From: an uncultured Eubacteriales bacterium
GTDB lineage: Bacteria; Bacillota; Clostridia; Christensenellales; UBA1242
Length of the DNA: 64,000 nucleotides
Direction of reading: 5' to 3'
NCBI GenBank assembly: GCA_900551855.1
Contig: URXM01000002.1
Span: 192,828-256,827, forward strand
The notes under the pieces were generated by a model. That model worked only from the letters and a program-made list of their open reading frames with translations. It did no database searches and had not been told where the DNA came from. Below, one piece after another: positions 1 through 64,000 of the stretch (positions are counted from its first letter, which is position 1; every line of letters starts with the position of its first letter). A program made the translations under genes and the position numbers.

Positions 1-1167
1 AAAAGAGAAAAGAAATTTGCTGTTGGTATAAATGAAGACAAGGATCCTTGCAGAAATTTAACAATTGAACAAATAAGAGAATATTTGAAAGATGGCAAGA
101 AATTTGCTATCCGTTTGAAAACTCAAGGAGATGGAACAAAGAAGATAAAATTCCATGATGGCTCTAAAGGTGATGTAGAAATTGCAGAAAATTGTTCTGA
201 TGCGATTTTGCTTAAAAATGACTTGATGCCAACATATCATTTTGCACATGCAATTGATGATACTTTGATGGGAACTACTGTTGTTGTTCGTGGAGAAGAA
301 TGGTTGCCTTCTTATCCTTTGCACAAAGAAATTTTTGAAGCTTTGGGATTTAAACAACCAAAATATATTCATACACCTTTGATTTATAAATTTAATGAAA
401 AGGGAAACAAGATAAAAATATCAAAGCGTAAACATCCAGAAGCAGATATGAGATATTTTGATAAGGAAGGCTATGACAGACAAGCAATTGTTGAATATTT
501 GATGAATTTAATAAATTCTAATTTTGAACAATGGCGTGCTACTCACAAAAATGATGATATTATGAAGTTTCCTTTTGATGGATTTAATATCACTGCAAAT
601 ACTCCTATTTTTGATTTCGTAAAATTGAACGATGTTTCAAAAGAAATTATATCTCATTACACCGCTGAAGAATGTTATAATCAACTTCTTGCTTGGGCGA
701 GAGAATATTCTTTGGAAAATGTTGATTATTTGGTTAAAGACAAAGATTATGTGACAAAAGTATTAAACATTGACAGAGAAAAACCAAAACCAAGAAAAGA
801 TATTTATAAATGGAGTATGTTTTTTGATTTGTTTGATTATATGTTTAGCGCTCCAAAGAAATTTGAAATTGATGAAGAACACAAGAAAGATTTTGAACAT
901 GTTTTGAGAGAATATAAAAAATATATCAATCTATCTTCAAAAGAAGCTTGGTTTGACAACATTAAGAAAATGGCAGAAAGTTTGGGTTATGCTGTTGACA
1001 ACAAAGCATATAAAGCAAATCCAGAAAAGTTTAAAGGCAATGTTGCTACTGTTTGCGAATATATTAGAGTGGCAATTACTGGACACAAAAATTCTCCAGA
1101 CCTTTATGAAATTATGACTCTGCTTGGCGAAAAAGAAGTTTTGGAAAGAATGGCAGAATTTGCATAA
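1..1167 (+). CDS. gltX: glutamate--tRNA ligase, 5'-truncated by the window edge
   Basis: Frame 1 is open from nt 1 (KREKKFAVGINED...), before the first ATG at 85, so the gene starts upstream of the window. Class-I GluRS-type core motifs are present: YHFAHAIDDTLMGTTVVVRGEEW and a KMSKS-type loop KISKRK. TAA stop at 1165-1167. Confidence 0.85.
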   Translation, partial: KREKKFAVGINEDKDPCRNLTIEQIREYLKDGKKFAIRLKTQGDGTKKIKFHDGSKGDVEIAENCSDAILLKNDLMPTYHFAHAIDDTLMGTTVVVRGEEWLPSYPLHKEIFEALGFKQPKYIHTPLIYKFNEKGNKIKISKRKHPEADMRYFDKEGYDRQAIVEYLMNLINSNFEQWRATHKNDDIMKFPFDGFNITANTPIFDFVKLNDVSKEIISHYTAEECYNQLLAWAREYSLENVDYLVKDKDYVTKVLNIDREKPKPRKDIYKWSMFFDLFDYMFSAPKKFEIDEEHKKDFEHVLREYKKYINLSSKEAWFDNIKKMAESLGYAVDNKAYKANPEKFKGNVATVCEYIRVAITGHKNSPDLYEIMTLLGEKEVLERMAEFA

Positions 1168-1418
1168 TAAATAATAAAAAATTAGTATTTTTAATATTTT
1201 TTTGGTATATGTTCAAGAATATTTATAATTTTTAATTATTTAAAACAAAATATTTAATAAAAATGCTATATATTCGTGTTTATATGAAGAATAAATAGTT
1301 TTTAAATAATTAAATTGATAATTTTCTGCTTATTTTTAATAAAAAACACATTAAAATCAATAAAATTTTGAAAAATAAATAAAAAATAAAATAAATATTA
1401 TCATTTTGGAGATAAAAA

Positions 1419-2477
1419 ATGAAAAAAATAATATTAACAGGAGATAGACCTACAGGCAATCTGCATATTGGTCATTATGTTGGTTCTATTGCAAACAGAT
1501 TGAAATTGCAAGAGATGAATGACTATGACAAATTTTACATTATGATTGCCGATACTCAAGCTTTGACTGATAATGCTAACAATGTTGATAAAGTCAAAAA
1601 TAATATCATACAAGTTGCTATTGACTATTTATCAGCTGGCATAGACCCAAACAAGGTGAACATTTTTATTCAATCTCAAGTGCCTGAGCTTGCTGAAATG
1701 ACTATGTATTTTATGAATTTGGTTACTGTGGCTAGATTGAATAGAAATCCTACTGTAAAAGATGAAATGAAACAAAGAGGTTTTCAAAGTTCTATTCCTG
1801 TCGGCTTTTTGTGTTATCCAATAAGTCAGGCGTCAGATATTTTGGCATTTAACACAAACATCGTTCCTGTTGGAGATGATCAACTGCCAATGTTGGAACA
1901 AACAAGAGAAATTGTTAGAACTTTCAACAACACTTATGGCAAAGAAGTTTTTACTATGCCAGAACCATTGTTGCCAGAAAATAAGATTTGCAGAAGACTT
2001 CCTGGGACTGATGGGAACTTGAAAATGAGTAAGTCTGCAGGGAACTGCATATATTTGAAAGATGAAGCAGATGTCGTAAAACAAAAAATTATGAGTGCAT
2101 ATACCGACCCTAATCATATAAAGATTTCAGATCCTGGAAAAGTTGAAGGGAATGTAGTGTTTTCATATTTAGACGCATTTGCAACAGATGAATCTTTTAA
2201 GAAATATTTGCCAGAGTATAAGAATTTGAACGAATTGAAAGAGCATTATAGAAAGGGCGGACTTGGAGATGTTAAGATAAAATTGTTCTTGAATAATGTG
2301 CTTCAAGAGATTTTAGAGCCTATCAGAAACAGAAGAAAAGAGTTGGAAAAAGACATTGATGGCATTTACAACATGCTTTTTGAAAACAGCAAAAAGGCAA
2401 GAGAAGTCGCTTCGAAGACCGTGGAGAGAATGAAGGATGCCATGGGAATTGAATATACAAAATTTTTGAATAAATAA
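1419..2477 (+). CDS. trpS: tryptophan--tRNA ligase
   Basis: GDRPTGNLHIGHYVG (HIGH motif) and LKMSKSAGN (KMSKS motif). The ~350 aa length is typical of TrpRS. GGAG lies ~8 nt upstream of the ATG. Confidence 0.95.
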   Translation: MKKIILTGDRPTGNLHIGHYVGSIANRLKLQEMNDYDKFYIMIADTQALTDNANNVDKVKNNIIQVAIDYLSAGIDPNKVNIFIQSQVPELAEMTMYFMNLVTVARLNRNPTVKDEMKQRGFQSSIPVGFLCYPISQASDILAFNTNIVPVGDDQLPMLEQTREIVRTFNNTYGKEVFTMPEPLLPENKICRRLPGTDGNLKMSKSAGNCIYLKDEADVVKQKIMSAYTDPNHIKISDPGKVEGNVVFSYLDAFATDESFKKYLPEYKNLNELKEHYRKGGLGDVKIKLFLNNVLQEILEPIRNRRKELEKDIDGIYNMLFENSKKAREVASKTVERMKDAMGIEYTKFLNK

Positions 2478-2487
2478 AAAATCAATA

Positions 2488-2537
2488 AAAATACGCAAAA
2501 AATTCAAAAAAAATTGAAAAAATGCGTATTTTTTTAT
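2488..2537 (+). terminator. putative intrinsic terminator after trpS
   Basis: atacgca (2491-2497) pairs with tgcgtat (2523-2529). An inner ttcaa/ttgaa pairing lies between them, and a T-run follows at 2530-2536. Confidence 0.45.
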
Positions 2538-2675
2538 TATTTTTTGCTGTTTTTATTATTTTCTTTGTTAAATAAAAAAAAATAAACGAATAAAAACTAA
2601 TGTTTAATTGCTTAGTTTGGTTTAAAATACGCATTTATATATATATTAAAAATATATTATTTCTAAAAAATTTAT

Positions 2676-2705
2676 TTGCTTAAAGAGGTGATATTTTTGT
2701 ATAAT
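2676..2705 (+). promoter_or_regulatory. candidate sigma-A promoter of the 6,246-aa gene
   Basis: The -35 is ttgctt (2676-2681). An 18-nt spacer ends in tg, giving an extended -10 with tataat at 2700-2705. An aaggag RBS lies ~10 nt before the ATG at 2749. Confidence 0.4.
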
Positions 2706-2748
2706 AATTATAGGTTTAGTCAGGTCTAAATCAAGGAGAAATTGTATT

Positions 2749-5700
2749 ATGAAAAGAAAGTCAATTTTTTTCACCTTATTTGTTTTAATCTTTGGGTTCT
2801 GTGGGACTCTGAGTTATTTTAACAATCCTATAAATATCACAAATGCTGTCAGCCAAGATGCAAGTGTTTGGGACGGAGAGTTTGTTGAAAATGAAAGTGA
2901 ATTGACTGAGAGCGATTGGTATAATGAAAATGTAAACAATTATTATATCAGGAGTGCAGCTGGACTTTCTTATTTTGTTCACAGTGTAAATGATGGAACT
3001 GTTTACAAAAACAAAAACATATACCTTGATACAGATATTGACTTGGCAAATTATAATTGGACTCCTATTGGTAATGCTGTGAATATTTTCCAAGGATCAT
3101 TTTATGGACAGGGACATACAATTTACAATTTAGAAATAAATGATGCAACTTCTAGTTATGTTGGTTTCTTTGGAACTTTGACCGATTATTCAAAAGTTGA
3201 CAATTTGCATTTAAGAAATGTAAACATTGATTTGACCATTTCAAACAGTGATGATTATTATGTTGGAACTATGGTTGGATATTTTAACAACACTGGAAAT
3301 GTTGATAGAAGTTATAGCAATTCTTACATAACAAATTGTTCTGTTGAAGGGGAGATCAATATTTCTTCATCTGAATCAACACAAAACTTTATGGTTGGTG
3401 GACTTGCAGGGAGCATTAACAATGCAAGTGTAAGAACTTCAAAAACTGAAGTTAAAATAAACATTGATTCAGTCAATGCACAAAATTTGAGAGTCGGGGG
3501 TCTCACAGGATCTTCCGATTATTTGGTTTTGTCAGACTGTTATTATGATGGAGACATAGAGGTAAGTTCTACTACTGCATCAGGATACATGGGAGGATTG
3601 GTTGGATATTTAAGTGGTATAAGTGCCAACTATTCATCAACAATTGAAAATACATATAGCAAAGGCAAAATTGTTTTAAGCAACAATGGAAAAAGTTTTT
3701 ATATTGGTGGAATTGTTGGAAGAGTAAACAACGAATATTTTGTTATGAACAATTCTTACCATGTTGGAGATATAAAAACGGGCGACAATAACATTTATGG
3801 GACTAATTACATGAGTGGGTTGATAGGACAACTTCAAGCTTCTAGTTTTGCAAACACAAAGATGTTGAATTGTTTTTATATTGGCTCTTTGTCTGGAAAT
3901 AATTACAATCAAAATTATTTATATCCTGTTGACAAAAACTTGGGAGAATCTCAAAAACCAGAAGTTGGGGGATTGTACTTTGATGTTGATATGAAGTCAA
4001 CAGCAAAGGGAGATTTGGCTAATCAAATTATTAATTTGGACAGTCTCGCAAAAACAAAAGACTTTTATTTAAATGAGAGATATTGGGATTCTGAAAAGAG
4101 TTGGAACTTCTCTGATTCTTTCTCAAACTGGGATATTTCTTCAGGAATAAACGATGGATATCCATATTTGAAACAATTGAATAATATTGGAAATGCTAAT
4201 AATGACAGTGATTATTCTGCAGGAAGTAAATTGGAAGGAGAAGGAACTGCTGAGTCTCCATATTTGATCAAAACAGCTGGTGATTTGGGATATATGTCCT
4301 TTAATTTTCAAAGCAAAAAATATTATTCTCTTCAAAACAATATTGATTTGTCAGGCAGAACATGGCAACCAATAGGAACTTTATCTAATCCTTTCAATGG
4401 TGTTTTTGATGGAAATGGATACACTATTTATGGACTTACATGTTCTTTGCAAGAGAAGTTTGGATCTCATGGTTTGTTTGGTGTCACATCAAATGCAGTT
4501 ATAAAAAACTTGAAGATAAAAAATGTAAAATACATAAATGAAGGCACAAATAGTGGTTATATTGGGACTTTTATTGGATATGTAAAAGGTGACACATATT
4601 TGATAAATTGTGCTGACAACGAATATAGCCAAGCCGGGACCAAATTGTCTGATGGAAGTAATGTTTATTCAGTTGGAAGGGTTGACAGCGATGCGAATAT
4701 TTTTGTTTTCTATGGTACAAACTCAACAAATTCGTCAGGAAACTTAATTGAAAATAATATAGACACTTCAAACAATGGCGATTTTTATGGAAACATCAAT
4801 CTTTCAGGGACAAAAACAAGTACTGGAACTTTGGCTGATGTATATTATGGCTATGATTTAACAATAAATGGAAATGGTGGAAACTTTTATAATTCAAACA
4901 AAGTAAGTTATAAAGGCAAATATCATCTTCTTGTTATGCCAACAGGTGAAAATGCAAAGATTAAAAATATTGCATTGACATCAACTGGAAATGTCGCTAG
5001 TGAAGTGGTGAATGTTTCTAGCATGGACAGCACTTTTGGTGTTGGTCTTCCACAACTTTCTCATCTTTTTGGCACGACAGACACAATAATTAAAAAAGGT
5101 TTTAAAGCTGTTTCATTCAATTATACATTGTCAGGTGCAACTGACAGTGTTTTGTATAGCCTTTCTGACTCTCAAAAAACAGAAGTTTTGAATTTTGATA
5201 TAAATTATTCAAAGGCACCTTTGCATGGTGTAAATGTAAATTGGCAAGTTTATGGATATAATCCAAACAATCCAAATGAAGCAGACAAAGACAATGCTTA
5301 TCAAATAAAAGTTATTTACAACACTTACGAAAAAGAAGAGTTTGGGGCTACATCATATGACTATGATGCAAGTTCTGAAGTTCAAGTTGATGAAGATGGA
5401 AATGTTTATAAGATATTCTATTTGGAATATGATGCTTTTCTTTCTGATTATCCAGAAATTTTTGAAGTGCCAAGTTATAAAGACAAAAATGGCGTGCAAA
5501 AATTGTTAAGAAATGGAGATTTTGCTATTGAAGGTGTTTATCAAGAGGGTTATCCTTTTGCAAAAGAAATTTTGACTACCGAACCTGTAGATGGAGAAAA
5601 TTCTGCTGATGTTTACTACGCTTCAAGCACTCTTGCAAACAGTATATTGTCTGATGCATCAATTGTTGGTGACGTTTATTTGGCAAATTTATATGTAAAC

Positions 5701-8700
5701 TGGGAAGGTATTGAAAAGTTAGAAGATGGTCATGAATTTGATTTGACAATCAGTTTAAATCCTTTGGAAGGAACTGATGAGCAATCAAGCTTTGCAGGAA
5801 ACTTTGATATAAAAGATGCAATAACAAGCATAGAAGTTTATCAAGTACCAGATGCATCAAATCCTAATTTGGAAAAAGTTTATAGAGAATTTTCTGGTGA
5901 TTCTTTGATTGTAAACGACAACAAAGTTAAAGTAAATGTGACAATTACAACAACAAAATTGAGTGATACTACAGACAATTATTGGTATGTTGTAGTGACT
6001 CTTAAAAATGGGTTTATATATTCTGGAGACGGAACAAAAGATAAAAATTATAACGGAACAATAGACACTAACTTTGGTGTAGATTCTTCATCTGGTGTGA
6101 AAGGAGAATGGAGATTCTACAATTTGGTAAGCGATTACAACCTTACACTCGTTGTTTCTCGTGACATGAAAGAAAACGAACTTTCTATTGGAACGGGCGT
6201 TTATATGGGACTTACTCCTTTTGTGACGGGTTGGAACAAAGTTTCTGTAATTGGCCCAAATGGTGAAAAAGCTGACATATCTTCTCTTACAAACAATGAA
6301 TCTTTGAAAACTGTTTATCAAAATGGTGAAAACTTTGTTGGTTTTGACTTTATGAAAAACAAAATTTTAAGTTCTAGTGCCAGCTATGATGCCATTGATT
6401 TGACTTCAAATTATATTCTTACAGAAGGAAACAAAAAGAGCGTTTTGTTTGAGTATGAATTTGCTGGAGAGTCAAAATATTATTTATATGAATTTGTTGA
6501 AAACGACCAAAGTTATTCTTACCCACAAACTATTTATTTGTACACAAGTGATGCAAACAGACAAAAAACTGATATGGTTGTTCAATTGGACAGCAGTACA
6601 GAATTGACTTATAGACTTTCATATTATGCTTATACCAATTTTGGAATTATATATTCAACAGAAACTGATGCAACTATATTCAGTGTAGTTTCACAATTTA
6701 ACAGCTCAAGCATTGACAAAGTAAAAGATGGTGAGCAAAGAGAAGTTGATGTTATTATTCCTAATGGTGCAAACCCTTCAAAAATTTACATGGTTTTTGA
6801 AAGTATTATAAAAATAAATAATGGGGAAAGTATTGAAGCAACAACAAGATATTCTCAAGCTATCTTTAACTTTAATACAAAATACTTAGCTCAAGATCAA
6901 GATTTGTTGGATGAAAATGGTGATGTAAATTATGTAGACATTGAAAAAAATTCTCCTACTATTTATTCAGTTGTTAAAGACGCTTTGGGGCAATGGAATT
7001 TGACTGGAGAATTAAAGAGTAAAATTTACAGTGTAGATGTTAATTCTGGAGAAATTGTTTTTGCAGTGCAATCTACTGATTTTTACAAGTTCTTTGTAAA
7101 GAGAGGTGGCACTGACAATATTACATTGTTTAACAATACTGGGAGTACTGCAAATCTCAATTTGGAAAGCTGCAACATAAAAATCGCAGTTTCTGATGAA
7201 AATGATCAAGTAATTTCTGATTATGAAGAAAGATTTAATCTTAACAATCAAGAATATTTAACAATCTCAGCCTCATCAACTTATGTAGAGAGTAAATGGA
7301 TACAAAGTGAAAATGGTGGCTTGGAGTATCAAAACGAATTCTTTGTTATTATATTGAATTACAGTGCGGGAAATGGTGGGTTGCAAGCAGGTAATTACAC
7401 TCTTGATGTTGTCTGCACCGATGTTTTCTACAACATGAATTATTCTACAAAATTTGTAAATGCAGATGTTGATGTAAGTCAATTGAAAGATGTAAAACTC
7501 TTGGAAAATGAAGAGAGTTCTGATATCGAAACTGTTGTGACAGCAAATGGAGAAAAGTACGAACAAAACAATTCTTCAATCAAATTTGACAATGAAATAA
7601 CTGTTTCAACTTATATGCAAACAAATAATGCTTATGAATTTTGGGGCTGGTATATTAAAGGATCAAATTATTCAAGATTTGTGGCGAAAGGGAATTCTTT
7701 GCCATCATCTCCATCAGCTTCAACTCCTTCAACTTTGAGTTTTGAATATGGTGACATGTATTTTTCAACAAGTGGTACAAACTTGAATGAACTTGGATTT
7801 TTGGATGAAAACAACGCTTACAATATTACAATCTATGCAATTTTCCAAAGAAAACAGACAACAATAGACCTTTCTCAAAGAGTTATTATTGAAAACAGAA
7901 ATGGTGAACAAACAGAATATACAAGCTATGCTATTAACTTGAATTTAAGTTTTGCTTTGAGACTTAATGATGGTTCTTCTGCACAATCTATTGTTTACAA
8001 TTATACTTCAAACACAAATTCAGAAGAACAATTCTTGTCTAATTTCAATTTTGTTATGACAGGAACTGACTCTACAGGTTATTACATTTCTGGTTATAGA
8101 TTGTTTGATGTTTATGGTGATGTGGTAGAGGTAAATCTCAATGGACAAAGTGAAAAAATTGAATATATTGGAAACAAATATGACAACAATGTATCAATGA
8201 ATTTTGACATATATAAACAAGTAAAGACCTTGATGGAACAGGGCGAGACAAGCAAATATCAAGAATATACCATTACGCCTATTATAAGACAGAAATCTGC
8301 AAATATCACTTTCCATTCAGGAACTGGTTCTAGTGGCTATGGTGACACCAAAAATGGACATGTTTTTGATGTTAGTGGTGAAAATGAAACAACCGATACA
8401 TACTTCACTACAACTGAAATATATTTCGACACCACAATATACTTAAATTCACCATTAGATGGAAATATAAACAGCAACGATACGACTGAATCTGTTATTG
8501 TTGAAAATTTGTTTAGCAGTAGAACAGGTTATGTAAAGAAGAGCAACAATTATTGGGTTTCTACAATTGGAGAACAACTCAATGGTATGACATTGCAATT
8601 GTCAACTTCTTATTTTAAAGATTCTCAAACATTGAAAGAATTGCATTTTTATGTAGTTTGGGAAGCTAGAAATTACAACATTAGATTTATGCCTAATGGT

Positions 8701-11700
8701 GGAATTTTTGATGGTATTGATTCTATAAGCATTACTGCAACTTATGATTCAAATGAAGTTGTTTACAACAATATAAAATATTACTCTACAAGTTTAGACA
8801 ATATTACGGCAATCAAAGACAAATTGCAATATATTGGTTATGAAAACTCTGGATGGAGTTTGGATGCAGATAACAACATTCTCGGTCGTTTGGTATTTGA
8901 TGCAAATTTGGGTCTGATTTCAGGGCAAGAGTATTCTTTGTTTGATGAAAAAGGAAATTATATTTGCCCAAGTGATTCAATTGTGTATGCCGTTTGGGTA
9001 GAATGCCCTTATACAATCAAAATCATGTTGAATGGTGCAAATAGTTATGATATACACGGGCAAAAAACAAGCATTCCAAATGATGAACAAAAAGAATTTG
9101 GACTTGAAATTGATATTAGATATGACAGCACATTTGCTGAAATGTTTTTCGAAAACGATGAAGAAAACAAGATAAAAATCAGTGAAATAGTTTTGGAAAG
9201 AGAAGGATACAAGTTTAATGGCTTCTACGCTATTAGTGGAAATTTAAGACAAAATATCGATGATTATACAGTTTTCACTACAAACATTATTTCTTGTTCT
9301 CAAACTATGACTGAAGATATTGTTTTGACTTTGTATGCAAATTGGACTTTTGATATTTCTTATCTTTCATTAAGTTTGAATCAAAGCAATTTGCCAAGTT
9401 TGGTATATAATGCAGGCCAACAAACAATTTATTTGGCAGATTACTTTAAACTTGGTTATCAAGCAAATGGTTATGTTGTAAGTTTGGATGAAAATGGTCA
9501 AGACATGACAATTACTCTTTCACCAAACATGAATTCTTCTATATTGTTAAGTCTTTCTTCAGAGAAAGCAACAATTGATAATTATTCAGATTTGTCATTT
9601 AAGGTAAGAAATGTAGGAAATTATTCTGTAAGCTTAAGCATAACAATCACTGATGATGCAAGTTATTTGAATTTGGGTAATGTGTATAACGAAAACTGTA
9701 TGTTCTACATTGAAGTGACCAAGGCAGATTTGGATAGCTCGGTTAGTGATGAAATGTATGTAGAAAATGTAAAACGAATTATGGAACCTTTCATGAATGT
9801 AGAGTTTAATACGAAATTGCAAAGTTGTTCTACTCTTGATGGTGTGACAAATTTGATGAAGAGTGAAGATTCTACAATTACAGGCACTGCTGGCGAAGAA
9901 CTTAACAACAGTGTTTATGAATACATTATGTTTAAATACTACATGCTTCTAAATTCAAATGTTGGAGAGACTTACAAGACTTATAAAGAATGGACTTATG
10001 CTGATTACTTAAATCATATAAGTGATGAGAATAACGCAACTTCAGTTTCAAATATTGTGTCATCACTTTCTCACTTTGATTTCTATGACTATACAATTTC
10101 TGACAGCAGTATGAATATTGATGGGTACGACAATTTGGAAATTGTTTCTGATGCGGTTCAAAATGTTGGTCTTGAATTGGCTATAGACAAAATTGTTATA
10201 TCTTCTAATACCGTTTCTAATCTTTCTCCTAACAACAGTTATGAAATGAGAGTTTACTTGAAAAATGTTGTATCAAGTGTAGATAGTCTTGCAAATTACA
10301 ATGTGCAATACGATGCAAATGGAGATGCTTTCATCACAGCAGGTACTGCATTCTTGTTGCCACAAACTATTTTGGTTCAAAACTTGGAAAGCACAAAATC
10401 TGCATATTTTGAAGCTAATGTAGAGAACAAAGAAGTAGCTTGGGCAGGAAACAGAGAATCTTTGGAATATGGAAGCAACACTTATTATTTGATTGAAAAC
10501 AACCTCTATCTCTCAGCAGAACTTTACACTTCTTCAAGTGGAGATTTGTTGACTGATACAATTTATTCATTTACTAACAAAGAAAACTATTTATTCTTTG
10601 ATAATGTTTCTATCATCTTAAAGACCGAAAATTCTGGTGAAGTATCATATACAAACATTTCATCATACTTTAAGCCTATTATGGCGGAAGATGATGTGTT
10701 TACAATCATGAATACAAATGGTGTCGCAAACTTAACTGTTACAGCAAATTATCTTACAAACAAAGATGGTATGATATATTTTGAAAAAGTAGAAGATATC
10801 ATGGCTTCTGAACTTTTGAGAATTACTCGTGTTTATTACAACATAGATGGCACTGAAAAAGATGTTTATGATGCAGATGGATTGGAAGAGACATCTTTCT
10901 CTGATAATGGAGTGTTGGTTTATGAAATAACAGAGAACAATTCAAATTCTGTTTCTATTTTTGTTAGTCCAACAGTTACAAAAGTTGTGTTCTCTGCTAC
11001 ATCTTCTTCAATCTCTGATTATATAGGATTGTATAAGTGGGTTGATTCCCCAATTTATAGTGTTGATGGAACCATGGACACAAAAGGCAGTTTGACTGTT
11101 GATATGTCTTTGATAGAAAAATCAGATGAGGGCATGACAAATATAAATTATTATGCAGTTTATACCGATTTGGTTCTTGTAAAATACAATTTAAATTTCC
11201 CAAGTAGTTATAATTTAAGTTCAAGCCAAACAGCTACAATGAAACTTGGAGAAACCACTGCAAATGATCTTGCTATACCTAGCGAAAGCGGATTTGTTTT
11301 GGCAAGTCTTAAAGCAAAAACTCCTACTGGCGAGACTTTGGATTACACAGAAATATTCACAGGTGAAGATAGTGGAAATGGAAGAGTTTATGTAGGTATT
11401 ACTCCAGAGACTAAATTTGCGATTGTGACTCTTGAAGCAAAATGGAATGTTGAAGACATTGCTTACAATCAAATTTTGACAAGTTATAGAGCTGCAGTTG
11501 AATCATTTACTTCTTTGACAGTTGATGATATTGTTGCAATATCAAATAAAAATACCACTTTGTATGAATACACTTATGCATGGTATTTCAATAACCAAAA
11601 AATATCCGAAGGCCAAATAATGAAATTGGAAAACAATGGAAGCTATGATGAAAGCGGAAATTATAAACTCGTTGTCAATGCAACATTGAATTCAGAATTT

Positions 11701-14700
11701 GTTATTTCTTTGGAAGATGCTTCAAAAACTTCTACAAGCGTTGAAATCAATTTCACTTTGGAATTTATGCGCAATATCATAGATAAGATTACTTTGCCAG
11801 AACCAGAAAGCGTTGTTGTGACTTATGATGGCAGAGAACATATATCAGATTGGAGTGTAAATGTTGATATTTATATTTACAATCCAAGCAAAGACGCTTA
11901 TGAAGAAACTGTCACAACACAACAATTGCATTATGTCACTACAGGGTCTATTTACTTTAAAGTTTACTTCAATGGTGGAGAAGTAAGCTCAATGAAAAAT
12001 GCCGGTGAATATAGAATAAATATTTGTATTGATGAAGGATCTTATGACATATCTGGTGTTGACTCTTCAAATTTGGAATTTGTTTACACGATCAATGCTT
12101 TAAGCGTAGATTTAAGTGAGTATGATTTTAATATGTCTAAACAATTCAACTCTGTTGAGCCTTCTTTGACCAAAGAAATTTATTTGACAAATGAAAATGT
12201 ACCTTTGCAACTCGAAAGAGACGCTGGCGAAGATGTTGGATATTACAACATTTATCTTAAAGACAACTTGCAAGAATATAAGATGAATTATACTTTCACT
12301 TATGGCGATGTTGTATTGTTTGAAAATGGTGCTTTGACTGCAGAAGCAAAGACCACAGCAATCGGAACTTTTGCAATAACAAAAGGTGGAACATTGAGAT
12401 TGTCTTATGAAGTCACAGCACTCAATCCTATGGCTGTTGAAGCAAATTATAGCAATTTGGGATACAGCTTGAAGTTGACAGAAGATTTCAGATTGCAAAT
12501 TTATAATGGTGATGTTGTCTATAAAGAATTTTATTTGAACTTGTTTGATTTGGCTACAAGTGAAAATATTTCTTCAGATGTAATTTTAAACATCTTAAGA
12601 ACAAAAATTTCTGATATCCAACCAACATTCTTTAATACAGAAAGTTATCAAACAGCTTACAACAGCATGACTTATACATATAGTTTTGCGTTGGGAGATG
12701 AGATATCTAAGTATTATACAAACATAGAATTTGAGGCTGGTTATACATTTACAATCAAAACAATTACAGTTGATGTTTCTGGCTTTAAGTTGCAAAAAAC
12801 ATATGATGGAACAACAAACATCTATCTTGACTTAACAGGGAAGACAATTGACTTAGATAGTTATAGTGGAGTTTATATTGCAGGAACATTCTTGACAGCG
12901 CATGCAGGAACAAATGTTAGAGTTGATTTGTCATTGCAAAGAAAAGACTCTACAGAAAACCTTTCAAACTATGAACTTACTGCAAGTTATGTTGTGGGAG
13001 CTATAAACAAACTTGATGGCACTATGTCATTTACTATGAGCAAAACTGAGTTTGCTTATGGTGAGATTTCTCTCAACAACTTCTCAAGTTTTATTGGAAA
13101 TTATATTGTTATGAATTCTGACAACCAACTTGTGACAAATTTGTTGGTAGATGGATATTATACTATCTCATACAGTTTGAAAAATCCTTCAACAAATGAA
13201 AAAGGGTTCTTGTATAAAGGCAACTACACAATTGGTGTAAATGCCGCGTTCCAAGATTTTAATATGACGATAAACGAACCTTCATTTGAAGTTTTGGCTT
13301 TGCAATATGAAGTTCAAATTCCTGAAAATTATATTCAAATTTCTGTTTTGGATAAAGTTCAAGAATATTATGAAAACGCAATTTCAATTCAAAGCACTGG
13401 CGACACAATAAATTTAAGATTGGCACCAGAAGGTTTGACAGCAGGACAAAATGCAAATACAGGAAGCTACAATTTGTTGTTGGTTGAAGATACCTTCTTA
13501 AATGGAAGTGTTGTCGTTTCTATCAATGAAAACAACAAAGGCTTGCAAGTTTTGTTTGCTACAGAAACTGTTTATGTAAGAATTGATGATACTTCAATTT
13601 TGACAAATTCTTATAGTGGACAAAATTACAGTGTATCAGGTGATGTTTCAAAAATTTTGACAGTTTCAAATGGTACGACGAATTTAACAAGTGCATTGAC
13701 CTTCTTCTTAAAAGTAGATGAAGGCGGAGAAGTTGTAGAAAAAACTCTTGGTGATGGAGAAATATCATTTGCAACTCTTTCAATTGGATTTGAAGATTCA
13801 ATTACCGAAGTATCTAAGGCAGGACAATATAAGTTGAGTATTCTTGCACAATGCAACGAATATGTAAATGTTGTTTTTGCAGAAGATTATTATCTTAATA
13901 TTGAAAAATTGACAATTGACATAGCTCAATTTACATTTGAAAAAACATACGACGGAATTGGCAGTTATATCATTTCTGACTTCAACGAAAAAATTGATGG
14001 TGATGATGTTTCAATTTTAGTTCAATTTGATTCTGCTGTTTCTGGTGAAGGTAAAAATGTAAACTTGTACCTTAGCGGAACAGACATGAACAATTATGAG
14101 TTGTCAAGTGCGACAAGTACAGGTTCAATCAACAAAGCAGAAGCAATTGTTGAACTTGTAAAAACAGATTTGGTTTATGGTGAAGTTTCTTTGACTCAAC
14201 CATTGTCTTACACGGTCAAGGCAGGCACAACAAACTTGTTGCCTTCTCAATATTCTTTGACTTTGGAAATTGAAAATGCAAATTATAGTGCGTCAGGATA
14301 TTTGACTGTTGGAACATATACGGTGGCTTTGAGTGCTCAATCTTCAACAAACTATGATTTGATTTTGAACACAACACAAATTCAAGTTTCTGCGTACGAT
14401 TTGACTTTGCAATTCAATACTGATGGAGAAATCTATTATGAATTTAATTCTCCAGAAGCAAATTCTGATCAGTTCACTTATATCTATATAACACCACTTT
14501 ATGAAAGCATCGAAATCTTGATGACAAGAGAAAGTGGAAAAGATATTGGATATTACAAAATATTAAGTGGAACTTCAAATGATACAAATTATTATGTTTT
14601 GAAAGTGGACGACAAGAGTGAACTTGGTGCATTTAGAATTTCTCAAGCAAAAGAAAGATTATATCTTCTTTTGAGTGATGAAGAAATAGTCACAGCTTCT

Positions 14701-17700
14701 TCTATCGCAGACACTGCAACTATTAAGTATGACGGAATATTGTATGACACAGTATCTGTTGAAGAAACAGAGGAAGATTCAGGACTTTACAGACTTGTAT
14801 TTACAAGTTCTACAACTCCAACTGCAGAACAACAATTTGACTTAAACTTCTATACTTATGATTCTACAAGTCAATCATATACAAAGACAGATGTAACTGT
14901 TTATAATCTTAAAACAACAATAAAATTCTTGAATCCTACAATTGTAAAGGATGTAGGAACTTATGAAATTTATGCAAGCGGAACATCATCTTCAAATTAT
15001 GAAGTTAAGATGGGTAAAAACGGAGCAATTTACAGTTTCTATTTGAAGATTGAAAAGAAAGAACTCTATTTCTTGCAATCAGAACAAAGTAAAGTATTTG
15101 ACAATAAAGATGCTGTTTTTGAATATTCAGATGCAAATGACATGTTGACAGGCATTGTTGCAGGAGAAAAGATAAGTCTTAGCATGAGATTTACACAAAA
15201 TGGCGAAGTGGTAAAATATGTTGGTGTAAATTATGATGTAGAAGCCGAAATTTTTGGTGACACAATTTCAAACTACAATTTGAATTTGACCGATGAAGAA
15301 GGCACAGATTTGAATGCAACAATCTATCGTGCTGAAATTGTGTTTGTAGTAAATTCTCAAAACTATACTTATGGTGAAAACTACGAGTTGCAATTCAAAT
15401 ATCAAACAGATGTTGATTTGACTGGTTATGATATGTCAAGAATTAGCATGCAATTGACAGTGCCAGATAAAGAATTGTATCTCTCTACAAGTGGGGCTTT
15501 AAAAGTCGGCGAATATAATATGATCATGTTGTTTAGTGCCAATGATTTCTCAATAGGCGGGTACATCATCAACAATCAAGAACAAGACGACTTATTGGCA
15601 AAACTTACAATTTCTCCAAGACAACTTCAACTTGTTGAAAAAGATATAAGTTTGCAAGAAGTGTTCACAAAAACTTATGATGGAAACAACAATGTTAAAA
15701 TTGCCGATGATGACGGAGCTATATTGTTTGGCTTGTCTGGAATTCATCAAAACACAGAAGGAGTAGCTGATTCTGTTCAAGTATTGTCAGCACACTATGC
15801 AAGTGAAAATGTTGGTCAAGCAATTCAAGTAAGTTTTGAATTGTCAGGCGAAGACAGTGCAAACTACACTATTTCTCCTTGGATGTATGGCATTATTAAA
15901 GCGATTATTGTTGGGCTTGAATTTGATTATCGTGCAGAAGGCAGTAATGTGACTTCAAATGTTGATGACAATCATCTTCCTACTTTGTCACAACTTTCAT
16001 TCCCATTTATGTCAACATCATATTTGACTTCAAACTCTGCTTCAAGCTCTACAAATTCAATCAAGAATTTCCCTACTTCTTTGACTGGAAGAACAGGTTA
16101 TGCATTCTTGAATTGGACTATGGATTTTGAAAATATTGAAAACGCTTCAGCAGAATTAAGTTATCTTGAAGATGTTGTGACAAAATTGGGACTTGAACAT
16201 AGTTATGCAAACTCAACATATTCAATTGTTGTTGACAACGGCGAAAAGACAGTAAGATTCTTGAACGAATTGTTGTTGGATGAAAACAATGTCCTTGGAT
16301 ATTACTATAAAACAGCAACAGATTTGAAGTTTAAATTCAATGCAAATTGGGATACAAACAAATACAGAATCACAATTATGCTTGCCGATGAAAATGGCAA
16401 GAGTGCAAGTTATGGAAGTGTTGAGATTGATGATGGAAATCCTGACACAGAAAACACAACTGTCACAACAAATTATTTAGGTGAGTTTGATTATGATAGT
16501 TCAATCACATTGAGACCTACAGCAAACGCACACTGCTATTATGTAGGCTATTACTCTTCAGATGGCAAAAAATATATAGGAACAGAACCATTTATCTCCA
16601 TTACTAGAGAAGGAGACATGGAAGTGTTTACTATTACAAACATTAGACAAACATACAACTTGGTTGTTAGATTTGCTGCACAAAAAGTTAATGTTGTCTT
16701 TGATCTTAGTGAATATAGCGACGCAACAGTAAATTCAAAGGATTTTGTTGATATCGGAAATTCAATGTATCAATGGACCACAGATTATTTAACTTTGGAA
16801 AGTTTGTATATTTCAGATTTGCCAGAAGTGACTAGACTTGGTTATAATGTTGTAAGTTTAAGCACTTCAACGACAACAATCTCAAAAGATAATTTTGAAA
16901 ATACAAAAATAATTTCTTTGATACCTGATTCAAACGAAAATGCAGTCACTCTTACTTTGACTCCAAACTTTGAAGCTGTTGGAGTTGTGGTGACTCTTGA
17001 TTATGGATACGACAGCATAAGACAAGATATTGTTGTACCTTATGGTCAAGCATATCAAACTTCTAATGATTGGGTTGAAACTCCATTAAGAGAAGGATAC
17101 ACATTTGATGGTTGGTACAATTCTTTAGGCACAAGAGTTTATGGTGGAGATATTCTTTCTACTACCGAAACTCACACTTTGACAGCTCACTGGACAATAA
17201 ACAAATATAGTCTTGAATTGATTGCAGAACATGCAACTATTTCAGACGCAAATGTTGTTTTTGCTTCTAGTGGAAACAGCTATACTGCAAGCGAAATTGA
17301 ATATGGATATCGTGTGACATTTAAAGTTGTTGCTGACAATGGATATGAAATTTCTTCTGCTTGGTCAGCTGGTTTTGATGTTGTTATAAATGAAGATAAA
17401 ACTGCAAATATAACATTTACAATGCCTGCCGATAATGTGACCTATCAATTGCCAATTATCGCAATTACAAACACAGTGACAATTCAAGGCGAACATCTTG
17501 GAGAAATCCATGCTTATGATGTGACTGAAGAAGAAACAGAAATTGCTGTAGCAAACAATCAATTTGAGATTGCAACAGGAAGAGTGTTTAAGATTGTTGT
17601 TTCTGCAGAAATTGGTTATGTTGTTGCTGACAGAATTGATGGTGGCGACGGGTTAACAATTGACAAAGCTGTTGAAAATGGAGTATTGACTGCCACAATT

Positions 17701-20700
17701 GAGGGAGTAGACAGCGACACAACATTGAATCTCTTTACTGAAGAAAGCAGAAACAAGATTTCAATTTTGTTTGATGATGAAGATGTTGTTGAAACAATAG
17801 AAATTGATGGAAAAACTTACAATTCTGTAAGTGAACTTCCTGAGATAGAAGTGAACACAAATGCTATCTTAAGTTTCTATGTCAAGTTTAAACATGGATA
17901 CGGACTTGGCTCTTATGTTTGTGAAGAGTTTACTGTATCTTACGACTTTATAGAAGATGGTGCTTATATTGACAACTATTTGTTTGAAGTTTCAGATATC
18001 AGCACAGACGGAACTATTTTGATAAATTCTGCTTTGGCAAAATATACTTTGAATTTGGAAGTTATTTCTTACAACGAAAACAAAGAGCAAGTTGATATAG
18101 CCGGAAATATCGCTCTTGCAAATGGTTTGACCTCAATAGAAGCAGAATACAATTCTACAGTTCTTATCACTTACCAAGTTGCAGAACTTTACAGTTTTGC
18201 AGGTTGGAGCAAAGATGGAATAAACATTTTCAGCACAGAAGCAAGATTGAATTATACAATCACTCAAGATGAAACAATTTATGCAATATTCTCAACATTG
18301 AGATTTAACATTGATTTTGGAACATACAATTACTACACAATTTATGATGAATACAATGATCCAAAAATGACAGAAACAATTTATACAGAAATTTCAGGTG
18401 CAAGATATTTTGATGCTGATTCTGGAAAAGAAATTTCTGGAATAGAACTCTATTATGGAGCAAACAAAAACATCAAATATCAAGTGCCTAATGGCTATAT
18501 GTATTATGGATATGGTTATAGAGATGGTCAAGACTTTGTTTATTTAAAAATCGAAGAAAGTGTTGACAGAGAAGTTGCAATAAATATTTCTAGTTTGCTT
18601 TTAAATCAAGACAACTTAAATGTGAAGATATACATTGTTGTCAAAGCTTACAGTTTGACTGTTGAGTTTGAGACAAAAATTGACATAGATGGTACTAGAG
18701 AAGAAGATGTTGATGTAGGATACATCTCATTGCAAGATTCAAGTGGAAATGATGTAAATCAATATGGTTATGTTGATGGCACAAGAGTTCATTATTCTCC
18801 AGATGATTTTGAAAATGGACAAGTTTTGAGCAATAAGAATTTTGAAGTTGTTGCTTATACAAATGATGTTATTTATTTGAAAGTAAAGATTTTGAAGCAA
18901 GGATATAAATTCTCTTCTATCGGGGCAAACTTGCAAGATATTTACATTTCAAAAGTGACAGAAAATAATGAATATCTATTATTTGAAATTAGCAATTTGG
19001 TTGGTGGAACAGATTCAATTTACATTGAAGTTTTGTTTAAACCAATCATAAACGTAATCAATTTGTCATTTGTAAACAATGATTTGACCGTTGATGGTGG
19101 TGCATTTAATTTCAACATTTCAGAAGACAACAAAAACAAAGTTTGGACTTCTGGAAGAGAATATTCTTCTGTTGTTGTTTCTGCTTATACTGACAGTTAT
19201 TTTGAAGTTGTTGCTCTTATTCGTGCAGGATATCATGTAAACGGGTTTGACCTTCAAATAAGCGACAGTGCAGGCATTATAGTTCCTGAAAGCGTAACTT
19301 ATGAAGCATTGAAGGTTGCTGATTCTGGTTATACTGGAAAAATCACATTTATGGTTGCAAACTATCTAGGTGTGTCATCAATAACTATCGGAGTCACTCC
19401 AATGACTTACACCGTTCAACTTATGGAAGACACAAATGTGCTTGCAATTATTGATAATGTAAACTTTAACTCTGCTCTCAACTTGACAGAATACAATGCA
19501 GCAAACATCACTATTGTTGATGAAAGAGTTTACTTCCAAAGCGGAAGACTTAAGGTTGATTTGCAAAAAGCTCAACATAATTTTGAAGGATACTTCACAT
19601 ATCAAAACGGAGCTGGTGTGCAATACATCAACTCTCAAGGCAATCCTGTAAATACTTGGCAAGAAAGTGGTTATGTTTTGAATACTCTTACTTCAAAATA
19701 CGAACTTAGCGAAAATGCCATTCTTGATCCAGACACAGGAAAGATAACTATAAAACTTTACTTATATTGGTCTTATCTTAAAACAAGAATCAATTTTGAG
19801 TTTGTTCCTGATATCAGAACAAACTACACTGCACAAGATATGGTCAGTGGTGTTGACTTCTCAAATTCTTGGTTCTATGAAACAGCTCCAATGTATATTG
19901 AAGTTTCGTTCAACACAGACATAAGAATTGTTGCTCCTACAATTGATGGATATCAATTCTATAAATTTGTGATCAGTCAAAAGAATTCAGAAGGAACTTG
20001 GCTTACTGATGTCGTTTCATTCTCAAATGATATTCCTTGGTCAACAAACGAATATGATCGAATTGTTGAATGCAGAATTCAAGTTGTTTATTTTGCAAAA
20101 GTTGAAGTCACATTGTTTGGTGGTGAAGGTACATTCAACATCTATCAAGAGTCAAGTGACACTCAAGCAAAATTGTTGTTGCAAGATGGTTATGTTGACA
20201 CAACAAAAGAATTTACTATTGAGGCTGTCCCAAATGATGGATATGCATTCTTGCGTTGGGTAAATTCAACTACTGGTCAATCAACTTTCAACAAAACTAT
20301 GAGTCTGACAATTTCAAGAAAGACAAACCTTGTTATGAACTTGCAAGGGGAAACAGTCACATTAAACTTTGAAGACTATGATACAACTTATGGGCAAATC
20401 ACCAATTTGAATGTTTTGTCTTTGGATAACAGCTACAACAGCTATAGACTGGGTGGCTACAGTGGTGATGATTTCTTGAAGATCTTGACAGAAGTTGATG
20501 TTAAAGTCGGAGATGAGTTGACATTTATTGTCAGTGTCGATTTCGGTTTTGGTGTGGTTTGGAACAGAAAGGATATCACATTTAAGGAATACACAGGAAA
20601 TATGTATTACTTCACAATGAATGTTCCTACAGAAATTGCAGGACAGACAATTGATATTATTCCAACCTTTGAAGATGAGATTTTGGCAGTTTACATTTCA

Positions 20701-21489
20701 AGAAGTTTTGCAGAAGATGAAATTGATGAAAATGTAATTGATTACAACAATGTAAATATGGCTGGCTATGTGACCTACAACGGACAGGCAATAAACAATA
20801 TAAGCTTTGAAGAAGGAAAAGAAGTTAGAATTGTTACTGTCACAAATCCAAGATATGAAATTGACAATATTACAATTCAAAACTACGACAATGTGTTTGA
20901 CAATATGGGTGATTTCTTTACCGAGGAAGGAGTAATTGTCTTGACTCCAGAATTTATTGAATTTAACAATATTGTCGGAACAATTGAAATTTCTATTGAA
21001 TACAAGCGTGTGCTTTGGGAAGATGAAATCGTTGTAAGCGAATTTGAGGGATCAGGAACTTCCAGAGATCCATATCAAATCAAAACAGTTGAGGACTTGA
21101 TTTTGATGATGAATTATGTAAACAACGGAACTTACAACCCAAACGGAATTAAATATAAAGACAGTTTCTTTATCTTAATGAACGACTTGGAATTGAATGA
21201 AAAATTCTGGACACCAATCGGTACAGACAGCAATGCATTTAATGGTTATTTCAATTTCAACAAACATAATATTAGCGGTGTATATACTGCTTACTTCTAC
21301 AATCCTGTTTCCTATAACGGTCTCTTTGGAGTTTTGGGAACAAATGCAAAGATTGTACAAAATGAAGAATCGTTGTGGTATGTATATTTGATTATTGGTT
21401 TGGTTGTTTTGATTGTTCTTCTTCTTATAATCTTGATTTTGACAAACAAGAAGCGTAAGAAGAGAAGAAAAGAACTCTCAACAAAATAA
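2749..21489 (+). CDS. giant (6,246 aa) mosaic cell-surface protein with an N-terminal signal peptide and a C-terminal transmembrane tail anchor
   Basis: This is an 18,741-nt uninterrupted ORF in an AT-rich genome. The N-terminus MKRKSIFFTLFVLIFGFCGTL has signal-peptide character. GLUG-type motifs are present (GGLAG, GGLTG, GGLVG, GGIVG). Many modules have the MBG-like pattern K-x-YDG...NY-x-L...G-x-I. Several Listeria-Bacteroides-type repeats occur, e.g. REGYTFDGWYNSLG...HTLTAHWT. The C-terminus is WYVYLIIGLVVLIVLLLIILILTNKKRKKRRKELSTK. Confidence 0.9.
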   Translation: MKRKSIFFTLFVLIFGFCGTLSYFNNPINITNAVSQDASVWDGEFVENESELTESDWYNENVNNYYIRSAAGLSYFVHSVNDGTVYKNKNIYLDTDIDLANYNWTPIGNAVNIFQGSFYGQGHTIYNLEINDATSSYVGFFGTLTDYSKVDNLHLRNVNIDLTISNSDDYYVGTMVGYFNNTGNVDRSYSNSYITNCSVEGEINISSSESTQNFMVGGLAGSINNASVRTSKTEVKINIDSVNAQNLRVGGLTGSSDYLVLSDCYYDGDIEVSSTTASGYMGGLVGYLSGISANYSSTIENTYSKGKIVLSNNGKSFYIGGIVGRVNNEYFVMNNSYHVGDIKTGDNNIYGTNYMSGLIGQLQASSFANTKMLNCFYIGSLSGNNYNQNYLYPVDKNLGESQKPEVGGLYFDVDMKSTAKGDLANQIINLDSLAKTKDFYLNERYWDSEKSWNFSDSFSNWDISSGINDGYPYLKQLNNIGNANNDSDYSAGSKLEGEGTAESPYLIKTAGDLGYMSFNFQSKKYYSLQNNIDLSGRTWQPIGTLSNPFNGVFDGNGYTIYGLTCSLQEKFGSHGLFGVTSNAVIKNLKIKNVKYINEGTNSGYIGTFIGYVKGDTYLINCADNEYSQAGTKLSDGSNVYSVGRVDSDANIFVFYGTNSTNSSGNLIENNIDTSNNGDFYGNINLSGTKTSTGTLADVYYGYDLTINGNGGNFYNSNKVSYKGKYHLLVMPTGENAKIKNIALTSTGNVASEVVNVSSMDSTFGVGLPQLSHLFGTTDTIIKKGFKAVSFNYTLSGATDSVLYSLSDSQKTEVLNFDINYSKAPLHGVNVNWQVYGYNPNNPNEADKDNAYQIKVIYNTYEKEEFGATSYDYDASSEVQVDEDGNVYKIFYLEYDAFLSDYPEIFEVPSYKDKNGVQKLLRNGDFAIEGVYQEGYPFAKEILTTEPVDGENSADVYYASSTLANSILSDASIVGDVYLANLYVNWEGIEKLEDGHEFDLTISLNPLEGTDEQSSFAGNFDIKDAITSIEVYQVPDASNPNLEKVYREFSGDSLIVNDNKVKVNVTITTTKLSDTTDNYWYVVVTLKNGFIYSGDGTKDKNYNGTIDTNFGVDSSSGVKGEWRFYNLVSDYNLTLVVSRDMKENELSIGTGVYMGLTPFVTGWNKVSVIGPNGEKADISSLTNNESLKTVYQNGENFVGFDFMKNKILSSSASYDAIDLTSNYILTEGNKKSVLFEYEFAGESKYYLYEFVENDQSYSYPQTIYLYTSDANRQKTDMVVQLDSSTELTYRLSYYAYTNFGIIYSTETDATIFSVVSQFNSSSIDKVKDGEQREVDVIIPNGANPSKIYMVFESIIKINNGESIEATTRYSQAIFNFNTKYLAQDQDLLDENGDVNYVDIEKNSPTIYSVVKDALGQWNLTGELKSKIYSVDVNSGEIVFAVQSTDFYKFFVKRGGTDNITLFNNTGSTANLNLESCNIKIAVSDENDQVISDYEERFNLNNQEYLTISASSTYVESKWIQSENGGLEYQNEFFVIILNYSAGNGGLQAGNYTLDVVCTDVFYNMNYSTKFVNADVDVSQLKDVKLLENEESSDIETVVTANGEKYEQNNSSIKFDNEITVSTYMQTNNAYEFWGWYIKGSNYSRFVAKGNSLPSSPSASTPSTLSFEYGDMYFSTSGTNLNELGFLDENNAYNITIYAIFQRKQTTIDLSQRVIIENRNGEQTEYTSYAINLNLSFALRLNDGSSAQSIVYNYTSNTNSEEQFLSNFNFVMTGTDSTGYYISGYRLFDVYGDVVEVNLNGQSEKIEYIGNKYDNNVSMNFDIYKQVKTLMEQGETSKYQEYTITPIIRQKSANITFHSGTGSSGYGDTKNGHVFDVSGENETTDTYFTTTEIYFDTTIYLNSPLDGNINSNDTTESVIVENLFSSRTGYVKKSNNYWVSTIGEQLNGMTLQLSTSYFKDSQTLKELHFYVVWEARNYNIRFMPNGGIFDGIDSISITATYDSNEVVYNNIKYYSTSLDNITAIKDKLQYIGYENSGWSLDADNNILGRLVFDANLGLISGQEYSLFDEKGNYICPSDSIVYAVWVECPYTIKIMLNGANSYDIHGQKTSIPNDEQKEFGLEIDIRYDSTFAEMFFENDEENKIKISEIVLEREGYKFNGFYAISGNLRQNIDDYTVFTTNIISCSQTMTEDIVLTLYANWTFDISYLSLSLNQSNLPSLVYNAGQQTIYLADYFKLGYQANGYVVSLDENGQDMTITLSPNMNSSILLSLSSEKATIDNYSDLSFKVRNVGNYSVSLSITITDDASYLNLGNVYNENCMFYIEVTKADLDSSVSDEMYVENVKRIMEPFMNVEFNTKLQSCSTLDGVTNLMKSEDSTITGTAGEELNNSVYEYIMFKYYMLLNSNVGETYKTYKEWTYADYLNHISDENNATSVSNIVSSLSHFDFYDYTISDSSMNIDGYDNLEIVSDAVQNVGLELAIDKIVISSNTVSNLSPNNSYEMRVYLKNVVSSVDSLANYNVQYDANGDAFITAGTAFLLPQTILVQNLESTKSAYFEANVENKEVAWAGNRESLEYGSNTYYLIENNLYLSAELYTSSSGDLLTDTIYSFTNKENYLFFDNVSIILKTENSGEVSYTNISSYFKPIMAEDDVFTIMNTNGVANLTVTANYLTNKDGMIYFEKVEDIMASELLRITRVYYNIDGTEKDVYDADGLEETSFSDNGVLVYEITENNSNSVSIFVSPTVTKVVFSATSSSISDYIGLYKWVDSPIYSVDGTMDTKGSLTVDMSLIEKSDEGMTNINYYAVYTDLVLVKYNLNFPSSYNLSSSQTATMKLGETTANDLAIPSESGFVLASLKAKTPTGETLDYTEIFTGEDSGNGRVYVGITPETKFAIVTLEAKWNVEDIAYNQILTSYRAAVESFTSLTVDDIVAISNKNTTLYEYTYAWYFNNQKISEGQIMKLENNGSYDESGNYKLVVNATLNSEFVISLEDASKTSTSVEINFTLEFMRNIIDKITLPEPESVVVTYDGREHISDWSVNVDIYIYNPSKDAYEETVTTQQLHYVTTGSIYFKVYFNGGEVSSMKNAGEYRINICIDEGSYDISGVDSSNLEFVYTINALSVDLSEYDFNMSKQFNSVEPSLTKEIYLTNENVPLQLERDAGEDVGYYNIYLKDNLQEYKMNYTFTYGDVVLFENGALTAEAKTTAIGTFAITKGGTLRLSYEVTALNPMAVEANYSNLGYSLKLTEDFRLQIYNGDVVYKEFYLNLFDLATSENISSDVILNILRTKISDIQPTFFNTESYQTAYNSMTYTYSFALGDEISKYYTNIEFEAGYTFTIKTITVDVSGFKLQKTYDGTTNIYLDLTGKTIDLDSYSGVYIAGTFLTAHAGTNVRVDLSLQRKDSTENLSNYELTASYVVGAINKLDGTMSFTMSKTEFAYGEISLNNFSSFIGNYIVMNSDNQLVTNLLVDGYYTISYSLKNPSTNEKGFLYKGNYTIGVNAAFQDFNMTINEPSFEVLALQYEVQIPENYIQISVLDKVQEYYENAISIQSTGDTINLRLAPEGLTAGQNANTGSYNLLLVEDTFLNGSVVVSINENNKGLQVLFATETVYVRIDDTSILTNSYSGQNYSVSGDVSKILTVSNGTTNLTSALTFFLKVDEGGEVVEKTLGDGEISFATLSIGFEDSITEVSKAGQYKLSILAQCNEYVNVVFAEDYYLNIEKLTIDIAQFTFEKTYDGIGSYIISDFNEKIDGDDVSILVQFDSAVSGEGKNVNLYLSGTDMNNYELSSATSTGSINKAEAIVELVKTDLVYGEVSLTQPLSYTVKAGTTNLLPSQYSLTLEIENANYSASGYLTVGTYTVALSAQSSTNYDLILNTTQIQVSAYDLTLQFNTDGEIYYEFNSPEANSDQFTYIYITPLYESIEILMTRESGKDIGYYKILSGTSNDTNYYVLKVDDKSELGAFRISQAKERLYLLLSDEEIVTASSIADTATIKYDGILYDTVSVEETEEDSGLYRLVFTSSTTPTAEQQFDLNFYTYDSTSQSYTKTDVTVYNLKTTIKFLNPTIVKDVGTYEIYASGTSSSNYEVKMGKNGAIYSFYLKIEKKELYFLQSEQSKVFDNKDAVFEYSDANDMLTGIVAGEKISLSMRFTQNGEVVKYVGVNYDVEAEIFGDTISNYNLNLTDEEGTDLNATIYRAEIVFVVNSQNYTYGENYELQFKYQTDVDLTGYDMSRISMQLTVPDKELYLSTSGALKVGEYNMIMLFSANDFSIGGYIINNQEQDDLLAKLTISPRQLQLVEKDISLQEVFTKTYDGNNNVKIADDDGAILFGLSGIHQNTEGVADSVQVLSAHYASENVGQAIQVSFELSGEDSANYTISPWMYGIIKAIIVGLEFDYRAEGSNVTSNVDDNHLPTLSQLSFPFMSTSYLTSNSASSSTNSIKNFPTSLTGRTGYAFLNWTMDFENIENASAELSYLEDVVTKLGLEHSYANSTYSIVVDNGEKTVRFLNELLLDENNVLGYYYKTATDLKFKFNANWDTNKYRITIMLADENGKSASYGSVEIDDGNPDTENTTVTTNYLGEFDYDSSITLRPTANAHCYYVGYYSSDGKKYIGTEPFISITREGDMEVFTITNIRQTYNLVVRFAAQKVNVVFDLSEYSDATVNSKDFVDIGNSMYQWTTDYLTLESLYISDLPEVTRLGYNVVSLSTSTTTISKDNFENTKIISLIPDSNENAVTLTLTPNFEAVGVVVTLDYGYDSIRQDIVVPYGQAYQTSNDWVETPLREGYTFDGWYNSLGTRVYGGDILSTTETHTLTAHWTINKYSLELIAEHATISDANVVFASSGNSYTASEIEYGYRVTFKVVADNGYEISSAWSAGFDVVINEDKTANITFTMPADNVTYQLPIIAITNTVTIQGEHLGEIHAYDVTEEETEIAVANNQFEIATGRVFKIVVSAEIGYVVADRIDGGDGLTIDKAVENGVLTATIEGVDSDTTLNLFTEESRNKISILFDDEDVVETIEIDGKTYNSVSELPEIEVNTNAILSFYVKFKHGYGLGSYVCEEFTVSYDFIEDGAYIDNYLFEVSDISTDGTILINSALAKYTLNLEVISYNENKEQVDIAGNIALANGLTSIEAEYNSTVLITYQVAELYSFAGWSKDGINIFSTEARLNYTITQDETIYAIFSTLRFNIDFGTYNYYTIYDEYNDPKMTETIYTEISGARYFDADSGKEISGIELYYGANKNIKYQVPNGYMYYGYGYRDGQDFVYLKIEESVDREVAINISSLLLNQDNLNVKIYIVVKAYSLTVEFETKIDIDGTREEDVDVGYISLQDSSGNDVNQYGYVDGTRVHYSPDDFENGQVLSNKNFEVVAYTNDVIYLKVKILKQGYKFSSIGANLQDIYISKVTENNEYLLFEISNLVGGTDSIYIEVLFKPIINVINLSFVNNDLTVDGGAFNFNISEDNKNKVWTSGREYSSVVVSAYTDSYFEVVALIRAGYHVNGFDLQISDSAGIIVPESVTYEALKVADSGYTGKITFMVANYLGVSSITIGVTPMTYTVQLMEDTNVLAIIDNVNFNSALNLTEYNAANITIVDERVYFQSGRLKVDLQKAQHNFEGYFTYQNGAGVQYINSQGNPVNTWQESGYVLNTLTSKYELSENAILDPDTGKITIKLYLYWSYLKTRINFEFVPDIRTNYTAQDMVSGVDFSNSWFYETAPMYIEVSFNTDIRIVAPTIDGYQFYKFVISQKNSEGTWLTDVVSFSNDIPWSTNEYDRIVECRIQVVYFAKVEVTLFGGEGTFNIYQESSDTQAKLLLQDGYVDTTKEFTIEAVPNDGYAFLRWVNSTTGQSTFNKTMSLTISRKTNLVMNLQGETVTLNFEDYDTTYGQITNLNVLSLDNSYNSYRLGGYSGDDFLKILTEVDVKVGDELTFIVSVDFGFGVVWNRKDITFKEYTGNMYYFTMNVPTEIAGQTIDIIPTFEDEILAVYISRSFAEDEIDENVIDYNNVNMAGYVTYNGQAINNISFEEGKEVRIVTVTNPRYEIDNITIQNYDNVFDNMGDFFTEEGVIVLTPEFIEFNNIVGTIEISIEYKRVLWEDEIVVSEFEGSGTSRDPYQIKTVEDLILMMNYVNNGTYNPNGIKYKDSFFILMNDLELNEKFWTPIGTDSNAFNGYFNFNKHNISGVYTAYFYNPVSYNGLFGVLGTNAKIVQNEESLWYVYLIIGLVVLIVLLLIILILTNKKRKKRRKELSTK
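3046..3840 (+). repeat. head module plus GLUG-motif repeat region (probable beta-helix) inside the giant ORF
   Basis: NWTPIGNAVNIFQGSFYGQGHTIYNL is followed by VGFFG, MVGGLAGS, RVGGLTGS, YMGGLVGY, YIGGIVGR and MSGLIGQ at roughly regular spacing. Confidence 0.5.
11788..15925 (+). repeat. array of MBG-like (YDG ... NY) beta-sandwich modules inside the giant ORF
   Basis: Recurrent module starts: VVVTYDGREH, KLQKTYDGTTN, TFEKTYDGIGS, ATIKYDGILY, FTKTYDGNNN. Recurrent module ends: LSNYELTASYVVGAINK, MNNYELSSATSTGSINKAEA, ISNYNLNLT...ATIYRAEI, SANYTISPWMYGIIKA. Confidence 0.5.
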
Positions 21490-21541
21490 TCTGTCCAAAT
21501 ATTTTTGACTTCAAAACAATATAATAAAGCAAGGAGGCGTT

Positions 21542-22303
21542 ATGCAATATTTCCTTGCTTTATTTTTTCTTGGAATTATTCAAGGGCTGACAGAGTTTTT
21601 GCCGGTGTCTTCTTCTGGACATTTGGTACTGTTTGGAAACCTTTTTGGAATTGATGAAAGTTTGTTTATCAGTATTTTGTTGCATGTAGCAACTCTTCTT
21701 TCTATTGTTGTTGTGTTTTACAAAGATATTTGGCAAATGATAAGGCATCCATTTTCCAAGCAGACAACAATGCTTGTTGTTGCAACCATTCCTACTTGCT
21801 TGATTGTGCTTGTGCTTATGCCAATCATAAAGCAGTCTTTTGCAGGAGGACTTTTGCCAATCTGTTTTTTGATTTCTGCAATACTTTTGCTTGTTTCAGA
21901 ACAACTTTCCAAGAAAAAAGAAAAGAAAGAAATGACATATAAAACGGCATTCATTATGGGGATAGCTCAAGGGTTTGCAGTTTTTCCTGGTATTTCTCGC
22001 TCGGGTAGCACAATCAGTGCTGGACTTTTAAGTGGTGGAGAAAAAGAAAGTGTCGCCAAATTTTCGTTTTTGATGAGTATACCAATAATTTTTCTTTCAC
22101 TCATTATGGAAATTTATGAGATTGTCACCGGAAGTTTGAAATTACAAATTCAAATTTTGCCAACCATTCTTGCGTTTGTTTCGGCATTTGTTGTGGGCAT
22201 TTTTGCCATTAAACTGATGATAAAACTTACTGTAAAATCAAGCCTAAAATGGTTTTCTTTGTATCTTGTGATAATTTCAATTGTTTCAATTTTTGTGTTG
22301 TAA
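21542..22303 (+). CDS. uppP: undecaprenyl-diphosphate phosphatase
   Basis: GLTEFLPVSSSGHL near the N-terminus and PGISRSGSTISAG are the two UppP/BacA signature regions. The protein has multiple predicted TM segments, and a strong RBS aaggagg precedes the ATG. Confidence 0.9.
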   Translation: MQYFLALFFLGIIQGLTEFLPVSSSGHLVLFGNLFGIDESLFISILLHVATLLSIVVVFYKDIWQMIRHPFSKQTTMLVVATIPTCLIVLVLMPIIKQSFAGGLLPICFLISAILLLVSEQLSKKKEKKEMTYKTAFIMGIAQGFAVFPGISRSGSTISAGLLSGGEKESVAKFSFLMSIPIIFLSLIMEIYEIVTGSLKLQIQILPTILAFVSAFVVGIFAIKLMIKLTVKSSLKWFSLYLVIISIVSIFVL

Positions 22304-22375
22304 AAAGACTGACGAAATTTGTCGAAAAGTAATAGTCTACATCTTTGATTTCGTAAGATATCGCAGGAGTAGTCA

Positions 22376-24997
22376 GTGGAAAGCAAAGATTTTTACAAAA
22401 AAAATGTTGATGAATGTTTGAGAGAGTTTGACACAAATGTTTCGGGACTGAAAGAACAGCAAGTAAAAGAAAGGTTGCCACAGAGTCAGCAATATATAAT
22501 CAAGGGTGCAAAGAAGCAATCTTTTATCTCCAAATTTTTTGCTCAAATAAAAGAACTTATGGTGCTTGTGCTTTTGATTTCTGGAATAATATCCATTGTT
22601 ATTGGAGCAACAGAGAATTCTTTTAGTGAAGCTATTGATGGTTTGATAATTTTGGGAATTGTTGTCATAAATGCTTTGTTTGGTGTTTTTCAAGAAAGAA
22701 AAAGCGAGAAAGCTATTGAAAGTTTGAAAGATATGACACAGCCAGAAACAAATGTTTTGCGTGATGGAAAGATTGTAAAAATCAAAACAACCGAACTTGT
22801 TTTTGGAGATATAGTTTGTTTGGAAGCGGGCAGTATTGTTCCAGCAGATTTGAGACTTATTGAAACTTCAAATGCAAAAATAAACGAGTCTTCCTTGACC
22901 GGAGAGAGCGAGGCAGTAGAAAAATTTGCCGATGCGGTTTACAGAAAAGATATGCCTTTGGCAGAAAGAAAAAATATGGCATTTGCAGGGAGTGTGGTAG
23001 AAAACGGGCATGCAAAAGGGATTGTTGTCACTCTTGGCACAGAAAGTGAACTTGGCAAAATTGCTGAGAGTTTGAAAGAAACAAAAAAAGAACTCACACC
23101 TTTGCAAAAAAGCATTCAAGGTGTTGGAAAAGTTTTGACTTATCTTATTTTGCTTGTTGCCACTGTCACTTTTGTGCTGGAAGCAATTGCCAATCCTTCT
23201 CAAATTTTGCAGGCTTTTTTGACTGCTGTTGCAATTTCTGTCGCAGCTATTCCTGAAAGCATGCCGGCAGTAATCACGATTATTATGAGTTTGGGTATTG
23301 CAAAGCTTTCCAAACAAAAAGCGATTGTCAAGCGAATGCATGCCGTTGAAACTTTGGGGGCTTGTGATGTTATTTGTTCTGACAAAACTGGCACAATTAC
23401 TCAAAACAAAATGAAAGTAGAGGAGTTTTTCACTTTCTTTGACAAAAAAAGTGAAAATTTTGAAATCTTTTTAAATGCTATGGTTTTATGCAATGATGCA
23501 AGTGTTGGACAGAATGGATATGTGGGAGGGTCAACAGAAGTTGCTCTTCTAAACTTTGCAAAAAAATATGGTGTAAAAAAGGAAGAAGCACAAATCAAAT
23601 ATCCAAGAATTGCCGACATATCTTTCAATTCTGATCGTAAAAAAATGACCACTTTAAATTTGGTGAATGGTCAAAAAGTATGTTTTATGAAAGGGGCTTT
23701 GGATAGAGTTTTAAATTGTTGCAGTTGTTATTTGAAAGACGGTAAGGTTTTGGAGCTTGATGAAGTCACAAAAAGAGAAATTTTACAACACAACAAAAAG
23801 ATGTGCGACAATGCACTGAGAGTAATAAGTTTTGCATTCAAGCAAAACACTGATGACAAGATTGAAGAAACATCTTTTGTGTTTTTGGGAATCTGTGGTT
23901 TGCAAGATTCTCCTCGTCCAGAAATTGCTGATGCTGTCAAGAAGTGTAGAAAAGCAGGCATGCGACCTGTAATGATAACTGGAGATTATAAAGACACGGC
24001 TTTTGCCATTGCAAAAAAAGTTGGCATAGCAAAAGATATAAGTGAAGTCTTATCAGGAGAAGAAATTGATGCTTTAAGCGATGAAGAATTTAGTAAGATT
24101 GTGGAAACAAAATGTGTTTTTGCAAGGGTTAGTCCAACACATAAAGTTAGAATTGTTCAAGCGCTGAAAGAAAATGGTCACATTGTTGCAATGACTGGCG
24201 ATGGGGTCAATGATGCACCAAGTTTGAAGAAAGCAGATATAGGAATTGGTATGGGAAAGACAGGCACAGATGTGACAAAAGATGTTGCTGACATTATCAT
24301 AACAGATGACAATTTTGCGACAATTATTGTGGCAGTTGAAGAAGGAAGAAAGATTTACAGCAACATTCAAAAAACAGTGAAATATCTGTTTTCGGCAAAT
24401 ATGGCAGAGATATTGGCATTGTTTTTCATAACTATACTTCTTCCAGGAATGACTTTTCTTCTTCCGGTTCAAATTTTGTTTGTAAACATAATCACAGATT
24501 CTTTGCCTGCTATTGCTCTTGGCGTGGAACCTGTGGAAAAAGAAATTATGGCAGAGAAGCCGAGAAGAAAAAAGGACAATTTGTTTTCTGACGGAATTGG
24601 TGTAAGCATAGTTGTGCTTGGAGCAATACAAACAATTTTGACTATGGGCGCATATTTGTTCGGGCTTTTGCTTTACAACGAACCAGTGGCAATAACTATG
24701 GCATTTTACACACTCAATATTATTCAACTGTTTTATATGTTTACGGCAAGGACAAAAGAAAGTTGTTTCAAAAGCAATCCTTTCAAAAACAAATTTTTCA
24801 CTCTGTCGCTTTTGCTGGGATTTGGTCTTTTGATTTTGATGGCTTGCACTGGGTTTGGACAAATTTTGCAACTGGAAAAACTCGATTTTAGTTGCTGGCT
24901 TGTAGTGTTTGTGCTTTCATTGTCCATCATCTTCATAGGCGAGCTTTATAAATTTGTCGAAAACAAAATTAAACACAGAAATTGCATTAGAAAATAA
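22376..24997 (+). CDS. P-type (E1-E2) cation-transporting ATPase, Ca2+-ATPase-like
   Basis: CSDKTGTITQNKM is the phosphorylation site. TGES, MITGDYKDTA and TGDGVNDAPSLKKADIGIGMG are also present, with ~10 hydrophobic segments. GTG start with aggag ~9 nt upstream. Confidence 0.9.
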   Translation: MESKDFYKKNVDECLREFDTNVSGLKEQQVKERLPQSQQYIIKGAKKQSFISKFFAQIKELMVLVLLISGIISIVIGATENSFSEAIDGLIILGIVVINALFGVFQERKSEKAIESLKDMTQPETNVLRDGKIVKIKTTELVFGDIVCLEAGSIVPADLRLIETSNAKINESSLTGESEAVEKFADAVYRKDMPLAERKNMAFAGSVVENGHAKGIVVTLGTESELGKIAESLKETKKELTPLQKSIQGVGKVLTYLILLVATVTFVLEAIANPSQILQAFLTAVAISVAAIPESMPAVITIIMSLGIAKLSKQKAIVKRMHAVETLGACDVICSDKTGTITQNKMKVEEFFTFFDKKSENFEIFLNAMVLCNDASVGQNGYVGGSTEVALLNFAKKYGVKKEEAQIKYPRIADISFNSDRKKMTTLNLVNGQKVCFMKGALDRVLNCCSCYLKDGKVLELDEVTKREILQHNKKMCDNALRVISFAFKQNTDDKIEETSFVFLGICGLQDSPRPEIADAVKKCRKAGMRPVMITGDYKDTAFAIAKKVGIAKDISEVLSGEEIDALSDEEFSKIVETKCVFARVSPTHKVRIVQALKENGHIVAMTGDGVNDAPSLKKADIGIGMGKTGTDVTKDVADIIITDDNFATIIVAVEEGRKIYSNIQKTVKYLFSANMAEILALFFITILLPGMTFLLPVQILFVNIITDSLPAIALGVEPVEKEIMAEKPRRKKDNLFSDGIGVSIVVLGAIQTILTMGAYLFGLLLYNEPVAITMAFYTLNIIQLFYMFTARTKESCFKSNPFKNKFFTLSLLLGFGLLILMACTGFGQILQLEKLDFSCWLVVFVLSLSIIFIGELYKFVENKIKHRNCIRK

Positions 24998-25045
24998 TGC
25001 AATTTTATTTTTGCATTTTGGTGGTGATTGTGATAAAATTATATT

Positions 25046-26002
25046 ATGGATTTGGCAGAAATTATCAAAAATCAAGATTTATTTAAAAACCTTATAAATG
25101 AAAAACAAAAAAACACAATGAGCAGTGCTTTATTGTTTTTTTGTGATGATGAAGTCACTGCATCAAAAGTGCTTGTCTTGACTGCTCTTCTTTTGGAATA
25201 TCCAACATTTGAAATGTTTAATGAGCAAAGTGCAGAATTTGTTAAAATTGAAAAAAATGTTGATTTGGATGTTAAAGTTTATCCAAAAAACAATGAAAAA
25301 TTGTTGGTTTCAGATTCAAATGAAATTGTTGCAGAAGCTTATGTTAAGCCTGTAAATTTGCCAAACAAAATTTTTATTATCAAAAACTTTGATGTTTCAA
25401 CTGAAGAAGCTCAAAACAAACTTTTGAAAATTTTGGAAGAACCTCCAAAAAATGTTTATTTTTTGTTGCACGCCAAAAGTGAAGATAGAGTTTTGCCAAC
25501 CATAAAAAGCAGGTGTGATAAAATAAAAATCAATCCACTTGATGAAAAGACAATAGAAAATTTTTCACAAAATACTCTTGCAAACATTTTGGGTGGTGGA
25601 TATGTTGGAAGAACTGTTGCGTTAAGTAAAAATGAAGACTTGAAAAAAATTGTAGAGTTTGCAGTAAGTTTGTTTACAGAACTTAAAACAAGCAAGCAAG
25701 TCATAAAATTTTCTAAAACATTTTTGGAACTTAAAGACAATTTGAATTTGATTTTGGAAGTTATGTCTTTTTGCATTGAAGATATTATCAAGATCAAATG
25801 TGAAAGCGAAAATCTTTGCAAATTGAAACCTTACAAAGACGATTTGAAAGATGTTGAACCTGAATTTTCTGTTGAAGCTCTTTGTGAAATTTCAAAATTG
25901 ATTTCTTCTTTGCGTGAAAAAGTGGAGTTTAATGCAAACTTGACAGTTGCTGTTGATAATTTCTTATTGAAGATATTGGAGGTTAAGTATTTATGCAAAT
26001 AA
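25046..26002 (+). CDS. holB: DNA polymerase III delta' subunit
   Basis: KIFIIKNFDVSTEEAQNKLLKILEEPPKNVYFLLHAKSEDRVLPTIKSRCDKI matches the clamp-loader box VII and SRC region. The gene sits directly upstream of ricT, as in Bacillus. Confidence 0.8.
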   Translation: MDLAEIIKNQDLFKNLINEKQKNTMSSALLFFCDDEVTASKVLVLTALLLEYPTFEMFNEQSAEFVKIEKNVDLDVKVYPKNNEKLLVSDSNEIVAEAYVKPVNLPNKIFIIKNFDVSTEEAQNKLLKILEEPPKNVYFLLHAKSEDRVLPTIKSRCDKIKINPLDEKTIENFSQNTLANILGGGYVGRTVALSKNEDLKKIVEFAVSLFTELKTSKQVIKFSKTFLELKDNLNLILEVMSFCIEDIIKIKCESENLCKLKPYKDDLKDVEPEFSVEALCEISKLISSLREKVEFNANLTVAVDNFLLKILEVKYLCK

Positions 26003-26814
26003 ATGTTGTTGGTGTAAAATTTAGAAACGGCAACCATGTATATTCTTTTGATCCAAATGGTTTGGAATTAAAAAACGGTGATTATGTTTTGGTGGACACA
26101 GAGAAAGGAACAGATATAGGAATTATTGTCAAAGAGAAAGACAGTGTAGATCCATCACAACTGCTTTCTCCACTCAAAAAAGTCCTTCAAAAAGCAGGCA
26201 AAGATATGCTTGAGAAAGCAGAAAAATACAACGCCGAAGCAGAAAAACTGTATCCAACAGTCAAAAAAATAGTAAAAGATTTTGGCTTGGAAATGAAAGT
26301 TGTCAAGGTTGAAGCAAGTTATGACAACAGCAGATATATAATCAACTTTACTGCTGACAATCGTGTTGATTTTAGAGAACTTGTCAAAAAACTTGCAGAG
26401 ACTTTAAAGAAAAGAGTGGAACTTAGACAAATTGGAAGTCGTGATGAAGTTAGAATGTTGGGTGGTTTTGGTCCTTGCGGAAAAATTTGTTGTTGCGTGC
26501 AAAATATGGGAGAGTTTGATCACGTTTCGATGAAAATGGCAAAAAATCAAAATCTTTCACTCAATCCTGCCAGCATAAGTGGACTTTGTGGAAAACTTAT
26601 GTGCTGTATTGCTTACGAAAATCCAACATATCAAGAATCACTGAAACTTATGCCAAAGGTGGGGACAAAAGTGTCCACAAAAGACGGTTCTGGAACGGTC
26701 GTTTTCAATGATTTGTTGAAAAGAGAAGTTGAAGTTAAGTTTGTAAGTGGTGATGATTTTGAATATAAAACATATCCTCTTGAAGAAGTAAATTTCAAAA
26801 AGGAAGAAAAATGA
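25993..26814 (+). CDS. ricT: PSP1-domain protein RicT/YaaT
   Basis: A PSP1-like Cys-rich core is present (GPCGKICCCVQNMGEFDHVSMKMAKNQNLSLNPASISGLCGKLMCCIAYE). The gene overlaps the holB stop by 10 nt, and the order holB-yaaT-yabB matches Bacillus. Confidence 0.85.
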   Translation: MQINVVGVKFRNGNHVYSFDPNGLELKNGDYVLVDTEKGTDIGIIVKEKDSVDPSQLLSPLKKVLQKAGKDMLEKAEKYNAEAEKLYPTVKKIVKDFGLEMKVVKVEASYDNSRYIINFTADNRVDFRELVKKLAETLKKRVELRQIGSRDEVRMLGGFGPCGKICCCVQNMGEFDHVSMKMAKNQNLSLNPASISGLCGKLMCCIAYENPTYQESLKLMPKVGTKVSTKDGSGTVVFNDLLKREVEVKFVSGDDFEYKTYPLEEVNFKKEEK

Positions 26815-27542
26815 AGTTAGAAAATGGCGAAAGATTGGAAGATTTGCAGTGTAAGGGATTGAAAATCATTCAAAATAAAAATCTATACACTTTTACTTCT
26901 GATAGTGTGATTTTGGCAAATTTTATAAAAACAAAATCAAAAGATGTTGGTGTAGAAATAGGTGCAGGCTGTGGAGTGATTTCAATTTTGTTGCAAGCAA
27001 AAAACAAAATTAAACAAATTTATGCTTTTGAATTGCAACCAGAAATGCAAGAGTTGTGTAAAAAGAATTTAGAGCTCAACAACTTAACAGACAAAATCAA
27101 ATTGATTTGCGATGATGTAAAAAATTTTGAGAGGCACATTGCAAAAGAAAGTGTAGATATTGTTTTTTCTAATCCACCTTATTTCAAACCAACAAAATTT
27201 GAGCAATCGCAAGTAAAGAAAATTGCGAAAGAGGAAACTTGTTTACCTTTGGAGATTTTGGTGCAGGTGGCAAGTTCGACGCTTAAATTTGGTGGAAATT
27301 TCTATTGCTGTTATACTGCTGAAAGAGTTTGCGAACTCATTTGTGCTTGTCAAAATAAAAATTTGATAGTGAAAGAATTGTTTTTCACAGAAAATGGCAA
27401 AGGAGATGTTAAACTTGCAGTTATTCGTGCTGTTAAGGGTGGCAAAAATGGATGTAAAGTTTATTCAAATTTGGTTACAAATGACAAAAATGGAGATTAT
27501 TTGGAAAAACTGCAAACAAAGAATTTTTTATACAAAAAATAA
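26811..27542 (+). CDS. SAM-dependent methyltransferase (YabB / tRNA m6A TrmN6-like)
   Basis: An EIGAGCGVIS SAM-binding loop and the FSNPPYF (NPPY) amino-methyltransferase motif are present. An ATGA start/stop overlap links it to ricT. Confidence 0.7.
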   Translation: MKLENGERLEDLQCKGLKIIQNKNLYTFTSDSVILANFIKTKSKDVGVEIGAGCGVISILLQAKNKIKQIYAFELQPEMQELCKKNLELNNLTDKIKLICDDVKNFERHIAKESVDIVFSNPPYFKPTKFEQSQVKKIAKEETCLPLEILVQVASSTLKFGGNFYCCYTAERVCELICACQNKNLIVKELFFTENGKGDVKLAVIRAVKGGKNGCKVYSNLVTNDKNGDYLEKLQTKNFLYKK

Positions 27543-27567
27543 AAAGAGTTGATTTTCAACTCTTTTT

Positions 27568-28074
27568 TTACATAACTCTGCACAACAGGCAAGCCAAGAT
27601 TGTGCCGACTAATGAGCAGACAAGTGCAACAGGTATGGCGTATAGAAGTTTTTTTACTTTTGTTTGTGAGATATAAACTGTTGCGACATAAAAAATTGTT
27701 TCACTGCAACCCATAATCACACACGCACATCTTGATATATAACTATCTGCTCCGTAAGTTGTGAAAATGTTTTCCAAAATTCCATAACTTCCACTGCCAG
27801 TAAAAGGGCGCAATAATACAAGTTCGCATAGTTCTGTCGGTATGCCAAGAGCATTGAAAATTGGAGAAAGAAGTTGTGCCAAGAAATTTGTTATTCCACT
27901 CACTCTCAAAAGTGCAACTGCTATCAAAATTGAAGCAATGAACGGGAAAATTTCTACAACCAATTTTATTGCGCCTTTCGCACCTTTAACAAATGTGTCA
28001 TAAGTGTTTACTCGTTTGTAAAGGCAATAGGAGAACAATAATAAAAACAGAATTGGCAAAATGTAATTACTCAT
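27568..28074 (-). CDS. spmB: spore maturation protein B-like (nucleoside-recognition/Gate-domain membrane protein)
   Basis: It is a ~168-aa polytopic membrane protein. Its 4-nt overlap with the upstream SpmA-like gene is the typical spmA-spmB pairing. Confidence 0.7.
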   Translation of the reverse strand: MSNYILPILFLLLFSYCLYKRVNTYDTFVKGAKGAIKLVVEIFPFIASILIAVALLRVSGITNFLAQLLSPIFNALGIPTELCELVLLRPFTGSGSYGILENIFTTYGADSYISRCACVIMGCSETIFYVATVYISQTKVKKLLYAIPVALVCSLVGTILACLLCRVM

Positions 28075-28649
28075 CTTTTTGCCCTAGCCTTTTTTCTTTT
28101 TAATTTGTCTATTGTGTGAACTAAAAATATGCCCAAGAGGGTGGTGCAAAAAGTCACTATTAAAGTCGGCAAAATTATATCAGAAGGATTGGTTGAACCG
28201 GCGCTTGCTCGAAGACCAATCACTGTTGTTGGGAGCAGTTGAATTGAAGTGGCATTTATAACAATAAGCATAATCATTGCAAAATTTGCCTTGCCACTTT
28301 TGTCATCAAGTGCTTGCATTGCTTTTATTCCCATTGGTGTTGCGGCATTTCCTAGTCCCAACATATTTGCCGAGACATTGAGTGCAATTATTTTTTGTGT
28401 TTCGGCATTGTCAACTTTGAATATTTTTTTGATAAGTGGGCGAAGCAGTTTTGCAAGTTTTTCTCCAAGCCCACTTGCATCCACCATTTCAAGCATACCA
28501 AGCCACACAGCATAAACTGCGCAAAGTTCTATGCAAAGAGAAAGTGCATCTGTGGAAGCGTCAACCATTTCTGACAAAACTGCGCCAGGGTTTGTTATTA
28601 AAAGCACGAGTATGCTTAAAAACATCATAATATACCAAAAAATATTCAT
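28071..28649 (-). CDS. spmA: spore maturation protein A-like (Gate-domain membrane protein)
   Basis: Membrane protein carrying LGLGNAATPMGIKAM. I prefer the ATG at 28649 (MNIFWYIMMFLSILVL..., a typical SpmA N-terminus) over the TTG at 28736 in the ORF track. Neither start has a clear SD. Confidence 0.7.
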   Translation of the reverse strand: MNIFWYIMMFLSILVLLITNPGAVLSEMVDASTDALSLCIELCAVYAVWLGMLEMVDASGLGEKLAKLLRPLIKKIFKVDNAETQKIIALNVSANMLGLGNAATPMGIKAMQALDDKSGKANFAMIMLIVINATSIQLLPTTVIGLRASAGSTNPSDIILPTLIVTFCTTLLGIFLVHTIDKLKRKKARAKR

Positions 28650-28779
28650 ACAAAAATTTATGCGAAAAATCTCGAAAAAAGAATAAAAACTAAATATTTT
28701 TTGTGTGTTTTTCGATATAATTTCTGTATAGAACAATGTCTTGCTTGACTTATTTTGTGGGGTTTGATAGACTTTTTAT

Positions 28780-29547
28780 ATGGAATTTGTAGATGTTCAC
28801 GCTCATATCTTGGATGCGTGTTTTGAAAATGATTTAGATGAAGTGGTAAAAAGAGCAGATGATTCGGGAGTAAGAAAAATCATCTGTTCTGCTTATGATT
28901 TGTCATCATCTCAAAAAGCAGTTGAAATTGCAAATAAATACGAAAAAGTTTACGCCACAGTTGGAATACATCCAGAAAATCTTGAGGGTGTAAATTTTGG
29001 CACTGACAAAAACAAATTATGTCAATTGGCAGAAAACAAAAAAGTCGTTGCAATTGGAGAAATTGGACTTGACTATCACTTTACAAGTGAGAATAAAAAT
29101 TTGCAAAAAGAAATTTTTGAGAAGCAAATTCAACTTGCAAACGAATTGAATTTGCCTATAGTTGTTCACAGTCGTGATGCAATGGGCGACACAATAGAAT
29201 TGTTGAAAAAGAACAAACCTAAAAAAGAAAGTTTGATGCATTGTTATAGTGGAAGCATTGAAAGTGCAAAAATCTTGATAAGTCTTGGTTTTGCTTTTTC
29301 TTTCGGTGGGGTTGTGACTTTCAAAAATGCTAAAAATGTTGTTGAAGTTGTAAAAAATCTTCCAATGGACAAAATTTTGCTTGAGACAGACTGTCCTTAT
29401 ATGACGCCTGTTCCTTTTAGAGGGCAAAGGAACGAGCCTAAAAATGTCGTTTATGTCGCTGATGAAATTGCAAGAATAAAAGGTCTGAACATTGAAGAAG
29501 TCGCAAAAATCACAACTGAAAACGCAAAAAGGATATTTGGAATATGA
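28780..29547 (+). CDS. tatD: TatD-family metal-dependent hydrolase/DNase
   Basis: FVDVHAHI at the N-terminus, GEIGLDYH, VVHSRDA and LLETDCPYM are the TatD metal-ligand motifs. Confidence 0.9.
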   Translation: MEFVDVHAHILDACFENDLDEVVKRADDSGVRKIICSAYDLSSSQKAVEIANKYEKVYATVGIHPENLEGVNFGTDKNKLCQLAENKKVVAIGEIGLDYHFTSENKNLQKEIFEKQIQLANELNLPIVVHSRDAMGDTIELLKKNKPKKESLMHCYSGSIESAKILISLGFAFSFGGVVTFKNAKNVVEVVKNLPMDKILLETDCPYMTPVPFRGQRNEPKNVVYVADEIARIKGLNIEEVAKITTENAKRIFGI

Positions 29548-30329
29548 AAGATTTTGTTTTTAAGAAAAAGTTTGGACAGAATTTTATTAGTGATAAAAAT
29601 CTTCTCAATGCCATCGCTTCTGATGCAGAGATAACCAAAAATGATGAAGTGTTGGAGATTGGAGCAGGTGCGGGCAGTTTGACACAAGTTTTGTCTGAAA
29701 AAGCGAAAAAAGTTATTTCTTTTGAAATAGACAAAGATTTGAAAGATCAACTCTTATCTTTGAATCTTAAAAATGTTGAATTTGTCTTTGATGACTTTAT
29801 GAATGCAGATTTGAAAGATGTTGAAGATAAATTTTCAAAAACTTATAAGGTGGTTGCAAATTTGCCATACTACATCACAACTCCTATCATTTTTAAATTG
29901 TTGGAAAACAGTGAAAAGTTGGAATCTTTGACCATCATGGTTCAAAAAGAAGTAGCGGAAAGAATTTGTGCTGATTTTGGCGGGAAAGATTATGGAATTT
30001 TGACAGTGATGAGCAATTTTTATGGAACACCAAAAATAACAAGAATAATTGGTCGTCAAATGTTTTTCCCAGAGCCAAATGTAGATTCTGCACTTTTGCA
30101 TATTGAAATTGAAAAGAACAAATTTAAAGATGTTGACAAAAAGGACTTTTTGAAATTTATAAAAAACTGTTTCTCTATGCGTAGAAAAACAATTTTAAAC
30201 AACTTATCTTCTCAGTTTGATAAAAACAAGTTGAAAGCAAACTTTTCAGAAGAACTTTTAAGAAAAAGACCAGAACAATTTTCTCTTGAAGAATTTGTTG
30301 ATCTTTATAAAAAATGCAAAAGTTTATAG
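29544..30329 (+). CDS. rsmA: 16S rRNA (adenine1518/1519-N6)-dimethyltransferase
   Basis: FGQNFI, VLEIGAGAGSLT and ANLPYYITTPI are KsgA/RsmA signatures. An ATGA overlap links it to tatD. Confidence 0.9.
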   Translation: MKDFVFKKKFGQNFISDKNLLNAIASDAEITKNDEVLEIGAGAGSLTQVLSEKAKKVISFEIDKDLKDQLLSLNLKNVEFVFDDFMNADLKDVEDKFSKTYKVVANLPYYITTPIIFKLLENSEKLESLTIMVQKEVAERICADFGGKDYGILTVMSNFYGTPKITRIIGRQMFFPEPNVDSALLHIEIEKNKFKDVDKKDFLKFIKNCFSMRRKTILNNLSSQFDKNKLKANFSEELLRKRPEQFSLEEFVDLYKKCKSL

Positions 30330-30363
30330 GCACATAAAACTAAAAAAAATAATATAAATTTAT

Positions 30364-30552
30364 ATGGCGTGTAATGAAGAAGAGCTTGTTTTATTGGCAA
30401 CTTCCATTGCTATGGAACTTGCCAGGGGACTCAGTCTGCCAGAACTGGAAGACTTAAGAAATTTGGTTAATCAAGTTTCTTGTTCTTTGACGACGCTTAT
30501 CAACAACAAATATGGTATGCAAAAAAGAAAACAACAACCAAACATCAAATAA
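30364..30552 (+). CDS. hypothetical small protein (62 aa)
   Basis: The ORF ends inside a bidirectional terminator. No family was recognised and the SD is weak. Confidence 0.4.
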   Translation: MACNEEELVLLATSIAMELARGLSLPELEDLRNLVNQVSCSLTTLINNKYGMQKRKQQPNIK

Positions 30553-30572
30553 GTTTGATTGTTGTTTTTTTG
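30530..30572. terminator. bidirectional terminator between the convergent small ORF and rplI
   Basis: aacaacaaccaaac pairs with gtttgattgttgtt (one mismatch), followed by a T-run. Confidence 0.5.
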
Positions 30573-30586
30573 TTTTATTTTGATTG

Positions 30587-31030
30587 TTATTCTGCAACAA
30601 CTTCAACCATAAATTTTGCAGAAATTTCAGGATAAATTCTTGCAGTCACATGATAAAGACCTGTCATTTTGATTGGTTCTTTCAAGTCAATCTTTTTCTT
30701 GTCAAGCTTGATTGAAATGTTTTCGAGTGCGTCTGCAATTTCTTTGCTTGTTATTGAACCAAAAGTTTTTCCGTTGTTTCCGCATTTGATTTTTAATGTG
30801 ACAGTTTTGCCTTCAATCTTTTTTGCCAATTCTTTTGCTGCAGCAACTTCTTGTGCTTTATGAAATTTTGCTGCCTCGCTTTGATTTTGATTTTCGTTTA
30901 GTGCACTTCTATCGGCAAGTCTTGCAAGATTGTTTTTAAACAAAAAGTTTTTTGCAAATCCATCTGCAACTTCTTTGATTTCTCCTTTCTTGCCAGTTCC
31001 TCTTACATCTTTGAGCAATACAACTTTCAT
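30587..31030 (-). CDS. rplI: 50S ribosomal protein L9
   Basis: [30 protein letters not shown] is the canonical L9 N-domain. It is followed by a long helix and a C-domain, 147 aa in total. Confidence 0.95.
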
Positions 31031-31107
31031 AATTCACCTCTTTGCTTAAGTTTACTATATTCTTGTTTGTTTTGTCAACAATTGGGAATATTATCTTTGG
31101 AGGGGAT

Positions 31108-31419
31108 ATGGATATTAGATGCAGAAAAACTAGTTGTAAATTTAACGACAAATACACTTGCAAGGCAAAAGAAATATTGATAAAAAAGAATGTGGAATGT
31201 GCAAAATATGAAAGAGGGAACAAACCTGTTGTTGATAAGACAAAATGGTTGTTTTCTGACAAGACGCCAGTTTATGCACCTCAAAGAGATTCTGCCACAA
31301 TAAGCATAGGTTGCAATGCTCATTGTCTTTTTAATGATGGCGGTAAGTGTGTGGCAAACGGTATAACCTTGAATGATATTAAAGAAAAACCTCTGTGTGT
31401 CACATTTTTGAGAAAATAA
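31108..31419 (+). CDS. DUF1540-type cysteine-rich small protein (two repeats)
   Basis: Two copies of the C-x4-C...C-x-A pattern occur: IRCRKTSCKFNDKYTCKAKEI and IGCNAHCLFNDGGKCVANGI. I prefer the ATG at 31108, which has ggagggg 3-9 nt upstream, over the start at 31042. Confidence 0.7.
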   Translation: MDIRCRKTSCKFNDKYTCKAKEILIKKNVECAKYERGNKPVVDKTKWLFSDKTPVYAPQRDSATISIGCNAHCLFNDGGKCVANGITLNDIKEKPLCVTFLRK

Positions 31420-31444
31420 ATTGAAAGCCAAATCAAAAAATATC

Positions 31445-31473
31445 TTGCAAAAACAATACTTGTATAGTATAAT
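31445..31473 (+). promoter_or_regulatory. candidate promoter placing the transcription start on the ATG of the 422-aa ORF
   Basis: ttgcaa (31445-31450), a 17-nt spacer, then tataat (31468-31473). The ATG at 31480 lies 7 nt after the -10, and there is no SD. Confidence 0.35.
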
Positions 31474-31479
31474 AATTTT

Positions 31480-32748
31480 ATGAGAAAAAAGATGAAAGAA
31501 AATAGTTTTGGTATTGTTGAAGGGCAAAAAGATACTGTGCCTACTTTAAATGCAGAGCAAGTAAATAATGATTTTTTGAAAATAAAACTTTATGAGACAA
31601 AGTTGAAAAATAATTTGCTTGGAGAATTCTTGCCTAATGGAGAATATAAAATCACTGATGAAAAAATTATTGCTGCTTTGATCAATATTCCTAAAAAATA
31701 TTCCGACAAAAATGAAAGTTTTGTTTATGCTTCAACAATAATAGATAATGTTGTTTTGAATTTTAAGATTGAAATGAATATCTCAGAATCATATTGCAAT
31801 GCAAATTTATCGATAATAGAAGTTGAACATGGAGTTGAAGAAGATATAAAACATGTTACGAGACTGGATAACTTTGTAGATGTTTATTCTCCAAAATTTA
31901 AGGAAAATGTTTATAGGCGTTGGAAAGTTTATTTTGAGGAAGACGTCTATGAAAAAGATGATTTTCTTAAAAATTATTTAAAGAAACTTAATGAAGAGTT
32001 TTTGTTTAATAAAGAATTGACTGCAATACTTTCTCAACTTTATGTTGTAAGAATGCTTAAACTTTTGGGCAGTTGTGGAGAATTGGGAGAAAAGGTAAAA
32101 CTTGAATACAAATTGTTGGTAGAGAAAATTTTAAATAAAGATGCGAGCATTACTCAGGATTATACAAGATTAAAGAATATTCTTGATTATGTCATTATAA
32201 AAAATAAAGCTTTGCCAGTTCTTTTGAAAATCCCAGAGGCATTGGTAATTATGCAAAATTACAGTGCTCCTATTCAAAGGATTAAAGATAAGACTCTTCC
32301 ACCAAGGGTGACAGAAGTTCAAGGACTTCCAGACAAGAAAGAAGAAAAGAAAGAAGAGAAAAAGAAAAGTGCTCCTGCAAAAAAGAAAGCAAAAGCAAAA
32401 AGTAGTAAGAAAGCAAAACCTTATATTTATGATTTCAAAAATTTTAAATCAAGTAGCACAGGAAGTGTAAAAGGGTTTACCTATGGGGCAATAGCCGCAA
32501 AAACTACATCTACGGAAAAACCTGTACAAAAGGAAAAAGAAATAGATGAACCTACAACAGATCAAGGCAAGATAAAATTGACTGAAGAGGAAAAAAAGAT
32601 TATAGAATCTTTAAAGCAGGGAGTTTCAAAGAGAAGTAATAAATATGATCTTTTTAATGAGAGAGAAAACAATAATGTAAAAAGTTTTGATAGCAATGAA
32701 AAACCTGATGTGTTGAAAGACGACTCTCAAACATTGCATTTTAATTAA
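31480..32748 (+). CDS. hypothetical protein with a lysine/alanine-rich histone-H1-like segment
   Basis: 422-aa ORF with no TM segment. The central-to-C-terminal segment reads DKKEEKKEEKKKSAPAKKKAKAKSSKKAKP (about 32335-32421). No family was recognised. Confidence 0.7.
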   Translation: MRKKMKENSFGIVEGQKDTVPTLNAEQVNNDFLKIKLYETKLKNNLLGEFLPNGEYKITDEKIIAALINIPKKYSDKNESFVYASTIIDNVVLNFKIEMNISESYCNANLSIIEVEHGVEEDIKHVTRLDNFVDVYSPKFKENVYRRWKVYFEEDVYEKDDFLKNYLKKLNEEFLFNKELTAILSQLYVVRMLKLLGSCGELGEKVKLEYKLLVEKILNKDASITQDYTRLKNILDYVIIKNKALPVLLKIPEALVIMQNYSAPIQRIKDKTLPPRVTEVQGLPDKKEEKKEEKKKSAPAKKKAKAKSSKKAKPYIYDFKNFKSSSTGSVKGFTYGAIAAKTTSTEKPVQKEKEIDEPTTDQGKIKLTEEEKKIIESLKQGVSKRSNKYDLFNERENNNVKSFDSNEKPDVLKDDSQTLHFN

Positions 32749-32781
32749 AAAAAGAAGTTTAATACTAAACTTCTTTTTTTG
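32747..32781. terminator. bidirectional terminator between convergent genes
   Basis: An A-run, then agaagttta / taaacttct, then a T-run (aaaaaaagaagtttaatactaaacttcttttttt). Confidence 0.6.
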
Positions 32782-32794
32782 TTTTTGATTAAAT

Positions 32795-33289
32795 TTATTT
32801 ATTTGTTTTCTCTCTTTTTTCTAATGAAGAAATTGGAGGATTGATTCCATAAGGTTTTGCTACTTTAATGTTTTCATCAATGCACTCTAACATAGTTTTA
32901 CCAAAACTATTTGCAAGTTCTTGACTTCCTTGAACTTTATCTATTGCTCCAGAATCTACAGCTTTTGTAATTCTATCAAATTCTTCGTTCCAATATTCTG
33001 CATCTGGAATTGAAACAGGAAGGCCTTTTTGTTTCATTTGCAAAATGAAGTCTCCAAATTGTTCATTTAATCTTGAAACGGTAATCAAATATTTATTAAA
33101 GGCTTCTTTTGATTTAAATGCTGTAGCAATAAAAGACAAAAATGGTAAAGATGTATCCAACAAATCACCAGCCCTGTTGCAGCTTTCTACAAAAGTAACA
33201 ATTGGCATTATTTCTCTAACTGATTTCCCATCTTGCAATATACATATTCCTGGATGGCGTGAGTTTGATTTTTCAAGAAGGTATCCCAT
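32795..33289 (-). CDS. hypothetical protein (164 aa)
   Basis: Good RBS (aaggag 7 nt upstream on the minus strand). The protein looks soluble, and no family was recognised. Confidence 0.65.
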   Translation of the reverse strand: MGYLLEKSNSRHPGICILQDGKSVREIMPIVTFVESCNRAGDLLDTSLPFLSFIATAFKSKEAFNKYLITVSRLNEQFGDFILQMKQKGLPVSIPDAEYWNEEFDRITKAVDSGAIDKVQGSQELANSFGKTMLECIDENIKVAKPYGINPPISSLEKREKTNK

Positions 33290-33442
33290 AATTTCTCCTT
33301 TTGTCTTGTTGTTTTATTTTTATTCATTGCAATTATAACATGTTAAAATCGGTTTGTAAATACCCTTTTTAAAATTTTTTGAATAATTGTAAGATACTAC
33401 AACATCATAAAACTAGAATTTTGGAAAGGTTGGGTTTATGTT

Positions 33443-34981
33443 ATGAGCAAATCTAAAAGCAAAAATCATCTTGGTATAAGTGCATTGATATTGCTGGTAA
33501 GTGGACTTGTTTGCAAATCTTTGGGAGCATTGTTTAGGCTTCCTCTTACAAATTTGATCGGGATAGAAGGTATCGGAATTTTTCAACTTATAATGTCTTT
33601 ATATGCTTTTGCTTTGGTGTTGACTTGTGGAGGTATTACAAACTCACTTTCAAAACTTATAAGTGCTTCAAGAGCAAGGGGAGAAATTTCAAAAGTTTCC
33701 ACATATTTGAGAAGAGCGTTGTTTGTTGGAGTTGGAATAGGGTTGATTTTGGGTGTTATATTTCTTGTTTTTGGCAGATACATTTCTTCTTTTCAAGGGT
33801 TTTCCAACAGCAACACTTATTATTTGTTTGTTGTTCTTTTGCCTTTAGGGGCGGGGTTGAGTTCTTTGCGTGGATATTTTCAAGGATACGAAAACATGGT
33901 GCCTACTGCTGTTAGTCAAGTCATTGAACAGGTTTTCAAGTTTGTTTTTGGATTGCTATTTTCCTTTTATTTTGGAAAATTTGGAGTTGAAGAAGGTGTT
34001 TTTGGTGCTTTTTTGGGAATAACATTAAGCGAATTTGTTTCTTTGTTGTATCTTTTTGTTTTGAGATTATACAAAAATAGAAATAACAAAACTCTACAAA
34101 GTTTGAGGCAAATCAAGTTTGCAAGAAAGGAATTTGATAGAGCAAACTTTCCACTTATGTTGTCATCTTCTATTTTGCCTCTGGTAAATGCATTTGATGG
34201 GTTGGTTATAGTCCCAAGGTTGATTAAGTCTGGCATTACAAATGGTCTGGCGACAAAACTTTTTGGTTTGCAAGCTGGCATCGTTGGGGCTATATTGAAT
34301 TTTCCTTTGATCATATCCATAGCAGTGACCACGACTTTGTTGCCAAATATTTCTTATTTGATTTCAAGAGGCTCTGGCGGGAGGCATACCATTGAGAAAG
34401 GATTGAAACTTTTGTTGTTTTTAATACTTCCAACAACTTTTGGAGTTGTCGCAATATCTAAACAGGCATTCATGTTGGTTTATAAAGACATGTCTGGTGC
34501 AATATTGGATACGGCTTTTGATCTTATGTTTTATGGAGCTTTTTCTATTGTTTTTACTGCGATTATGCAATATCTGATAATGTTGCTTCAAGCCAATGGG
34601 GAGTTTAAATTTATTTTGGCAATAACCGCTTTGGGTGGAATTGCAAAAGCAAATTTGTCATTTTTTCTTTCTGCCATTCCGTCTATCAATATCTTTGCGT
34701 TGGTATTTGGAAATATTGCTTTGTCGGCTATTGTTTGTTTGCTGGCTTTGTTGAGACTAAAAAGTTATATAAATTTTGTATTGCCGTTTAGCGATGTCTT
34801 TATGCTACTATTTGCCACTTTCGCAATGTTTTTGACGGTATATACATTTATTAACTGCAATTATTTTTATATAGTTTGGAACATTGCAATAGCTGTTGCA
34901 CTTGGAGTTTTAGTTTATTTTGTTTTGACAATTCCTTTTATTATGAAAATGAAACATATAAAAGAAAGGGTAAAGACATAA
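33443..34981 (+). CDS. MOP-superfamily polysaccharide/lipid II flippase (SpoVB / MurJ-like)
   Basis: 512 aa with ~14 hydrophobic segments. The N-terminus LLVSGLVCKSLGALFRLPLTNLIGIEGIGIFQL is typical of the SpoVB/YabM family, and the gene is followed by hup as in Clostridia. Confidence 0.8.
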   Translation: MSKSKSKNHLGISALILLVSGLVCKSLGALFRLPLTNLIGIEGIGIFQLIMSLYAFALVLTCGGITNSLSKLISASRARGEISKVSTYLRRALFVGVGIGLILGVIFLVFGRYISSFQGFSNSNTYYLFVVLLPLGAGLSSLRGYFQGYENMVPTAVSQVIEQVFKFVFGLLFSFYFGKFGVEEGVFGAFLGITLSEFVSLLYLFVLRLYKNRNNKTLQSLRQIKFARKEFDRANFPLMLSSSILPLVNAFDGLVIVPRLIKSGITNGLATKLFGLQAGIVGAILNFPLIISIAVTTTLLPNISYLISRGSGGRHTIEKGLKLLLFLILPTTFGVVAISKQAFMLVYKDMSGAILDTAFDLMFYGAFSIVFTAIMQYLIMLLQANGEFKFILAITALGGIAKANLSFFLSAIPSINIFALVFGNIALSAIVCLLALLRLKSYINFVLPFSDVFMLLFATFAMFLTVYTFINCNYFYIVWNIAIAVALGVLVYFVLTIPFIMKMKHIKERVKT

Positions 34982-35032
34982 AATTATGTTTAAGTTTTCT
35001 CTTTTTTGTTTATCATTTTTTTGGAGGGAATT

Positions 35033-35308
35033 ATGAACAAAACTGAATTTGTTGATTTAATGTCAAAAAAAACAAATATGCCAAAGACAAAATGCGAATT
35101 GTTTCTTAATGAATTTAAAGAAATGATTTTGGAAGTATGTTCAAAAGGAGAAGAAGTTCACTTAAGAAATTTTGGGAAATTTTCTATGCAGGAGAAAAAA
35201 GCTAGAAAGTTTTTAAATCCTCAAACCAAGAGATACTATATCTGTCAGGCTAAGAAAATGATCAGTTTTAAAGGTTTTAAAAATTTTAAATATGCGGTAA
35301 ACAATTAA
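35033..35308 (+). CDS. hup: HU-family DNA-binding protein
   Basis: MNKTEFVDLMSKKTNMPKTKCELFLNEFKEMI...LRNFGKF...ARKFLNPQT matches the HU/IHF fold pattern. The ATG at 35033 has ggaggg 6 nt upstream. Confidence 0.8.
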   Translation: MNKTEFVDLMSKKTNMPKTKCELFLNEFKEMILEVCSKGEEVHLRNFGKFSMQEKKARKFLNPQTKRYYICQAKKMISFKGFKNFKYAVNN

Positions 35309-35314
35309 GAAAGG

Positions 35315-35336
35315 CACAGAGTGATCTGTGTTTTTT
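35315..35336 (+). terminator. intrinsic terminator after hup
   Basis: cacaga-gtga-tctgtg followed by tttttt. Confidence 0.6.
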
Positions 35337-35392
35337 GTTGTCAATTTGATATTCGTTTGCGTTGCTTATGATTTTTGTGTTATCATAAACCG

Positions 35393-36325
35393 ATGATAAT
35401 TAAAGATATTGATTTTTCTGATAATCCAATTATTCTTGCACCAATGGCAGGAGTCAGCGATGTCGGGTTTAGAGCCTTGGCGTCTTCTTTTGGCGCTGAT
35501 GCTACTGTTACTGAAATGTTGTCAGCGAGAGCAATGGCTCACAATCCTAAAAAAACAGAATATATGACTTTGACAACTGACGAAGAAAAAATTATCATTG
35601 CACAGATTTTTGGGCATGAAGAAGATTACATGCAAATGGCAGTGAAATCGCCATTGTTAAGCAAGTTTCAAGTGTTTGATATAAATATGGGATGTCCTGC
35701 TCCAAAGATTGTTAAAAATGGAGAAGGTGTTGCGTTGATGGATAATTTGCCTTTGGCAAGTAAAATTATTTCAACTTGCAAAAATGCGACAGACAAGTCT
35801 TTGTCTGTGAAATTTAGAAAGGGAAACAAAACAGAAAATTATTTGGAATTTGGGAGAATGTGCGAAGAAAGTGGCGCTGATTATGTGACTTTCCATGCAA
35901 GGACAGCTGGGCAAGGATATAGTGGTCACGCTGACTATGATGCAATTGCTACATTAAAATCAAAGCTGAAAATCCCTGTAATTGGAAACGGAGATGTTGT
36001 AGATCTCAACAGTTTTAAAGAAATGAAAAGTACCGGTGTTGATGGCGTTATGGTTGGACGCGGAGCAATGGGGAAACCTTGGATTTTTGCAGAATTAAAA
36101 GGCAAAAATGTCGAAATAAACAAATTTAAAGTGGTTCAAAAGCATGTTCAAATTTTACGAGAACATTTTGACGAAAATTGGCTTAAACTCTATATAAGAA
36201 AGCACCTTTTATGGTATGCTTCAAACTTGCCAATTACTGCGAGTTTACGCATGAAACTGGCAACTTGCGAGAAAATTGATGACTGTTTGGAAATACTTAA
36301 AAATGCTTTTGATGAATTTTCATAA
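35393..36325 (+). CDS. dusB: tRNA-dihydrouridine synthase
   Basis: LAPMAGVSDVGFR, DINMGCPAPKIVK and VTFHARTAGQGYSGHADY are Dus-family motifs. I prefer the ATG at 35393 over the TTG at 35375. Confidence 0.85.
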   Translation: MIIKDIDFSDNPIILAPMAGVSDVGFRALASSFGADATVTEMLSARAMAHNPKKTEYMTLTTDEEKIIIAQIFGHEEDYMQMAVKSPLLSKFQVFDINMGCPAPKIVKNGEGVALMDNLPLASKIISTCKNATDKSLSVKFRKGNKTENYLEFGRMCEESGADYVTFHARTAGQGYSGHADYDAIATLKSKLKIPVIGNGDVVDLNSFKEMKSTGVDGVMVGRGAMGKPWIFAELKGKNVEINKFKVVQKHVQILREHFDENWLKLYIRKHLLWYASNLPITASLRMKLATCEKIDDCLEILKNAFDEFS

Positions 36326-36409
36326 AAATGTTTTGATTTATTTTACAAATGTTGTAAACTAATATAGTCTAATGTAATAATATAATTTTGTGAGTAAAAA
36401 GGGAAAATA

Positions 36410-37576
36410 ATGAAAAGGACCATTAGAGATTTAAAAAATATTGAAGGTAAACGCGTTCTTTTAAGATGCGATTTTAATGTACCATTGGATAAATATGGAG
36501 ACATCTTGGATGATACTCGTATTGCAGCAGAATTGCCTACTATTGAATACCTTGTAAAAAACAAGGTAAAGCTTATTGTCTGCTCTCATCTTGGCAGACC
36601 TAATGGCTATGACAAATATTTGTCAATGTTCCCTATCGCAGTTTATTTAATGAAACACTTTCCAAACAAGGTTAAATTCTGCAACAAAGTTGTTGGACCA
36701 GAAGTTGACAATGCTGTTGCAAAAATGAAACCTGGCGAAATTATTGTTTTGGAAAATTTGCGTTTCAACAAAGGAGAAGAAGAAAATTCTCCAGAGTTTG
36801 TTGCTGAGCTTGCGAGGCTCGCAGATATATATGTGGATGATGCTTTTGGTGTCGCTCACAGAAAACACGCTTCAAATTATGGCGTAGCTTTGAAACTTCC
36901 AAATGCTATCGGATTTTTGATCGAAAAAGAATTGGCTGTGTTTAAGGAAGCCTTTGAACACACTGCACATCCATTTATTGCTATTTTTGGTGGAGCAAAA
37001 GTTGGAGATAAATTGAATTTGATAAACAATGTTTTGGATAAGGCCGACACAATCATCATTGGTGGTGGTATGGCTTATACATTCTTGCAGGCGCAGGGGT
37101 ATAACATTGGTGACTCGATTGTTTCTCTTGACCAAATTGACAATGCAAAAGAAATTTTGGAAAATGCAAAAGAAAAAGGTGTAAACATTTTGTTGCCTAT
37201 TGACCATGTTGCATTATCAAAAGATAAAGCAATAAAAACAACACAACTTTCTAAAGGAATGGTTGGATTGGATATAGGACCTAAAACCATCAAATTGTTT
37301 ACTGAATACATTATGAAAGCGAAGCAAATTATCTGGAATGGACCTCTTGGAAAATATGAAGATTCTCGCTTTAAAAAAGGTACAATCAAGATTGCAAAAG
37401 CTGTTGCTAGTAGTGGCGCTTATTCTATTGTTGGTGGTGGAGATAGTGTTAGCGCGGTCAAAATAAGTGGGGTTGCAGACAAAATAAATCATCTTTCAAC
37501 AGGTGGCGGAGCAAGCTTGAAACTTATGGAAGGAACAGTTTTGCCTGCAATTGAAGTGATTGACACATTAAGCTAA
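36410..37576 (+). CDS. pgk: phosphoglycerate kinase
   Basis: VLLRCDFNVPLD, SHLGRP and STGGGASL are canonical PGK motifs. Confidence 0.95.
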   Translation: MKRTIRDLKNIEGKRVLLRCDFNVPLDKYGDILDDTRIAAELPTIEYLVKNKVKLIVCSHLGRPNGYDKYLSMFPIAVYLMKHFPNKVKFCNKVVGPEVDNAVAKMKPGEIIVLENLRFNKGEEENSPEFVAELARLADIYVDDAFGVAHRKHASNYGVALKLPNAIGFLIEKELAVFKEAFEHTAHPFIAIFGGAKVGDKLNLINNVLDKADTIIIGGGMAYTFLQAQGYNIGDSIVSLDQIDNAKEILENAKEKGVNILLPIDHVALSKDKAIKTTQLSKGMVGLDIGPKTIKLFTEYIMKAKQIIWNGPLGKYEDSRFKKGTIKIAKAVASSGAYSIVGGGDSVSAVKISGVADKINHLSTGGGASLKLMEGTVLPAIEVIDTLS

Positions 37577-37624
37577 TTGACTTATAAAGCAAAAGAGTTA
37601 AGTTGGGTTTTAAGGAGAAAGAAA

Positions 37625-38374
37625 ATGAAAAAAATAATTATTGGAAATTTTAAAATGAACACGAAACCTAGTGAACTTAAACCTTATGCAATGTCACTTG
37701 CGACAAAAACTAAAGGTTGCAAAAACGATATTGTTATTTGTCCTCCTTACACACATTTGTCGGTGGCAAAAGAATTTTTGACAGGAAGTAATGTTGCATT
37801 TGGTGCACAAAATATTTCTGAAGAAGAAAAAGGTGCTTTCACTGGAGAGATTAGTGCAAGCATGATAAAAGACCTTGGTGCAACTTATGTAATCATTGGG
37901 CACTCTGAAAGACGCTCAAAGTTTAAAGAAACTGACAAACTTATCAATAAAAAAATAAAAACTGCCTTGGCAAATGGGCTTAAAGTCATTTTGTGTATTG
38001 GCGAAAGTTTGCAAACAAGAGAAAGCAGACAGGCTTATGCTTTTATAAAAAAACAACTTGATGACGACTTGAAAGGAATTTACGAAAACGAACTTGATGG
38101 CGTCATTATTGCATACGAGCCTATTTGGGCGATTGGAACTGGGAAAACCGCTACAAACAAAGATATAACAAAAATGGCTGATACAATCAGAAAAGAAATT
38201 GAATACCTATATTCTGAAAAAGCAGGAAAAGATGTTTCAATTGTTTATGGTGGAAGTGTAAACATCAACAATTACAAAAAGATCCTTTCAAACGAATCTA
38301 TCAATGGTGCCTTGATTGGTGGCGCTTGTCTTGATGTTGATGCATTTTCAGTTATTTGCAGAGAGAATTATTAG
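37625..38374 (+). CDS. tpiA: triose-phosphate isomerase
   Basis: IIGNFKMN, IIGHSERR, AYEPIWAIGTG and GGSV are canonical TIM motifs. The ATG at 37625 has aaggag upstream. Confidence 0.95.
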   Translation: MKKIIIGNFKMNTKPSELKPYAMSLATKTKGCKNDIVICPPYTHLSVAKEFLTGSNVAFGAQNISEEEKGAFTGEISASMIKDLGATYVIIGHSERRSKFKETDKLINKKIKTALANGLKVILCIGESLQTRESRQAYAFIKKQLDDDLKGIYENELDGVIIAYEPIWAIGTGKTATNKDITKMADTIRKEIEYLYSEKAGKDVSIVYGGSVNINNYKKILSNESINGALIGGACLDVDAFSVICRENY

Positions 38375-38389
38375 TTTTACGGAGAAAGA

Positions 38390-39493
38390 ATGAACCATAT
38401 TGCACTTTACAGAAAATACCGTCCTAAAAGTTTTGATGAGGTTATTGGACAAGACCATATTACAAAAACTCTTCAAAACCAGATAGAGAATGACCAAATT
38501 GGTCATGCTTATCTTTTTACTGGGACAAGAGGTACAGGGAAAACAAGTGTGGCAAAAATTTTTGCTAAATCTGTAAACTGCCTTAGTCCAATCCACGGCT
38601 CTGCGTGTGGTCAATGTGAAAATTGCAAGAGATTGGAACAAGAAAATGATATAAACATAATTGAAATTGATGCTGCTTCAAACAACAAGGTCGATGATAT
38701 AAGAAACATCAGGGACAAAGTCAAATTTATGCCTGTCGGTGCAAAATACAAAGTTTACATCATCGATGAAGTCCATATGTTGTCTGATAGTGCGTTTAAT
38801 GCTTTGCTTAAAACTTTGGAAGAACCTCCATCTTATGTGATTTTTATTTTGGCAACAACTGAAGTTCATAAACTTCCTCAAACAATACTTTCAAGATGTG
38901 TAAGGTTTGATTTTAGATTGGTTTCAGCAGACCTACTTGCTAAACATTTGGCAAAAATTTTTGACAATGAAAATATCAAATATGATGAAGAAAGTTTAAA
39001 GATTATTGCAAGCGCTGGGGAAGGCAGTGTAAGAGACACTTTGTCTATTGCTGATTCTATTGCTTCATATTGTCAAGGAAATATCACAAAAGAAAAAACA
39101 TTGAGTGTGCTTGGGACAACTGATCACGAACTTATTATCAATTTCTTTGACAAAATTCAAGAAAAAGATGTTGGAGCAATTTTAAGCCTGATTGACAAGA
39201 TTGAAAAAGAAGGGAAAAACTTGGCTGTCTTTTCAAAAGACTTGTCAAAGCACGCAAGAAATCTTTTAGTTTGCAAATCTTGTGAAAATGCAAACGAAAT
39301 CTTAAACTTGACAGATGATGTTTTCAACATGTATCAAGAGCAGTCCAAAAAGTTTGATGAAAAAGATTTGATTCGTTATATGCAAGTGTTCTCAAGTGCA
39401 GAAAGCGAATTGAGATATACATTGTCAGTTAGACTTTTGCTTGAGACAACTTGTCTTACGGCAATTCTTGGTTTTGATGTAAAAAAAAACTGA
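38390..39493 (+). CDS. dnaX: DNA polymerase III gamma/tau subunit, zero-frame product (367 aa, gamma-like)
   Basis: Walker A GTRGTGKT, zinc module CGQCENC, Walker B DEVHML and SRC (LSRCVRF) are all present. The frame ends ...GFDVKKN-TGA immediately after an A9 run. Confidence 0.9.
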   Translation: MNHIALYRKYRPKSFDEVIGQDHITKTLQNQIENDQIGHAYLFTGTRGTGKTSVAKIFAKSVNCLSPIHGSACGQCENCKRLEQENDINIIEIDAASNNKVDDIRNIRDKVKFMPVGAKYKVYIIDEVHMLSDSAFNALLKTLEEPPSYVIFILATTEVHKLPQTILSRCVRFDFRLVSADLLAKHLAKIFDNENIKYDEESLKIIASAGEGSVRDTLSIADSIASYCQGNITKEKTLSVLGTTDHELIINFFDKIQEKDVGAILSLIDKIEKEGKNLAVFSKDLSKHARNLLVCKSCENANEILNLTDDVFNMYQEQSKKFDEKDLIRYMQVFSSAESELRYTLSVRLLLETTCLTAILGFDVKKN

Positions 39494-39828
39494 AAATTGA
39501 AAAAGATATAACAAAACTTTCAGCAAACAATGTTTGGGGCAAAGTTGTTCTTTATTTGAAAGAGCATAAAAAAGTTGCACTGCATGTTGCTTGTGGAGAT
39601 ATCACAAATGCAAAAATTGAAGATGGGAAATTGATTATTCGCTCTAGTGATGACTTTTTGATTGATGTTTTGGAAAACGGTAGAAAGGAAATTGAAAGTG
39701 CGATAAGGTGGCAAGGTCTTGATTTGAGTTTTGTGGTTGTAAAATTTGAAAGCGATGAACAAAAAATAAACAAGGATATCAAAAAAATCGAAAATTTCTT
39801 TGGAAACAAAGTAGAGATTGAAGATTAA
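39490..39828 (+). CDS. dnaX: dnaX C-terminal (tau-like) extension in the -1 frame, reachable only by a shift in the A9 run at 39481-39489
   Basis: The -1 frame is open from 39478 to 39828. Its translation begins LKIEKDITKLSANNVWGKVVLYLKEHKKVALHVACGDITNAKIEDGKLIIRSS and continues DDFLIDVLENGRKEIESAIRWQGLDLSFVVV. That resembles the C-terminal region of Firmicute DnaX. The only candidate start is a TTG at 39556, which has no SD. Confidence 0.6.
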   Translation: MKIEKDITKLSANNVWGKVVLYLKEHKKVALHVACGDITNAKIEDGKLIIRSSDDFLIDVLENGRKEIESAIRWQGLDLSFVVVKFESDEQKINKDIKKIENFFGNKVEIED

Positions 39829-39854
39829 AACAAAAATTTAAAGGAGCAAAAAAA

Positions 39855-40169
39855 ATGGGATACGGTTTTGGTGGTTTCGGTGGCGGAAATATGCAAGCTT
39901 TGATGCGTCAAGCACAAAAGATGCAAGAAGATATGAAAAGAACTCGTGAAGAGATTGACAACACAGAATATACTTCTTCTGTCGGTGGCGGAATGATTGA
40001 AGTTTGTATGTATGGAAACAAAAAAGTTAAAAGTGTGAAAATAAAGAAAGAAGTTGTTGACCCAGATGATGTTGAAATGTTGGAAGATTTGGTAGCAAGT
40101 GCAGTGAATGATTGCTTAAACAAAATCGCCGAAGACGAGAAAAACAAATTGCCAAATTTGGGAATGTAA
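39855..40169 (+). CDS. ybaB: nucleoid-associated protein YbaB/EbfC
   Basis: GNMQALMRQAQKMQEDMKRTREEI...GGGMIEV is the YbaB pattern, and the gene sits in the conserved dnaX-ybaB-recR context. Confidence 0.9.
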   Translation: MGYGFGGFGGGNMQALMRQAQKMQEDMKRTREEIDNTEYTSSVGGGMIEVCMYGNKKVKSVKIKKEVVDPDDVEMLEDLVASAVNDCLNKIAEDEKNKLPNLGM

Positions 40170-40197
40170 TTGACTTCAAAGGGTGTTGAAGAAAAAT

Positions 40198-40791
40198 ATG
40201 AGCGAATTTGATGAACCTATTGAAAGACTGATAGAATATTTTAGAGCATTGCCTGGCGTTGGAAAGAAAACAGCACAACGCTATGCTTTTTATATTATCG
40301 AAAACGACAAATCAAAAGCAGAAAATTTTGCCAATGCTATTATTGATGTAAAAAACAAAGTCAGACTTTGCAGTGTTTGTGGAAATTACAGTTCTAGTGA
40401 AGTTTGCCCAATTTGTCAAAAAAGAAACAGACATCTCGTCTGTGTTGTTCAAGAGCCAAAAGATATAATTTCTTTGGAAAAAGCAAGAGGTTTTGACGGA
40501 GTTTACCACGTTTTGTTTGGTTGTATAAATCCTCTTGAAAACAAAGGTCCAAATGATATTCGCATAAAAGAATTGCTTGCAAGAATAAGCAAAGATGATG
40601 TCAAAGAAGTTATTATGGCGACAAACCCTGATGTTGAGGGAGAAGCAACAGCAATGTATATTGCAAAAATTTTGAAGCCTATGGGCGTTAAAGTCACTAG
40701 GCTTGCTCAAGGGATTTCAATGGGGAGTGATATAGAATTTGCAGATGAAGTGACCTTAAGCAAAGCTTTGGCTGACAGAAAAGAAATGTAA
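40198..40791 (+). CDS. recR: recombination protein RecR
   Basis: LPGVGKKTAQR (HhH), the C4 zinc finger CSVCGNYSSSEVCPIC and a Toprim region (VCVVQEPKD...ATNPDVEGEATA) are present. Confidence 0.95.
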   Translation: MSEFDEPIERLIEYFRALPGVGKKTAQRYAFYIIENDKSKAENFANAIIDVKNKVRLCSVCGNYSSSEVCPICQKRNRHLVCVVQEPKDIISLEKARGFDGVYHVLFGCINPLENKGPNDIRIKELLARISKDDVKEVIMATNPDVEGEATAMYIAKILKPMGVKVTRLAQGISMGSDIEFADEVTLSKALADRKEM

Positions 40792-40812
40792 GTGGCGATG
40801 CCACTTTTTTTA
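40791..40812 (+). terminator. intrinsic terminator after recR
   Basis: agtggc-gat-gccact followed by ttttttt. Confidence 0.6.
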
Positions 40813-40826
40813 TTTTTATATTAAGT

Positions 40827-41393
40827 TTATGTGTTTGACTTTATAAAACATTTTGCGTTGTTTTTATATTCTTTAATCAAAATATCTGCTACTTCCTCAG
40901 GTGACAATTTGCAGTTGTCGTTTAACCATTTGGCACAGATTGCTCTCAGACCTGCACCGAAAAAAGCCATATGGTATTCGAGTTCTTCATTTGTGTAATA
41001 ATATTCTTTTTCTACAGACATTTTAGACAAGTAATTTTTAAAGATTTTTATAAATCCTCTATCCATAAAAGAAGGCAAGTTTGATTGAAGATATGCTTTA
41101 TAAAAAGTGGCATTGTCTTTGACAAACTTAAATAGTTGCAAAAAGTTTTCTTGCTCAAATTGACAATCTTTAAACAAAGAAACAACATTTTGAGCAACTT
41201 TATCTTCATATTTCATCATCAAATCGTTTATGTCAAGATAATGTGCATAAAAAGAGCTTCTGTTTATGCCGGCTTCTTTGCATAGATCTTGGACATAAAT
41301 GCAGTTATATCTTTTTCTTTTTAACAGTCGAAGAAAGGCATCTTCTATTTTTTCTTCGGTTGATTTATAACGCAAATTGTTTGATATGTTCAT
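40827..41393 (-). CDS. TetR/AcrR-family transcriptional regulator
   Basis: The N-terminal HTH reads IYVQDLCKEAGINRSSFYAHYLDINDL, and the ~190 aa length fits the family. Confidence 0.8.
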   Translation of the reverse strand: MNISNNLRYKSTEEKIEDAFLRLLKRKRYNCIYVQDLCKEAGINRSSFYAHYLDINDLMMKYEDKVAQNVVSLFKDCQFEQENFLQLFKFVKDNATFYKAYLQSNLPSFMDRGFIKIFKNYLSKMSVEKEYYYTNEELEYHMAFFGAGLRAICAKWLNDNCKLSPEEVADILIKEYKNNAKCFIKSNT

Positions 41394-41469
41394 AATTTAT
41401 CCTTTATCCCAACATTTTAATTTTTTCTGTTGGCTAATTTCTGTTTTTATTATACTAAAATGTCTTTAA

Positions 41470-41483
41470 CAACACAAGTGTTG
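41470..41483. promoter_or_regulatory. candidate TetR operator (perfect 6+6 inverted repeat)
   Basis: caacac-aa-gtgttg sits in the divergent intergenic region, just upstream of the RBS of the 177-aa gene. Related half-sites are ccaaca (~41410) and tgttgg (~41429). Confidence 0.3.
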
Positions 41484-41507
41484 GAATAAATAAAAGGAGA
41501 AAAGATT

Positions 41508-42041
41508 ATGAACGAAGAAGCGATTACATTTGACTATAAGTCAATAAAAGTAAAAAGAGAAATGGAAACATTGGTGACAGACGTGTATGAAAATTTGGGG
41601 TGGGAGCTTACAAGCAGCAACACCGCAGAAGGAAGCCCATTTGATGTGATTTTGTCTTTCAAAAGAAACAGAAAGATAAACAACAAAATCAATTTGCTTA
41701 AACTTCAACAACAAATTGATTTGGCATTGAATGAAATCCAGGTCTTTCAAAGAAAGAAAAAAAATGCAGGGACTGTTACTGGAATTTCTGTTGGAACAAT
41801 TGGAGTGCTTGCATTTGGAGGCGGACTTAGTATGACAATGTGTTTGTCTGGAATTGGATTTTTGATTGGAGGAATTGCATTAGGTATTGCCGGTGTAGGT
41901 ATTGGACTCTTTGGCTGGTGGCTTGCTAAAAAAGTAAAGAAAGTTAGAAGCGAAAATATCACTCCAATAATTGAATCTCAACTTGACAACTTGTCAGAAT
42001 TATGCGAAACAGCACAAAAAATGTTGAAAAGCAAGGAATAA
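41508..42041 (+). CDS. hypothetical membrane protein with two glycine-zipper helices
   Basis: A soluble N-domain is followed by GISVGTIGVLAFGGGLSMTMCLSGIGFLIGGIALGIAGVGIGLFGWWL. The RBS is aaggag, and the gene is divergent from the TetR gene. Confidence 0.7.
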   Translation: MNEEAITFDYKSIKVKREMETLVTDVYENLGWELTSSNTAEGSPFDVILSFKRNRKINNKINLLKLQQQIDLALNEIQVFQRKKKNAGTVTGISVGTIGVLAFGGGLSMTMCLSGIGFLIGGIALGIAGVGIGLFGWWLAKKVKKVRSENITPIIESQLDNLSELCETAQKMLKSKE

Positions 42042-42048
42042 TCATCAT

Positions 42049-42079
42049 AAGCAAGAATTGTTTTCTTGCTTTTTTTTTA
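42049..42079 (+). terminator. intrinsic terminator
   Basis: aagcaaga-attgtt-tcttgctt followed by T9. It lies inside the ORF-track N-terminal extension of argS, which argues for the later argS start. Confidence 0.6.
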
Positions 42080-42117
42080 CGCTTTTGCTATACTCTTTCA
42101 TATTTATGGAGATCTTT

Positions 42118-43899
42118 ATGAATTTGAAAAATGACATTACTGAAATAATTAAAAACACAGCTGAAAAACTTGGACTTGAAGATGTAAACAAAATTGCTGT
42201 TTCTTTTTCTAATCGTCCAGAACTTTGTGACTTTCAAACAAATTATGCTATGTTGATTGCAAAAAAAATGGGGACAAGCCCTATTGAAGTGGCAAACAAT
42301 ATTGTTTCAAATTTGGCAGATTGCAAAGACTATGATTTTTCTGCTGTTATGCCTGGTTTTATCAATGTGAAAGTGAAAGAAAATAAATTGAACGAGTTTT
42401 CAAATTTTGTCCTTAACGATGAAAATGTTGGCATTGAAAAAGTTGAAAAACCTAGACTTGTTTTCTTTGATTATGGTGGAGCAAATGTGGCAAAAGAATT
42501 GCATGTTGGGCACTTGCGTTCTCCAATCGTTGGCGAAGCTTTGAAAAGAGTGCATATAGCTCTTGGGGACAAAACCTTGTCTGATGTTCACTTGGGTGAT
42601 TATGGCCTTCAAATGGGACTTACGATTTTGCAGTTGAAACAAGATGGCTATCTTGATGACTTTTTCAAACCTAATGCCGATATTGCAAGTTTGAAGATTT
42701 CAAATGTCACACTCGATGTTTTGAATGATGAATATCCAAAGGCTAGCAAGAGAAAAGATGTTGATGAAGAATTTAAGAAAGAAGCTGATGAATATACACT
42801 TTATATTCAACAACACAAAGAACCTTATTACACCATTTATCAAAAAATCAAAGATCTTTCTGTGACCGAAATTAAGAAAAATTATGATTTACTTAATGCA
42901 ACTTTTGACTTCTATTATGGCGAAAGTGATGCTTATCCTTTTATTGATCAAACAATAAAGATTTTTGTTGACAAAAAGCTCGCAAGAGAAAGTGAAGGGG
43001 CTTTGGTTGTTGATGTTGCAAAAGAAGGAGAGCATATTCCTATCCCTAAAAAGAGTGAAGATGAACCTCAAAGATATAAAAATCCTATGCCACCAGCTAT
43101 TATCAAAAAATACAATGGTGGGGATTTGTATGCAACAACAGATATTGCTACAATCTTGATGAGAAACAAAGACTATGCACCAGATGAAATTGTGTATGTG
43201 ACAGACAACAGACAAAGCACACATTTTAAGCAAGTGTTTAGATGTTGCAAGTTGGCAGGGATAAGTCCTGAAGAACAAAAACTCACTCATGTTGCGTTTG
43301 GAACAATGAATGGAAAAGACGGAAAGCCTTTCAAGACTCGTGCTGGGGGAGTTGTTAGACTCAAAGAAGTTGTTGGACTCTTGATTGACAAGGCAGAACA
43401 AAAATTGGAATCAAATGGCATTGTTGGGAATGCTGAACTTGCACGCAAAATTGGTGTCGGGGCAATGAAATTTGGTGATTTGTCAAACACTGTTGACAAA
43501 GATTATGTTTTTGATATTGACAAATTTATGGCTTTTGATGGAAAAACTGGACCATATATTCAATACACTATTGCAAGAATAAACTCAATTTTGTCAAAAT
43601 CTAAATTTGCTGGTGGAGAAGTTAAGATTGAAAACCAAGAAGAGAGAAATATTGTTTTGGCTCTTTTGAAATTGTTGTCTTCATATCAAATTTGTTATGA
43701 CACATATTCGATGAACTCTCTTTGTCTTGCAACATTTGATTTGGCAAGTGCATTTTCTACTTTCTACAACAATCACAAAATTTTGTCGGAAGAGGATGCG
43801 GAAAAGAAGAACAGTATGCTTGCAATTTGTTCTCTTGTTAAGAAAAGTTTGGAAAAAGCTTTGTGGACACTTGGTATTGAAAGCGTTGAAAAAATGTAA
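42118..43899 (+). CDS. argS: arginine--tRNA ligase
   Basis: DYGGANVAKELHVGHLRSPIVGEAL carries the HIGH-type motif, and the C-terminal anticodon-binding domain is typical of ArgRS. The ATG at 42118 has ggag 6 nt upstream. Confidence 0.95.
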   Translation: MNLKNDITEIIKNTAEKLGLEDVNKIAVSFSNRPELCDFQTNYAMLIAKKMGTSPIEVANNIVSNLADCKDYDFSAVMPGFINVKVKENKLNEFSNFVLNDENVGIEKVEKPRLVFFDYGGANVAKELHVGHLRSPIVGEALKRVHIALGDKTLSDVHLGDYGLQMGLTILQLKQDGYLDDFFKPNADIASLKISNVTLDVLNDEYPKASKRKDVDEEFKKEADEYTLYIQQHKEPYYTIYQKIKDLSVTEIKKNYDLLNATFDFYYGESDAYPFIDQTIKIFVDKKLARESEGALVVDVAKEGEHIPIPKKSEDEPQRYKNPMPPAIIKKYNGGDLYATTDIATILMRNKDYAPDEIVYVTDNRQSTHFKQVFRCCKLAGISPEEQKLTHVAFGTMNGKDGKPFKTRAGGVVRLKEVVGLLIDKAEQKLESNGIVGNAELARKIGVGAMKFGDLSNTVDKDYVFDIDKFMAFDGKTGPYIQYTIARINSILSKSKFAGGEVKIENQEERNIVLALLKLLSSYQICYDTYSMNSLCLATFDLASAFSTFYNNHKILSEEDAEKKNSMLAICSLVKKSLEKALWTLGIESVEKM

Positions 43900-43994
43900 A
43901 ATGTTTTTCTATCCGAAAGCATAATAGAAATAAATGCATCAAATATAATAAAGTTTTGCAAGAAAAAATAATTAAAAAATTTTTAAAAAAGGTA

Positions 43995-44023
43995 TTTACA
44001 AACAAAAACTTTTATGCTATGAT
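43995..44023 (+). promoter_or_regulatory. candidate promoter for the 42-aa ORF
   Basis: tttaca (43995-44000), a 17-nt spacer, then tatgat (44018-44023). Confidence 0.35.
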
Positions 44024-44063
44024 ATGGACAAGTAAGAAGAAAAACACACGGAGGTGTATAGAT

Positions 44064-44192
44064 ATGATAGCTTATAGATCAATTGAAAAAGATGTAAATA
44101 TTTTGGTTTCTCCTGAAGAAGTAGGAAGAGCCGTAAAAGAAACAAATATTAAATTTTCTAAAACTAAAACTGAAAAAGAAAGATCTTTATAA
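44064..44192 (+). CDS. hypothetical 42-aa protein (below the ORF-track cut-off at this start)
   Basis: A strong RBS (acggaggtg) lies 7 nt upstream of the ATG at 44064. The ORF has its own candidate promoter and its own terminator at 44222-44251. No family was recognised. Confidence 0.3.
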   Translation: MIAYRSIEKDVNILVSPEEVGRAVKETNIKFSKTKTEKERSL

Positions 44193-44221
44193 TTTTTAAG
44201 ACTATTTTCCAAAGAAAAATA

Positions 44222-44251
44222 AAATGCTGCAAAATTTTGTAGCATTTTTTT
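44222..44251 (+). terminator. intrinsic terminator
   Basis: aaatgctgca pairs with tgtagcattt (one G-U pair), followed by a T-run. Confidence 0.55.
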
Positions 44252-44321
44252 AATTTTATTTTGTATTTATAATTTTATATGATAAAATATAAACATATAA
44301 TAGGTTTTTCTTGGAGTAGTT

Positions 44322-44597
44322 ATGAAAAAATATCAGTTCCTTTATCCAGCAATTTTCATTAAAGATGAGGATGACACTTATCAAGTTTTGTTTCCAGATC
44401 TTGATATTTACACTGACGGCAAAAATTTGTCTGAAGCTTATATGTATGCAAAAGGTTTGCTTAAAGCATATTTTACCTATGTGTTGAAATATGAAGTAGA
44501 ATACAACAAGCCAAGCAAGATTGAATCAATCCTTCCAAATTGCAAACCAAATGAAAATGTTATGTTTGTTGATGCTGTTGTAGAGACAAATGAATAA
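44322..44597 (+). CDS. HicB-like (UPF0150-fold) antitoxin-family protein without a recognisable DNA-binding tail
   Basis: YPAIFIKDEDDTYQVLFPDLDIYTDGKNLSEAYMYAKGLLKAY matches the N-terminal pattern of the HicB family (Y-P-A-x-F...D...Y-x-V-x-FPDL...T-x-G-x-x-x-x-EA). Confidence 0.55.
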   Translation: MKKYQFLYPAIFIKDEDDTYQVLFPDLDIYTDGKNLSEAYMYAKGLLKAYFTYVLKYEVEYNKPSKIESILPNCKPNENVMFVDAVVETNE

Positions 44598-44650
44598 TAA
44601 AAAAGAAAAGGCTTTTTATAAGTCTTTTTTTATTTTTTAAAAATTGGGTA

Positions 44651-44679
44651 TTGACTTGCCGCCATTTTTCACCTATAAT
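44651..44679 (+). promoter_or_regulatory. consensus sigma-A promoter
   Basis: ttgact (44651-44656), a 17-nt spacer, then tataat (44674-44679). A strong RBS ggaggtga follows at 44691-44698. Confidence 0.55.
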
Positions 44680-44702
44680 GATTTAGGTTTGGAGGTGAGA
44701 GA

Positions 44703-45569
44703 ATGAATAAAAATTTTGAAGCAATTGTATTACAGATATTAAAAGAAAAATTATTGGTATCACCTAGTTTTGTTAAAGTTAAAAACAAAAAGGGTTTTCA
44801 AGCTTTTAAGGCACAAGGAGTTCATTTGTTGCCAAACGAAGATTTTTATTTCCCTATGAACAGAGATTTGAGATTGTTTATGCCATACTCTGCAACTTTT
44901 GACAAAAACATTATGTTGACAAAAGATTTGCCAGAACAAATTGTTTTGCCAAACAAAAATCAAGAATATTTCCATTTGGAAGCGCTTACTTTTCCAAGAA
45001 AGAAAAAAGATCTCACAAAGATGGATAAGGAAATTTTGAAAAAGAGTGTTTCTTTGAAAGAACATTCTGCAGATGCCGTTTTCAACATTCCATTCAACAT
45101 CAATTTGAGATTGCCTTTGGCAGAAAAAAGTAAGATTTTGACTCATGAATTTACTTATGATGATATTTTGAAGGCACTTGCAAGAGATTTCTACGGCAAA
45201 GTTTATGATGTTTATTACAATATGTATAGATCTAAATCAGACAATCTTGTAAAATCTAATTTTGAACTTTCTGAAGGACAAGAAAAAGAAATTAGAAAGA
45301 AGTTTTTAAACATTTTGAATTCTTTTGATGCTTACGAAATTGGTGAGCAGGAAGGTGGATCTTTGATTGTTGGATACAACAACACCCCTGGTTTGGATCC
45401 TAGAGTAAACTACAAACTCTATAAAGTTCTTTTGTATCGTATGCCTACAAAGACACAAGAAGACAAAGAAATCAAAAAAGAAGTTTTTGACAAAGTTTCT
45501 CAAAGAAAAAGAGAAGTTGTGCAAGAAGAAAAACTTTTGCAAGAAAGAAAAGAAAGATCTTTAAAATAA
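44703..45569 (+). CDS. hypothetical protein (288 aa)
   Basis: The ORF has a consensus promoter and a strong SD. It is soluble with a K/E-rich C-terminus, and no family was recognised. Confidence 0.75.
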   Translation: MNKNFEAIVLQILKEKLLVSPSFVKVKNKKGFQAFKAQGVHLLPNEDFYFPMNRDLRLFMPYSATFDKNIMLTKDLPEQIVLPNKNQEYFHLEALTFPRKKKDLTKMDKEILKKSVSLKEHSADAVFNIPFNINLRLPLAEKSKILTHEFTYDDILKALARDFYGKVYDVYYNMYRSKSDNLVKSNFELSEGQEKEIRKKFLNILNSFDAYEIGEQEGGSLIVGYNNTPGLDPRVNYKLYKVLLYRMPTKTQEDKEIKKEVFDKVSQRKREVVQEEKLLQERKERSLK

Positions 45570-45623
45570 TTTTTCAAAAGGAAATATGGCTTAAAAATTT
45601 ATTACCAAACTTTATGAAAACGC

Positions 45624-45652
45624 TTGACTTGAACAAAGTATTGTGATATATT
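45624..45652 (+). promoter_or_regulatory. candidate promoter of rpmG-secE-nusG
   Basis: ttgact (45624-45629), a 17-nt spacer ending in tga (extended -10 TG), then tatatt (45647-45652). Confidence 0.45.
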
Positions 45653-45653
45653 T

Positions 45654-45686
45654 AAACTGACACTTCGAAAGGGTGTTAGTTTTTTT
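45654..45686 (+). terminator. hairpin plus T-run, probably the terminator of the 288-aa gene, overlapping the rpmG promoter and transcription start
   Basis: aaactgacac pairs with gtgttagttt (one G-U pair), followed by tttttt. A transcript starting from the adjacent -10 would lack most of the left arm. Confidence 0.4.
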
Positions 45687-45700
45687 GTTAGGAGAAAGAA

Positions 45701-45862
45701 ATGGCAGCACCAAAACGTAAAATAATTACACTTGAATGTACAGAATGTAAAGAAAGAAATTATTCTACAGAAAAGAATACTTCTGCAAATGCTGAAAGAA
45801 TTGAAATCAATAAGTTTTGTCCAAGATGTAATAAGAGAACAAAGCATAAAGAAACAAAGTAA
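45701..45862 (+). CDS. rpmG: 50S ribosomal protein L33 (53 aa, absent from the ORF track)
   Basis: My own translation is [53 protein letters not shown]. It has the CxxC...CxxC zinc ribbon and sits in the canonical position upstream of secE-nusG. The RBS is aggag. Confidence 0.9.
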
Positions 45863-45904
45863 TTTGTGCTAAAGAAAATTTATATCTAAATTTTGGAGGA
45901 AATT

Positions 45905-46264
45905 ATGTCTAAAAAGCAAAATCAAGTTGAAGCACAAATTCAAGAAGAAGAGTCTGTTAAACAAGACCAAGTTTCTGAAGGCGTAGTTGCAAAAGAAGAC
46001 AAGAAACAAGATAAAAAATCCAAAGAAAAAGTTGTTGACAAAAAAGACAAGAAAAAAGATAAGAAGAAAAACAAAGATAAGTCTGGCGGAATCGGTAAAA
46101 AAACAAAGGAAACTATTTCCGAACTTAAAAAAGTCACTTGGCCAACTTTTGGCGAAGTTGTTAAGAAAACAGGAATTGTTATCGCTTTCGTTTTGATTTT
46201 TGGACTTTTCTTGTATGGTGTAAACACTCTTCTTGGCTGGCTTGTTAGTCTTTTGGTGAGCTAA
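45905..46264 (+). CDS. secE: preprotein translocase subunit SecE with a long K/D/E-rich N-terminal extension
   Basis: The C-terminal part ISELKKVTWPTFGEVVKKTGIVIAFVLIFGLFLYGVNTLLGWL is the SecE core with a single TM. The ATG at 45905 has ggagg upstream, and the gene lies between rpmG and nusG. Confidence 0.85.
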   Translation: MSKKQNQVEAQIQEEESVKQDQVSEGVVAKEDKKQDKKSKEKVVDKKDKKKDKKKNKDKSGGIGKKTKETISELKKVTWPTFGEVVKKTGIVIAFVLIFGLFLYGVNTLLGWLVSLLVS

Positions 46265-46305
46265 TTTAGACTATAATCAAATCTTGAAAGATAAGGAGTA
46301 TTGTT

Positions 46306-46833
46306 ATGGAACATTCAAGAGAACCAAAATGGTATGTTCTTCACACATTCTCAGGATATGAAAATGTTGCGAAAGAAAATCTTGAAACGGTTGTAGAAAA
46401 ATTTAATCTACAAGACAGAATTTTTGATATTGTAATTCCTGAGGAAGATGTCATTGAAGAAAAAAATGGCAAGAAAAAATTGGTTACTAGAAAGAGTATG
46501 CCTTGTTATCTTTTGGTTAAGATGATTTATGGTGATGACCTTTGGCATAATGTTACCAGAACTCGTGGTATTACTGGCTTTGTTGGACCAAAAGGAAGAC
46601 CTTTGGCTTTGACTGACGAAGAAGTTATGAAACTTAGACTCGAAAAGATCAAAGTTGAAACTGACATTGAAGTTGGCGACAAAGTTGAAATTATCGAAGG
46701 GCCTCTTGACAAGATGGTAGGAACAGTTGTTGCTGTAAATCCAGATGCAGGTGTTGTTACCGTAACTGTTGAGATGTTTGGAAGAGAAAACAATGTTGAA
46801 CTTACTTTTGAACAAGTTCACAAAATAAACTAA
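46306..46833 (+). CDS. nusG: transcription termination/antitermination factor NusG
   Basis: The NGN domain starts KWYVLHTFSGYENVAKENLE, and the KOW region reads VGDKVEIIEGPLDKMVGTVVAVN. Confidence 0.95.
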   Translation: MEHSREPKWYVLHTFSGYENVAKENLETVVEKFNLQDRIFDIVIPEEDVIEEKNGKKKLVTRKSMPCYLLVKMIYGDDLWHNVTRTRGITGFVGPKGRPLALTDEEVMKLRLEKIKVETDIEVGDKVEIIEGPLDKMVGTVVAVNPDAGVVTVTVEMFGRENNVELTFEQVHKIN

Positions 46834-46835
46834 AC

Positions 46836-46863
46836 TTGATATTTTTCAGGTAACTGTTAAAAT
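46836..46863 (+). promoter_or_regulatory. candidate promoter of rplK-rplA
   Basis: ttgata (46836-46841), a 16-nt spacer ending in tgt (extended -10), then taaaat (46858-46863). An ~80-nt leader follows. Confidence 0.4.
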
Positions 46864-46944
46864 ATTGTCCGGCATGACATTAAACTGTCAAATTTTGTGG
46901 GAGAACTAATTGCCTAGTTCAATTCACCACATTAGGAGGGAAAA

Positions 46945-47370
46945 ATGGCAAAGAAAGTTAAAGCAGTTGTTAAATTGCAACTCGAAGCGGGAAAAGCCAC
47001 ACCAGGACCACCAGTTGGTTCTTCACTTGGACCTCATGGTATCAATATCGCTGGCTTTACAAAAGAATTTAATGAGAAAACCGCATCTCAAGCTGGGTTT
47101 ATCATTCCAGTTGTGATCACTATCTATGAAGATAGAAGCTTCACATTTGAATTGAAGACACCACCAGCAGCAGTCCTTATTAAAAAAGCTATTGGGCTTG
47201 ATAAAGGTTCTGCAAAACCAAACAAAACAAAAGTCGGAAAAATCACTAAAGAGCAGATCAGAAAAATCGCAGAAACAAAATTGCCAGATTTGAACGCTGA
47301 CTCTATCGAAAGTGCAATGTCTATGATTGCTGGTGCAGCAAGAAGCATGGGCGTTGAAGTTGTGGACTAG
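46945..47370 (+). CDS. rplK: 50S ribosomal protein L11
   Basis: [35 protein letters not shown] is the canonical L11 N-terminus. Confidence 0.97.
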
Positions 47371-47381
47371 AGAGGTGAATT

Positions 47382-48065
47382 ATGAATAGAGGAAAAAGAT
47401 ATTTGAAGAGCCTTGAAAGTTTTGACAAGTCTTCAGCTTATGATGTTGCCACAGCAATGGAAAATGTTCTCAACACAGCTACAGCTAAGTTTGATGAAAC
47501 AATCGAACTTCATGTTAGACTTGGTGTTGATGGAAGAAACGCTGACCAACAAGTTCGTGGCGTAGTTGTTCTTCCAAACGGAACAGGTAAAAATGTTAGA
47601 GTTCTTGTTATCGCAAGAGGAGACAAGGCTGACGAAGCTATAAAAGCAGGTGCAGACTATGTTGGAGCAGAAGACATCGTTGCTAAAATCAACGCTGGGT
47701 GGCTTGATTTTGATGTTGCTATCACAACTCCAGATATGATGGGCGTTGTTGGTAGAATCGCAAGAATTCTTGGACCTAAAGGTTTAATGCCAAACCCAAA
47801 GAGTGGAACTGTAACTACTGATGTTACAAAGGCCATTAAAGATGTTAAAGCAGGTAAGGTTGAATACAGATTGGACAAAACAAACAATGTTCATGTTATC
47901 ATTGGAAAGAAGAGTTTTGGAAAAGAAAAATTGGTAGAAAACTTTACTGCAATTATGGACGCAATTGTAAGAGCTAAACCTGCCGCTGCCAAAGGACAAT
48001 ATATTAAGAGTGTCACATTGGCAAGCAGTATGGGACCTGGTGTTAAGGTAACTTATACAATTTAA
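47382..48065 (+). CDS. rplA: 50S ribosomal protein L1
   Basis: [25 protein letters not shown] and [15 protein letters not shown] are canonical L1 motifs. Confidence 0.97.
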
Positions 48066-48073
48066 GTTTGATT

Positions 48074-48108
48074 AAAGCAGGTTTTTATAAGCCTGCTTTA
48101 TGTTTTTT
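48074..48108 (+). terminator. intrinsic terminator after rplA
   Basis: aaagcagg-tttttataag-cctgcttt followed by a tgtttttt run. Confidence 0.65.
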
Positions 48109-48303
48109 ACATAAAATGCGAAAGATTTTTGTCGAATTGGTGTGAAAAACAGATAAAAAATTTTTTCGACAATAATAGTGTTTTTATTCTTGTATAGGAA
48201 TGAAAACCATTCGCAAAATATTGATAAATTTTGCAAAAAGTCGAAACGAAATATCAAATGCAAAAGATATTCTTTTTTGTGCTTGGTATTTGCATAAAAA
48301 TGT

Positions 48304-48332
48304 TTGACTTGTTGGCAAAATTAAGATAAAAT
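48304..48332 (+). promoter_or_regulatory. candidate promoter of the 1,424-aa gene
   Basis: ttgact (48304-48309), a 17-nt spacer, then taaaat (48327-48332). An aggag RBS precedes the ATG at 48383. Confidence 0.45.
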
Positions 48333-48382
48333 AGTCCGTAGTTATACTATATATAGACTATTTAAATAGGAGATTTTACTTT

Positions 48383-51300
48383 ATGAAAGTTAAAAGACAA
48401 AATCATACAGTTGTATTTAGAGGATTGGTGCTTGTTGTAGCTTTTGCACTTGCAGTTCTTTGTATGCCTTTTAATGGCTTGGTTGCTTTGGCTCAAATGT
48501 CACAATACACTGACTATTCTTATATGACAATAGGTAAAGTTGATGAAGAAGTTTCAACTTCTGTCGTAAAGGGTAGCACATATTATATCCCAAATGCTTA
48601 CATTGGTGGAAGCAATAACTTTATTGTTGGAAAAACTCAAGACGGAGAACTTGAAAGCAATGTAACTTTGCAATCTTCAAAAGTTACTGTTCGTTATAGT
48701 TCTTTGGATTTGACAGAAATCAACAGCAGTGAAGTAACTTCAGGAGAAACTGATATTACAAACAAAGTTGTTGTGACAACAGATGAAAACAACTATGGAT
48801 ATTTTGTTGCAAGCAAAGTTGGAACATACACTGTAACATATTCTTACACTTATGAAGATACAAGCACAGGAAAATCATATACCAACTCTTACGAACTTAA
48901 AGTTGATAGTGAAATTTCAAGTGCTACAATAAGTTTTGACAGCAACGAACAAAACTTTATTCCAAGCGTAATTGATCTTGCTCTTGCAAAAGACGGAGAT
49001 AGTTATAAAAACTTGAACCTTCCATTGCCTTCAATTACTGATGAAGACGGTGAAGAAGTTGAAGATGTAAACTATGTCACAAGCAAAGATGCTGTTGGAG
49101 AAGAAGGAAGTTATGTTCTTATCTCTGTTACAGGTGGGGTTAATTCTCAAAATGTAACTGTTTCAGGTGAAGCAGGAAATTACTATATCGATGGTAGCGT
49201 TTTTGCAGATACTCAATTTGGTGCTGGAAAATATACAGTAAAATATGCATACTATCTTGATGGACAATTTGTCACATCTACAACAAAATCTACTCAAGTT
49301 TATTCAGAAGAAAACAAATATTATACAGATTACAAACTTCAACTTGAACTTGCTTCTGACTGGTCAGACAATGGACAAACTGGTGTTGAAAGCACATTGC
49401 CTGCAGCAACTGGTGTAACATCTAAAGATTCAAAACCAGCAAGTGAAAAAGTTGATGTTTACTACACAGTAAAAGCTTATTACAGCTCAACAAGTTCTTC
49501 AAAGGGATATGAACTTATCTCTGCAGAAGAATACAATCAAGACCTTAATGGAAATGAAGAAATCGACGAAGATGAAAAAGTTGTAAATGAAGATGGAACA
49601 TTGGTTAACCCATCAGCATTTAAACCTTTGAAAGATGGTTGGTATACATTTGAATATACTATTACAGACTTCTATGGAAACACAGTTTCTTCAACAAAAG
49701 GTGTTTACGAATTTGAAAACATTAAAGATGAAAAGAAACCTACTCCAATTGTTTATGATGCTTCTGTAAAAGATGAAGACAAGAAATATGAAGATGCATC
49801 TTACAAGCTTCAAAGTCGTGCTATTCCAAACAGCGTTGTTGTTTATGCTATTGGAATTGATGACAATGTATCAAAAGCTGGAGATGAGGGCGTTGTTCTT
49901 ACTCGTAAGATTATGACAGATGATACTGTTGCAAAACTTACAATCACAGACTACGCAGAATATAACTTGGTATTCAATTATAGAAATACTACTTCAAACA
50001 AAGCTTATACAAACTTGTTGACAAACAACTACCTTATCAGAAAACAAGCTGGAGAAATCAGCAGTGATGTTGAAATGCTCAACTGGCTTAAAGATAATGG
50101 ATATTTGATTGTTGTTGACAATGCAAACTATAAAACAATTTACGAAATCTTCAATGCAGAAAACTACTTTGAAGGTAAAACAGTAAACGAATCAGCTATT
50201 GATTCTGCCGATAAGGCTCTTGAATGGTTTAAGAGTGCAGAAGCTGTTACCGCAGGTTTCGCTTACATTGATGTAAATGAAACATTTGGTGCTACAACAT
50301 CAGAAAACGGAATGGGCTCTGGACAATACTACATTCACTACATCGCAAAAGATGCAGCAGGAAATGAAACAGATATAACAAAATCTATGTATGTTGGTTC
50401 TTATGAAGACAATGATGTTCCTACAATTAAGTTTGGAACAACTCTTGCAGATTCATATTTGCCAAATGCAAAAGTGACATTTGATGTTCCTACAGCTACA
50501 GACAACTATGATACAAATATGTTGGTTAAGACAATGTATCGTTATTTTGACAGCGAAGGAAATGTAATTCAAGTTAATGACAAAGACAGCAATGTTCTTT
50601 CAAACAATGACTTGGACGAACTTTGGGCTGATATTGCAAATGTTAGAGTTGACGGAAAATTGTTGACAGAAACATATGCAAAATATCATAACTCTACTTC
50701 AGAAGCTAATGATGGATATATTGATTTGACAGACGCAAGTGCATCTTCTTATTCAATAGATTTGTCAGAAGCTGGCGATAAAGCAGTAACTCTTCAAATA
50801 GTTTCTTACACATATGATGATAAAGGAAATGCAAACATCTATGGTGAAACAATAAATATTTCTAACACAGTTGACAATGCTCCTCCTCAATTTAAAGAAG
50901 GAGATATTAACACAGCAGATGGATCTTTTGTTTCAGAATATGAACAAGGACAAGAAATTGAACTTCCTACAATGACAGTTTTGGATGATGCAGTTTCATT
51001 TATGAGTTTTGAAGTTAATGTATATTACATCAACGGAGACACTCAAACAAAGGTTGCAACATATGACTATTCATCAGAAAGAGATATCTTATCTCAAAGT
51101 GGTGCAGGGAAATATACTGTTCATGCTGGAAAATTTGTTGCTTCATTTGCAGGAGAATATAGAGCAAGCATTGCAGTTAAAGATAGCAATAACAAAACTG
51201 TAGTTGCATTTGTAAACTATGATGTTAAAGCTAGATCAATCATTCAACCACCAGTTATCAGCACTTCTCTTGAAAGCAAGACTGTAGAACTTGATGGTGA

Positions 51301-52657
51301 CACAAACTATGATCCAGAAACAGGTATTGAAATACCTACTCCATCAGTAAGTTATCAAATTCCAAACAGTGTAACTTATGATGTTTATGCTGGAAATGAA
51401 GAAGATTATGCAGATGTTGATGCTGTTGTTATGGGCGTAAACGAAAACGGAAAAGCTACAAACTGGAGCACAACATACGGACAACAAAATTCATTTAAAC
51501 CAAATGCAGTTGGCGAATATCCAATTGCCTATACAGTAAATCTTACAGTTTATAACCCAAAGACATTCACATATCAAGAAATGGCTTGGGATGCTGGATC
51601 AAATTCTTACAAAGGTGGATTCTTCAATTATCAAAACCCAACAAATTCTAATAAAGCAGAAGTTGTTTTGAATAAAGATGGTTCTTATGTAGTTAACGAA
51701 ACTGGCACAAAATATACAGTTGTTAAAGATGAAGATGGTTCAGTAAAAGTTTACAACTATGATGACAATAGCATAACAATTGACGATTTCTATGGTACTG
51801 TATTTGAAGATGTAGATCTTGAAGAATGGTGCAATGATCTTGTAAATTATAATTTGACAAGTGATGTTTATACAATTATTGTTCAAGATACAGTTGGTCC
51901 AGAAATTACAGAATATGATTATGTTGATACAATTTCTACAGAAGATATTTCTGCAACAGATGGATACAATTTGAAGATTTATGGAATTGAAGCTACTGAC
52001 AAGAGTGGAATCAATGCTGATAAATCAAAGATTGTTTTGTCTTGGAAATTGGCTAATGGTGATACAGGTTCTCAAACATTCAATAAACAAATGGAAGACA
52101 CTTCTTATACAATTAAATCAAGTACAGGAAATGTATTAGACGGAACTTATACAATCACATATACAGTTTATGACAACAACAATAACTACACAACAAAAGC
52201 TTACACAATTGCAGTTGGAGACAATGTAGAACCAACTTTGACATTTGCAGATGATTTTGTTAAAGATAGTTATGAAATCGGTTCTGAACTTACAATTGAC
52301 CCAAGCAAGATTACTTTCACAGATAATAAGGCGTTCCCAGAAGGAACAAAACCTACAATTTCTCTTTTGAATACTTCTACAAGCAAAGAAGTTGAATACA
52401 AACTTGTTGGTGGAATGTATGTATTCGATTTGGACAAAATTGGAACTTATACTTTGACAGTTGAAGTATCTGATGCAGTTGGAAACACAGCAACAGAAAC
52501 ATTCAGCATCGAAGTTACAGCAAGAACTACAGATACAGTTGCTGTTTATAAGATTATCGGAACAATTTTGATTGTGATCTCTGTTCTTGTTCTTGTAGGC
52601 GTAATTGTTTACTTCATTGTTTCAAAAGTAAAACTTGATAAAGAACTTAAGAAATAA
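48383..52657 (+). CDS. large (1,424 aa) surface protein of repeated Ig-like modules, with a signal peptide and a C-terminal TM tail anchor
   Basis: The signal peptide is MKVKRQNHTVVFRGLVLVVAFALAVLCMPFNGLVALAQ. Modules end in a G-x-Y-x-(I/V)-x-Y...D-x-x-G-N signature: GTYTVTYSYTYED, GWYTFEYTITDFYGN, GQYYIHYIAKDAAGN, GTYTITYTVYDNNNN, GTYTLTVEVSDAVGN. Most module starts read D-x-x-x-P (DNDVPTI, DNAPPQF, DTVGPEI, DNVEPTL). The C-terminus is YKIIGTILIVISVLVLVGVIVYFIVSKVKLDKELKK. Confidence 0.9.
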   Translation: MKVKRQNHTVVFRGLVLVVAFALAVLCMPFNGLVALAQMSQYTDYSYMTIGKVDEEVSTSVVKGSTYYIPNAYIGGSNNFIVGKTQDGELESNVTLQSSKVTVRYSSLDLTEINSSEVTSGETDITNKVVVTTDENNYGYFVASKVGTYTVTYSYTYEDTSTGKSYTNSYELKVDSEISSATISFDSNEQNFIPSVIDLALAKDGDSYKNLNLPLPSITDEDGEEVEDVNYVTSKDAVGEEGSYVLISVTGGVNSQNVTVSGEAGNYYIDGSVFADTQFGAGKYTVKYAYYLDGQFVTSTTKSTQVYSEENKYYTDYKLQLELASDWSDNGQTGVESTLPAATGVTSKDSKPASEKVDVYYTVKAYYSSTSSSKGYELISAEEYNQDLNGNEEIDEDEKVVNEDGTLVNPSAFKPLKDGWYTFEYTITDFYGNTVSSTKGVYEFENIKDEKKPTPIVYDASVKDEDKKYEDASYKLQSRAIPNSVVVYAIGIDDNVSKAGDEGVVLTRKIMTDDTVAKLTITDYAEYNLVFNYRNTTSNKAYTNLLTNNYLIRKQAGEISSDVEMLNWLKDNGYLIVVDNANYKTIYEIFNAENYFEGKTVNESAIDSADKALEWFKSAEAVTAGFAYIDVNETFGATTSENGMGSGQYYIHYIAKDAAGNETDITKSMYVGSYEDNDVPTIKFGTTLADSYLPNAKVTFDVPTATDNYDTNMLVKTMYRYFDSEGNVIQVNDKDSNVLSNNDLDELWADIANVRVDGKLLTETYAKYHNSTSEANDGYIDLTDASASSYSIDLSEAGDKAVTLQIVSYTYDDKGNANIYGETINISNTVDNAPPQFKEGDINTADGSFVSEYEQGQEIELPTMTVLDDAVSFMSFEVNVYYINGDTQTKVATYDYSSERDILSQSGAGKYTVHAGKFVASFAGEYRASIAVKDSNNKTVVAFVNYDVKARSIIQPPVISTSLESKTVELDGDTNYDPETGIEIPTPSVSYQIPNSVTYDVYAGNEEDYADVDAVVMGVNENGKATNWSTTYGQQNSFKPNAVGEYPIAYTVNLTVYNPKTFTYQEMAWDAGSNSYKGGFFNYQNPTNSNKAEVVLNKDGSYVVNETGTKYTVVKDEDGSVKVYNYDDNSITIDDFYGTVFEDVDLEEWCNDLVNYNLTSDVYTIIVQDTVGPEITEYDYVDTISTEDISATDGYNLKIYGIEATDKSGINADKSKIVLSWKLANGDTGSQTFNKQMEDTSYTIKSSTGNVLDGTYTITYTVYDNNNNYTTKAYTIAVGDNVEPTLTFADDFVKDSYEIGSELTIDPSKITFTDNKAFPEGTKPTISLLNTSTSKEVEYKLVGGMYVFDLDKIGTYTLTVEVSDAVGNTATETFSIEVTARTTDTVAVYKIIGTILIVISVLVLVGVIVYFIVSKVKLDKELKK

Positions 52658-52667
52658 TATTAAAAAA

Positions 52668-52697
52668 AAAGACTGAAAAATATCAGTCTTTTTTTAT
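52668..52697 (+). terminator. intrinsic terminator of the 1,424-aa gene
   Basis: aaagactga-aaaata-tcagtcttt followed by a T-run. Confidence 0.65.
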
Positions 52698-52831
52698 TGT
52701 ATTAAACATGATTAAAAGTGGTGTATTTTATCATAAATTTATGTTTAACAGCATTGATTTCACATCTTGATAAATTGTGTGTAAAATATGGAAAGTGGCT
52801 TAAAACGGCAAATAACGGGCGATAGGAGCAT

Positions 52832-52861
52832 AAAAAAGAAGGCATCTGATTGATGTCTTCT
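52832..52861 (-). terminator. intrinsic terminator of the 2,870-aa gene (minus strand)
   Basis: On the minus strand, agaagacatc-aatca-gatgccttct (9 of 10 bp) is followed by tttttt. Confidence 0.55.
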
Positions 52862-52868
52862 TTTTCTT

Positions 52869-55800
52869 TTACTTAACAGCAATTCTCTTTCTCAATTTAA
52901 TAATTATGATTATTACAACTATTGCAACAATTACTGAAATTACAATTGCTATAATTGCTGCGGCATTGAGAGGATCATTCTTAACAACTTTATAACTGAA
53001 TAACAAGTTTCCACTTGGAGAGAGTATTTGAACATAATATGTTCCTGCAGAATCAATTGTTGCAGTTGTTTCTCCAGTGCTTAAACTATTGATATCCAAA
53101 CTGTAATATAAGTAGTTTTTGTTGTCAATTTCTTTTATGATTCTTAATGTGCTTTCTCCCATTTCGCTGTAGATGTTTGCTTGGTTGAAAGTTACTGTAA
53201 TATTGCTTGTTGTTTCTGCTCCTTCAGCAATAGATATTTTTATTGGTGCAGTTCCATTTTGAATGTTTACTTGATATGTCCAGCTTGTAATTGCTGATGA
53301 ACCTTTAAACAACTTGTCGTTTGAATTGATTGTTATCATGTATGTGCCTATTCCAGTTTTTTCATCAAGATATGACAATGGAAGTTCTGTCATATATGTT
53401 TTTTGATCAACTGTTATTGTTGAAACATCCAATGTTCTCAACAAGTCTTCTGTTATATCAATTCCGTCTTTAATTACTTTTTCAACATAATAATTTGAAT
53501 ATCTGTTGTAAACATAAGAATATCTATATTCGTTTGGATTTAAAATAGTAAATTGATATTTCTCTTGTCTAATCTTTCCAACATCTGGCAAATTGCTTGT
53601 TGCTGTAAATGAAATTTCGTAATAACCAGGTTCTTCAAACAGATAGGTTGTGTCATCTTGGAAGTATTCTGTATATTCAACACCATCTTTTGTCACGCTT
53701 ATTACTGGATAACCATCAAGAGAATAGAATTCTGAACGGGTGCTCTTGTCAATATTTACAGAAACTTTTCCATTGTATATTGCTTGTTTGATTGGGAGAG
53801 ATGTTTCTTCTTCGTTTGTCACTGGGTTTGTATATGTGATTGTGAATGGAACATCTTTAAGGAATATAAATGTCAATGCTTCTGTTTGACCAGCGTTGCC
53901 TCTGTTAAACTTTTGAACATTTCCTGCATTGTCATATAATGAGATTGAATATTTGCCTGAATGGGTTAAGTAAACGTAATTGTATTCTTTTCCATTTGTT
54001 TTTCTTGTATATACCACAGGGTTCAATTCTATGCCGTCTTTTACAAGTCTGATGTTGATTTCGTTTTGTGATATACCATAATATTTTGACCATTGAAGTT
54101 CAATTCTGTTGATTGAAGAATAGTCTTCTGATATTACGATGCTCTTTGATGTAGCATTTACAAGATTTTCTGTTGTATCAATAATTCCATTCATGTTGTA
54201 TGTATAAAACTCTTCAACAAAATTGTCTGAACTTGGAATGTAGGTTATAACAATCTTTATATTGAATGGAGGAATGTTTCCTAAGTTTCCGCTTGTTGTG
54301 TTTGAAATTATCCAAAGTTCTGAAGTTACTGTTGAACTATCTACAAACACATCTGCCAAGGTTGCTGTTATTTCTTGTTCTTTATTTGTCTTTATTTGAA
54401 CAAGGTCTTTGTCTGTGTAGCTTAAATTTACGATATAGTGATTTGCATATTGTTTGCCGTCGCTTGCTGTGTAGATTGTATCACTCTTATCAACAACTGA
54501 TGTGACACCGTTTATAGTTTTTTCGATCCAATATGTTGATTTTAATGATGATAAGTTAAATTCAAATATTTGATTATATTGGCCACTGTCTGGGACATAT
54601 CCAAATACATATTCAGGTGTGCCCATTTCGTTTTTCAAATAAGTTTCATCATACCAAATCTTGAGATAATATTTTTTCATATCATCTGATTGACATTGCA
54701 ATCTTGTACCAGATGTGATTTCTGTCCAATTGACTTTGTCGGTACTGATTGAATATTTGATTGGAATGAATGTTTCTTTTTGTGAATAAATCACTCTGAT
54801 TTCTGAGAAGTATCCTGTTTCATCATTTACAAGATTGTCAATTATACTTCTTGTTATGTTGTTTCCATTTGCATCAAGTATTTTGAATTGTCCAGGCTGA
54901 TTGTTTTCATTTGTATCATTTACTTGTGGCAATTCGTTGTATAATGTGAAGTAAATTGTTTTTACAAGGTTTGTAGTTGGATCATTGTTGTTGAAATCTC
55001 TTACTAACAACGCAAAACTGTCATTGTAAACACCTGTATCATTGTTTGTTTTAACAAGGATTGTAGAAACACCTTGACTGTTTTGGGAGGTGGTTGTTGT
55101 GGCTTTTGTGAGTTCTTCTGAGATCTCTCCATCTACCAAATCGAACACTTCAACTGTGTATTTGCTTGGGTTATAGTTGTATTTTAACCCATCTTTTGTG
55201 ATGTAATACAATCTTCCACCATTTGTATCATAATAAGAGTACAAGTCTTGTTCTGAAGAAACTTCTTGTGTGATCAATGTTTCTTTATACAAATGGATTT
55301 CTTTATATGTTGTGCCATAATTGTCTGTGTATTCATATTCGATTCTTGTGTTAGTGACAAATCCTAAATTTGGATTGATTTCAAAAGTAATTGTTCCAAG
55401 AGTGTTGTCTGTTGTCACAATGATATTTGAAGTTGATTGCCATAAACTTGAGAACCCTAATTTGTTTGTTTGAGAATAAATCAATTCGTTGTTTGCCTTG
55501 ATTGAAAGTGAAGTCAAGAATGTTGAACCATAAGCTGAGCTTTGAATTGATTGATCAGTAGGTTGTGTAAATCTGATGTATTCTCTGTTTTGATCATTTG
55601 TTAGAGATGCTGTCAAACTTGTATTTCTGATATTGATATAGAAGTTTGTTGTAGATCTATTTTCTCTGTTGTAAACGCTTAAACAATTTTTATATCTCGA
55701 ACTTACACTGCCGTCAATAAGATCAGAGATTGCAATTTTTGTGTAAGTTTGTCCAACAAATGCGTAAGCATAATCTTTATCCCAAGGAGTCAACATCAAA

Positions 55801-58800
55801 TATTTTGTTGTAGTAAATCCATTTGAATTTACGGTGCTCAATTTTATTTGTGCCCATGCATCTCCAAAGAAGTTAAGATTGTTTAATGTAAATCCAGTCT
55901 TTGCATAAATGTTGTGTGTTGCATTTGTGTAAGATTGTGTCAACAAATAATCATCAATTGTGTAAGAATGTTCGATTCCGTCTGCATCTGTGTAGGTGAT
56001 TAACTTGTTGTAATCGCTACCTTCTGTGCTGTCTGGAACATAACTTGTGATGTAAATTGTGTAGATTGTCATGTTTCCAGCAAGATCAGTTTCAATAATT
56101 TCGTAATAAGTGTTTGGATTAAATTCTGTTACTGTTTCAAGATCTGTGAAGTTTGATGCCAAGAAATCTGTTGGTGCAGTTTCTTGTTCGGCATCTGTTG
56201 TGTATTTTGTATTGTTTCCTTGAGTGTCAACAAATGCTCTGATATATGTTTTGTAAACATCTCCAGAAAGAGAATTTTTCAATGTTTGCAAATATGAGTT
56301 TGCAACACTGTATGAGTAATAAGCAAATGTTCCTGTATTGTTGCTTATATTGTAGCTTGTTGTAGAAAGATCGCTGGTTTGTTCCATTTCTGCGGTGTAA
56401 TATGTTCTAAGTGATGTTGTAGACAATGTAGCAATCATATTTCCAGCAGTTGAATTGTTTACCAAGTTTTGAATGTTTGTGCTTGGTGCAGAAAGGTCAA
56501 CATAAATTCTTTTTGTCACTTTTGAATAGAATCTTGAGTCGTGATTTTTGAATTGCATTGTTATGTCAACATAGCCATTGTTTTCATAAACATTCAATTT
56601 CTTAAGGTCAAGTTGAGCAATGTATGTGTTGTTTGAAAGGGTAGGTTGTTGTGCAAATACATCATCAGTTGCTCTAAATGTTTGACCCTTGCTTGTTTTA
56701 AATATCATTTCATCAATATCTATCTCTGCCATATAGGTGCTTCCAGCATCCCAAATTAAACTTACATTTGATTGATTTGTATAATAAGTCATGCTTGGCT
56801 TTGTTTCATCTGTAGGTGCAGGAGAGGTGATTACTGAATTTAATGAAGAACCAGTTGTTGATTGAACTACAAAATCAGGATTAGATTCTTTTACTTCAAA
56901 ACTGAAAGTCAATGATTGTTGATAATTGTTATCTCCAACTTCTGTTCCAAACCTGCCTTGATAAATTGTTACATAATATGTTCCTTCTTCAGAGATATAG
57001 TCTAGTTTTGTGCCGTCGCTATATCTATAGAAGTTCAAGAATCCAGATCCATCAGAAACAATTGTGTTAAGAGTTGGATTTTTTGTGTTTGTAGAAGTTA
57101 CTGCAATTAAGTTTGATACATCTGTGTCATCTTTATAAATTTCGGCATATAATGCATATTCCTTTATAAGATTGTCTGAATAATAGTAATTGTCATTGTC
57201 AACTTTCTTATAAGAAGAATTGTTTACATAATAAGTTCCGCCATTGTAATTTACTTGAGTGCTTGTTGTGCCAATTTGAGCAACATCCAATGTTGTGTTT
57301 GTAGGTAAAATTGTTGTTGTGGCCGTGCTCAATTTTTCGTCAGAATAAAGAGTAGTATTGGTTGATGTAATGTAATAAGAACTATAATTTACTTCAAAGT
57401 CATAATTGTCTATTGCAGAGATTGGCATGTAGTAAATGGCATTTTCAAACAAAACTTTTGCATAAGTTTCTGTAGCAGATAAAATTGTGACTTTTGTTTT
57501 TGGTTGAATTGTTTTGTTGGCTTCAATAGAAAGAGCTTCATCAGTGTAAAGTTTTGTAGCAAAGTTTAAAGTTGTTGTCTTGTTTGCGTAAGTTGTGTAT
57601 TTATATTGTGGCACATATACATAAACAGGGAGCAAGTTTGTTGTCAAAACAGAACGAACTGTGCCGTTGTTGTAAATTGAAGAACCATTTGTGTTCCCTT
57701 CTGCACTGTTTGGGAAGGTCACAACAAGGCTGGCATTTGTTCCGTTGTCATACATTGACACAAACACATCTCCACCAACCAAGCTTTCAAGATGAGAACC
57801 AGATTCATCGTTTACAAGTTCGGCATTTGAAACAACTTCATTTCTGTCCACATAGAAGACATAAGTTCTTTGATAGAAGTCGTTCTCATTGTAAGAATAA
57901 CCTTCATCTGTGTAATATGTTCTTATAATTTCATATTTACCAGCAGTAGTGATGTTTTCTGAGTTCAATCTTATCTCATCTTGTTTTATAGTCGTTTGAG
58001 CTCCGTTTTCTTGGAAGTTATAAACATTGATTTCTGTCACATTGTCAGACAAAGTGTAATAATGATATGTTATATCTCCAACAGTAATTGTGTTTTCTAC
58101 ATATGGATAATATCTTATTATTACGCTGTCTACCTGGATCAACATATCTTCATTTGTGATTGTTGGGAGGAAGGACAATGTAAATGCTTTACTCATTTTT
58201 GTAGGGTTGAGATAAGTTGTTTTTGTTTTTCTTTGTTCTGATGTTGAAGTGTCGGATATTGTTCCTTCTACAACATTGTTTGATGTGATAACTTCTGTTT
58301 CGCCATCACTGTTTGTAAATTGTATGAAGAATTCCGATGAGTCAAAACTGATTATGATTGTTTGTCTAGCAGAATAGTAGTTTGTGTATTGTGTTATGTA
58401 AGTGTCATCGTAAGCCAAATCTTTTTTGGTATTTGACATATCTCTTATCAAAACACGATAGGTGTTTTCTTCATTTACAGTTATTGCTTGAGAATAAATT
58501 CCTGTTTGTGCGGTGTAGTCTGGATGGTCATTATCTATATAATATGATACTTCATTGATTGGTATTGTTATATACATTCCAGTATAACTGCTTATATAAC
58601 TTGAGACGCCATCAGTTGAAGGGGAAACAGAAACTCCGTAAGTCAAAGACTGCATATAATTTTTAGCGAACAATTTGTTGTACATTACTTTAAAGATGTC
58701 TGTGCTTGGTGTTTTTCCGTCGTAAGTTAGATAAAAATCATAATAATTTGTTCCGTCGTATTTCAAGTCATTTTCTGTGACATTGTCAGCATTGATTGTT

Positions 58801-61481
58801 GAAGTATAACTTGGTGTTTTAAAGTTTACGATATAAATTGCTTTGTTTTTAGCCCAATATAATGTTGAAGGTGTTGTCACATAGACTGAAGAGCTTGTCA
58901 ATTTATACAATTCTCCATCATTGATTGCAAAGTAAGGAGTTGTTTTGTCAATCATAAACACATCAACTGTGTGATTTCCAGCTTCATCATAAACATCTAT
59001 CAAATACAAACCTGCATCTGACAAAACATATTCTGTTGAAACACTTGTAGAAAAATCAATAGTGTTGCCTTGATATGGAAGCCAGTTGTTGTTTGTTGTT
59101 GAAAGATTGAGAAGGCTGTTTACAGGTAGATAAGAAACATCTTTTTGATAATTTAACATCTTGTCCAATGTGCCTGAAAGAACTGATTCTCTGTTGCTGT
59201 AATATTGTTCATCAATGATAGGGAAGTATCTATAATATGCATAAGTTCTTGCCCCACTAGTCTTTTCATTCCAAGAGAAAACAATGCTTTGATTTGTTGA
59301 GAAATTTGAAAGTGTAGAAACGATTTTATAATTTGTAGAATTTGTAATTTCTGTAACATTTCTAGCTGTTATGTTTTCAAGTGAGTATTTGTCTATTGTA
59401 AAAGTTTGTTCTCTGAAGAAACCTGTTTTTGAAGAGTAAAGAATGTTTGAAGATGTTATTTCATTTGTGTAATACAATCTCACTGTGTAATGAGCACTTT
59501 GCTCCAAAGTGATCACATTTTCTGTTGATTGAGCAGGGAGAAGAGAGCTAAATGAAATTCCTTGTTCTCCACCAAATCCGGTCAAATATGTGTTTCTGTT
59601 GTAATCATAAGCATAAATTTGAATTGTCACATCTTTGTTGAAAGGATCTTCTTTTGTGCTGTCAACAATGTTTACATTTTCGTTTACATATGTGTCTGAT
59701 GGAACATTTTTGTTCCCTGTTGTTGTCACAACTTCAATTGTTGGTAAATCTTTTACAATTTCAAAATAGAACACTTGATAAAATACTGTGTTTGCAGAAA
59801 GGGTAGTTTCTGTAAGATAATAGTTATCAAAAGTATAACCAACTATGTAGATGTATTTTCCGGCAGCACTGTCTGTAAGTCCAGTAAATGCTGTTCTGTA
59901 AAGAGTTTCTTCTCCGAGTTTTCCGTTGTTGTAAACAGAATATGCACTTGAAACCTTTGTTGTTGAGAAAATGTAGCTGTTTACAGTTGTTGAAAGTTTG
60001 GCATTTACAGAAAGTTTAATAGGTGTTTGATTTGTTTTTACAGGAGTAATATTGTTTGAATTTATATAATTTAAAACATTAACAATGTTGAATGTTGTGT
60101 TTCCTGTTGATTGAGAGTAGTTTCCATTTGATGCCAAGAATGAACTTGTGATATCGGCACTGTTTGTGAAGTTTCCGTTTTCAAAGTCGTATTCTTTAAG
60201 TTCGCTTATTTGTCTGATGTTGTTTTCATCTGTAGGCTTGTCAAGGTCAGTGTAATTTGCTTGATAACCATACATGTAAACCATTATTTTTTTTGTTGCT
60301 CCAGTGACACCATTCAAAGAATATTTTTTGATTTCAGTGGTTTCTGGGGTGGTAGAGTAGTTTACAATTTGAATTGCACTTAAAGTGAGTTCATAGTTTC
60401 CTACATCAGTGAAGTAAACACGGCAAGTATTGTTGTTTGTGTTGATTTTTATGTTTACTATATCATCTCCACTCATAAGCACTGGTGATTCAGATGCTGG
60501 GTCTTTGTCATAAAGAAGACTGGTTGTGTAAGTTGTGTTTGAGATTGATTTACTTATGGCAAGTTCAAATTTTGTGTAATCATATTCTACATAAGGAATC
60601 TTGTTTGCAGAATCTTCTGAAGAATAGTTGCTGTAGAGATAATAAGCATAGTTGAGATTTGTTAAACTTGAAACAGCAACTTCATGGTCAAAGGCTGTAT
60701 AGGTAATGTTAGGTCTGTTGTTTAAGAAGTAAGATTCTTGATCAACAACATAGAAGCTATAATTGATTGTCACATTTTGATCTGAGAAGACTTCTTCTGT
60801 TGTTGCAGTACCACCATCAGTGCAGGTGTAAAGTGTCAAAGACAAGGACAAGTTGTAAATCCCTTCAATGACTTCTCCTGCTTGGTTTGTGATGGCAATT
60901 TCGTTGCTTTCAAGACCTGCTTCTCCATTGCTTGGAAGAGGTTTGAAAGTCATTTCAAATTGTTCAAGTTGAGCAGAGGCATTGTTTGAAAAAGAGAATC
61001 CGCTTGATTGAATATAGTTTCCCATATCAATATCTTTATAAGCGCCATTGACATAAAGGCTTATAGAATTGATGCTGTAATAATAGAAAACTGTAGTGTC
61101 AGTCAAGTCTGGATAATAAACATAGTTGTATATATCATTTTGAGGCTTAAGTTCTGATCCGTTTGTCAAAAGTGATAAGGTCAAGTAGTTTGAACTTGTC
61201 CCTTCTTTGAAAAACATAAATGTGTCAGAAGAAATAAGACTGTTTGGATTTTCGTAGTCGGTGCTTTCTCCTTCTTCATCTTCTGTTCCGTCAGTTATGT
61301 ATTCTCGTGCAGAGAAATAAGAAGGAATATTTTGATTGTCTATTTCTTCTTGTGAAACATCTTCTGCAAGAGCAAAGTTTTTGATGTTGTCCTTGTTTGA
61401 TAGCATTATGCCAAAGCTTATAAAGCATATAGCAAAAAATATGTAGAAAATACTTTTTACCAAATTATTTTTCTTTTCCAT
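52869..61481 (-). CDS. giant (2,870 aa) surface protein with a signal peptide and a C-terminal TM tail anchor
   Basis: This is an 8,613-nt uninterrupted ORF. The N-terminus is MEKKNNLVKSIFYIFFAICFISFGIMLS...FALAED. D-x-A-G-N module ends occur: YLIDVYDEAGNHTV, YEIIETDLAGNMTI, YSISLYDNAGNVQK. The C-terminus is AAAIIAIVISVIVAIVVIIIIIKLRKRIAVK. Confidence 0.9.
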   Translation of the reverse strand: MEKKNNLVKSIFYIFFAICFISFGIMLSNKDNIKNFALAEDVSQEEIDNQNIPSYFSAREYITDGTEDEEGESTDYENPNSLISSDTFMFFKEGTSSNYLTLSLLTNGSELKPQNDIYNYVYYPDLTDTTVFYYYSINSISLYVNGAYKDIDMGNYIQSSGFSFSNNASAQLEQFEMTFKPLPSNGEAGLESNEIAITNQAGEVIEGIYNLSLSLTLYTCTDGGTATTEEVFSDQNVTINYSFYVVDQESYFLNNRPNITYTAFDHEVAVSSLTNLNYAYYLYSNYSSEDSANKIPYVEYDYTKFELAISKSISNTTYTTSLLYDKDPASESPVLMSGDDIVNIKINTNNNTCRVYFTDVGNYELTLSAIQIVNYSTTPETTEIKKYSLNGVTGATKKIMVYMYGYQANYTDLDKPTDENNIRQISELKEYDFENGNFTNSADITSSFLASNGNYSQSTGNTTFNIVNVLNYINSNNITPVKTNQTPIKLSVNAKLSTTVNSYIFSTTKVSSAYSVYNNGKLGEETLYRTAFTGLTDSAAGKYIYIVGYTFDNYYLTETTLSANTVFYQVFYFEIVKDLPTIEVVTTTGNKNVPSDTYVNENVNIVDSTKEDPFNKDVTIQIYAYDYNRNTYLTGFGGEQGISFSSLLPAQSTENVITLEQSAHYTVRLYYTNEITSSNILYSSKTGFFREQTFTIDKYSLENITARNVTEITNSTNYKIVSTLSNFSTNQSIVFSWNEKTSGARTYAYYRYFPIIDEQYYSNRESVLSGTLDKMLNYQKDVSYLPVNSLLNLSTTNNNWLPYQGNTIDFSTSVSTEYVLSDAGLYLIDVYDEAGNHTVDVFMIDKTTPYFAINDGELYKLTSSSVYVTTPSTLYWAKNKAIYIVNFKTPSYTSTINADNVTENDLKYDGTNYYDFYLTYDGKTPSTDIFKVMYNKLFAKNYMQSLTYGVSVSPSTDGVSSYISSYTGMYITIPINEVSYYIDNDHPDYTAQTGIYSQAITVNEENTYRVLIRDMSNTKKDLAYDDTYITQYTNYYSARQTIIISFDSSEFFIQFTNSDGETEVITSNNVVEGTISDTSTSEQRKTKTTYLNPTKMSKAFTLSFLPTITNEDMLIQVDSVIIRYYPYVENTITVGDITYHYYTLSDNVTEINVYNFQENGAQTTIKQDEIRLNSENITTAGKYEIIRTYYTDEGYSYNENDFYQRTYVFYVDRNEVVSNAELVNDESGSHLESLVGGDVFVSMYDNGTNASLVVTFPNSAEGNTNGSSIYNNGTVRSVLTTNLLPVYVYVPQYKYTTYANKTTTLNFATKLYTDEALSIEANKTIQPKTKVTILSATETYAKVLFENAIYYMPISAIDNYDFEVNYSSYYITSTNTTLYSDEKLSTATTTILPTNTTLDVAQIGTTSTQVNYNGGTYYVNNSSYKKVDNDNYYYSDNLIKEYALYAEIYKDDTDVSNLIAVTSTNTKNPTLNTIVSDGSGFLNFYRYSDGTKLDYISEEGTYYVTIYQGRFGTEVGDNNYQQSLTFSFEVKESNPDFVVQSTTGSSLNSVITSPAPTDETKPSMTYYTNQSNVSLIWDAGSTYMAEIDIDEMIFKTSKGQTFRATDDVFAQQPTLSNNTYIAQLDLKKLNVYENNGYVDITMQFKNHDSRFYSKVTKRIYVDLSAPSTNIQNLVNNSTAGNMIATLSTTSLRTYYTAEMEQTSDLSTTSYNISNNTGTFAYYSYSVANSYLQTLKNSLSGDVYKTYIRAFVDTQGNNTKYTTDAEQETAPTDFLASNFTDLETVTEFNPNTYYEIIETDLAGNMTIYTIYITSYVPDSTEGSDYNKLITYTDADGIEHSYTIDDYLLTQSYTNATHNIYAKTGFTLNNLNFFGDAWAQIKLSTVNSNGFTTTKYLMLTPWDKDYAYAFVGQTYTKIAISDLIDGSVSSRYKNCLSVYNRENRSTTNFYINIRNTSLTASLTNDQNREYIRFTQPTDQSIQSSAYGSTFLTSLSIKANNELIYSQTNKLGFSSLWQSTSNIIVTTDNTLGTITFEINPNLGFVTNTRIEYEYTDNYGTTYKEIHLYKETLITQEVSSEQDLYSYYDTNGGRLYYITKDGLKYNYNPSKYTVEVFDLVDGEISEELTKATTTTSQNSQGVSTILVKTNNDTGVYNDSFALLVRDFNNNDPTTNLVKTIYFTLYNELPQVNDTNENNQPGQFKILDANGNNITRSIIDNLVNDETGYFSEIRVIYSQKETFIPIKYSISTDKVNWTEITSGTRLQCQSDDMKKYYLKIWYDETYLKNEMGTPEYVFGYVPDSGQYNQIFEFNLSSLKSTYWIEKTINGVTSVVDKSDTIYTASDGKQYANHYIVNLSYTDKDLVQIKTNKEQEITATLADVFVDSSTVTSELWIISNTTSGNLGNIPPFNIKIVITYIPSSDNFVEEFYTYNMNGIIDTTENLVNATSKSIVISEDYSSINRIELQWSKYYGISQNEINIRLVKDGIELNPVVYTRKTNGKEYNYVYLTHSGKYSISLYDNAGNVQKFNRGNAGQTEALTFIFLKDVPFTITYTNPVTNEEETSLPIKQAIYNGKVSVNIDKSTRSEFYSLDGYPVISVTKDGVEYTEYFQDDTTYLFEEPGYYEISFTATSNLPDVGKIRQEKYQFTILNPNEYRYSYVYNRYSNYYVEKVIKDGIDITEDLLRTLDVSTITVDQKTYMTELPLSYLDEKTGIGTYMITINSNDKLFKGSSAITSWTYQVNIQNGTAPIKISIAEGAETTSNITVTFNQANIYSEMGESTLRIIKEIDNKNYLYYSLDINSLSTGETTATIDSAGTYYVQILSPSGNLLFSYKVVKNDPLNAAAIIAIVISVIVAIVVIIIIIKLRKRIAVK

Positions 61482-61504
61482 AATTACCTCTCATATTCAG
61501 AAAT

Positions 61505-61532
61505 ATTTTATCACAAAGAAAAAATAATTCAA
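61505..61532 (-). promoter_or_regulatory. candidate promoter of the 2,870-aa gene
   Basis: On the minus strand, ttgaat, a 16-nt spacer ending in tga (extended -10), then taaaat. The RBS is gagagg before the ATG. Confidence 0.35.
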
Positions 61533-61776
61533 AATAAATAGAATATATATTTATTATAATTATTATATATTATTTAATACATTTTAAAATTGGCAAATGC
61601 TCAAAATTGTTATTTCTGCTTATTATATGGAGATAAATAATTTTTAAAAAATTAAAAAAATAATTAAAAAATGCAAAAAAATTGATTTTTTATTAAAAAA
61701 TAATGAATTTTTAATGAATTTTTATATATTTTTTTATTTTTATTATTTTTTTTATTATTTTAATTAAAATAAAATT

Positions 61777-62355
61777 ATGAAACAATATCTAAAAAATTTG
61801 TTGTTATACATAAGTGCTTTTGTCCCAATGTACTTTTTAGTATTTGTGAAGCTTATTGTTGAAATCATAAACCACAATGCCACATTCAATGTTTTAAACA
61901 CATTGAATTTTGTCACTCTTTTGCTTTTGATGGTGCTGGGGGCTATTGGACTTTTATGGAATATTTACTTTGCAAATGGAAAATCAATTGAAGTAGAGAT
62001 TGTCTCAAAAAAGAACATTACGGACAGGCACTTTTTGGGATATTTCTCTTTGTTTGTATTTTTTGCCATTCCGCTAGACTTGTCTTTGGTGAGTGCTTAT
62101 TGTGTCTATGTGCTAGTTTTGATCATGATTGGTATAGTGTATATAAATAATTCTTTATACTATATAAATCCATTATTAAATTTGCTCGGTTACAATTTTT
62201 ATGACATAAGTTATAAAGAGTTGGGTTGTGACAAGATAAAAAAATCAAAGATCTTTTATAAGGGCGACCTACTAATAGAAAACAAAACTTATTGGGTGAA
62301 CTTAAAAAATCAACATTTTTGTTTTGTTGATAAAAAGCACAAAACAAGCAGTTGA
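61777..62355 (+). CDS. hypothetical membrane protein with four predicted TM helices and a small C-terminal soluble domain
   Basis: There are four hydrophobic stretches, at roughly aa 8-28, 43-65, 86-100 and 104-123. They are followed by LYYINPLLNLLGYNFYDISYKELG.... No family was recognised. Confidence 0.7.
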   Translation: MKQYLKNLLLYISAFVPMYFLVFVKLIVEIINHNATFNVLNTLNFVTLLLLMVLGAIGLLWNIYFANGKSIEVEIVSKKNITDRHFLGYFSLFVFFAIPLDLSLVSAYCVYVLVLIMIGIVYINNSLYYINPLLNLLGYNFYDISYKELGCDKIKKSKIFYKGDLLIENKTYWVNLKNQHFCFVDKKHKTSS

Positions 62356-62432
62356 GTAAAATTTCAATGCACAAATGTTTGTGTTTACTTTCTGTGTTAG
62401 ATTAAAAGTTGTTTTTATTTTTGTATTTGGTA

Positions 62433-62461
62433 TTGACAAAGGTTTTTTGATGAGTTAATAT
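62433..62461 (+). promoter_or_regulatory. candidate promoter of the 218-aa gene
   Basis: ttgaca (62433-62438), a 17-nt spacer, then taatat (62456-62461). An aaggag RBS precedes the ATG at 62485. Confidence 0.45.
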
Positions 62462-62484
62462 TACAACGAAAATAAGGAGATAAT

Positions 62485-63141
62485 ATGGAAGGTAAAGAAC
62501 AATATATAAACATGCTTGAAGGACAATATTTTGACAAATTGGAAAGAGAATGCAAAAATTTGTTAAATAGCATCAAAAGAAATTCTAAGTTGTTTAGTTT
62601 TATAAGTGATCGTTATTTCTCAACAACAATCAGCGAGTTTAATTTCCACTGCCAACTTATAGATGAAAAGATAAAGACTCAGTTGAAAGCTTATGAAAGC
62701 ATTATCAGCCAGCTTAATAGATTGGAAAATATGCCAGTGAGTGACGAAGGATTGGAGAAGATAAATCAAATTGCTTCAAGTTTGGTTGGACCAGCTATAA
62801 AACTTGGATACTGTGATGAGGCTTGTCAACTTTTGAAAATAATCAAAAATCCAGACATAAACAAAAAATATTGTGATGTTGATGTGTCAAAAGACATTTT
62901 GAAAGTTCTTGATACTTATGGTAAAAGAGCGATCATTGAAGATCAATCAAATTTCAAATCACAAGCATACGCAGTTATCAAAGATGTTCTTTTTGGAAGA
63001 TATGGAAAAGATACAGCAAAGAAGCTTAGTTCAGACAAAATGGAAGATGCTTACCAGAATGCGACTGTTATCATTGAAGACACTGTATTCAAAATGGATG
63101 GCTCTCACGAAATGATAGATGATGATAAGGAATTAAGATAG
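62485..63141 (+). CDS. hypothetical soluble protein, probably helical (218 aa)
   Basis: The ORF has a good promoter, RBS and terminator. No family was recognised. Confidence 0.7.
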   Translation: MEGKEQYINMLEGQYFDKLERECKNLLNSIKRNSKLFSFISDRYFSTTISEFNFHCQLIDEKIKTQLKAYESIISQLNRLENMPVSDEGLEKINQIASSLVGPAIKLGYCDEACQLLKIIKNPDINKKYCDVDVSKDILKVLDTYGKRAIIEDQSNFKSQAYAVIKDVLFGRYGKDTAKKLSSDKMEDAYQNATVIIEDTVFKMDGSHEMIDDDKELR

Positions 63142-63163
63142 GACTACTTGTTAGTCCTTTTTC
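63140..63163 (+). terminator. intrinsic terminator
   Basis: aggacta-cttgt-tagtcct followed by ttttt. It overlaps the TAG stop. Confidence 0.55.
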
Positions 63164-63485
63164 TTTTGTTGCAATAGATTTGCTTCTTTGCGTTCTTCGT
63201 GCCTTATTATTATGTAATATATTATATAATATAATATTATTATATATATAAAAGACAAGAAGCTTGCAAATAATAAAATTTTGATTTGTAAGTCGCTTTA
63301 AAAACATTGTTTTATGCCAGGACTCTTTCATATATAATTTTTGCAAGCTGTTGGGAAGAGTTTAAATTAAACCAAATTGAATCTTTATTGAAACAAAAAT
63401 TTTAAAGAATTAAACATAAAAGATGTATAAGAACATAGCAGGGGGACTTATATAGGGTGGAGAATATGGCAAAGTATTTTAGAAT

Positions 63486-63508
63486 AACTCCTTAGAGGGA
63501 GTTTTTTT
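63486..63508 (+). terminator. orphan intrinsic terminator, ~320 nt after the previous one
   Basis: aactcc(t)-taga-(g)ggagtt followed by T7. Confidence 0.45.
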
Positions 63509-63720
63509 ATTGCAAACTTGTTTGATTTTCTTAAAAAATTTTTTGTTGATTTAAAGAAATTTTTACTAAAAATAAAAAAAATATAAAATTTTTAAAAAAT
63601 TTTTTTAAGAAATTTTGGCCATTTTTGGGCTATTTTTGCGAACACACGGCAAGACGCCTAGGGGTAAAAAAAATTTTAAAAAAAAAGTTGAAAATTTTTA
63701 AAATTTTTTTGAAAAAAGTG

Positions 63721-63750
63721 TTGACAAACTTTTTCCTATTGTGTTAGAAT
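63721..63750 (+). promoter_or_regulatory. strong candidate promoter, probably of an rRNA operon
   Basis: ttgaca (63721-63726), an 18-nt spacer with TG at 63742-63743 (extended -10), then tagaat (63745-63750). About 190 nt of A/T-tract DNA upstream looks like an UP element. Confidence 0.5.
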
Positions 63751-63804
63751 ACGCATGTTGACACCGCAAGAGAGGTTGATGAATGAGTCAACTGGTCAAC
63801 AAAA

Positions 63805-63817
63805 GTTCTTTGACAAC
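63805..63817 (+). promoter_or_regulatory. boxA-like antitermination element in the putative rRNA leader
   Basis: gttctttgacaac resembles the boxA consensus of rRNA leaders (TGCTCTTTAACAA in E. coli, GTTCTTTGAAAAC-type in Firmicutes). It is followed by the leader hairpin gttgttgac-tgaaag-gtcagcaac. Confidence 0.4.
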
Positions 63818-64000
63818 TACATATTTAGAAGATAAAGTCAAATATTATTACGAGTTTAAACTTTTTAAATTTAATTAGTTTTTAATGTAATACGATATTT
63901 GCATACTCAAATTTAAGTCGAGTAAAAGTTGTTGACTGAAAGGTCAGCAACAAGCGAAAATGCTAAGAAATCCAAATCAATATGATTAAGCTACAAAGAG

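Follow-up and report, generated by a model that had tools for sequence, protein, structure and literature searches.

The Giant1-5 proteins of Apilactobacillus kunkeei are extracellular proteins of several thousand residues encoded by a host-associated Firmicute with a small genome (PMC12863079). They occupy several percent of that genome and combine an N-terminal beta-solenoid head, a long rod of alpha-helical repeats and C-terminal attachment to the envelope, with an SH3b-like wall-binding domain. Ebh, a staphylococcal protein of megadalton scale, has an N-terminal signal peptide, highly similar helical repeats of the FIVAR/GA type and a single C-terminal membrane anchor without LPXTG; whether it serves in adhesion or has an envelope or steric role is debated (PMC4856396). 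IgA1 proteases and Zmp-type (M26) proteins contain a GLUG beta-helix (PF07581) represented by structures 3n6z, 7uvk and 7uvl. The grappling-hook fibre GhpA of Aureispira (9flp, 9g8b, 9flv, 9fls) is a very long string of Ig-like domains that catches other cells, and a further set of Firmicute proteins carries InlB B-repeat/Listeria-Bacteroides and MBG/YDG domains (PF09479, PF18998, PF18676, PF18657).

A giant protein of 6,246 residues resembles each of these systems in part. We analysed its gene within a 64,000-nt window, the whole stretch of DNA under study, from an uncultured gut member of the Clostridia, probably of the family UBA1242, whose clade is widespread in animal guts. Like A. kunkeei, this host spends several percent of a small genome on giants, and the order of head, rod and C-terminal envelope attachment is shared. 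Unlike Giant1-5, the stalk consists of beta-sandwiches in AlphaFold2 (AF2) models and ends in a transmembrane (TM) helix after a truncated beta-helix cap; no sequence homology to Giant1-5 was detected, and this protein has no SH3 match. Ebh shares the signal peptide, the type of anchor and the scale, but the present protein is beta-rich, its internal domains are divergent (<43% identity) and no Pfam family is common to both; the likeness is one of design only. Head 1 has profile homology to the IgA1-protease beta-helix, including GG[LIV]xG rungs, but the M26 peptidase domain is missing and there are three beta-helix modules, the last of them cut to a cap against the membrane. GhpA is the best structural match of aa 2250-3150, yet the TM-score of ~0.1 denotes generic tandem-domain similarity, identity is ~9%, and phylum, secretion route and anchoring route all differ. 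True copies of the four Firmicute repeat families are present, but they account for much less than a quarter of its length; ~2,100 aa have no family match, and aa 2250-2910 are unique to the orthologue group.

Judged by sequence comparison, the giant gene is genuine, under purifying selection and vertically inherited. The original prediction of a single 18,741-nt stop-free frame held: read with table 11, it has 6,246 codons plus a stop and zero internal stops, and no ORF in the other frames of the interval exceeds 128 aa. Because stops are expected at 0.082 per codon at the base composition of the window, the probability that such a frame is open by chance is ~1e-233. Independent assemblies supplied eight distinct strain variants; these share at least 99.2% identity, and all are exactly 6,246 aa with zero indels. 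Sampling of 100 species of the genus recovered collinear orthologues with stop-free frames of 5,853-6,446 aa in 40, and at least 32 orthologue clusters (5,821-6,423 aa) aligned over their full length at identities down to 27%. The dN/dS ratio lies between 0.06 and 0.18 in every 500-codon block (0.096 overall). An artefact, whether from assembly (chimera or collapse) or from a decaying pseudogene open by chance, is effectively refuted as an explanation: in one assembly of the 90% cluster the gene falls into pieces of 2,374 + 3,848 aa, but against this stand the identical length in eight independent assemblies, the chance estimate above, a frame kept open in >30 species with dN/dS near 0.1, and a GC content like that of the rest of the genome. 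Assembly collapse of repeats is unlikely, given that no long DNA repeats were found inside the gene and that internal protein similarity stays below 43% in self-comparison. The sole public name for any orthologue is 'InlB B-repeat-containing protein'.

The flanking signals foreseen at the outset were also found. A ribosome-binding site (AAGGAGA, 2734-2740) lies 8 nt upstream of the ATG, and a perfect -10 element (TATAAT, 2700-2705) stands 18 nt from a weak -35 (TTGCTT). The consensus promoter scan did not call this putative promoter because its -35 matches at 3/6 positions only. An Rfam scan of window positions 1-26000 found no element. Downstream, uppP follows after a 52-nt gap that contains no terminator-like or promoter-like site, and the two genes are probably co-transcribed. 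Of 20 orthologous loci, 19 share the order gltX-(trpS)-giant-uppP-ATPase-holB (Table 1).

Table 1. Features of the giant gene and its flanks, in window coordinates.
Feature	Residues	Position (nt)	Strand	Evidence
Putative promoter and RBS		2676..2740	+	Sequence reading; 271-nt intergenic region after upstream tRNA-synthetase gene
Whole coding sequence	1-6246	2749..21489	+	Orthologues collinear over 88-100% of positions; dN/dS 0.096
Signal peptide, SPase-I type (MKRK, hydrophobic core, ...ITNA/VSQD)	1-33	2749..2847	+	Hydropathy peak aa 5-24
Head 1, right-handed beta-helix with GLUG rungs	~44-450	2878..4098	+	Pfam Glug; IgA1-protease profile matches
Head 2, second beta-helix cap and first rungs	~493-650	4225..4698	+	Self-BLAST, profile matches
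Variable distal block, ~12 beta-rich domains	640-1839	4666..8265	+	Orthologue alignment, AF2, Foldseek
First Listeria-Bacteroides (Flg_new)-like cluster	~1950-2260	8596..9528	+	Profile-profile and window-profile matches
Conserved family-specific block	2250-3150	9496..12198	+	AF2 pLDDT 88.0; Foldseek
MBG_2/YDG array	~3030-4380	11836..15888	+	Pfam matches, internal matches
Membrane-proximal stalk, Flg_new/Flg_new_2 and unassigned beta-rich domains	~4450-6095	16096..21033	+	
Third, truncated beta-helix cap	6096-6205	21034..21363	+	Profile matches to heads 1 and 2
TM helix (6209-6232) and basic cytoplasmic tail NKKRKKRRKELSTK (6233-6246)	6209-6246	21373..21486	+	Hydropathy maximum 3.6
uppP/bacA		21542..22303	+	Pfam BacA 3.1e-66; adjacency to giant gene in 19/20 loci

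The N-terminus carries an export signal followed by two beta-helix heads. Hydropathy analysis identified two hydrophobic segments only, aa 5-24 and aa 6206-6236, bearing out both the signal-like N-terminus and the C-terminal anchor of the original prediction. A33 is invariant across 20 orthologues, and the cleavage site ...A/VS at aa 33/34 is conserved. A lipoprotein was ruled out: the lipobox [LVI][ASTVI][GAS]C is not matched by FGFC, which has Phe at -1, and Cys18 is not conserved, being absent for example from orthologue P0014 (5,853 aa; NCBI label Ca. Caccovivens). The predicted GLUG region was recovered as PF07581 at aa 278-309 (20.9 bits, cut-off 20.5), with rungs GGLAG, GGLTG, GGLVG and GGIVG and glycines invariant in orthologues (G217/G218/G221, G250/G254, G282/G283/G286). 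A single-sequence PDB search with aa 1-700 gave no match, and an orthologue profile was needed: built from 19 orthologues, it matched the IgA1-protease beta-helix structures 3n6z_A (4.3e-15), 7uvl_P (5e-14) and 7uvk_A (3.9e-12). The HH self-match of head 1 spans aa 139-382. Head 2 matches aa 62-178 and aa 6096-6205 by self-BLAST and profiles, and is among the most conserved stretches of the protein (mean identity 0.63 at aa 501-600). HExxH and HxxEH motifs are absent from all 6,246 aa, and tiled Pfam scans gave no M26 match. By profile comparison, then, both GLUG heads share ancestry with the IgA1-protease beta-helix, without the protease.

The C-terminus points to tethering in the membrane. 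The third cap directly precedes the membrane helix; W6210 and R6240 are invariant in orthologues, and most of their tails carry the motif [KR]n-R-E-E-L-x-K-[RK]. The sortase-anchored (LPXTG)/MSCRAMM class was ruled out: the motif LP.[TSA][GAN] occurs nowhere in the protein, and sortase (PF04203) had no match in the 99.9%-complete genome, where control models did match. That genome encodes peptidoglycan functions (two PBPs, four Mur ligases). NCBIfam sorting-signal models gave a sub-threshold GG_III-CTERM match only (15.5 bits, cut-off 22). The C-termini of 20 further giant ORFs, drawn from different species and genera of the family, align with the unit of cap, TM helix and tail. Other giants that end in it measure 1,963-10,364 aa and occur across this family of reduced genomes, probably UBA1242.

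The ~5,400 aa between heads and cap consist of beta-sandwich domains that have diverged from one another, plus one helical bundle. The expected MBG-like array and Listeria-Bacteroides repeats both scored above Pfam cut-offs: MBG_2 (PF18676) at aa 3130-3187 and 4112-4182 (30.5 bits, cut-off 25), YDG (PF18657) at aa 4304-4376 (50.3 bits, cut-off 25), Flg_new (PF09479) at aa 4763-4814 (29.6 bits, cut-off 27) and Flg_new_2 (PF18998) at aa 4840-4899 and 5815-5856 (32.8 and 26.9 bits, cut-off 23.6). TIGR02543 also matched (28.9 bits, cut-off 20.95), and a weak Flg_new_2 copy lies at aa 5134-5182. In the first Flg_new-like cluster, aa 1995-2088 and 2121-2203 match a Pfam-defined Flg_new copy at 97% probability in profile-profile comparison. 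The MBG_2/YDG array holds a ~380-aa super-repeat (aa 3323-3523 against 3705-3888). Counting copies by iterated HMMs and profile-profile comparison yielded just 2-4 per class at ≥90% probability; the total of ~60 domains is an estimate from length, since the copies are too divergent to count. The membrane-proximal stalk is the best-conserved third of the protein (gap fraction ≤0.03, identity up to 0.68 at aa 5701-5800), and it has no PDB sequence relative by the profile of the C-terminal 687 aa.

The two stretches without recognisable motifs are new in sequence but probably ordinary in fold. Pfam searches of both stretches came back empty, for the window protein as for each of 19 orthologues; for the variable distal block this holds across 20 orthologues. 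Among 1.84e9 representatives, aa 2250-2910 (profile positions 1-660) matched only ~40 giant orthologue clusters. The suggestion that these segments hold novel folds is unsupported, because the AF2 models, ~2,100 aa in total, predict ordinary Ig-like and pilin-like sandwiches and one 7-helix bundle, at pLDDT 88 and 76. In the family-specific block the predicted order is a beta-sandwich, the 7-helix bundle (aa ~2334-2439, nt 9748-10065) and ~7-8 further beta-sandwich domains; its best Foldseek matches are GhpA (9flp_A, 1.2e-9), cadherins and the Sap S-layer protein. The variable distal block is modelled as mostly beta (pLDDT 75.9), with weak Foldseek matches to pilins, SdrD, Bacteroides fimbrial adhesins and the MpIBP peptide-binding domain. 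TM-scores are low (~0.1) because the matches are to generic domain strings. These predicted strings and their structural neighbours agree with the fibre-like surface protein first envisaged. By sequence, the protein showed no known type of ligand-binding domain (lectin, CBM, MSCRAMM trench).

Conservation differs along the fibre between species and is even within the species. In the orthologue alignment it declines between the membrane-proximal end and aa 600-1800, which is what a distal part in contact with a variable ligand would be predicted to show; identity is lowest (0.22-0.30) and indels are most frequent (gap fraction 0.13-0.28) in the variable distal block. Within the species, 140 variable sites are evenly distributed; polymorphism in the heads and variable block does not exceed that in the stalk, which is not the pattern of strong ligand- or immune-driven diversification. 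Strict length conservation and uniform purifying selection are equally compatible with a structural or spacer role.

We consider it probable that the protein is a type-I membrane-anchored giant surface fibre serving as a fixed-length tether or adhesin. It would be exported by Sec through its SPase-I signal peptide and, the organism having no sortase, tethered by the single C-terminal TM helix with the basic tail in the cytoplasm, leaving ~6,170 residues outside the cell. The short beta-helix cap would adjoin the membrane. Beyond it would extend a stalk of rigidly conserved length, comprising one helical bundle and ~60 beta-sandwich domains of Flg_new, MBG/YDG and family-specific Ig-like type, all divergent from one another, then the faster-evolving block of pilin- or adhesin-like domains and, at the far tip, the two GLUG heads. 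From the domain count, the stalk might carry the variable block and heads through and past the peptidoglycan, perhaps 0.2-0.3 um. There they may bind a partner surface, whether another microbe, host mucus or epithelium, in the proposed role of an adhesin. Partner binding would suit a bacterium unable to make its own building blocks.

Less probably, the protein plays a structural or steric part in the envelope and forms a brush or spacer on the surface without a specific ligand. As such it might set envelope properties, organise the wall, or hold off phages, complement-like factors or other cells. Its length, within a few percent across species and exact within the species, would fit such a part, as would uniform purifying selection, heads without excess polymorphism, and probable co-transcription with uppP, a wall-carrier recycling enzyme that adjoins the giant gene at nearly every orthologous locus. 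Staphylococcal Ebh provides the precedent, a ~1.1-MDa protein with a C-terminal membrane anchor that is tied to cell size, complement resistance and steric interference with clumping (PMC4856396). Two beta-helix heads and a faster-evolving distal block nevertheless resemble a business end, the structural neighbours are mostly adhesins and pilins, and the Ebh modules FIVAR, GA and DUF1542 have no match here.

The beta-helix heads invite another reading, in which the fibre is the delivery arm of a surface-displayed enzyme or effector: an IgA1-protease-like or glycan-degrading enzyme, or a contact-dependent toxin carrier. We regard this as improbable. The homologous domain belongs to proteases, beta-helices are common among polysaccharide lyases and hydrolases, and the 7-helix bundle and several other domains have no assigned function; but the metalloprotease motifs and M26 domain are lacking, no catalytic Pfam or NCBIfam model matches anywhere in the protein, the C-terminus is a membrane anchor where a toxin domain might stand, and the entire chain holds 33 His and 18 Cys only.

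The bacterium belongs to a lineage that probably depends on partners. Ca. Caccovivens, the label of orthologue P0014, corresponds to GTDB UBA11517 of the family UBA1242, order Christensenellales (PMC8035907). Members of UBA1242 are reported to lack biosynthetic pathways and standard transporters and are probably partner-dependent; for the contact itself, the same paper mentions only 'hypothetical membrane-bound proteins' (PMC12306168). Genomes of the family measure 0.6-1.6 Mb. The present one is 1.085 Mb, of which the giant gene takes 1.7% and all eight ORFs >2,000 aa take ~11.6%, which is a very heavy outlay for a genome so reduced. These giants are not recent paralogues, since phmmer searches with 300-aa tiles found almost no similarity to the other giants of the same genome. 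Nor is the gene indispensable for the lifestyle, because no orthologue was detected in 60 of the 100 sampled congeneric species; in five non-carrier genomes of the genus, uppP and gltX lie on different contigs and the site is not comparable with that of carriers.

A bolder and rather doubtful extension holds that UBA1242-type bacteria are obligate episymbionts, with the fibre as one of several dedicated host-cell tethers and the cap, TM helix and tail as an undescribed anchoring module. By analogy, the fibre may then be a Gram-positive counterpart of grappling-hook/SPEARE-type giants. The ~165-aa unit of cap, TM helix and [KR]n-REEL-x-K tail, shared by many otherwise unrelated giants across the family, may act as a sorting or anchoring module that is read by further machinery and takes the place of sortase-based display in the lineage.

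For the tether or adhesin reading, the locus offers a conserved, fixed-length, single-copy fibre with defined heads as a concrete candidate attachment apparatus. It also brings to light ~2,100 aa of confidently folded domains so far missing from Pfam, and the family-wide C-terminal anchor module provides a means of cataloguing surface giants throughout the lineage.

The giant, a single open frame of 6,246 codons (window 2749-21489, + strand), was shown by sequence comparison to be a real, selected, single-copy gene. At the window's G+C of 32.5%, a stop is expected about every 12 codons, and base composition gives a probability of ~1e-233 for 6,246 codons without one, bearing out the uninterrupted 18.7-kb frame of the original prediction. 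Inside the giant, the other five frames hold no open stretch above 128 aa, and its G+C follows that of its surroundings. The DNA contains no tandem repeat and no long dispersed repeat, and internal protein similarity is at best 30-42%, so there is nothing for an assembler to collapse and assembly collapse is unlikely. Assemblies from NCBI, Logan and ENA contain the exact protein. The 90% cluster to which it belongs comprises eight distinct full-length variants, none deviating from 6,246 aa, with identities of 99.2% or more and no indels; the 140 within-species variable sites are evenly spread. An artefact is essentially excluded. One same-species assembly splits the giant into 2,374 and 3,848 aa (database proteins P0043 and P0041) on a single 63,105-bp contig, at window ~9870-9945 (aa ~2374-2398); this may reflect a sequencing error, slippage at the site or a pseudogene at strain level.

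Orthologues preserve the giant at full length. Database searching recovered 32 further clusters (5,821-6,423 aa), all alignable end to end at identities from 77% down to 27%, and in the MAFFT alignment every sequence matches 88-100% of reference positions. An orthologue is present in 40 of 100 sampled species of the genus (30 of 73 among good-quality genomes). On sufficiently long contigs the ORFs measure 5,853-6,446 aa, and none of the matches is interrupted by a stop. In one unsaturated pair (dS 0.39), dN/dS is 0.096 overall and 0.06-0.18 per 500-codon block, placing all 6,000-plus codons under purifying selection. Of 20 loci examined, 19 keep the order gltX-(trpS)-giant-uppP-P-type ATPase-holB, and the giant is a stable chromosomal resident of a sub-clade, not an island. 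The genus's most distant match (L020/L040, contig C18 of genome G212; 27% identity, 6,418-aa ORF) has no TM helix at its end, where a hydrophilic tail rich in K, E and N stands instead, and gltX, trpS and uppP are not among its neighbours; it reads as a paralogue or differently attached relative.

Flanking signals probably tie expression of uppP to the giant. The predicted start signals were partly sustained: the ribosome-binding site and a perfect -10 are present, the -35 is weak, and a consensus promoter scan did not call the putative promoter. As predicted, the 52-nt gap before uppP contains no terminator-like site, and no promoter-like site was found there either. Just 5' of uppP, TTGACT and a perfect TATAAT (window 21505-21525) stand only 9 nt apart, and the pair is therefore unusable as a standard promoter; uppP thus probably relies on transcription running on from the 18.7-kb giant. 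Rfam gave no family match across window 1-26000.

Features of the giant and its flanks (nt, window positions; aa, positions in the product)
Feature	Position	Strand	Detail
AT-rich spacer	between class-I tRNA-synthetase gene and giant		271 nt
Putative promoter -10	2700-2705	+	TATAAT, perfect; -35 weak; read from sequence
Ribosome-binding site	8 nt 5' of the giant's ATG	+	AAGGAGA
bacA/uppP	begins 52 nt past the giant's stop	+	Pfam 3.1e-66
Head 1	aa ~44-450		beta-helix module; GLUG model passed narrowly (Pfam)
Head 2	aa ~493-650		beta-helix module behind head 1
Flg_new-like copies	aa 1995-2203		profile-profile comparison
MBG_2 and YDG domains	within aa ~3030-4380		Pfam
Flg_new / Flg_new_2	aa 4763-4899, 5134-5182 (weak), 5815-5856		Pfam
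Third cap	aa 6096-6205		third copy of beta-helix start, directly before TM helix

The product's sequence features are those of an extracellular protein with a type-I membrane anchor. Hydropathy picks out aa 5-24 and aa 6206-6236 as the sole hydrophobic segments, matching the signal-like N-terminus and TM tail anchor first proposed. The former marks a signal peptide, whose ...A|VS cleavage site is conserved, with A33 invariant, and a lipobox was rejected; the latter forms a helix of 24 residues, after which comes NKKRKKRRKELSTK. The positive-inside rule would make this tail cytoplasmic and all the rest extracellular. The giant has no LPxTG motif and the genome no detected sortase gene, while peptidoglycan genes (two PBPs, four Mur ligases) are present, so the giant must span the peptidoglycan layer while held in the membrane.

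Profiles and predicted models show beta-helix heads on a long, length-conserved stalk of beta-sandwich domains. The predicted GLUG region was recovered by Pfam and as a match of the 19-orthologue head 1 profile to the IgA1-protease beta-helix (3n6z_A, 4.3e-15; also 7uvl_P and 7uvk_A). The third cap ends after its first GLFG rung. The head-type cap module recurs in three mid-sized proteins encoded by this genome: ORFs of 1,599 aa on contig C6 (module twice), 820 aa on C3 and 1,273 aa at C2:159601. Pfam likewise confirmed the MBG-like array and Listeria-Bacteroides repeats; iterated HMMs and HH comparisons recover few copies per class because the copies are too divergent.

The unnamed segments combine new sequence families with ordinary kinds of fold. 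Tiled HMM searches and structure prediction, the checks originally proposed, found no Pfam match for aa 640-1839 or aa 2250-3150 in the giant or any of 19 orthologues, and AlphaFold2 modelled both (20-sequence alignments were given for the latter). The aa 2250-3150 model (pLDDT 88.0) comprises a beta-sandwich, a seven-helix bundle (~aa 2334-2439) and a beta-sandwich run, with GhpA of Aureispira (9flp_A, E 1.2e-9), cadherins, Dscam and Sap S-layer as top Foldseek matches. Searched against 1.84 billion representatives, its profile found only ~40 giants, each full-length and carrying the block at a matching relative position; relatives elsewhere were found for its last two domains only, and nothing outside this orthologue group matches profile positions 1-660 (aa 2250-2910). 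For the mostly beta aa 640-1839 model (pLDDT 75.9), the top Foldseek matches are the Gram-positive pilins T-antigen and SpaD, SdrD, Bacteroides fimbrial adhesins, the MpIBP peptide-binding domain and YwfG. TM-scores are all low (~0.1), as expected of flexible multi-domain strings, and these model-based matches indicate kind of fold, not family. The suggestion of novel folds is not supported by these models, but the sequence families are new.

Conservation is uneven along the protein. Identity peaks close to the membrane, with 0.63-0.68 over aa 5600-5800 and 0.60 over aa 6101-6200; head 2 is another well-conserved stretch (0.63, aa 501-600). The region aa 600-1800 is least conserved and richest in indels (identity 0.22-0.30, gap fraction 0.13-0.28); past aa 2500 indels are nearly absent.

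The giant shares its membrane anchor with other giant proteins. Its last 1,146 aa matched 56 of 200 genomes of the family; beyond close orthologues, the match is confined to the last ~165 aa and falls on the C-terminal ends of other giant ORFs. Twenty such ends, retrieved and aligned, share G-x-G-T-x-x-N-P-Y-x-I ... L ... N ... Y-x-L ... [IL]-x-[LF] ... F-W-x-P-I-G-T-x-x-N-P-F-x-G ... G-[LV]-F-G-Y, followed by a TM helix and a basic cluster, in otherwise unrelated proteins of 1,963-10,364 aa. No Pfam or NCBIfam model covers this cap+TM+tail module. After the K/R cluster (window 21445-21486 in the giant), most orthologue tails (L021-L039) end R-E-E-L-x-K-[RK], hinting at more than a basic stop-transfer signal and at a cytoplasmic binding partner.

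Giant proteins occupy a large share of a small genome. The assembly (1,085,029 bp, 8 contigs, 99.9% complete) encodes eight ORFs above 2,000 aa (12,439; 6,693; 6,265; 4,150; 3,750; 3,569; 2,873; 2,194), summing to ~126 kb, or ~11.6% of 1.085 Mb. It yielded no bacterial SSU rRNA match despite its marker completeness, as is usual in metagenome-assembled genomes. Beyond the window, the 12,439-aa ORF (contig C2:30084-67401, - strand) has the same type of C-terminal TM helix and K/R tail. Inside the window, convergent genes at 48383-52657 (+; 1,424 aa) and 52869-61481 (-; 2,870 aa) each encode a C-terminal TM helix and basic tail, and neither product has a Pfam match. All 200 sampled family genomes are 0.6-1.6 Mb. 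NCBI labels orthologue P0014 'Candidatus Caccovivens sp.', a genus equivalent to GTDB UBA11517 in family UBA1242, order Christensenellales (PMC8035907). UBA1242 is described as lacking amino-acid, nucleotide and lipid biosynthesis and standard transporters, as having incomplete glycolysis and as probably an obligate symbiont or parasite, in an account that makes no mention of giant proteins (PMC12306168).

The giant resembles known giant surface proteins in design and is homologous to none of them. A. kunkeei Giant1-5 (PMC12863079) share a beta-solenoid head, long rod and C-terminal envelope attachment; Ebh, a signal peptide and C-terminal membrane anchor; and GhpA, a long Ig-like string. Unlike these, the giant has an all-beta, non-repetitive, fixed-length stalk, uses the beta-helix cap three times, the third against the membrane, carries an anchor module common to other giants, and sits in a ~1 Mb genome so heavily invested in giant ORFs.

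Two functional readings compete with adhesion. Because neither an HExxH motif nor an M26 domain was found, the giant is not a protease of the IgA1 type, and an enzyme or effector role is unlikely. The main rival, an Ebh-like structural or steric role, draws on strict length conservation, uniform purifying selection, kept linkage to uppP and the Ebh precedent (PMC4856396); we hold it possible and clearly the less probable account. Of the fibre-like surface adhesin originally proposed, the membrane-anchored extracellular features and beta-sandwich stalk stand, and we infer the projection and the adhesive role. The fibre, ~60 domains and 0.2-0.3 um long as estimated from domain size alone, would project through and far past the wall, offering the variable block (aa 640-1839) and beta-helix heads to the surface of a partner. 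Among these readings, the one we favour, with some reserve, makes the giant a putative tether or adhesin of a partner-dependent bacterium.

Follow-up and report, generated by a model that had tools for sequence, protein, structure and literature searches.

A conserved A9 run divides dnaX in a lineage of Clostridia and probably serves as a recoding site for a tau-like product

Why is dnaX of an uncultured Clostridia bacterium interrupted exactly at a run of nine adenines, and would the cell obtain one DnaX protein from it or two? In the stretch of 64,000 nt that was analysed here, which we call the window, the zero frame of dnaX (ORF1, 38390-39493, on the forward strand as are all features below) encodes a 367-aa gamma-like product that ends in ...GFDVKKN. 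The A9 run occupies positions 39481-39489 and is followed directly by a C (39490) and by the zero-frame stop TGA (39491-39493), which ends the product one codon past the run. Because Pfam places DNA_pol3_delta2 (E 4e-50), DNAX_ATPase_lid and DNA_pol3_gamma3 (domain III, residues 232-357) in ORF1, the product holds clamp-loader domains I-III only and the break falls at the end of domain III. The -1 frame (ORF2, 39478-39828, with its TAA at 39826-39828) runs for about 112 codons past the A9 run and would encode a tau-specific C-terminal extension. The nine adenines are read in the zero frame as the wobble A of GTA, AAA AAA, and the first two bases of AAC, and in the -1 frame as AAA AAA AAA. Another TGA, in the -1 frame, was read directly 5' of the run (39475-39477), and the change of frame is therefore confined to the run itself. 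One added A gives a 479-aa fusion reading ...DVKKKLKIEKD.... An earlier note on this DNA had described a 367-aa zero frame closed by a TGA directly after A9, and a -1 frame open over 39478-39828 that one more A would join to it; both were verified on the sequence, as was its observation that TTG at 39556 is the sole canonical start codon for ORF2 in the window sequence. The exact 367-aa product is present on at least seven contigs. The GC content of the genome is 32.5%, dnaX is the only homopolymer-broken gene in the window, and no tRNA genes were found within its 64,000 nt.

The arrangement is shared by a large group of relatives. The run is exactly A9 in 35/35 species-representative MAGs of GTDB, which come from several host animals, in 36/36 metagenome contigs or loci, and also in five independent contigs of the same species. 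Across the 35 species MAGs and the 36 metagenome loci the frame always changes at the same place and in the same direction. Among independent assemblies there are 67 distinct junction sequences in which A9 precedes C and a stop, a recurrence that far exceeds chance. Synonymous sites are saturated among the dnaX genes compared, with dS against the window sequence above 1; DnaX identity among A9 carriers goes down to 56% in the N-terminal part and 38% in the C-terminal part, and the GC content of the relatives ranges from 30 to 47%. An intergenic A8 (39848-39855), about 360 nt away, appears as A8, A7, A6 or an interrupted run among strains of the same species, and in these same strains the dnaX A9 never varies. 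Comparison of dnaX with that of relatives, a check proposed in the earlier note, shows that the A9-plus-stop arrangement is conserved.

The site and both reading frames are not only conserved but constrained, and synonymous constraint maintains the nine A's, the following C and the stops of both non-tau frames. The run supplies three Lys codons, and AAG was never used at any of them (0/108), compared with 22.6% AAG at 31 other conserved Lys columns; counted over the junctions, the third Lys codon is AAG in 0/67. The codon before the run varies in the amino acid that it specifies (V/A/S/L) yet always ends in A. The base just 3' of the run is C in 67/67 distinct junctions, including those with a CGA codon in place of CTN, and Leu368 is the sole column without a TTR codon among 43 conserved Leu columns. 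The zero-frame stop is the next codon in 62/67 junctions and comes two codons later in the other 5/67; a change of CTG to CTA in some lineages keeps this stop, with TGA becoming TAA. The third frame closes within 10 codons in 67/67 junctions, and in 51/67 it does so at codon 3; the background frequency of off-frame stops is 5-8% per codon. In the window this third-frame TGA lies at 39498-39500 (ACT GAA AAT TGA) and exists because the Ile370 codon is ATT. The codon is ATT in 35/35 sequences, a uniform use of ATT that is not matched by any of 24 other conserved Ile columns.

ORF2 has the properties of a DnaX C-terminus. It is intact in all 36 species examined, with dN/dS of 0.02-0.12, comparable to ORF1, and the spacing from the run to an invariant Trp is constant at 14-16 codons. 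Upstream of that Trp the -1 frame of relatives is typically open for just about 17-40 codons. A profile of ORF2, run on 150 distant DnaX proteins returned by an exhaustive representative search, matched end to end, over HMM positions 1-98, the extreme C-terminus of about 45 of these single-ORF proteins (E to 3e-12, Z=150), which are full-length DnaX of 488-687 aa. The earlier proposal that the -1 frame peptide is the DnaX C-terminus holds on this evidence. As for tau/gamma HMMs, the 479-aa fusion passes NCBIfam NF004046 (509.6 bits against a cutoff of 400) and scores 455.6 with TIGR02397 (cutoff 250), aligning to positions 1-472 of 488 and 5-478 of 474 in these DnaX models; ORF2 on its own found no useful family match in NCBIfam, and none in Pfam except two chance-level ones at E <= 1. 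The HMM check is therefore positive for the fusion and negative for ORF2 alone. PF12170, which we take to be the Pfam model of tau domain V, was not among the ORF2 matches, and the library copy may lack it. ORF2 matched no curated tau C-terminal model or solved tau C-terminal domain sequence, a search against PDB sequences gave nothing relevant, and a word-indexed protein search returned clade members only. An AF2 model of ORF2 has a pLDDT of 75.8, and its best Foldseek hits are DnaA domain I and DciA, followed more weakly by the E. coli tau C-terminus, all with E >0.001; the model weakly suggests a fold of the DnaA-domain-I, DciA or tau-C type. The fusion would combine the features of the DnaX family, namely N-terminal AAA+ clamp-loader domains I-III and, after domain III, a tau-specific C-terminal domain. 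Since dN/dS is low, a conserved start or SD is lacking, distant DnaX match at the C-terminus and the fusion fits the NCBIfam models, ORF2 appears to be translated as part of DnaX.

How might the two frames be joined? We think that the A9 run is probably a selected, programmed recoding site, with transcriptional slippage as its most likely mechanism, a gamma-like protein as the default product and tau obtained through an extra A in the mRNA. Standard transcription and translation would yield the 367-aa gamma-like clamp-loader subunit. A fraction of RNA polymerase would slip on the T9 template and add one A, giving A10 transcripts and possibly A13 as well, and ordinary translation of an A10 mRNA would produce the 479-aa tau-like protein with its C-terminal domain. 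Transcripts with A8 or A11 would be read in the third frame, stop after three codons and again give a gamma-like protein. In other bacteria the tau C-terminal domain binds the replicative polymerase. Recoding at the A run with a gamma-like default and a tau-like product had been put forward in the earlier note, and it has strong comparative support in the invariance of A9, the selection on ORF2 and the homology of ORF2 to DnaX C-termini; by the same reasoning from sequence, two proteins would actually be made.

That the slip would occur at transcription rather than on the ribosome is suggested by four observations. All nine A's are fixed, including the wobble A of a variable codon. Stops are kept in both non-tau frames, which matters only if all three frames are populated, the situation in Thermus dnaX. 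No RNA structure is conserved (RNAalifold gave 0 pairs from -30 to +75 in 33 species), and an upstream SD-like 4-5-mer within 22 nt is present in just 5/62 junctions. Finally, in-frame A10 and A11 variants exist, although rare, in sister lineages; one A10 form was found on three contigs, two of which came from different JGI samples, and in these variants tau is in the templated frame, as in the Thermus layout. The natural A10 and A11 variants fit a remark by Atkins et al. (2016, PMC5009743) that, at an efficiency close to 50%, altering a single nucleotide can exchange the roles of the two products. Several points count against slippage. The ribosome, too, can slip by -1 on A_AAA_AAA and A_AAA_AAC, and both routes can yield the same protein. 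Baranov et al. (2005) caution that the polymerases of AT-rich genomes may be resistant to slipping on 9-mers, which applies here because of the low genome GC. If tau is essential, as it is in E. coli, a minority product of slippage must suffice. A simple slippage model also leaves the invariant C unexplained.

The strongest competitor, although we regard it as rather unlikely, is a programmed -1 ribosomal frameshift on A_AAA_AAA or A_AAA_AAC, of the kind known from E. coli dnaX except that the two products would trade roles. Perfect zero-frame X_XXY_YYZ heptamers lie within the run, the conservation of the site and of ORF2 would be equally well accounted for, and dnaX genes of reversed polarity have been discussed as ribosomal, for example the A7 run of Chlorobium phaeobacteroides (Atkins et al. 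2016, PMC5009743). A heptamer requires seven bases, however, while nine A's are fixed here and AAG is excluded from the third Lys codon, compared with its use at 22.6% elsewhere. In E. coli, A_AAA_AAA and A_AAA_AAC are far weaker than A_AAA_AAG (PMC5009743), and this last heptamer does not occur at our junctions, where no G is found within or after the run. Nor do the junctions show the E. coli-type combination of an upstream SD and a downstream stem-loop. The SD-like stimulator was rejected on its rarity. The hairpin noted earlier (ctgaaa with tttcag) does have its complementary segments, but it falls outside the predicted fold and is not conserved, and with a z of -1.25 for the single-sequence fold at the junction, added to the empty RNAalifold result, this and any other stimulatory structure was rejected. 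The conserved third-frame stop would be without a role in a ribosomal frameshift.

In a third reading, which we consider very unlikely, dnaX is a split gene that makes two polypeptides, with ORF2 re-initiated past the TGA at a nearby ATT, ATG, TTG or CTG and aided by the A-rich leader. Gene callers do give ORF2 an entry of its own, as a hypothetical protein 90-125 aa long, and the third codon past the run is often start-capable, being ATT in the near clade and ATG or TTG in some others. A conserved start position is lacking, however: 31/64 junctions are without ATG, GTG or TTG before the invariant Trp, and an SD-like motif for an ORF2 start was seen in 1/64, on which grounds an independent start was rejected. 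Moreover, the frames abut exactly at the run and keep a constant distance to the Trp, a single extra A produces a seamless fusion in the natural variants, and the strict conservation of A9 at the nucleotide level would be purposeless. An internal promoter for ORF2 was also considered; a scan of 38200-40300 gave 9 matches compared with 6.5 expected by chance, none of them convincing.

Still less plausible is a change at the DNA level, either a contingency locus in which replication slippage flips A9 and A10 and tau is made in A10 cells only, or an ORF2 in decay. Lineages with A9 do have A10 and A11 variants inside them or as neighbours; the fused protein P0092 and the A9 locus L062 have the same junction peptide, and P0093 is close to L052-54, which are also A9 loci. 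The consensus is nevertheless A9 in every species representative and metagenome locus, so that most cells carry A9, and the strong purifying selection on ORF2, which is undisrupted in 36/36 species, excludes decay and indicates that the A9 cells themselves use ORF2. An artefact can be dismissed: homopolymers are prone to error, and some pipelines render the TGA as Trp to give 373-aa and 389-aa calls (...KKNWKLK...), but the sequencing or assembly error (true A10) raised in the earlier note is refuted by A9 in about 70 independent assemblies from differing studies, hosts and assemblers while the nearby intergenic A8 varies, and a nonstandard code with TGA as an amino acid would add just 6 codons before a TAA, whereas the conserved coding frame past the run is the -1 frame and the long conserved genes of the window are unbroken under code 11.

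A two-ORF dnaX in which recoding is required for tau was described by Antonov et al. (2013, NAR 41:6514, PMC3711429) and reviewed by Atkins et al. (2016, PMC5009743). The former inferred transcriptional realignment for two-ORF dnaX genes with A7-A10 runs, and the taxa in their text and Supplementary Fig. S3 are Chlorobi, Bacteroidetes (Flavobacterium, Cytophaga, Capnocytophaga) and Verrucomicrobia (PMC3711429). The opposite polarity pointed out in the earlier note, with the templated A9 giving the short product, does hold here, but it is not new, as it is already in Antonov et al. (PMC3711429). The gene studied here resembles that class in its poly-A split at the gamma/tau boundary, a short product in the zero frame with ORF1 ending at the poly-A, a tau C-terminus reached by a -1 change whose position and direction are conserved, a transcriptional realignment deduced from sequence, and an arrangement that is unannotated in public records. 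It differs in that those cases are mostly A10 followed by G, with a stop a few codons on, whereas here the run is strictly A9, the C is invariant and in most junctions the very next codon is the stop. The lineage is Bacillota/Clostridia, and the conservation evidence is much deeper than for those cases, with more than 60 distinct junctions, stops constrained in both frames and A9, A10 and A11 variants.

Slippage in dnaX of Thermus thermophilus (Larsen et al. 2000 PNAS 97:1683 and Yurieva et al. 1997, as presented in PMC1088944 and PMC5009743) is the closest mechanistic parallel. According to these accounts one gene yields tau and gamma through a mixed mRNA population, a scheme that would apply here as well, and the two loci share a sense-strand A9 with nearby stops in both non-tau frames. 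The sense-strand homopolymer of at least about 9 A at the gamma/tau boundary is invariant in our lineage. In Thermus, as described there, the templated A9 gives tau and slippage gives gamma, and slippage was shown experimentally; here the templated A9 gives gamma, tau is not in the templated zero frame but would need A10, and slippage is deduced from comparative data. E. coli dnaX is similar in the location at the end of domain III, in a Lys- and A-rich tract and in a stop right after the shift site. It differs in that its zero frame encodes tau rather than the short product, and none of its three-part signal (a heptamer ending in G, an SD and a hairpin) is conserved here. Conserved poly(A) frameshifts rescued by transcriptional slippage are also known, in the summaries of PMC5009743 and PMC3017870, from Buchnera and Blochmannia. 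In these accounts, as in the slippage proposed here, function relies on the infidelity of polymerase at a frame-disrupting homopolymer that is retained over evolution. The endosymbiont cases are usually seen as tolerated damage in decaying genomes. In our lineage, by comparison, the truncated product corresponds to gamma, itself an accepted functional form, and selection acts on the flanking stops; together these point to a two-product design.

What appears to be new is thus the lineage, Bacillota/Clostridia, rather than the reversed polarity, and we found no literature report of a tau-by-recoding dnaX layout in Firmicutes. Dozens of public MAG records carry this gene as a truncated "DNA polymerase III subunit gamma/tau" beside a "hypothetical protein". 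Such pairs should be merged in annotation as one recoded gene, and scores of MAG quality should not treat the split in dnaX as a pseudogene or a sign of poor assembly. The gamma form of DnaX, whose function is debated, has come about in at least three ways: ribosomal frameshifting, transcriptional slippage and proteolysis. A deeply conserved dnaX with gamma by default and tau by slippage in widespread gut Clostridia would add a separate origin, in a further phylum. Firmicutes are commonly described as tau-only, from B. subtilis, S. aureus and S. pyogenes; if gamma is made, this would be the first Bacillota lineage shown to do so, against the tau-only view of Gram-positive bacteria. By comparing the natural A9, A10 and A11 variants one could ask what sets the tau:gamma ratio. 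One speculative extension, which we think improbable, is that gamma is the default while an essential tau is rationed by slippage of RNA polymerase, with a wait for CTP at the invariant C making the A10 fraction track the nucleotide pool. If true, the tau:gamma ratio would be set, and possibly regulated, at RNA polymerase, and the composition of the replisome would be tied to nucleotide supply.

The dnaX gene starts at 38390 in the order dus-pgk-tpiA-dnaX-ybaB-recR, in a window with a GC content of 32.5%. Its zero frame, designated ORF1 (38390..39493, +; 367 aa), ends with GGT TTT GAT GTA AAA AAA AAC TGA. The run of nine A's (A9) occupies 39481-39489 (+) and is followed directly by a C at 39490 (+) and the TGA stop at 39491-39493 (+). 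The -1 frame is closed by a TGA at 39475-39477 (+) on the 5' side of the run and is open, as ORF2, from 39478 to a TAA at 39826-39828 (+). The dnaX coordinates, the A9, the stop and the open -1 frame described in the earlier note were all borne out on re-reading the sequence. Because the -1 frame is closed directly upstream and the zero frame directly downstream, the two can be joined only by a one-nucleotide frame shift within the run; one additional A there fuses them into a 479-aa protein (...DVKKKLKIEKD...). Based on Pfam, clamp-loader domains I-III all lie within ORF1, and the last of them, domain III (DNA_pol3_gamma3), extends to residue 357. The break therefore falls where E. coli and Thermus also divide gamma from tau.

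The exact ORF1 product was found on at least seven contigs in ENA and Logan assemblies. One locus (L003) was identical to the window, and the other full-length same-species loci retained A9 with 56-89 substitutions relative to the window over 7.1 kb. In the same strains, the intergenic A8 on the 5' side of ybaB (39848-39855) was present as A8, A7, A6 or interrupted by a G, and a T7/T8 run after recR (near 40805) also differed between same-species strains. These differences indicate that homopolymer length drifts where it is free to do so, while the dnaX run is constant. The A8 is situated between the Shine-Dalgarno sequence (GGAG) and the ATG of ybaB, and judging from the sequence the altered spacing could affect ybaB translation. 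We then scanned one genome per GTDB species and obtained 36 loci, 35 of which covered the junction. They came from human, rabbit, deer, mouse and chicken-gut MAGs labeled as Clostridia bacterium or Candidatus Caccovivens sp., or with the guessed names Christensenella, Catabacter and Lachnospiraceae. All 35 had exactly A9, then C, then the stop, with just 75-88% identity in the flanking 240 nt. A metagenome survey seeded with the C-terminal domain added 38 loci, and exactly A9 was present in each of the 36 that covered the junction. The locus GC of these A9 lineages ranged from 30 to 47%, and the most divergent were 56-57% identical to the window in the N-terminal part of DnaX and 38-43% in the C-terminal part. 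A homopolymer sequencing error (a true A10), the alternative raised in the earlier note, is ruled out by the constant A9 across same-species contigs, species loci and metagenome loci.

A scan of the window found no other gene split at a homopolymer. The other runs of at least nine A or T (2574-2582, 42070-42078, 52662-52670 and 63678-63686) were all intergenic, which is consistent with selection against such runs inside genes, albeit in a small sample. The T9 at 42070 is upstream of the argS start as called in relatives. The A9 at 52662-52670 lies directly 3' of a very long ORF of about 1,424 aa (48383-52657, +); a second one, of about 2,870 aa, occupies 52869-61481 (-).

The -1 frame was intact in all 36 species, giving fused proteins of 476-479 aa. 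Synonymous sites were saturated relative to the window (dS > 1). The dN/dS values against the window were in the same range for ORF2 (0.02-0.12) and ORF1 (0.03-0.07), except in the most distant genome (0.24 and 0.16, respectively). No conserved ORF2 start was found among 64 distinct junctions: start-capable codons occurred at scattered positions, 31 junctions had none on the 5' side of an invariant Trp, and only one had a Shine-Dalgarno-like motif. The distance from the run to this Trp was constant at 14-16 codons. ORF2 alone was not recognized by Pfam, PDB sequence search or NCBIfam. The fused protein, on the other hand, scored above the cutoff of the NCBIfam gamma/tau equivalog NF004046 and could be aligned from one end to the other with DnaX models 474-488 positions long. 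The proposed resemblance of the -1 frame to DnaX C-termini was supported by an ORF2-family profile: of 150 distant DnaX proteins encoded by a single ORF, about 45 (488-687 aa) matched the whole profile at their extreme C-terminal ends. An outgroup DnaX (L086, 507 aa) is encoded by an ordinary single ORF; its linker is longer and no A-run is present. The AlphaFold model of ORF2 is a small alpha/beta domain (pLDDT 75.8, core 86-91). Its nearest Foldseek neighbors were DnaA domain I and DciA and, more weakly, the E. coli tau C-terminus; all were below significance, so the fold likeness is supporting evidence only. On these comparisons, ORF2 is a coding frame and part of DnaX.

Selection also acts on the junction itself at the level of nucleotides. 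Across the codon alignment of the 36 species, the run's three Lys positions read AAA in 108 of 108 cases, as compared with 22.6% AAG over the other 31 conserved dnaX Lys columns, every one of which contained some AAG. The codon 5' of the run encodes Val, Ala, Ser or Leu and always ends in A, yet of the Val codons in dnaX, GTA is the least used. The base 3' of the run was C in all 67 distinct junctions, including those in which the codon is CGA rather than CTN, and Leu368 was the sole column without a TTR codon among 43 conserved Leu columns. The zero-frame stop was the next codon in 62 of the 67 junctions and came two codons later in the remainder; in lineages with CTG changed to CTA, it becomes TAA instead of TGA and is never lost. 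The third frame also closes early: in 51 of the 67 its stop is codon three, against a background off-frame stop rate of 5-8% per codon. In the near clade this stop depends on Ile370 being ATT (35/35); the 24 other conserved Ile columns all include codons besides ATT. The stop persists in divergent lineages through different residues (TAG in ATT AGT, TAA in AAT AAC).

Then, what is the route by which the frames would be joined? The earlier note proposed programmed -1 frameshifting or slippage at the run, and the A9 conservation and purifying selection on ORF2 support this reading; the junction is very probably a true recoding site maintained by selection. For dnaX, the frame is known to be changed either on the ribosome, by -1 frameshifting as in E. 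coli, or during transcription, by slippage on an A9 as in Thermus (PMC3711429, PMC5009743, PMC1088944). The ribosomal route, on A_AAA_AAA or A_AAA_AAC, is less likely here, even if it might act jointly with slippage. All nine A's are constrained, beyond one heptamer, and no stimulator is conserved: RNAalifold found no conserved pairs at the junction, a Shine-Dalgarno-like motif occurred in just 5 of 62 junctions, and the weak hairpin suggested 3' of the slip site was unsupported (window sequence alone, z = -1.25). We favor transcriptional slippage as the likely main route on these grounds and on two others. Stops are kept in both non-tau frames, as in Thermus dnaX, where variable-length mRNAs populate all three frames. 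In addition, sister lineages carry in-frame A10 and A11 forms at the same position (L043-L047, L087, L088). One A10 form was on three contigs, the two shown being from different JGI samples. Two such natural polarity-switched alleles, an A11 (CAA AAA AAA AAA TTG; P0097, L087:1606-1616) and an A10 (P0083, L088:1595-1604), were each on one Logan contig only. RNA polymerase would slip at A9 and produce mRNAs of various lengths that populate all three frames. Speculatively, the invariant C may tune slippage if the polymerase, on reaching the last A, pauses until CTP arrives.

Public records show this dnaX as a truncated gamma/tau protein plus a separate hypothetical protein. DnaX was also called at lengths of 373 and 389 aa (P0005, P0013, P0015, P0017, P0025, P0081, P0085, P0089, P0094), and in all four that were aligned (P0005, P0025, P0081, P0089) the TGA 3' of the run is rendered as Trp (...KKNWKLK...). 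It seems that some pipelines applied genetic code 4 to these contigs, whose GC is low; if so, other genes in the same records may be mis-extended. On a related contig, one called protein (P0086, 626 aa) joins triose-phosphate isomerase (PF00121) to DnaX domains, which suggests that the stop separating tpiA from dnaX is read through or absent, or that the wrong genetic code was assigned. In a same-species assembly (ERZ16268129; L001:1094-2187, window about 36853), pgk lacks 73 bp that the window has and is split as a result into ORFs of 177 and 187 aa. The cause is either faulty assembly or damage to this glycolytic gene that is specific to the strain.

The inverted polarity pointed out in the earlier note, in which tau requires recoding, is present here and has precedents. 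In their 2013 paper (PMC3711429), Antonov et al. described 17 two-ORF dnaX genes with the same polarity, unannotated as such and spread over 12 genera, and inferred transcriptional realignment; 12 had poly-A runs (A10 in nine, and A9, A8 and A7 in one each). Their text and Supplementary Fig. S3 name Chlorobium, Chloroherpeton, Prosthecochloris, Pelodictyon, Flavobacterium, Cytophaga, Capnocytophaga and Coraliomargarita. No Firmicute is among the named taxa, whereas the present gene is from one, and we found no Firmicute dnaX of this kind in the literature searched; according to reviews, B. subtilis, S. aureus and S. pyogenes make tau only. The present dnaX is thus of a known kind in a new phylum, with its own signature of strict A9, invariant C and adjacent stop. 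The A10 and A11 forms suggest that either polarity may be viable, as expected if either template yields both products. From sequence comparison we infer that this one gene would yield two DnaX proteins in some ratio.
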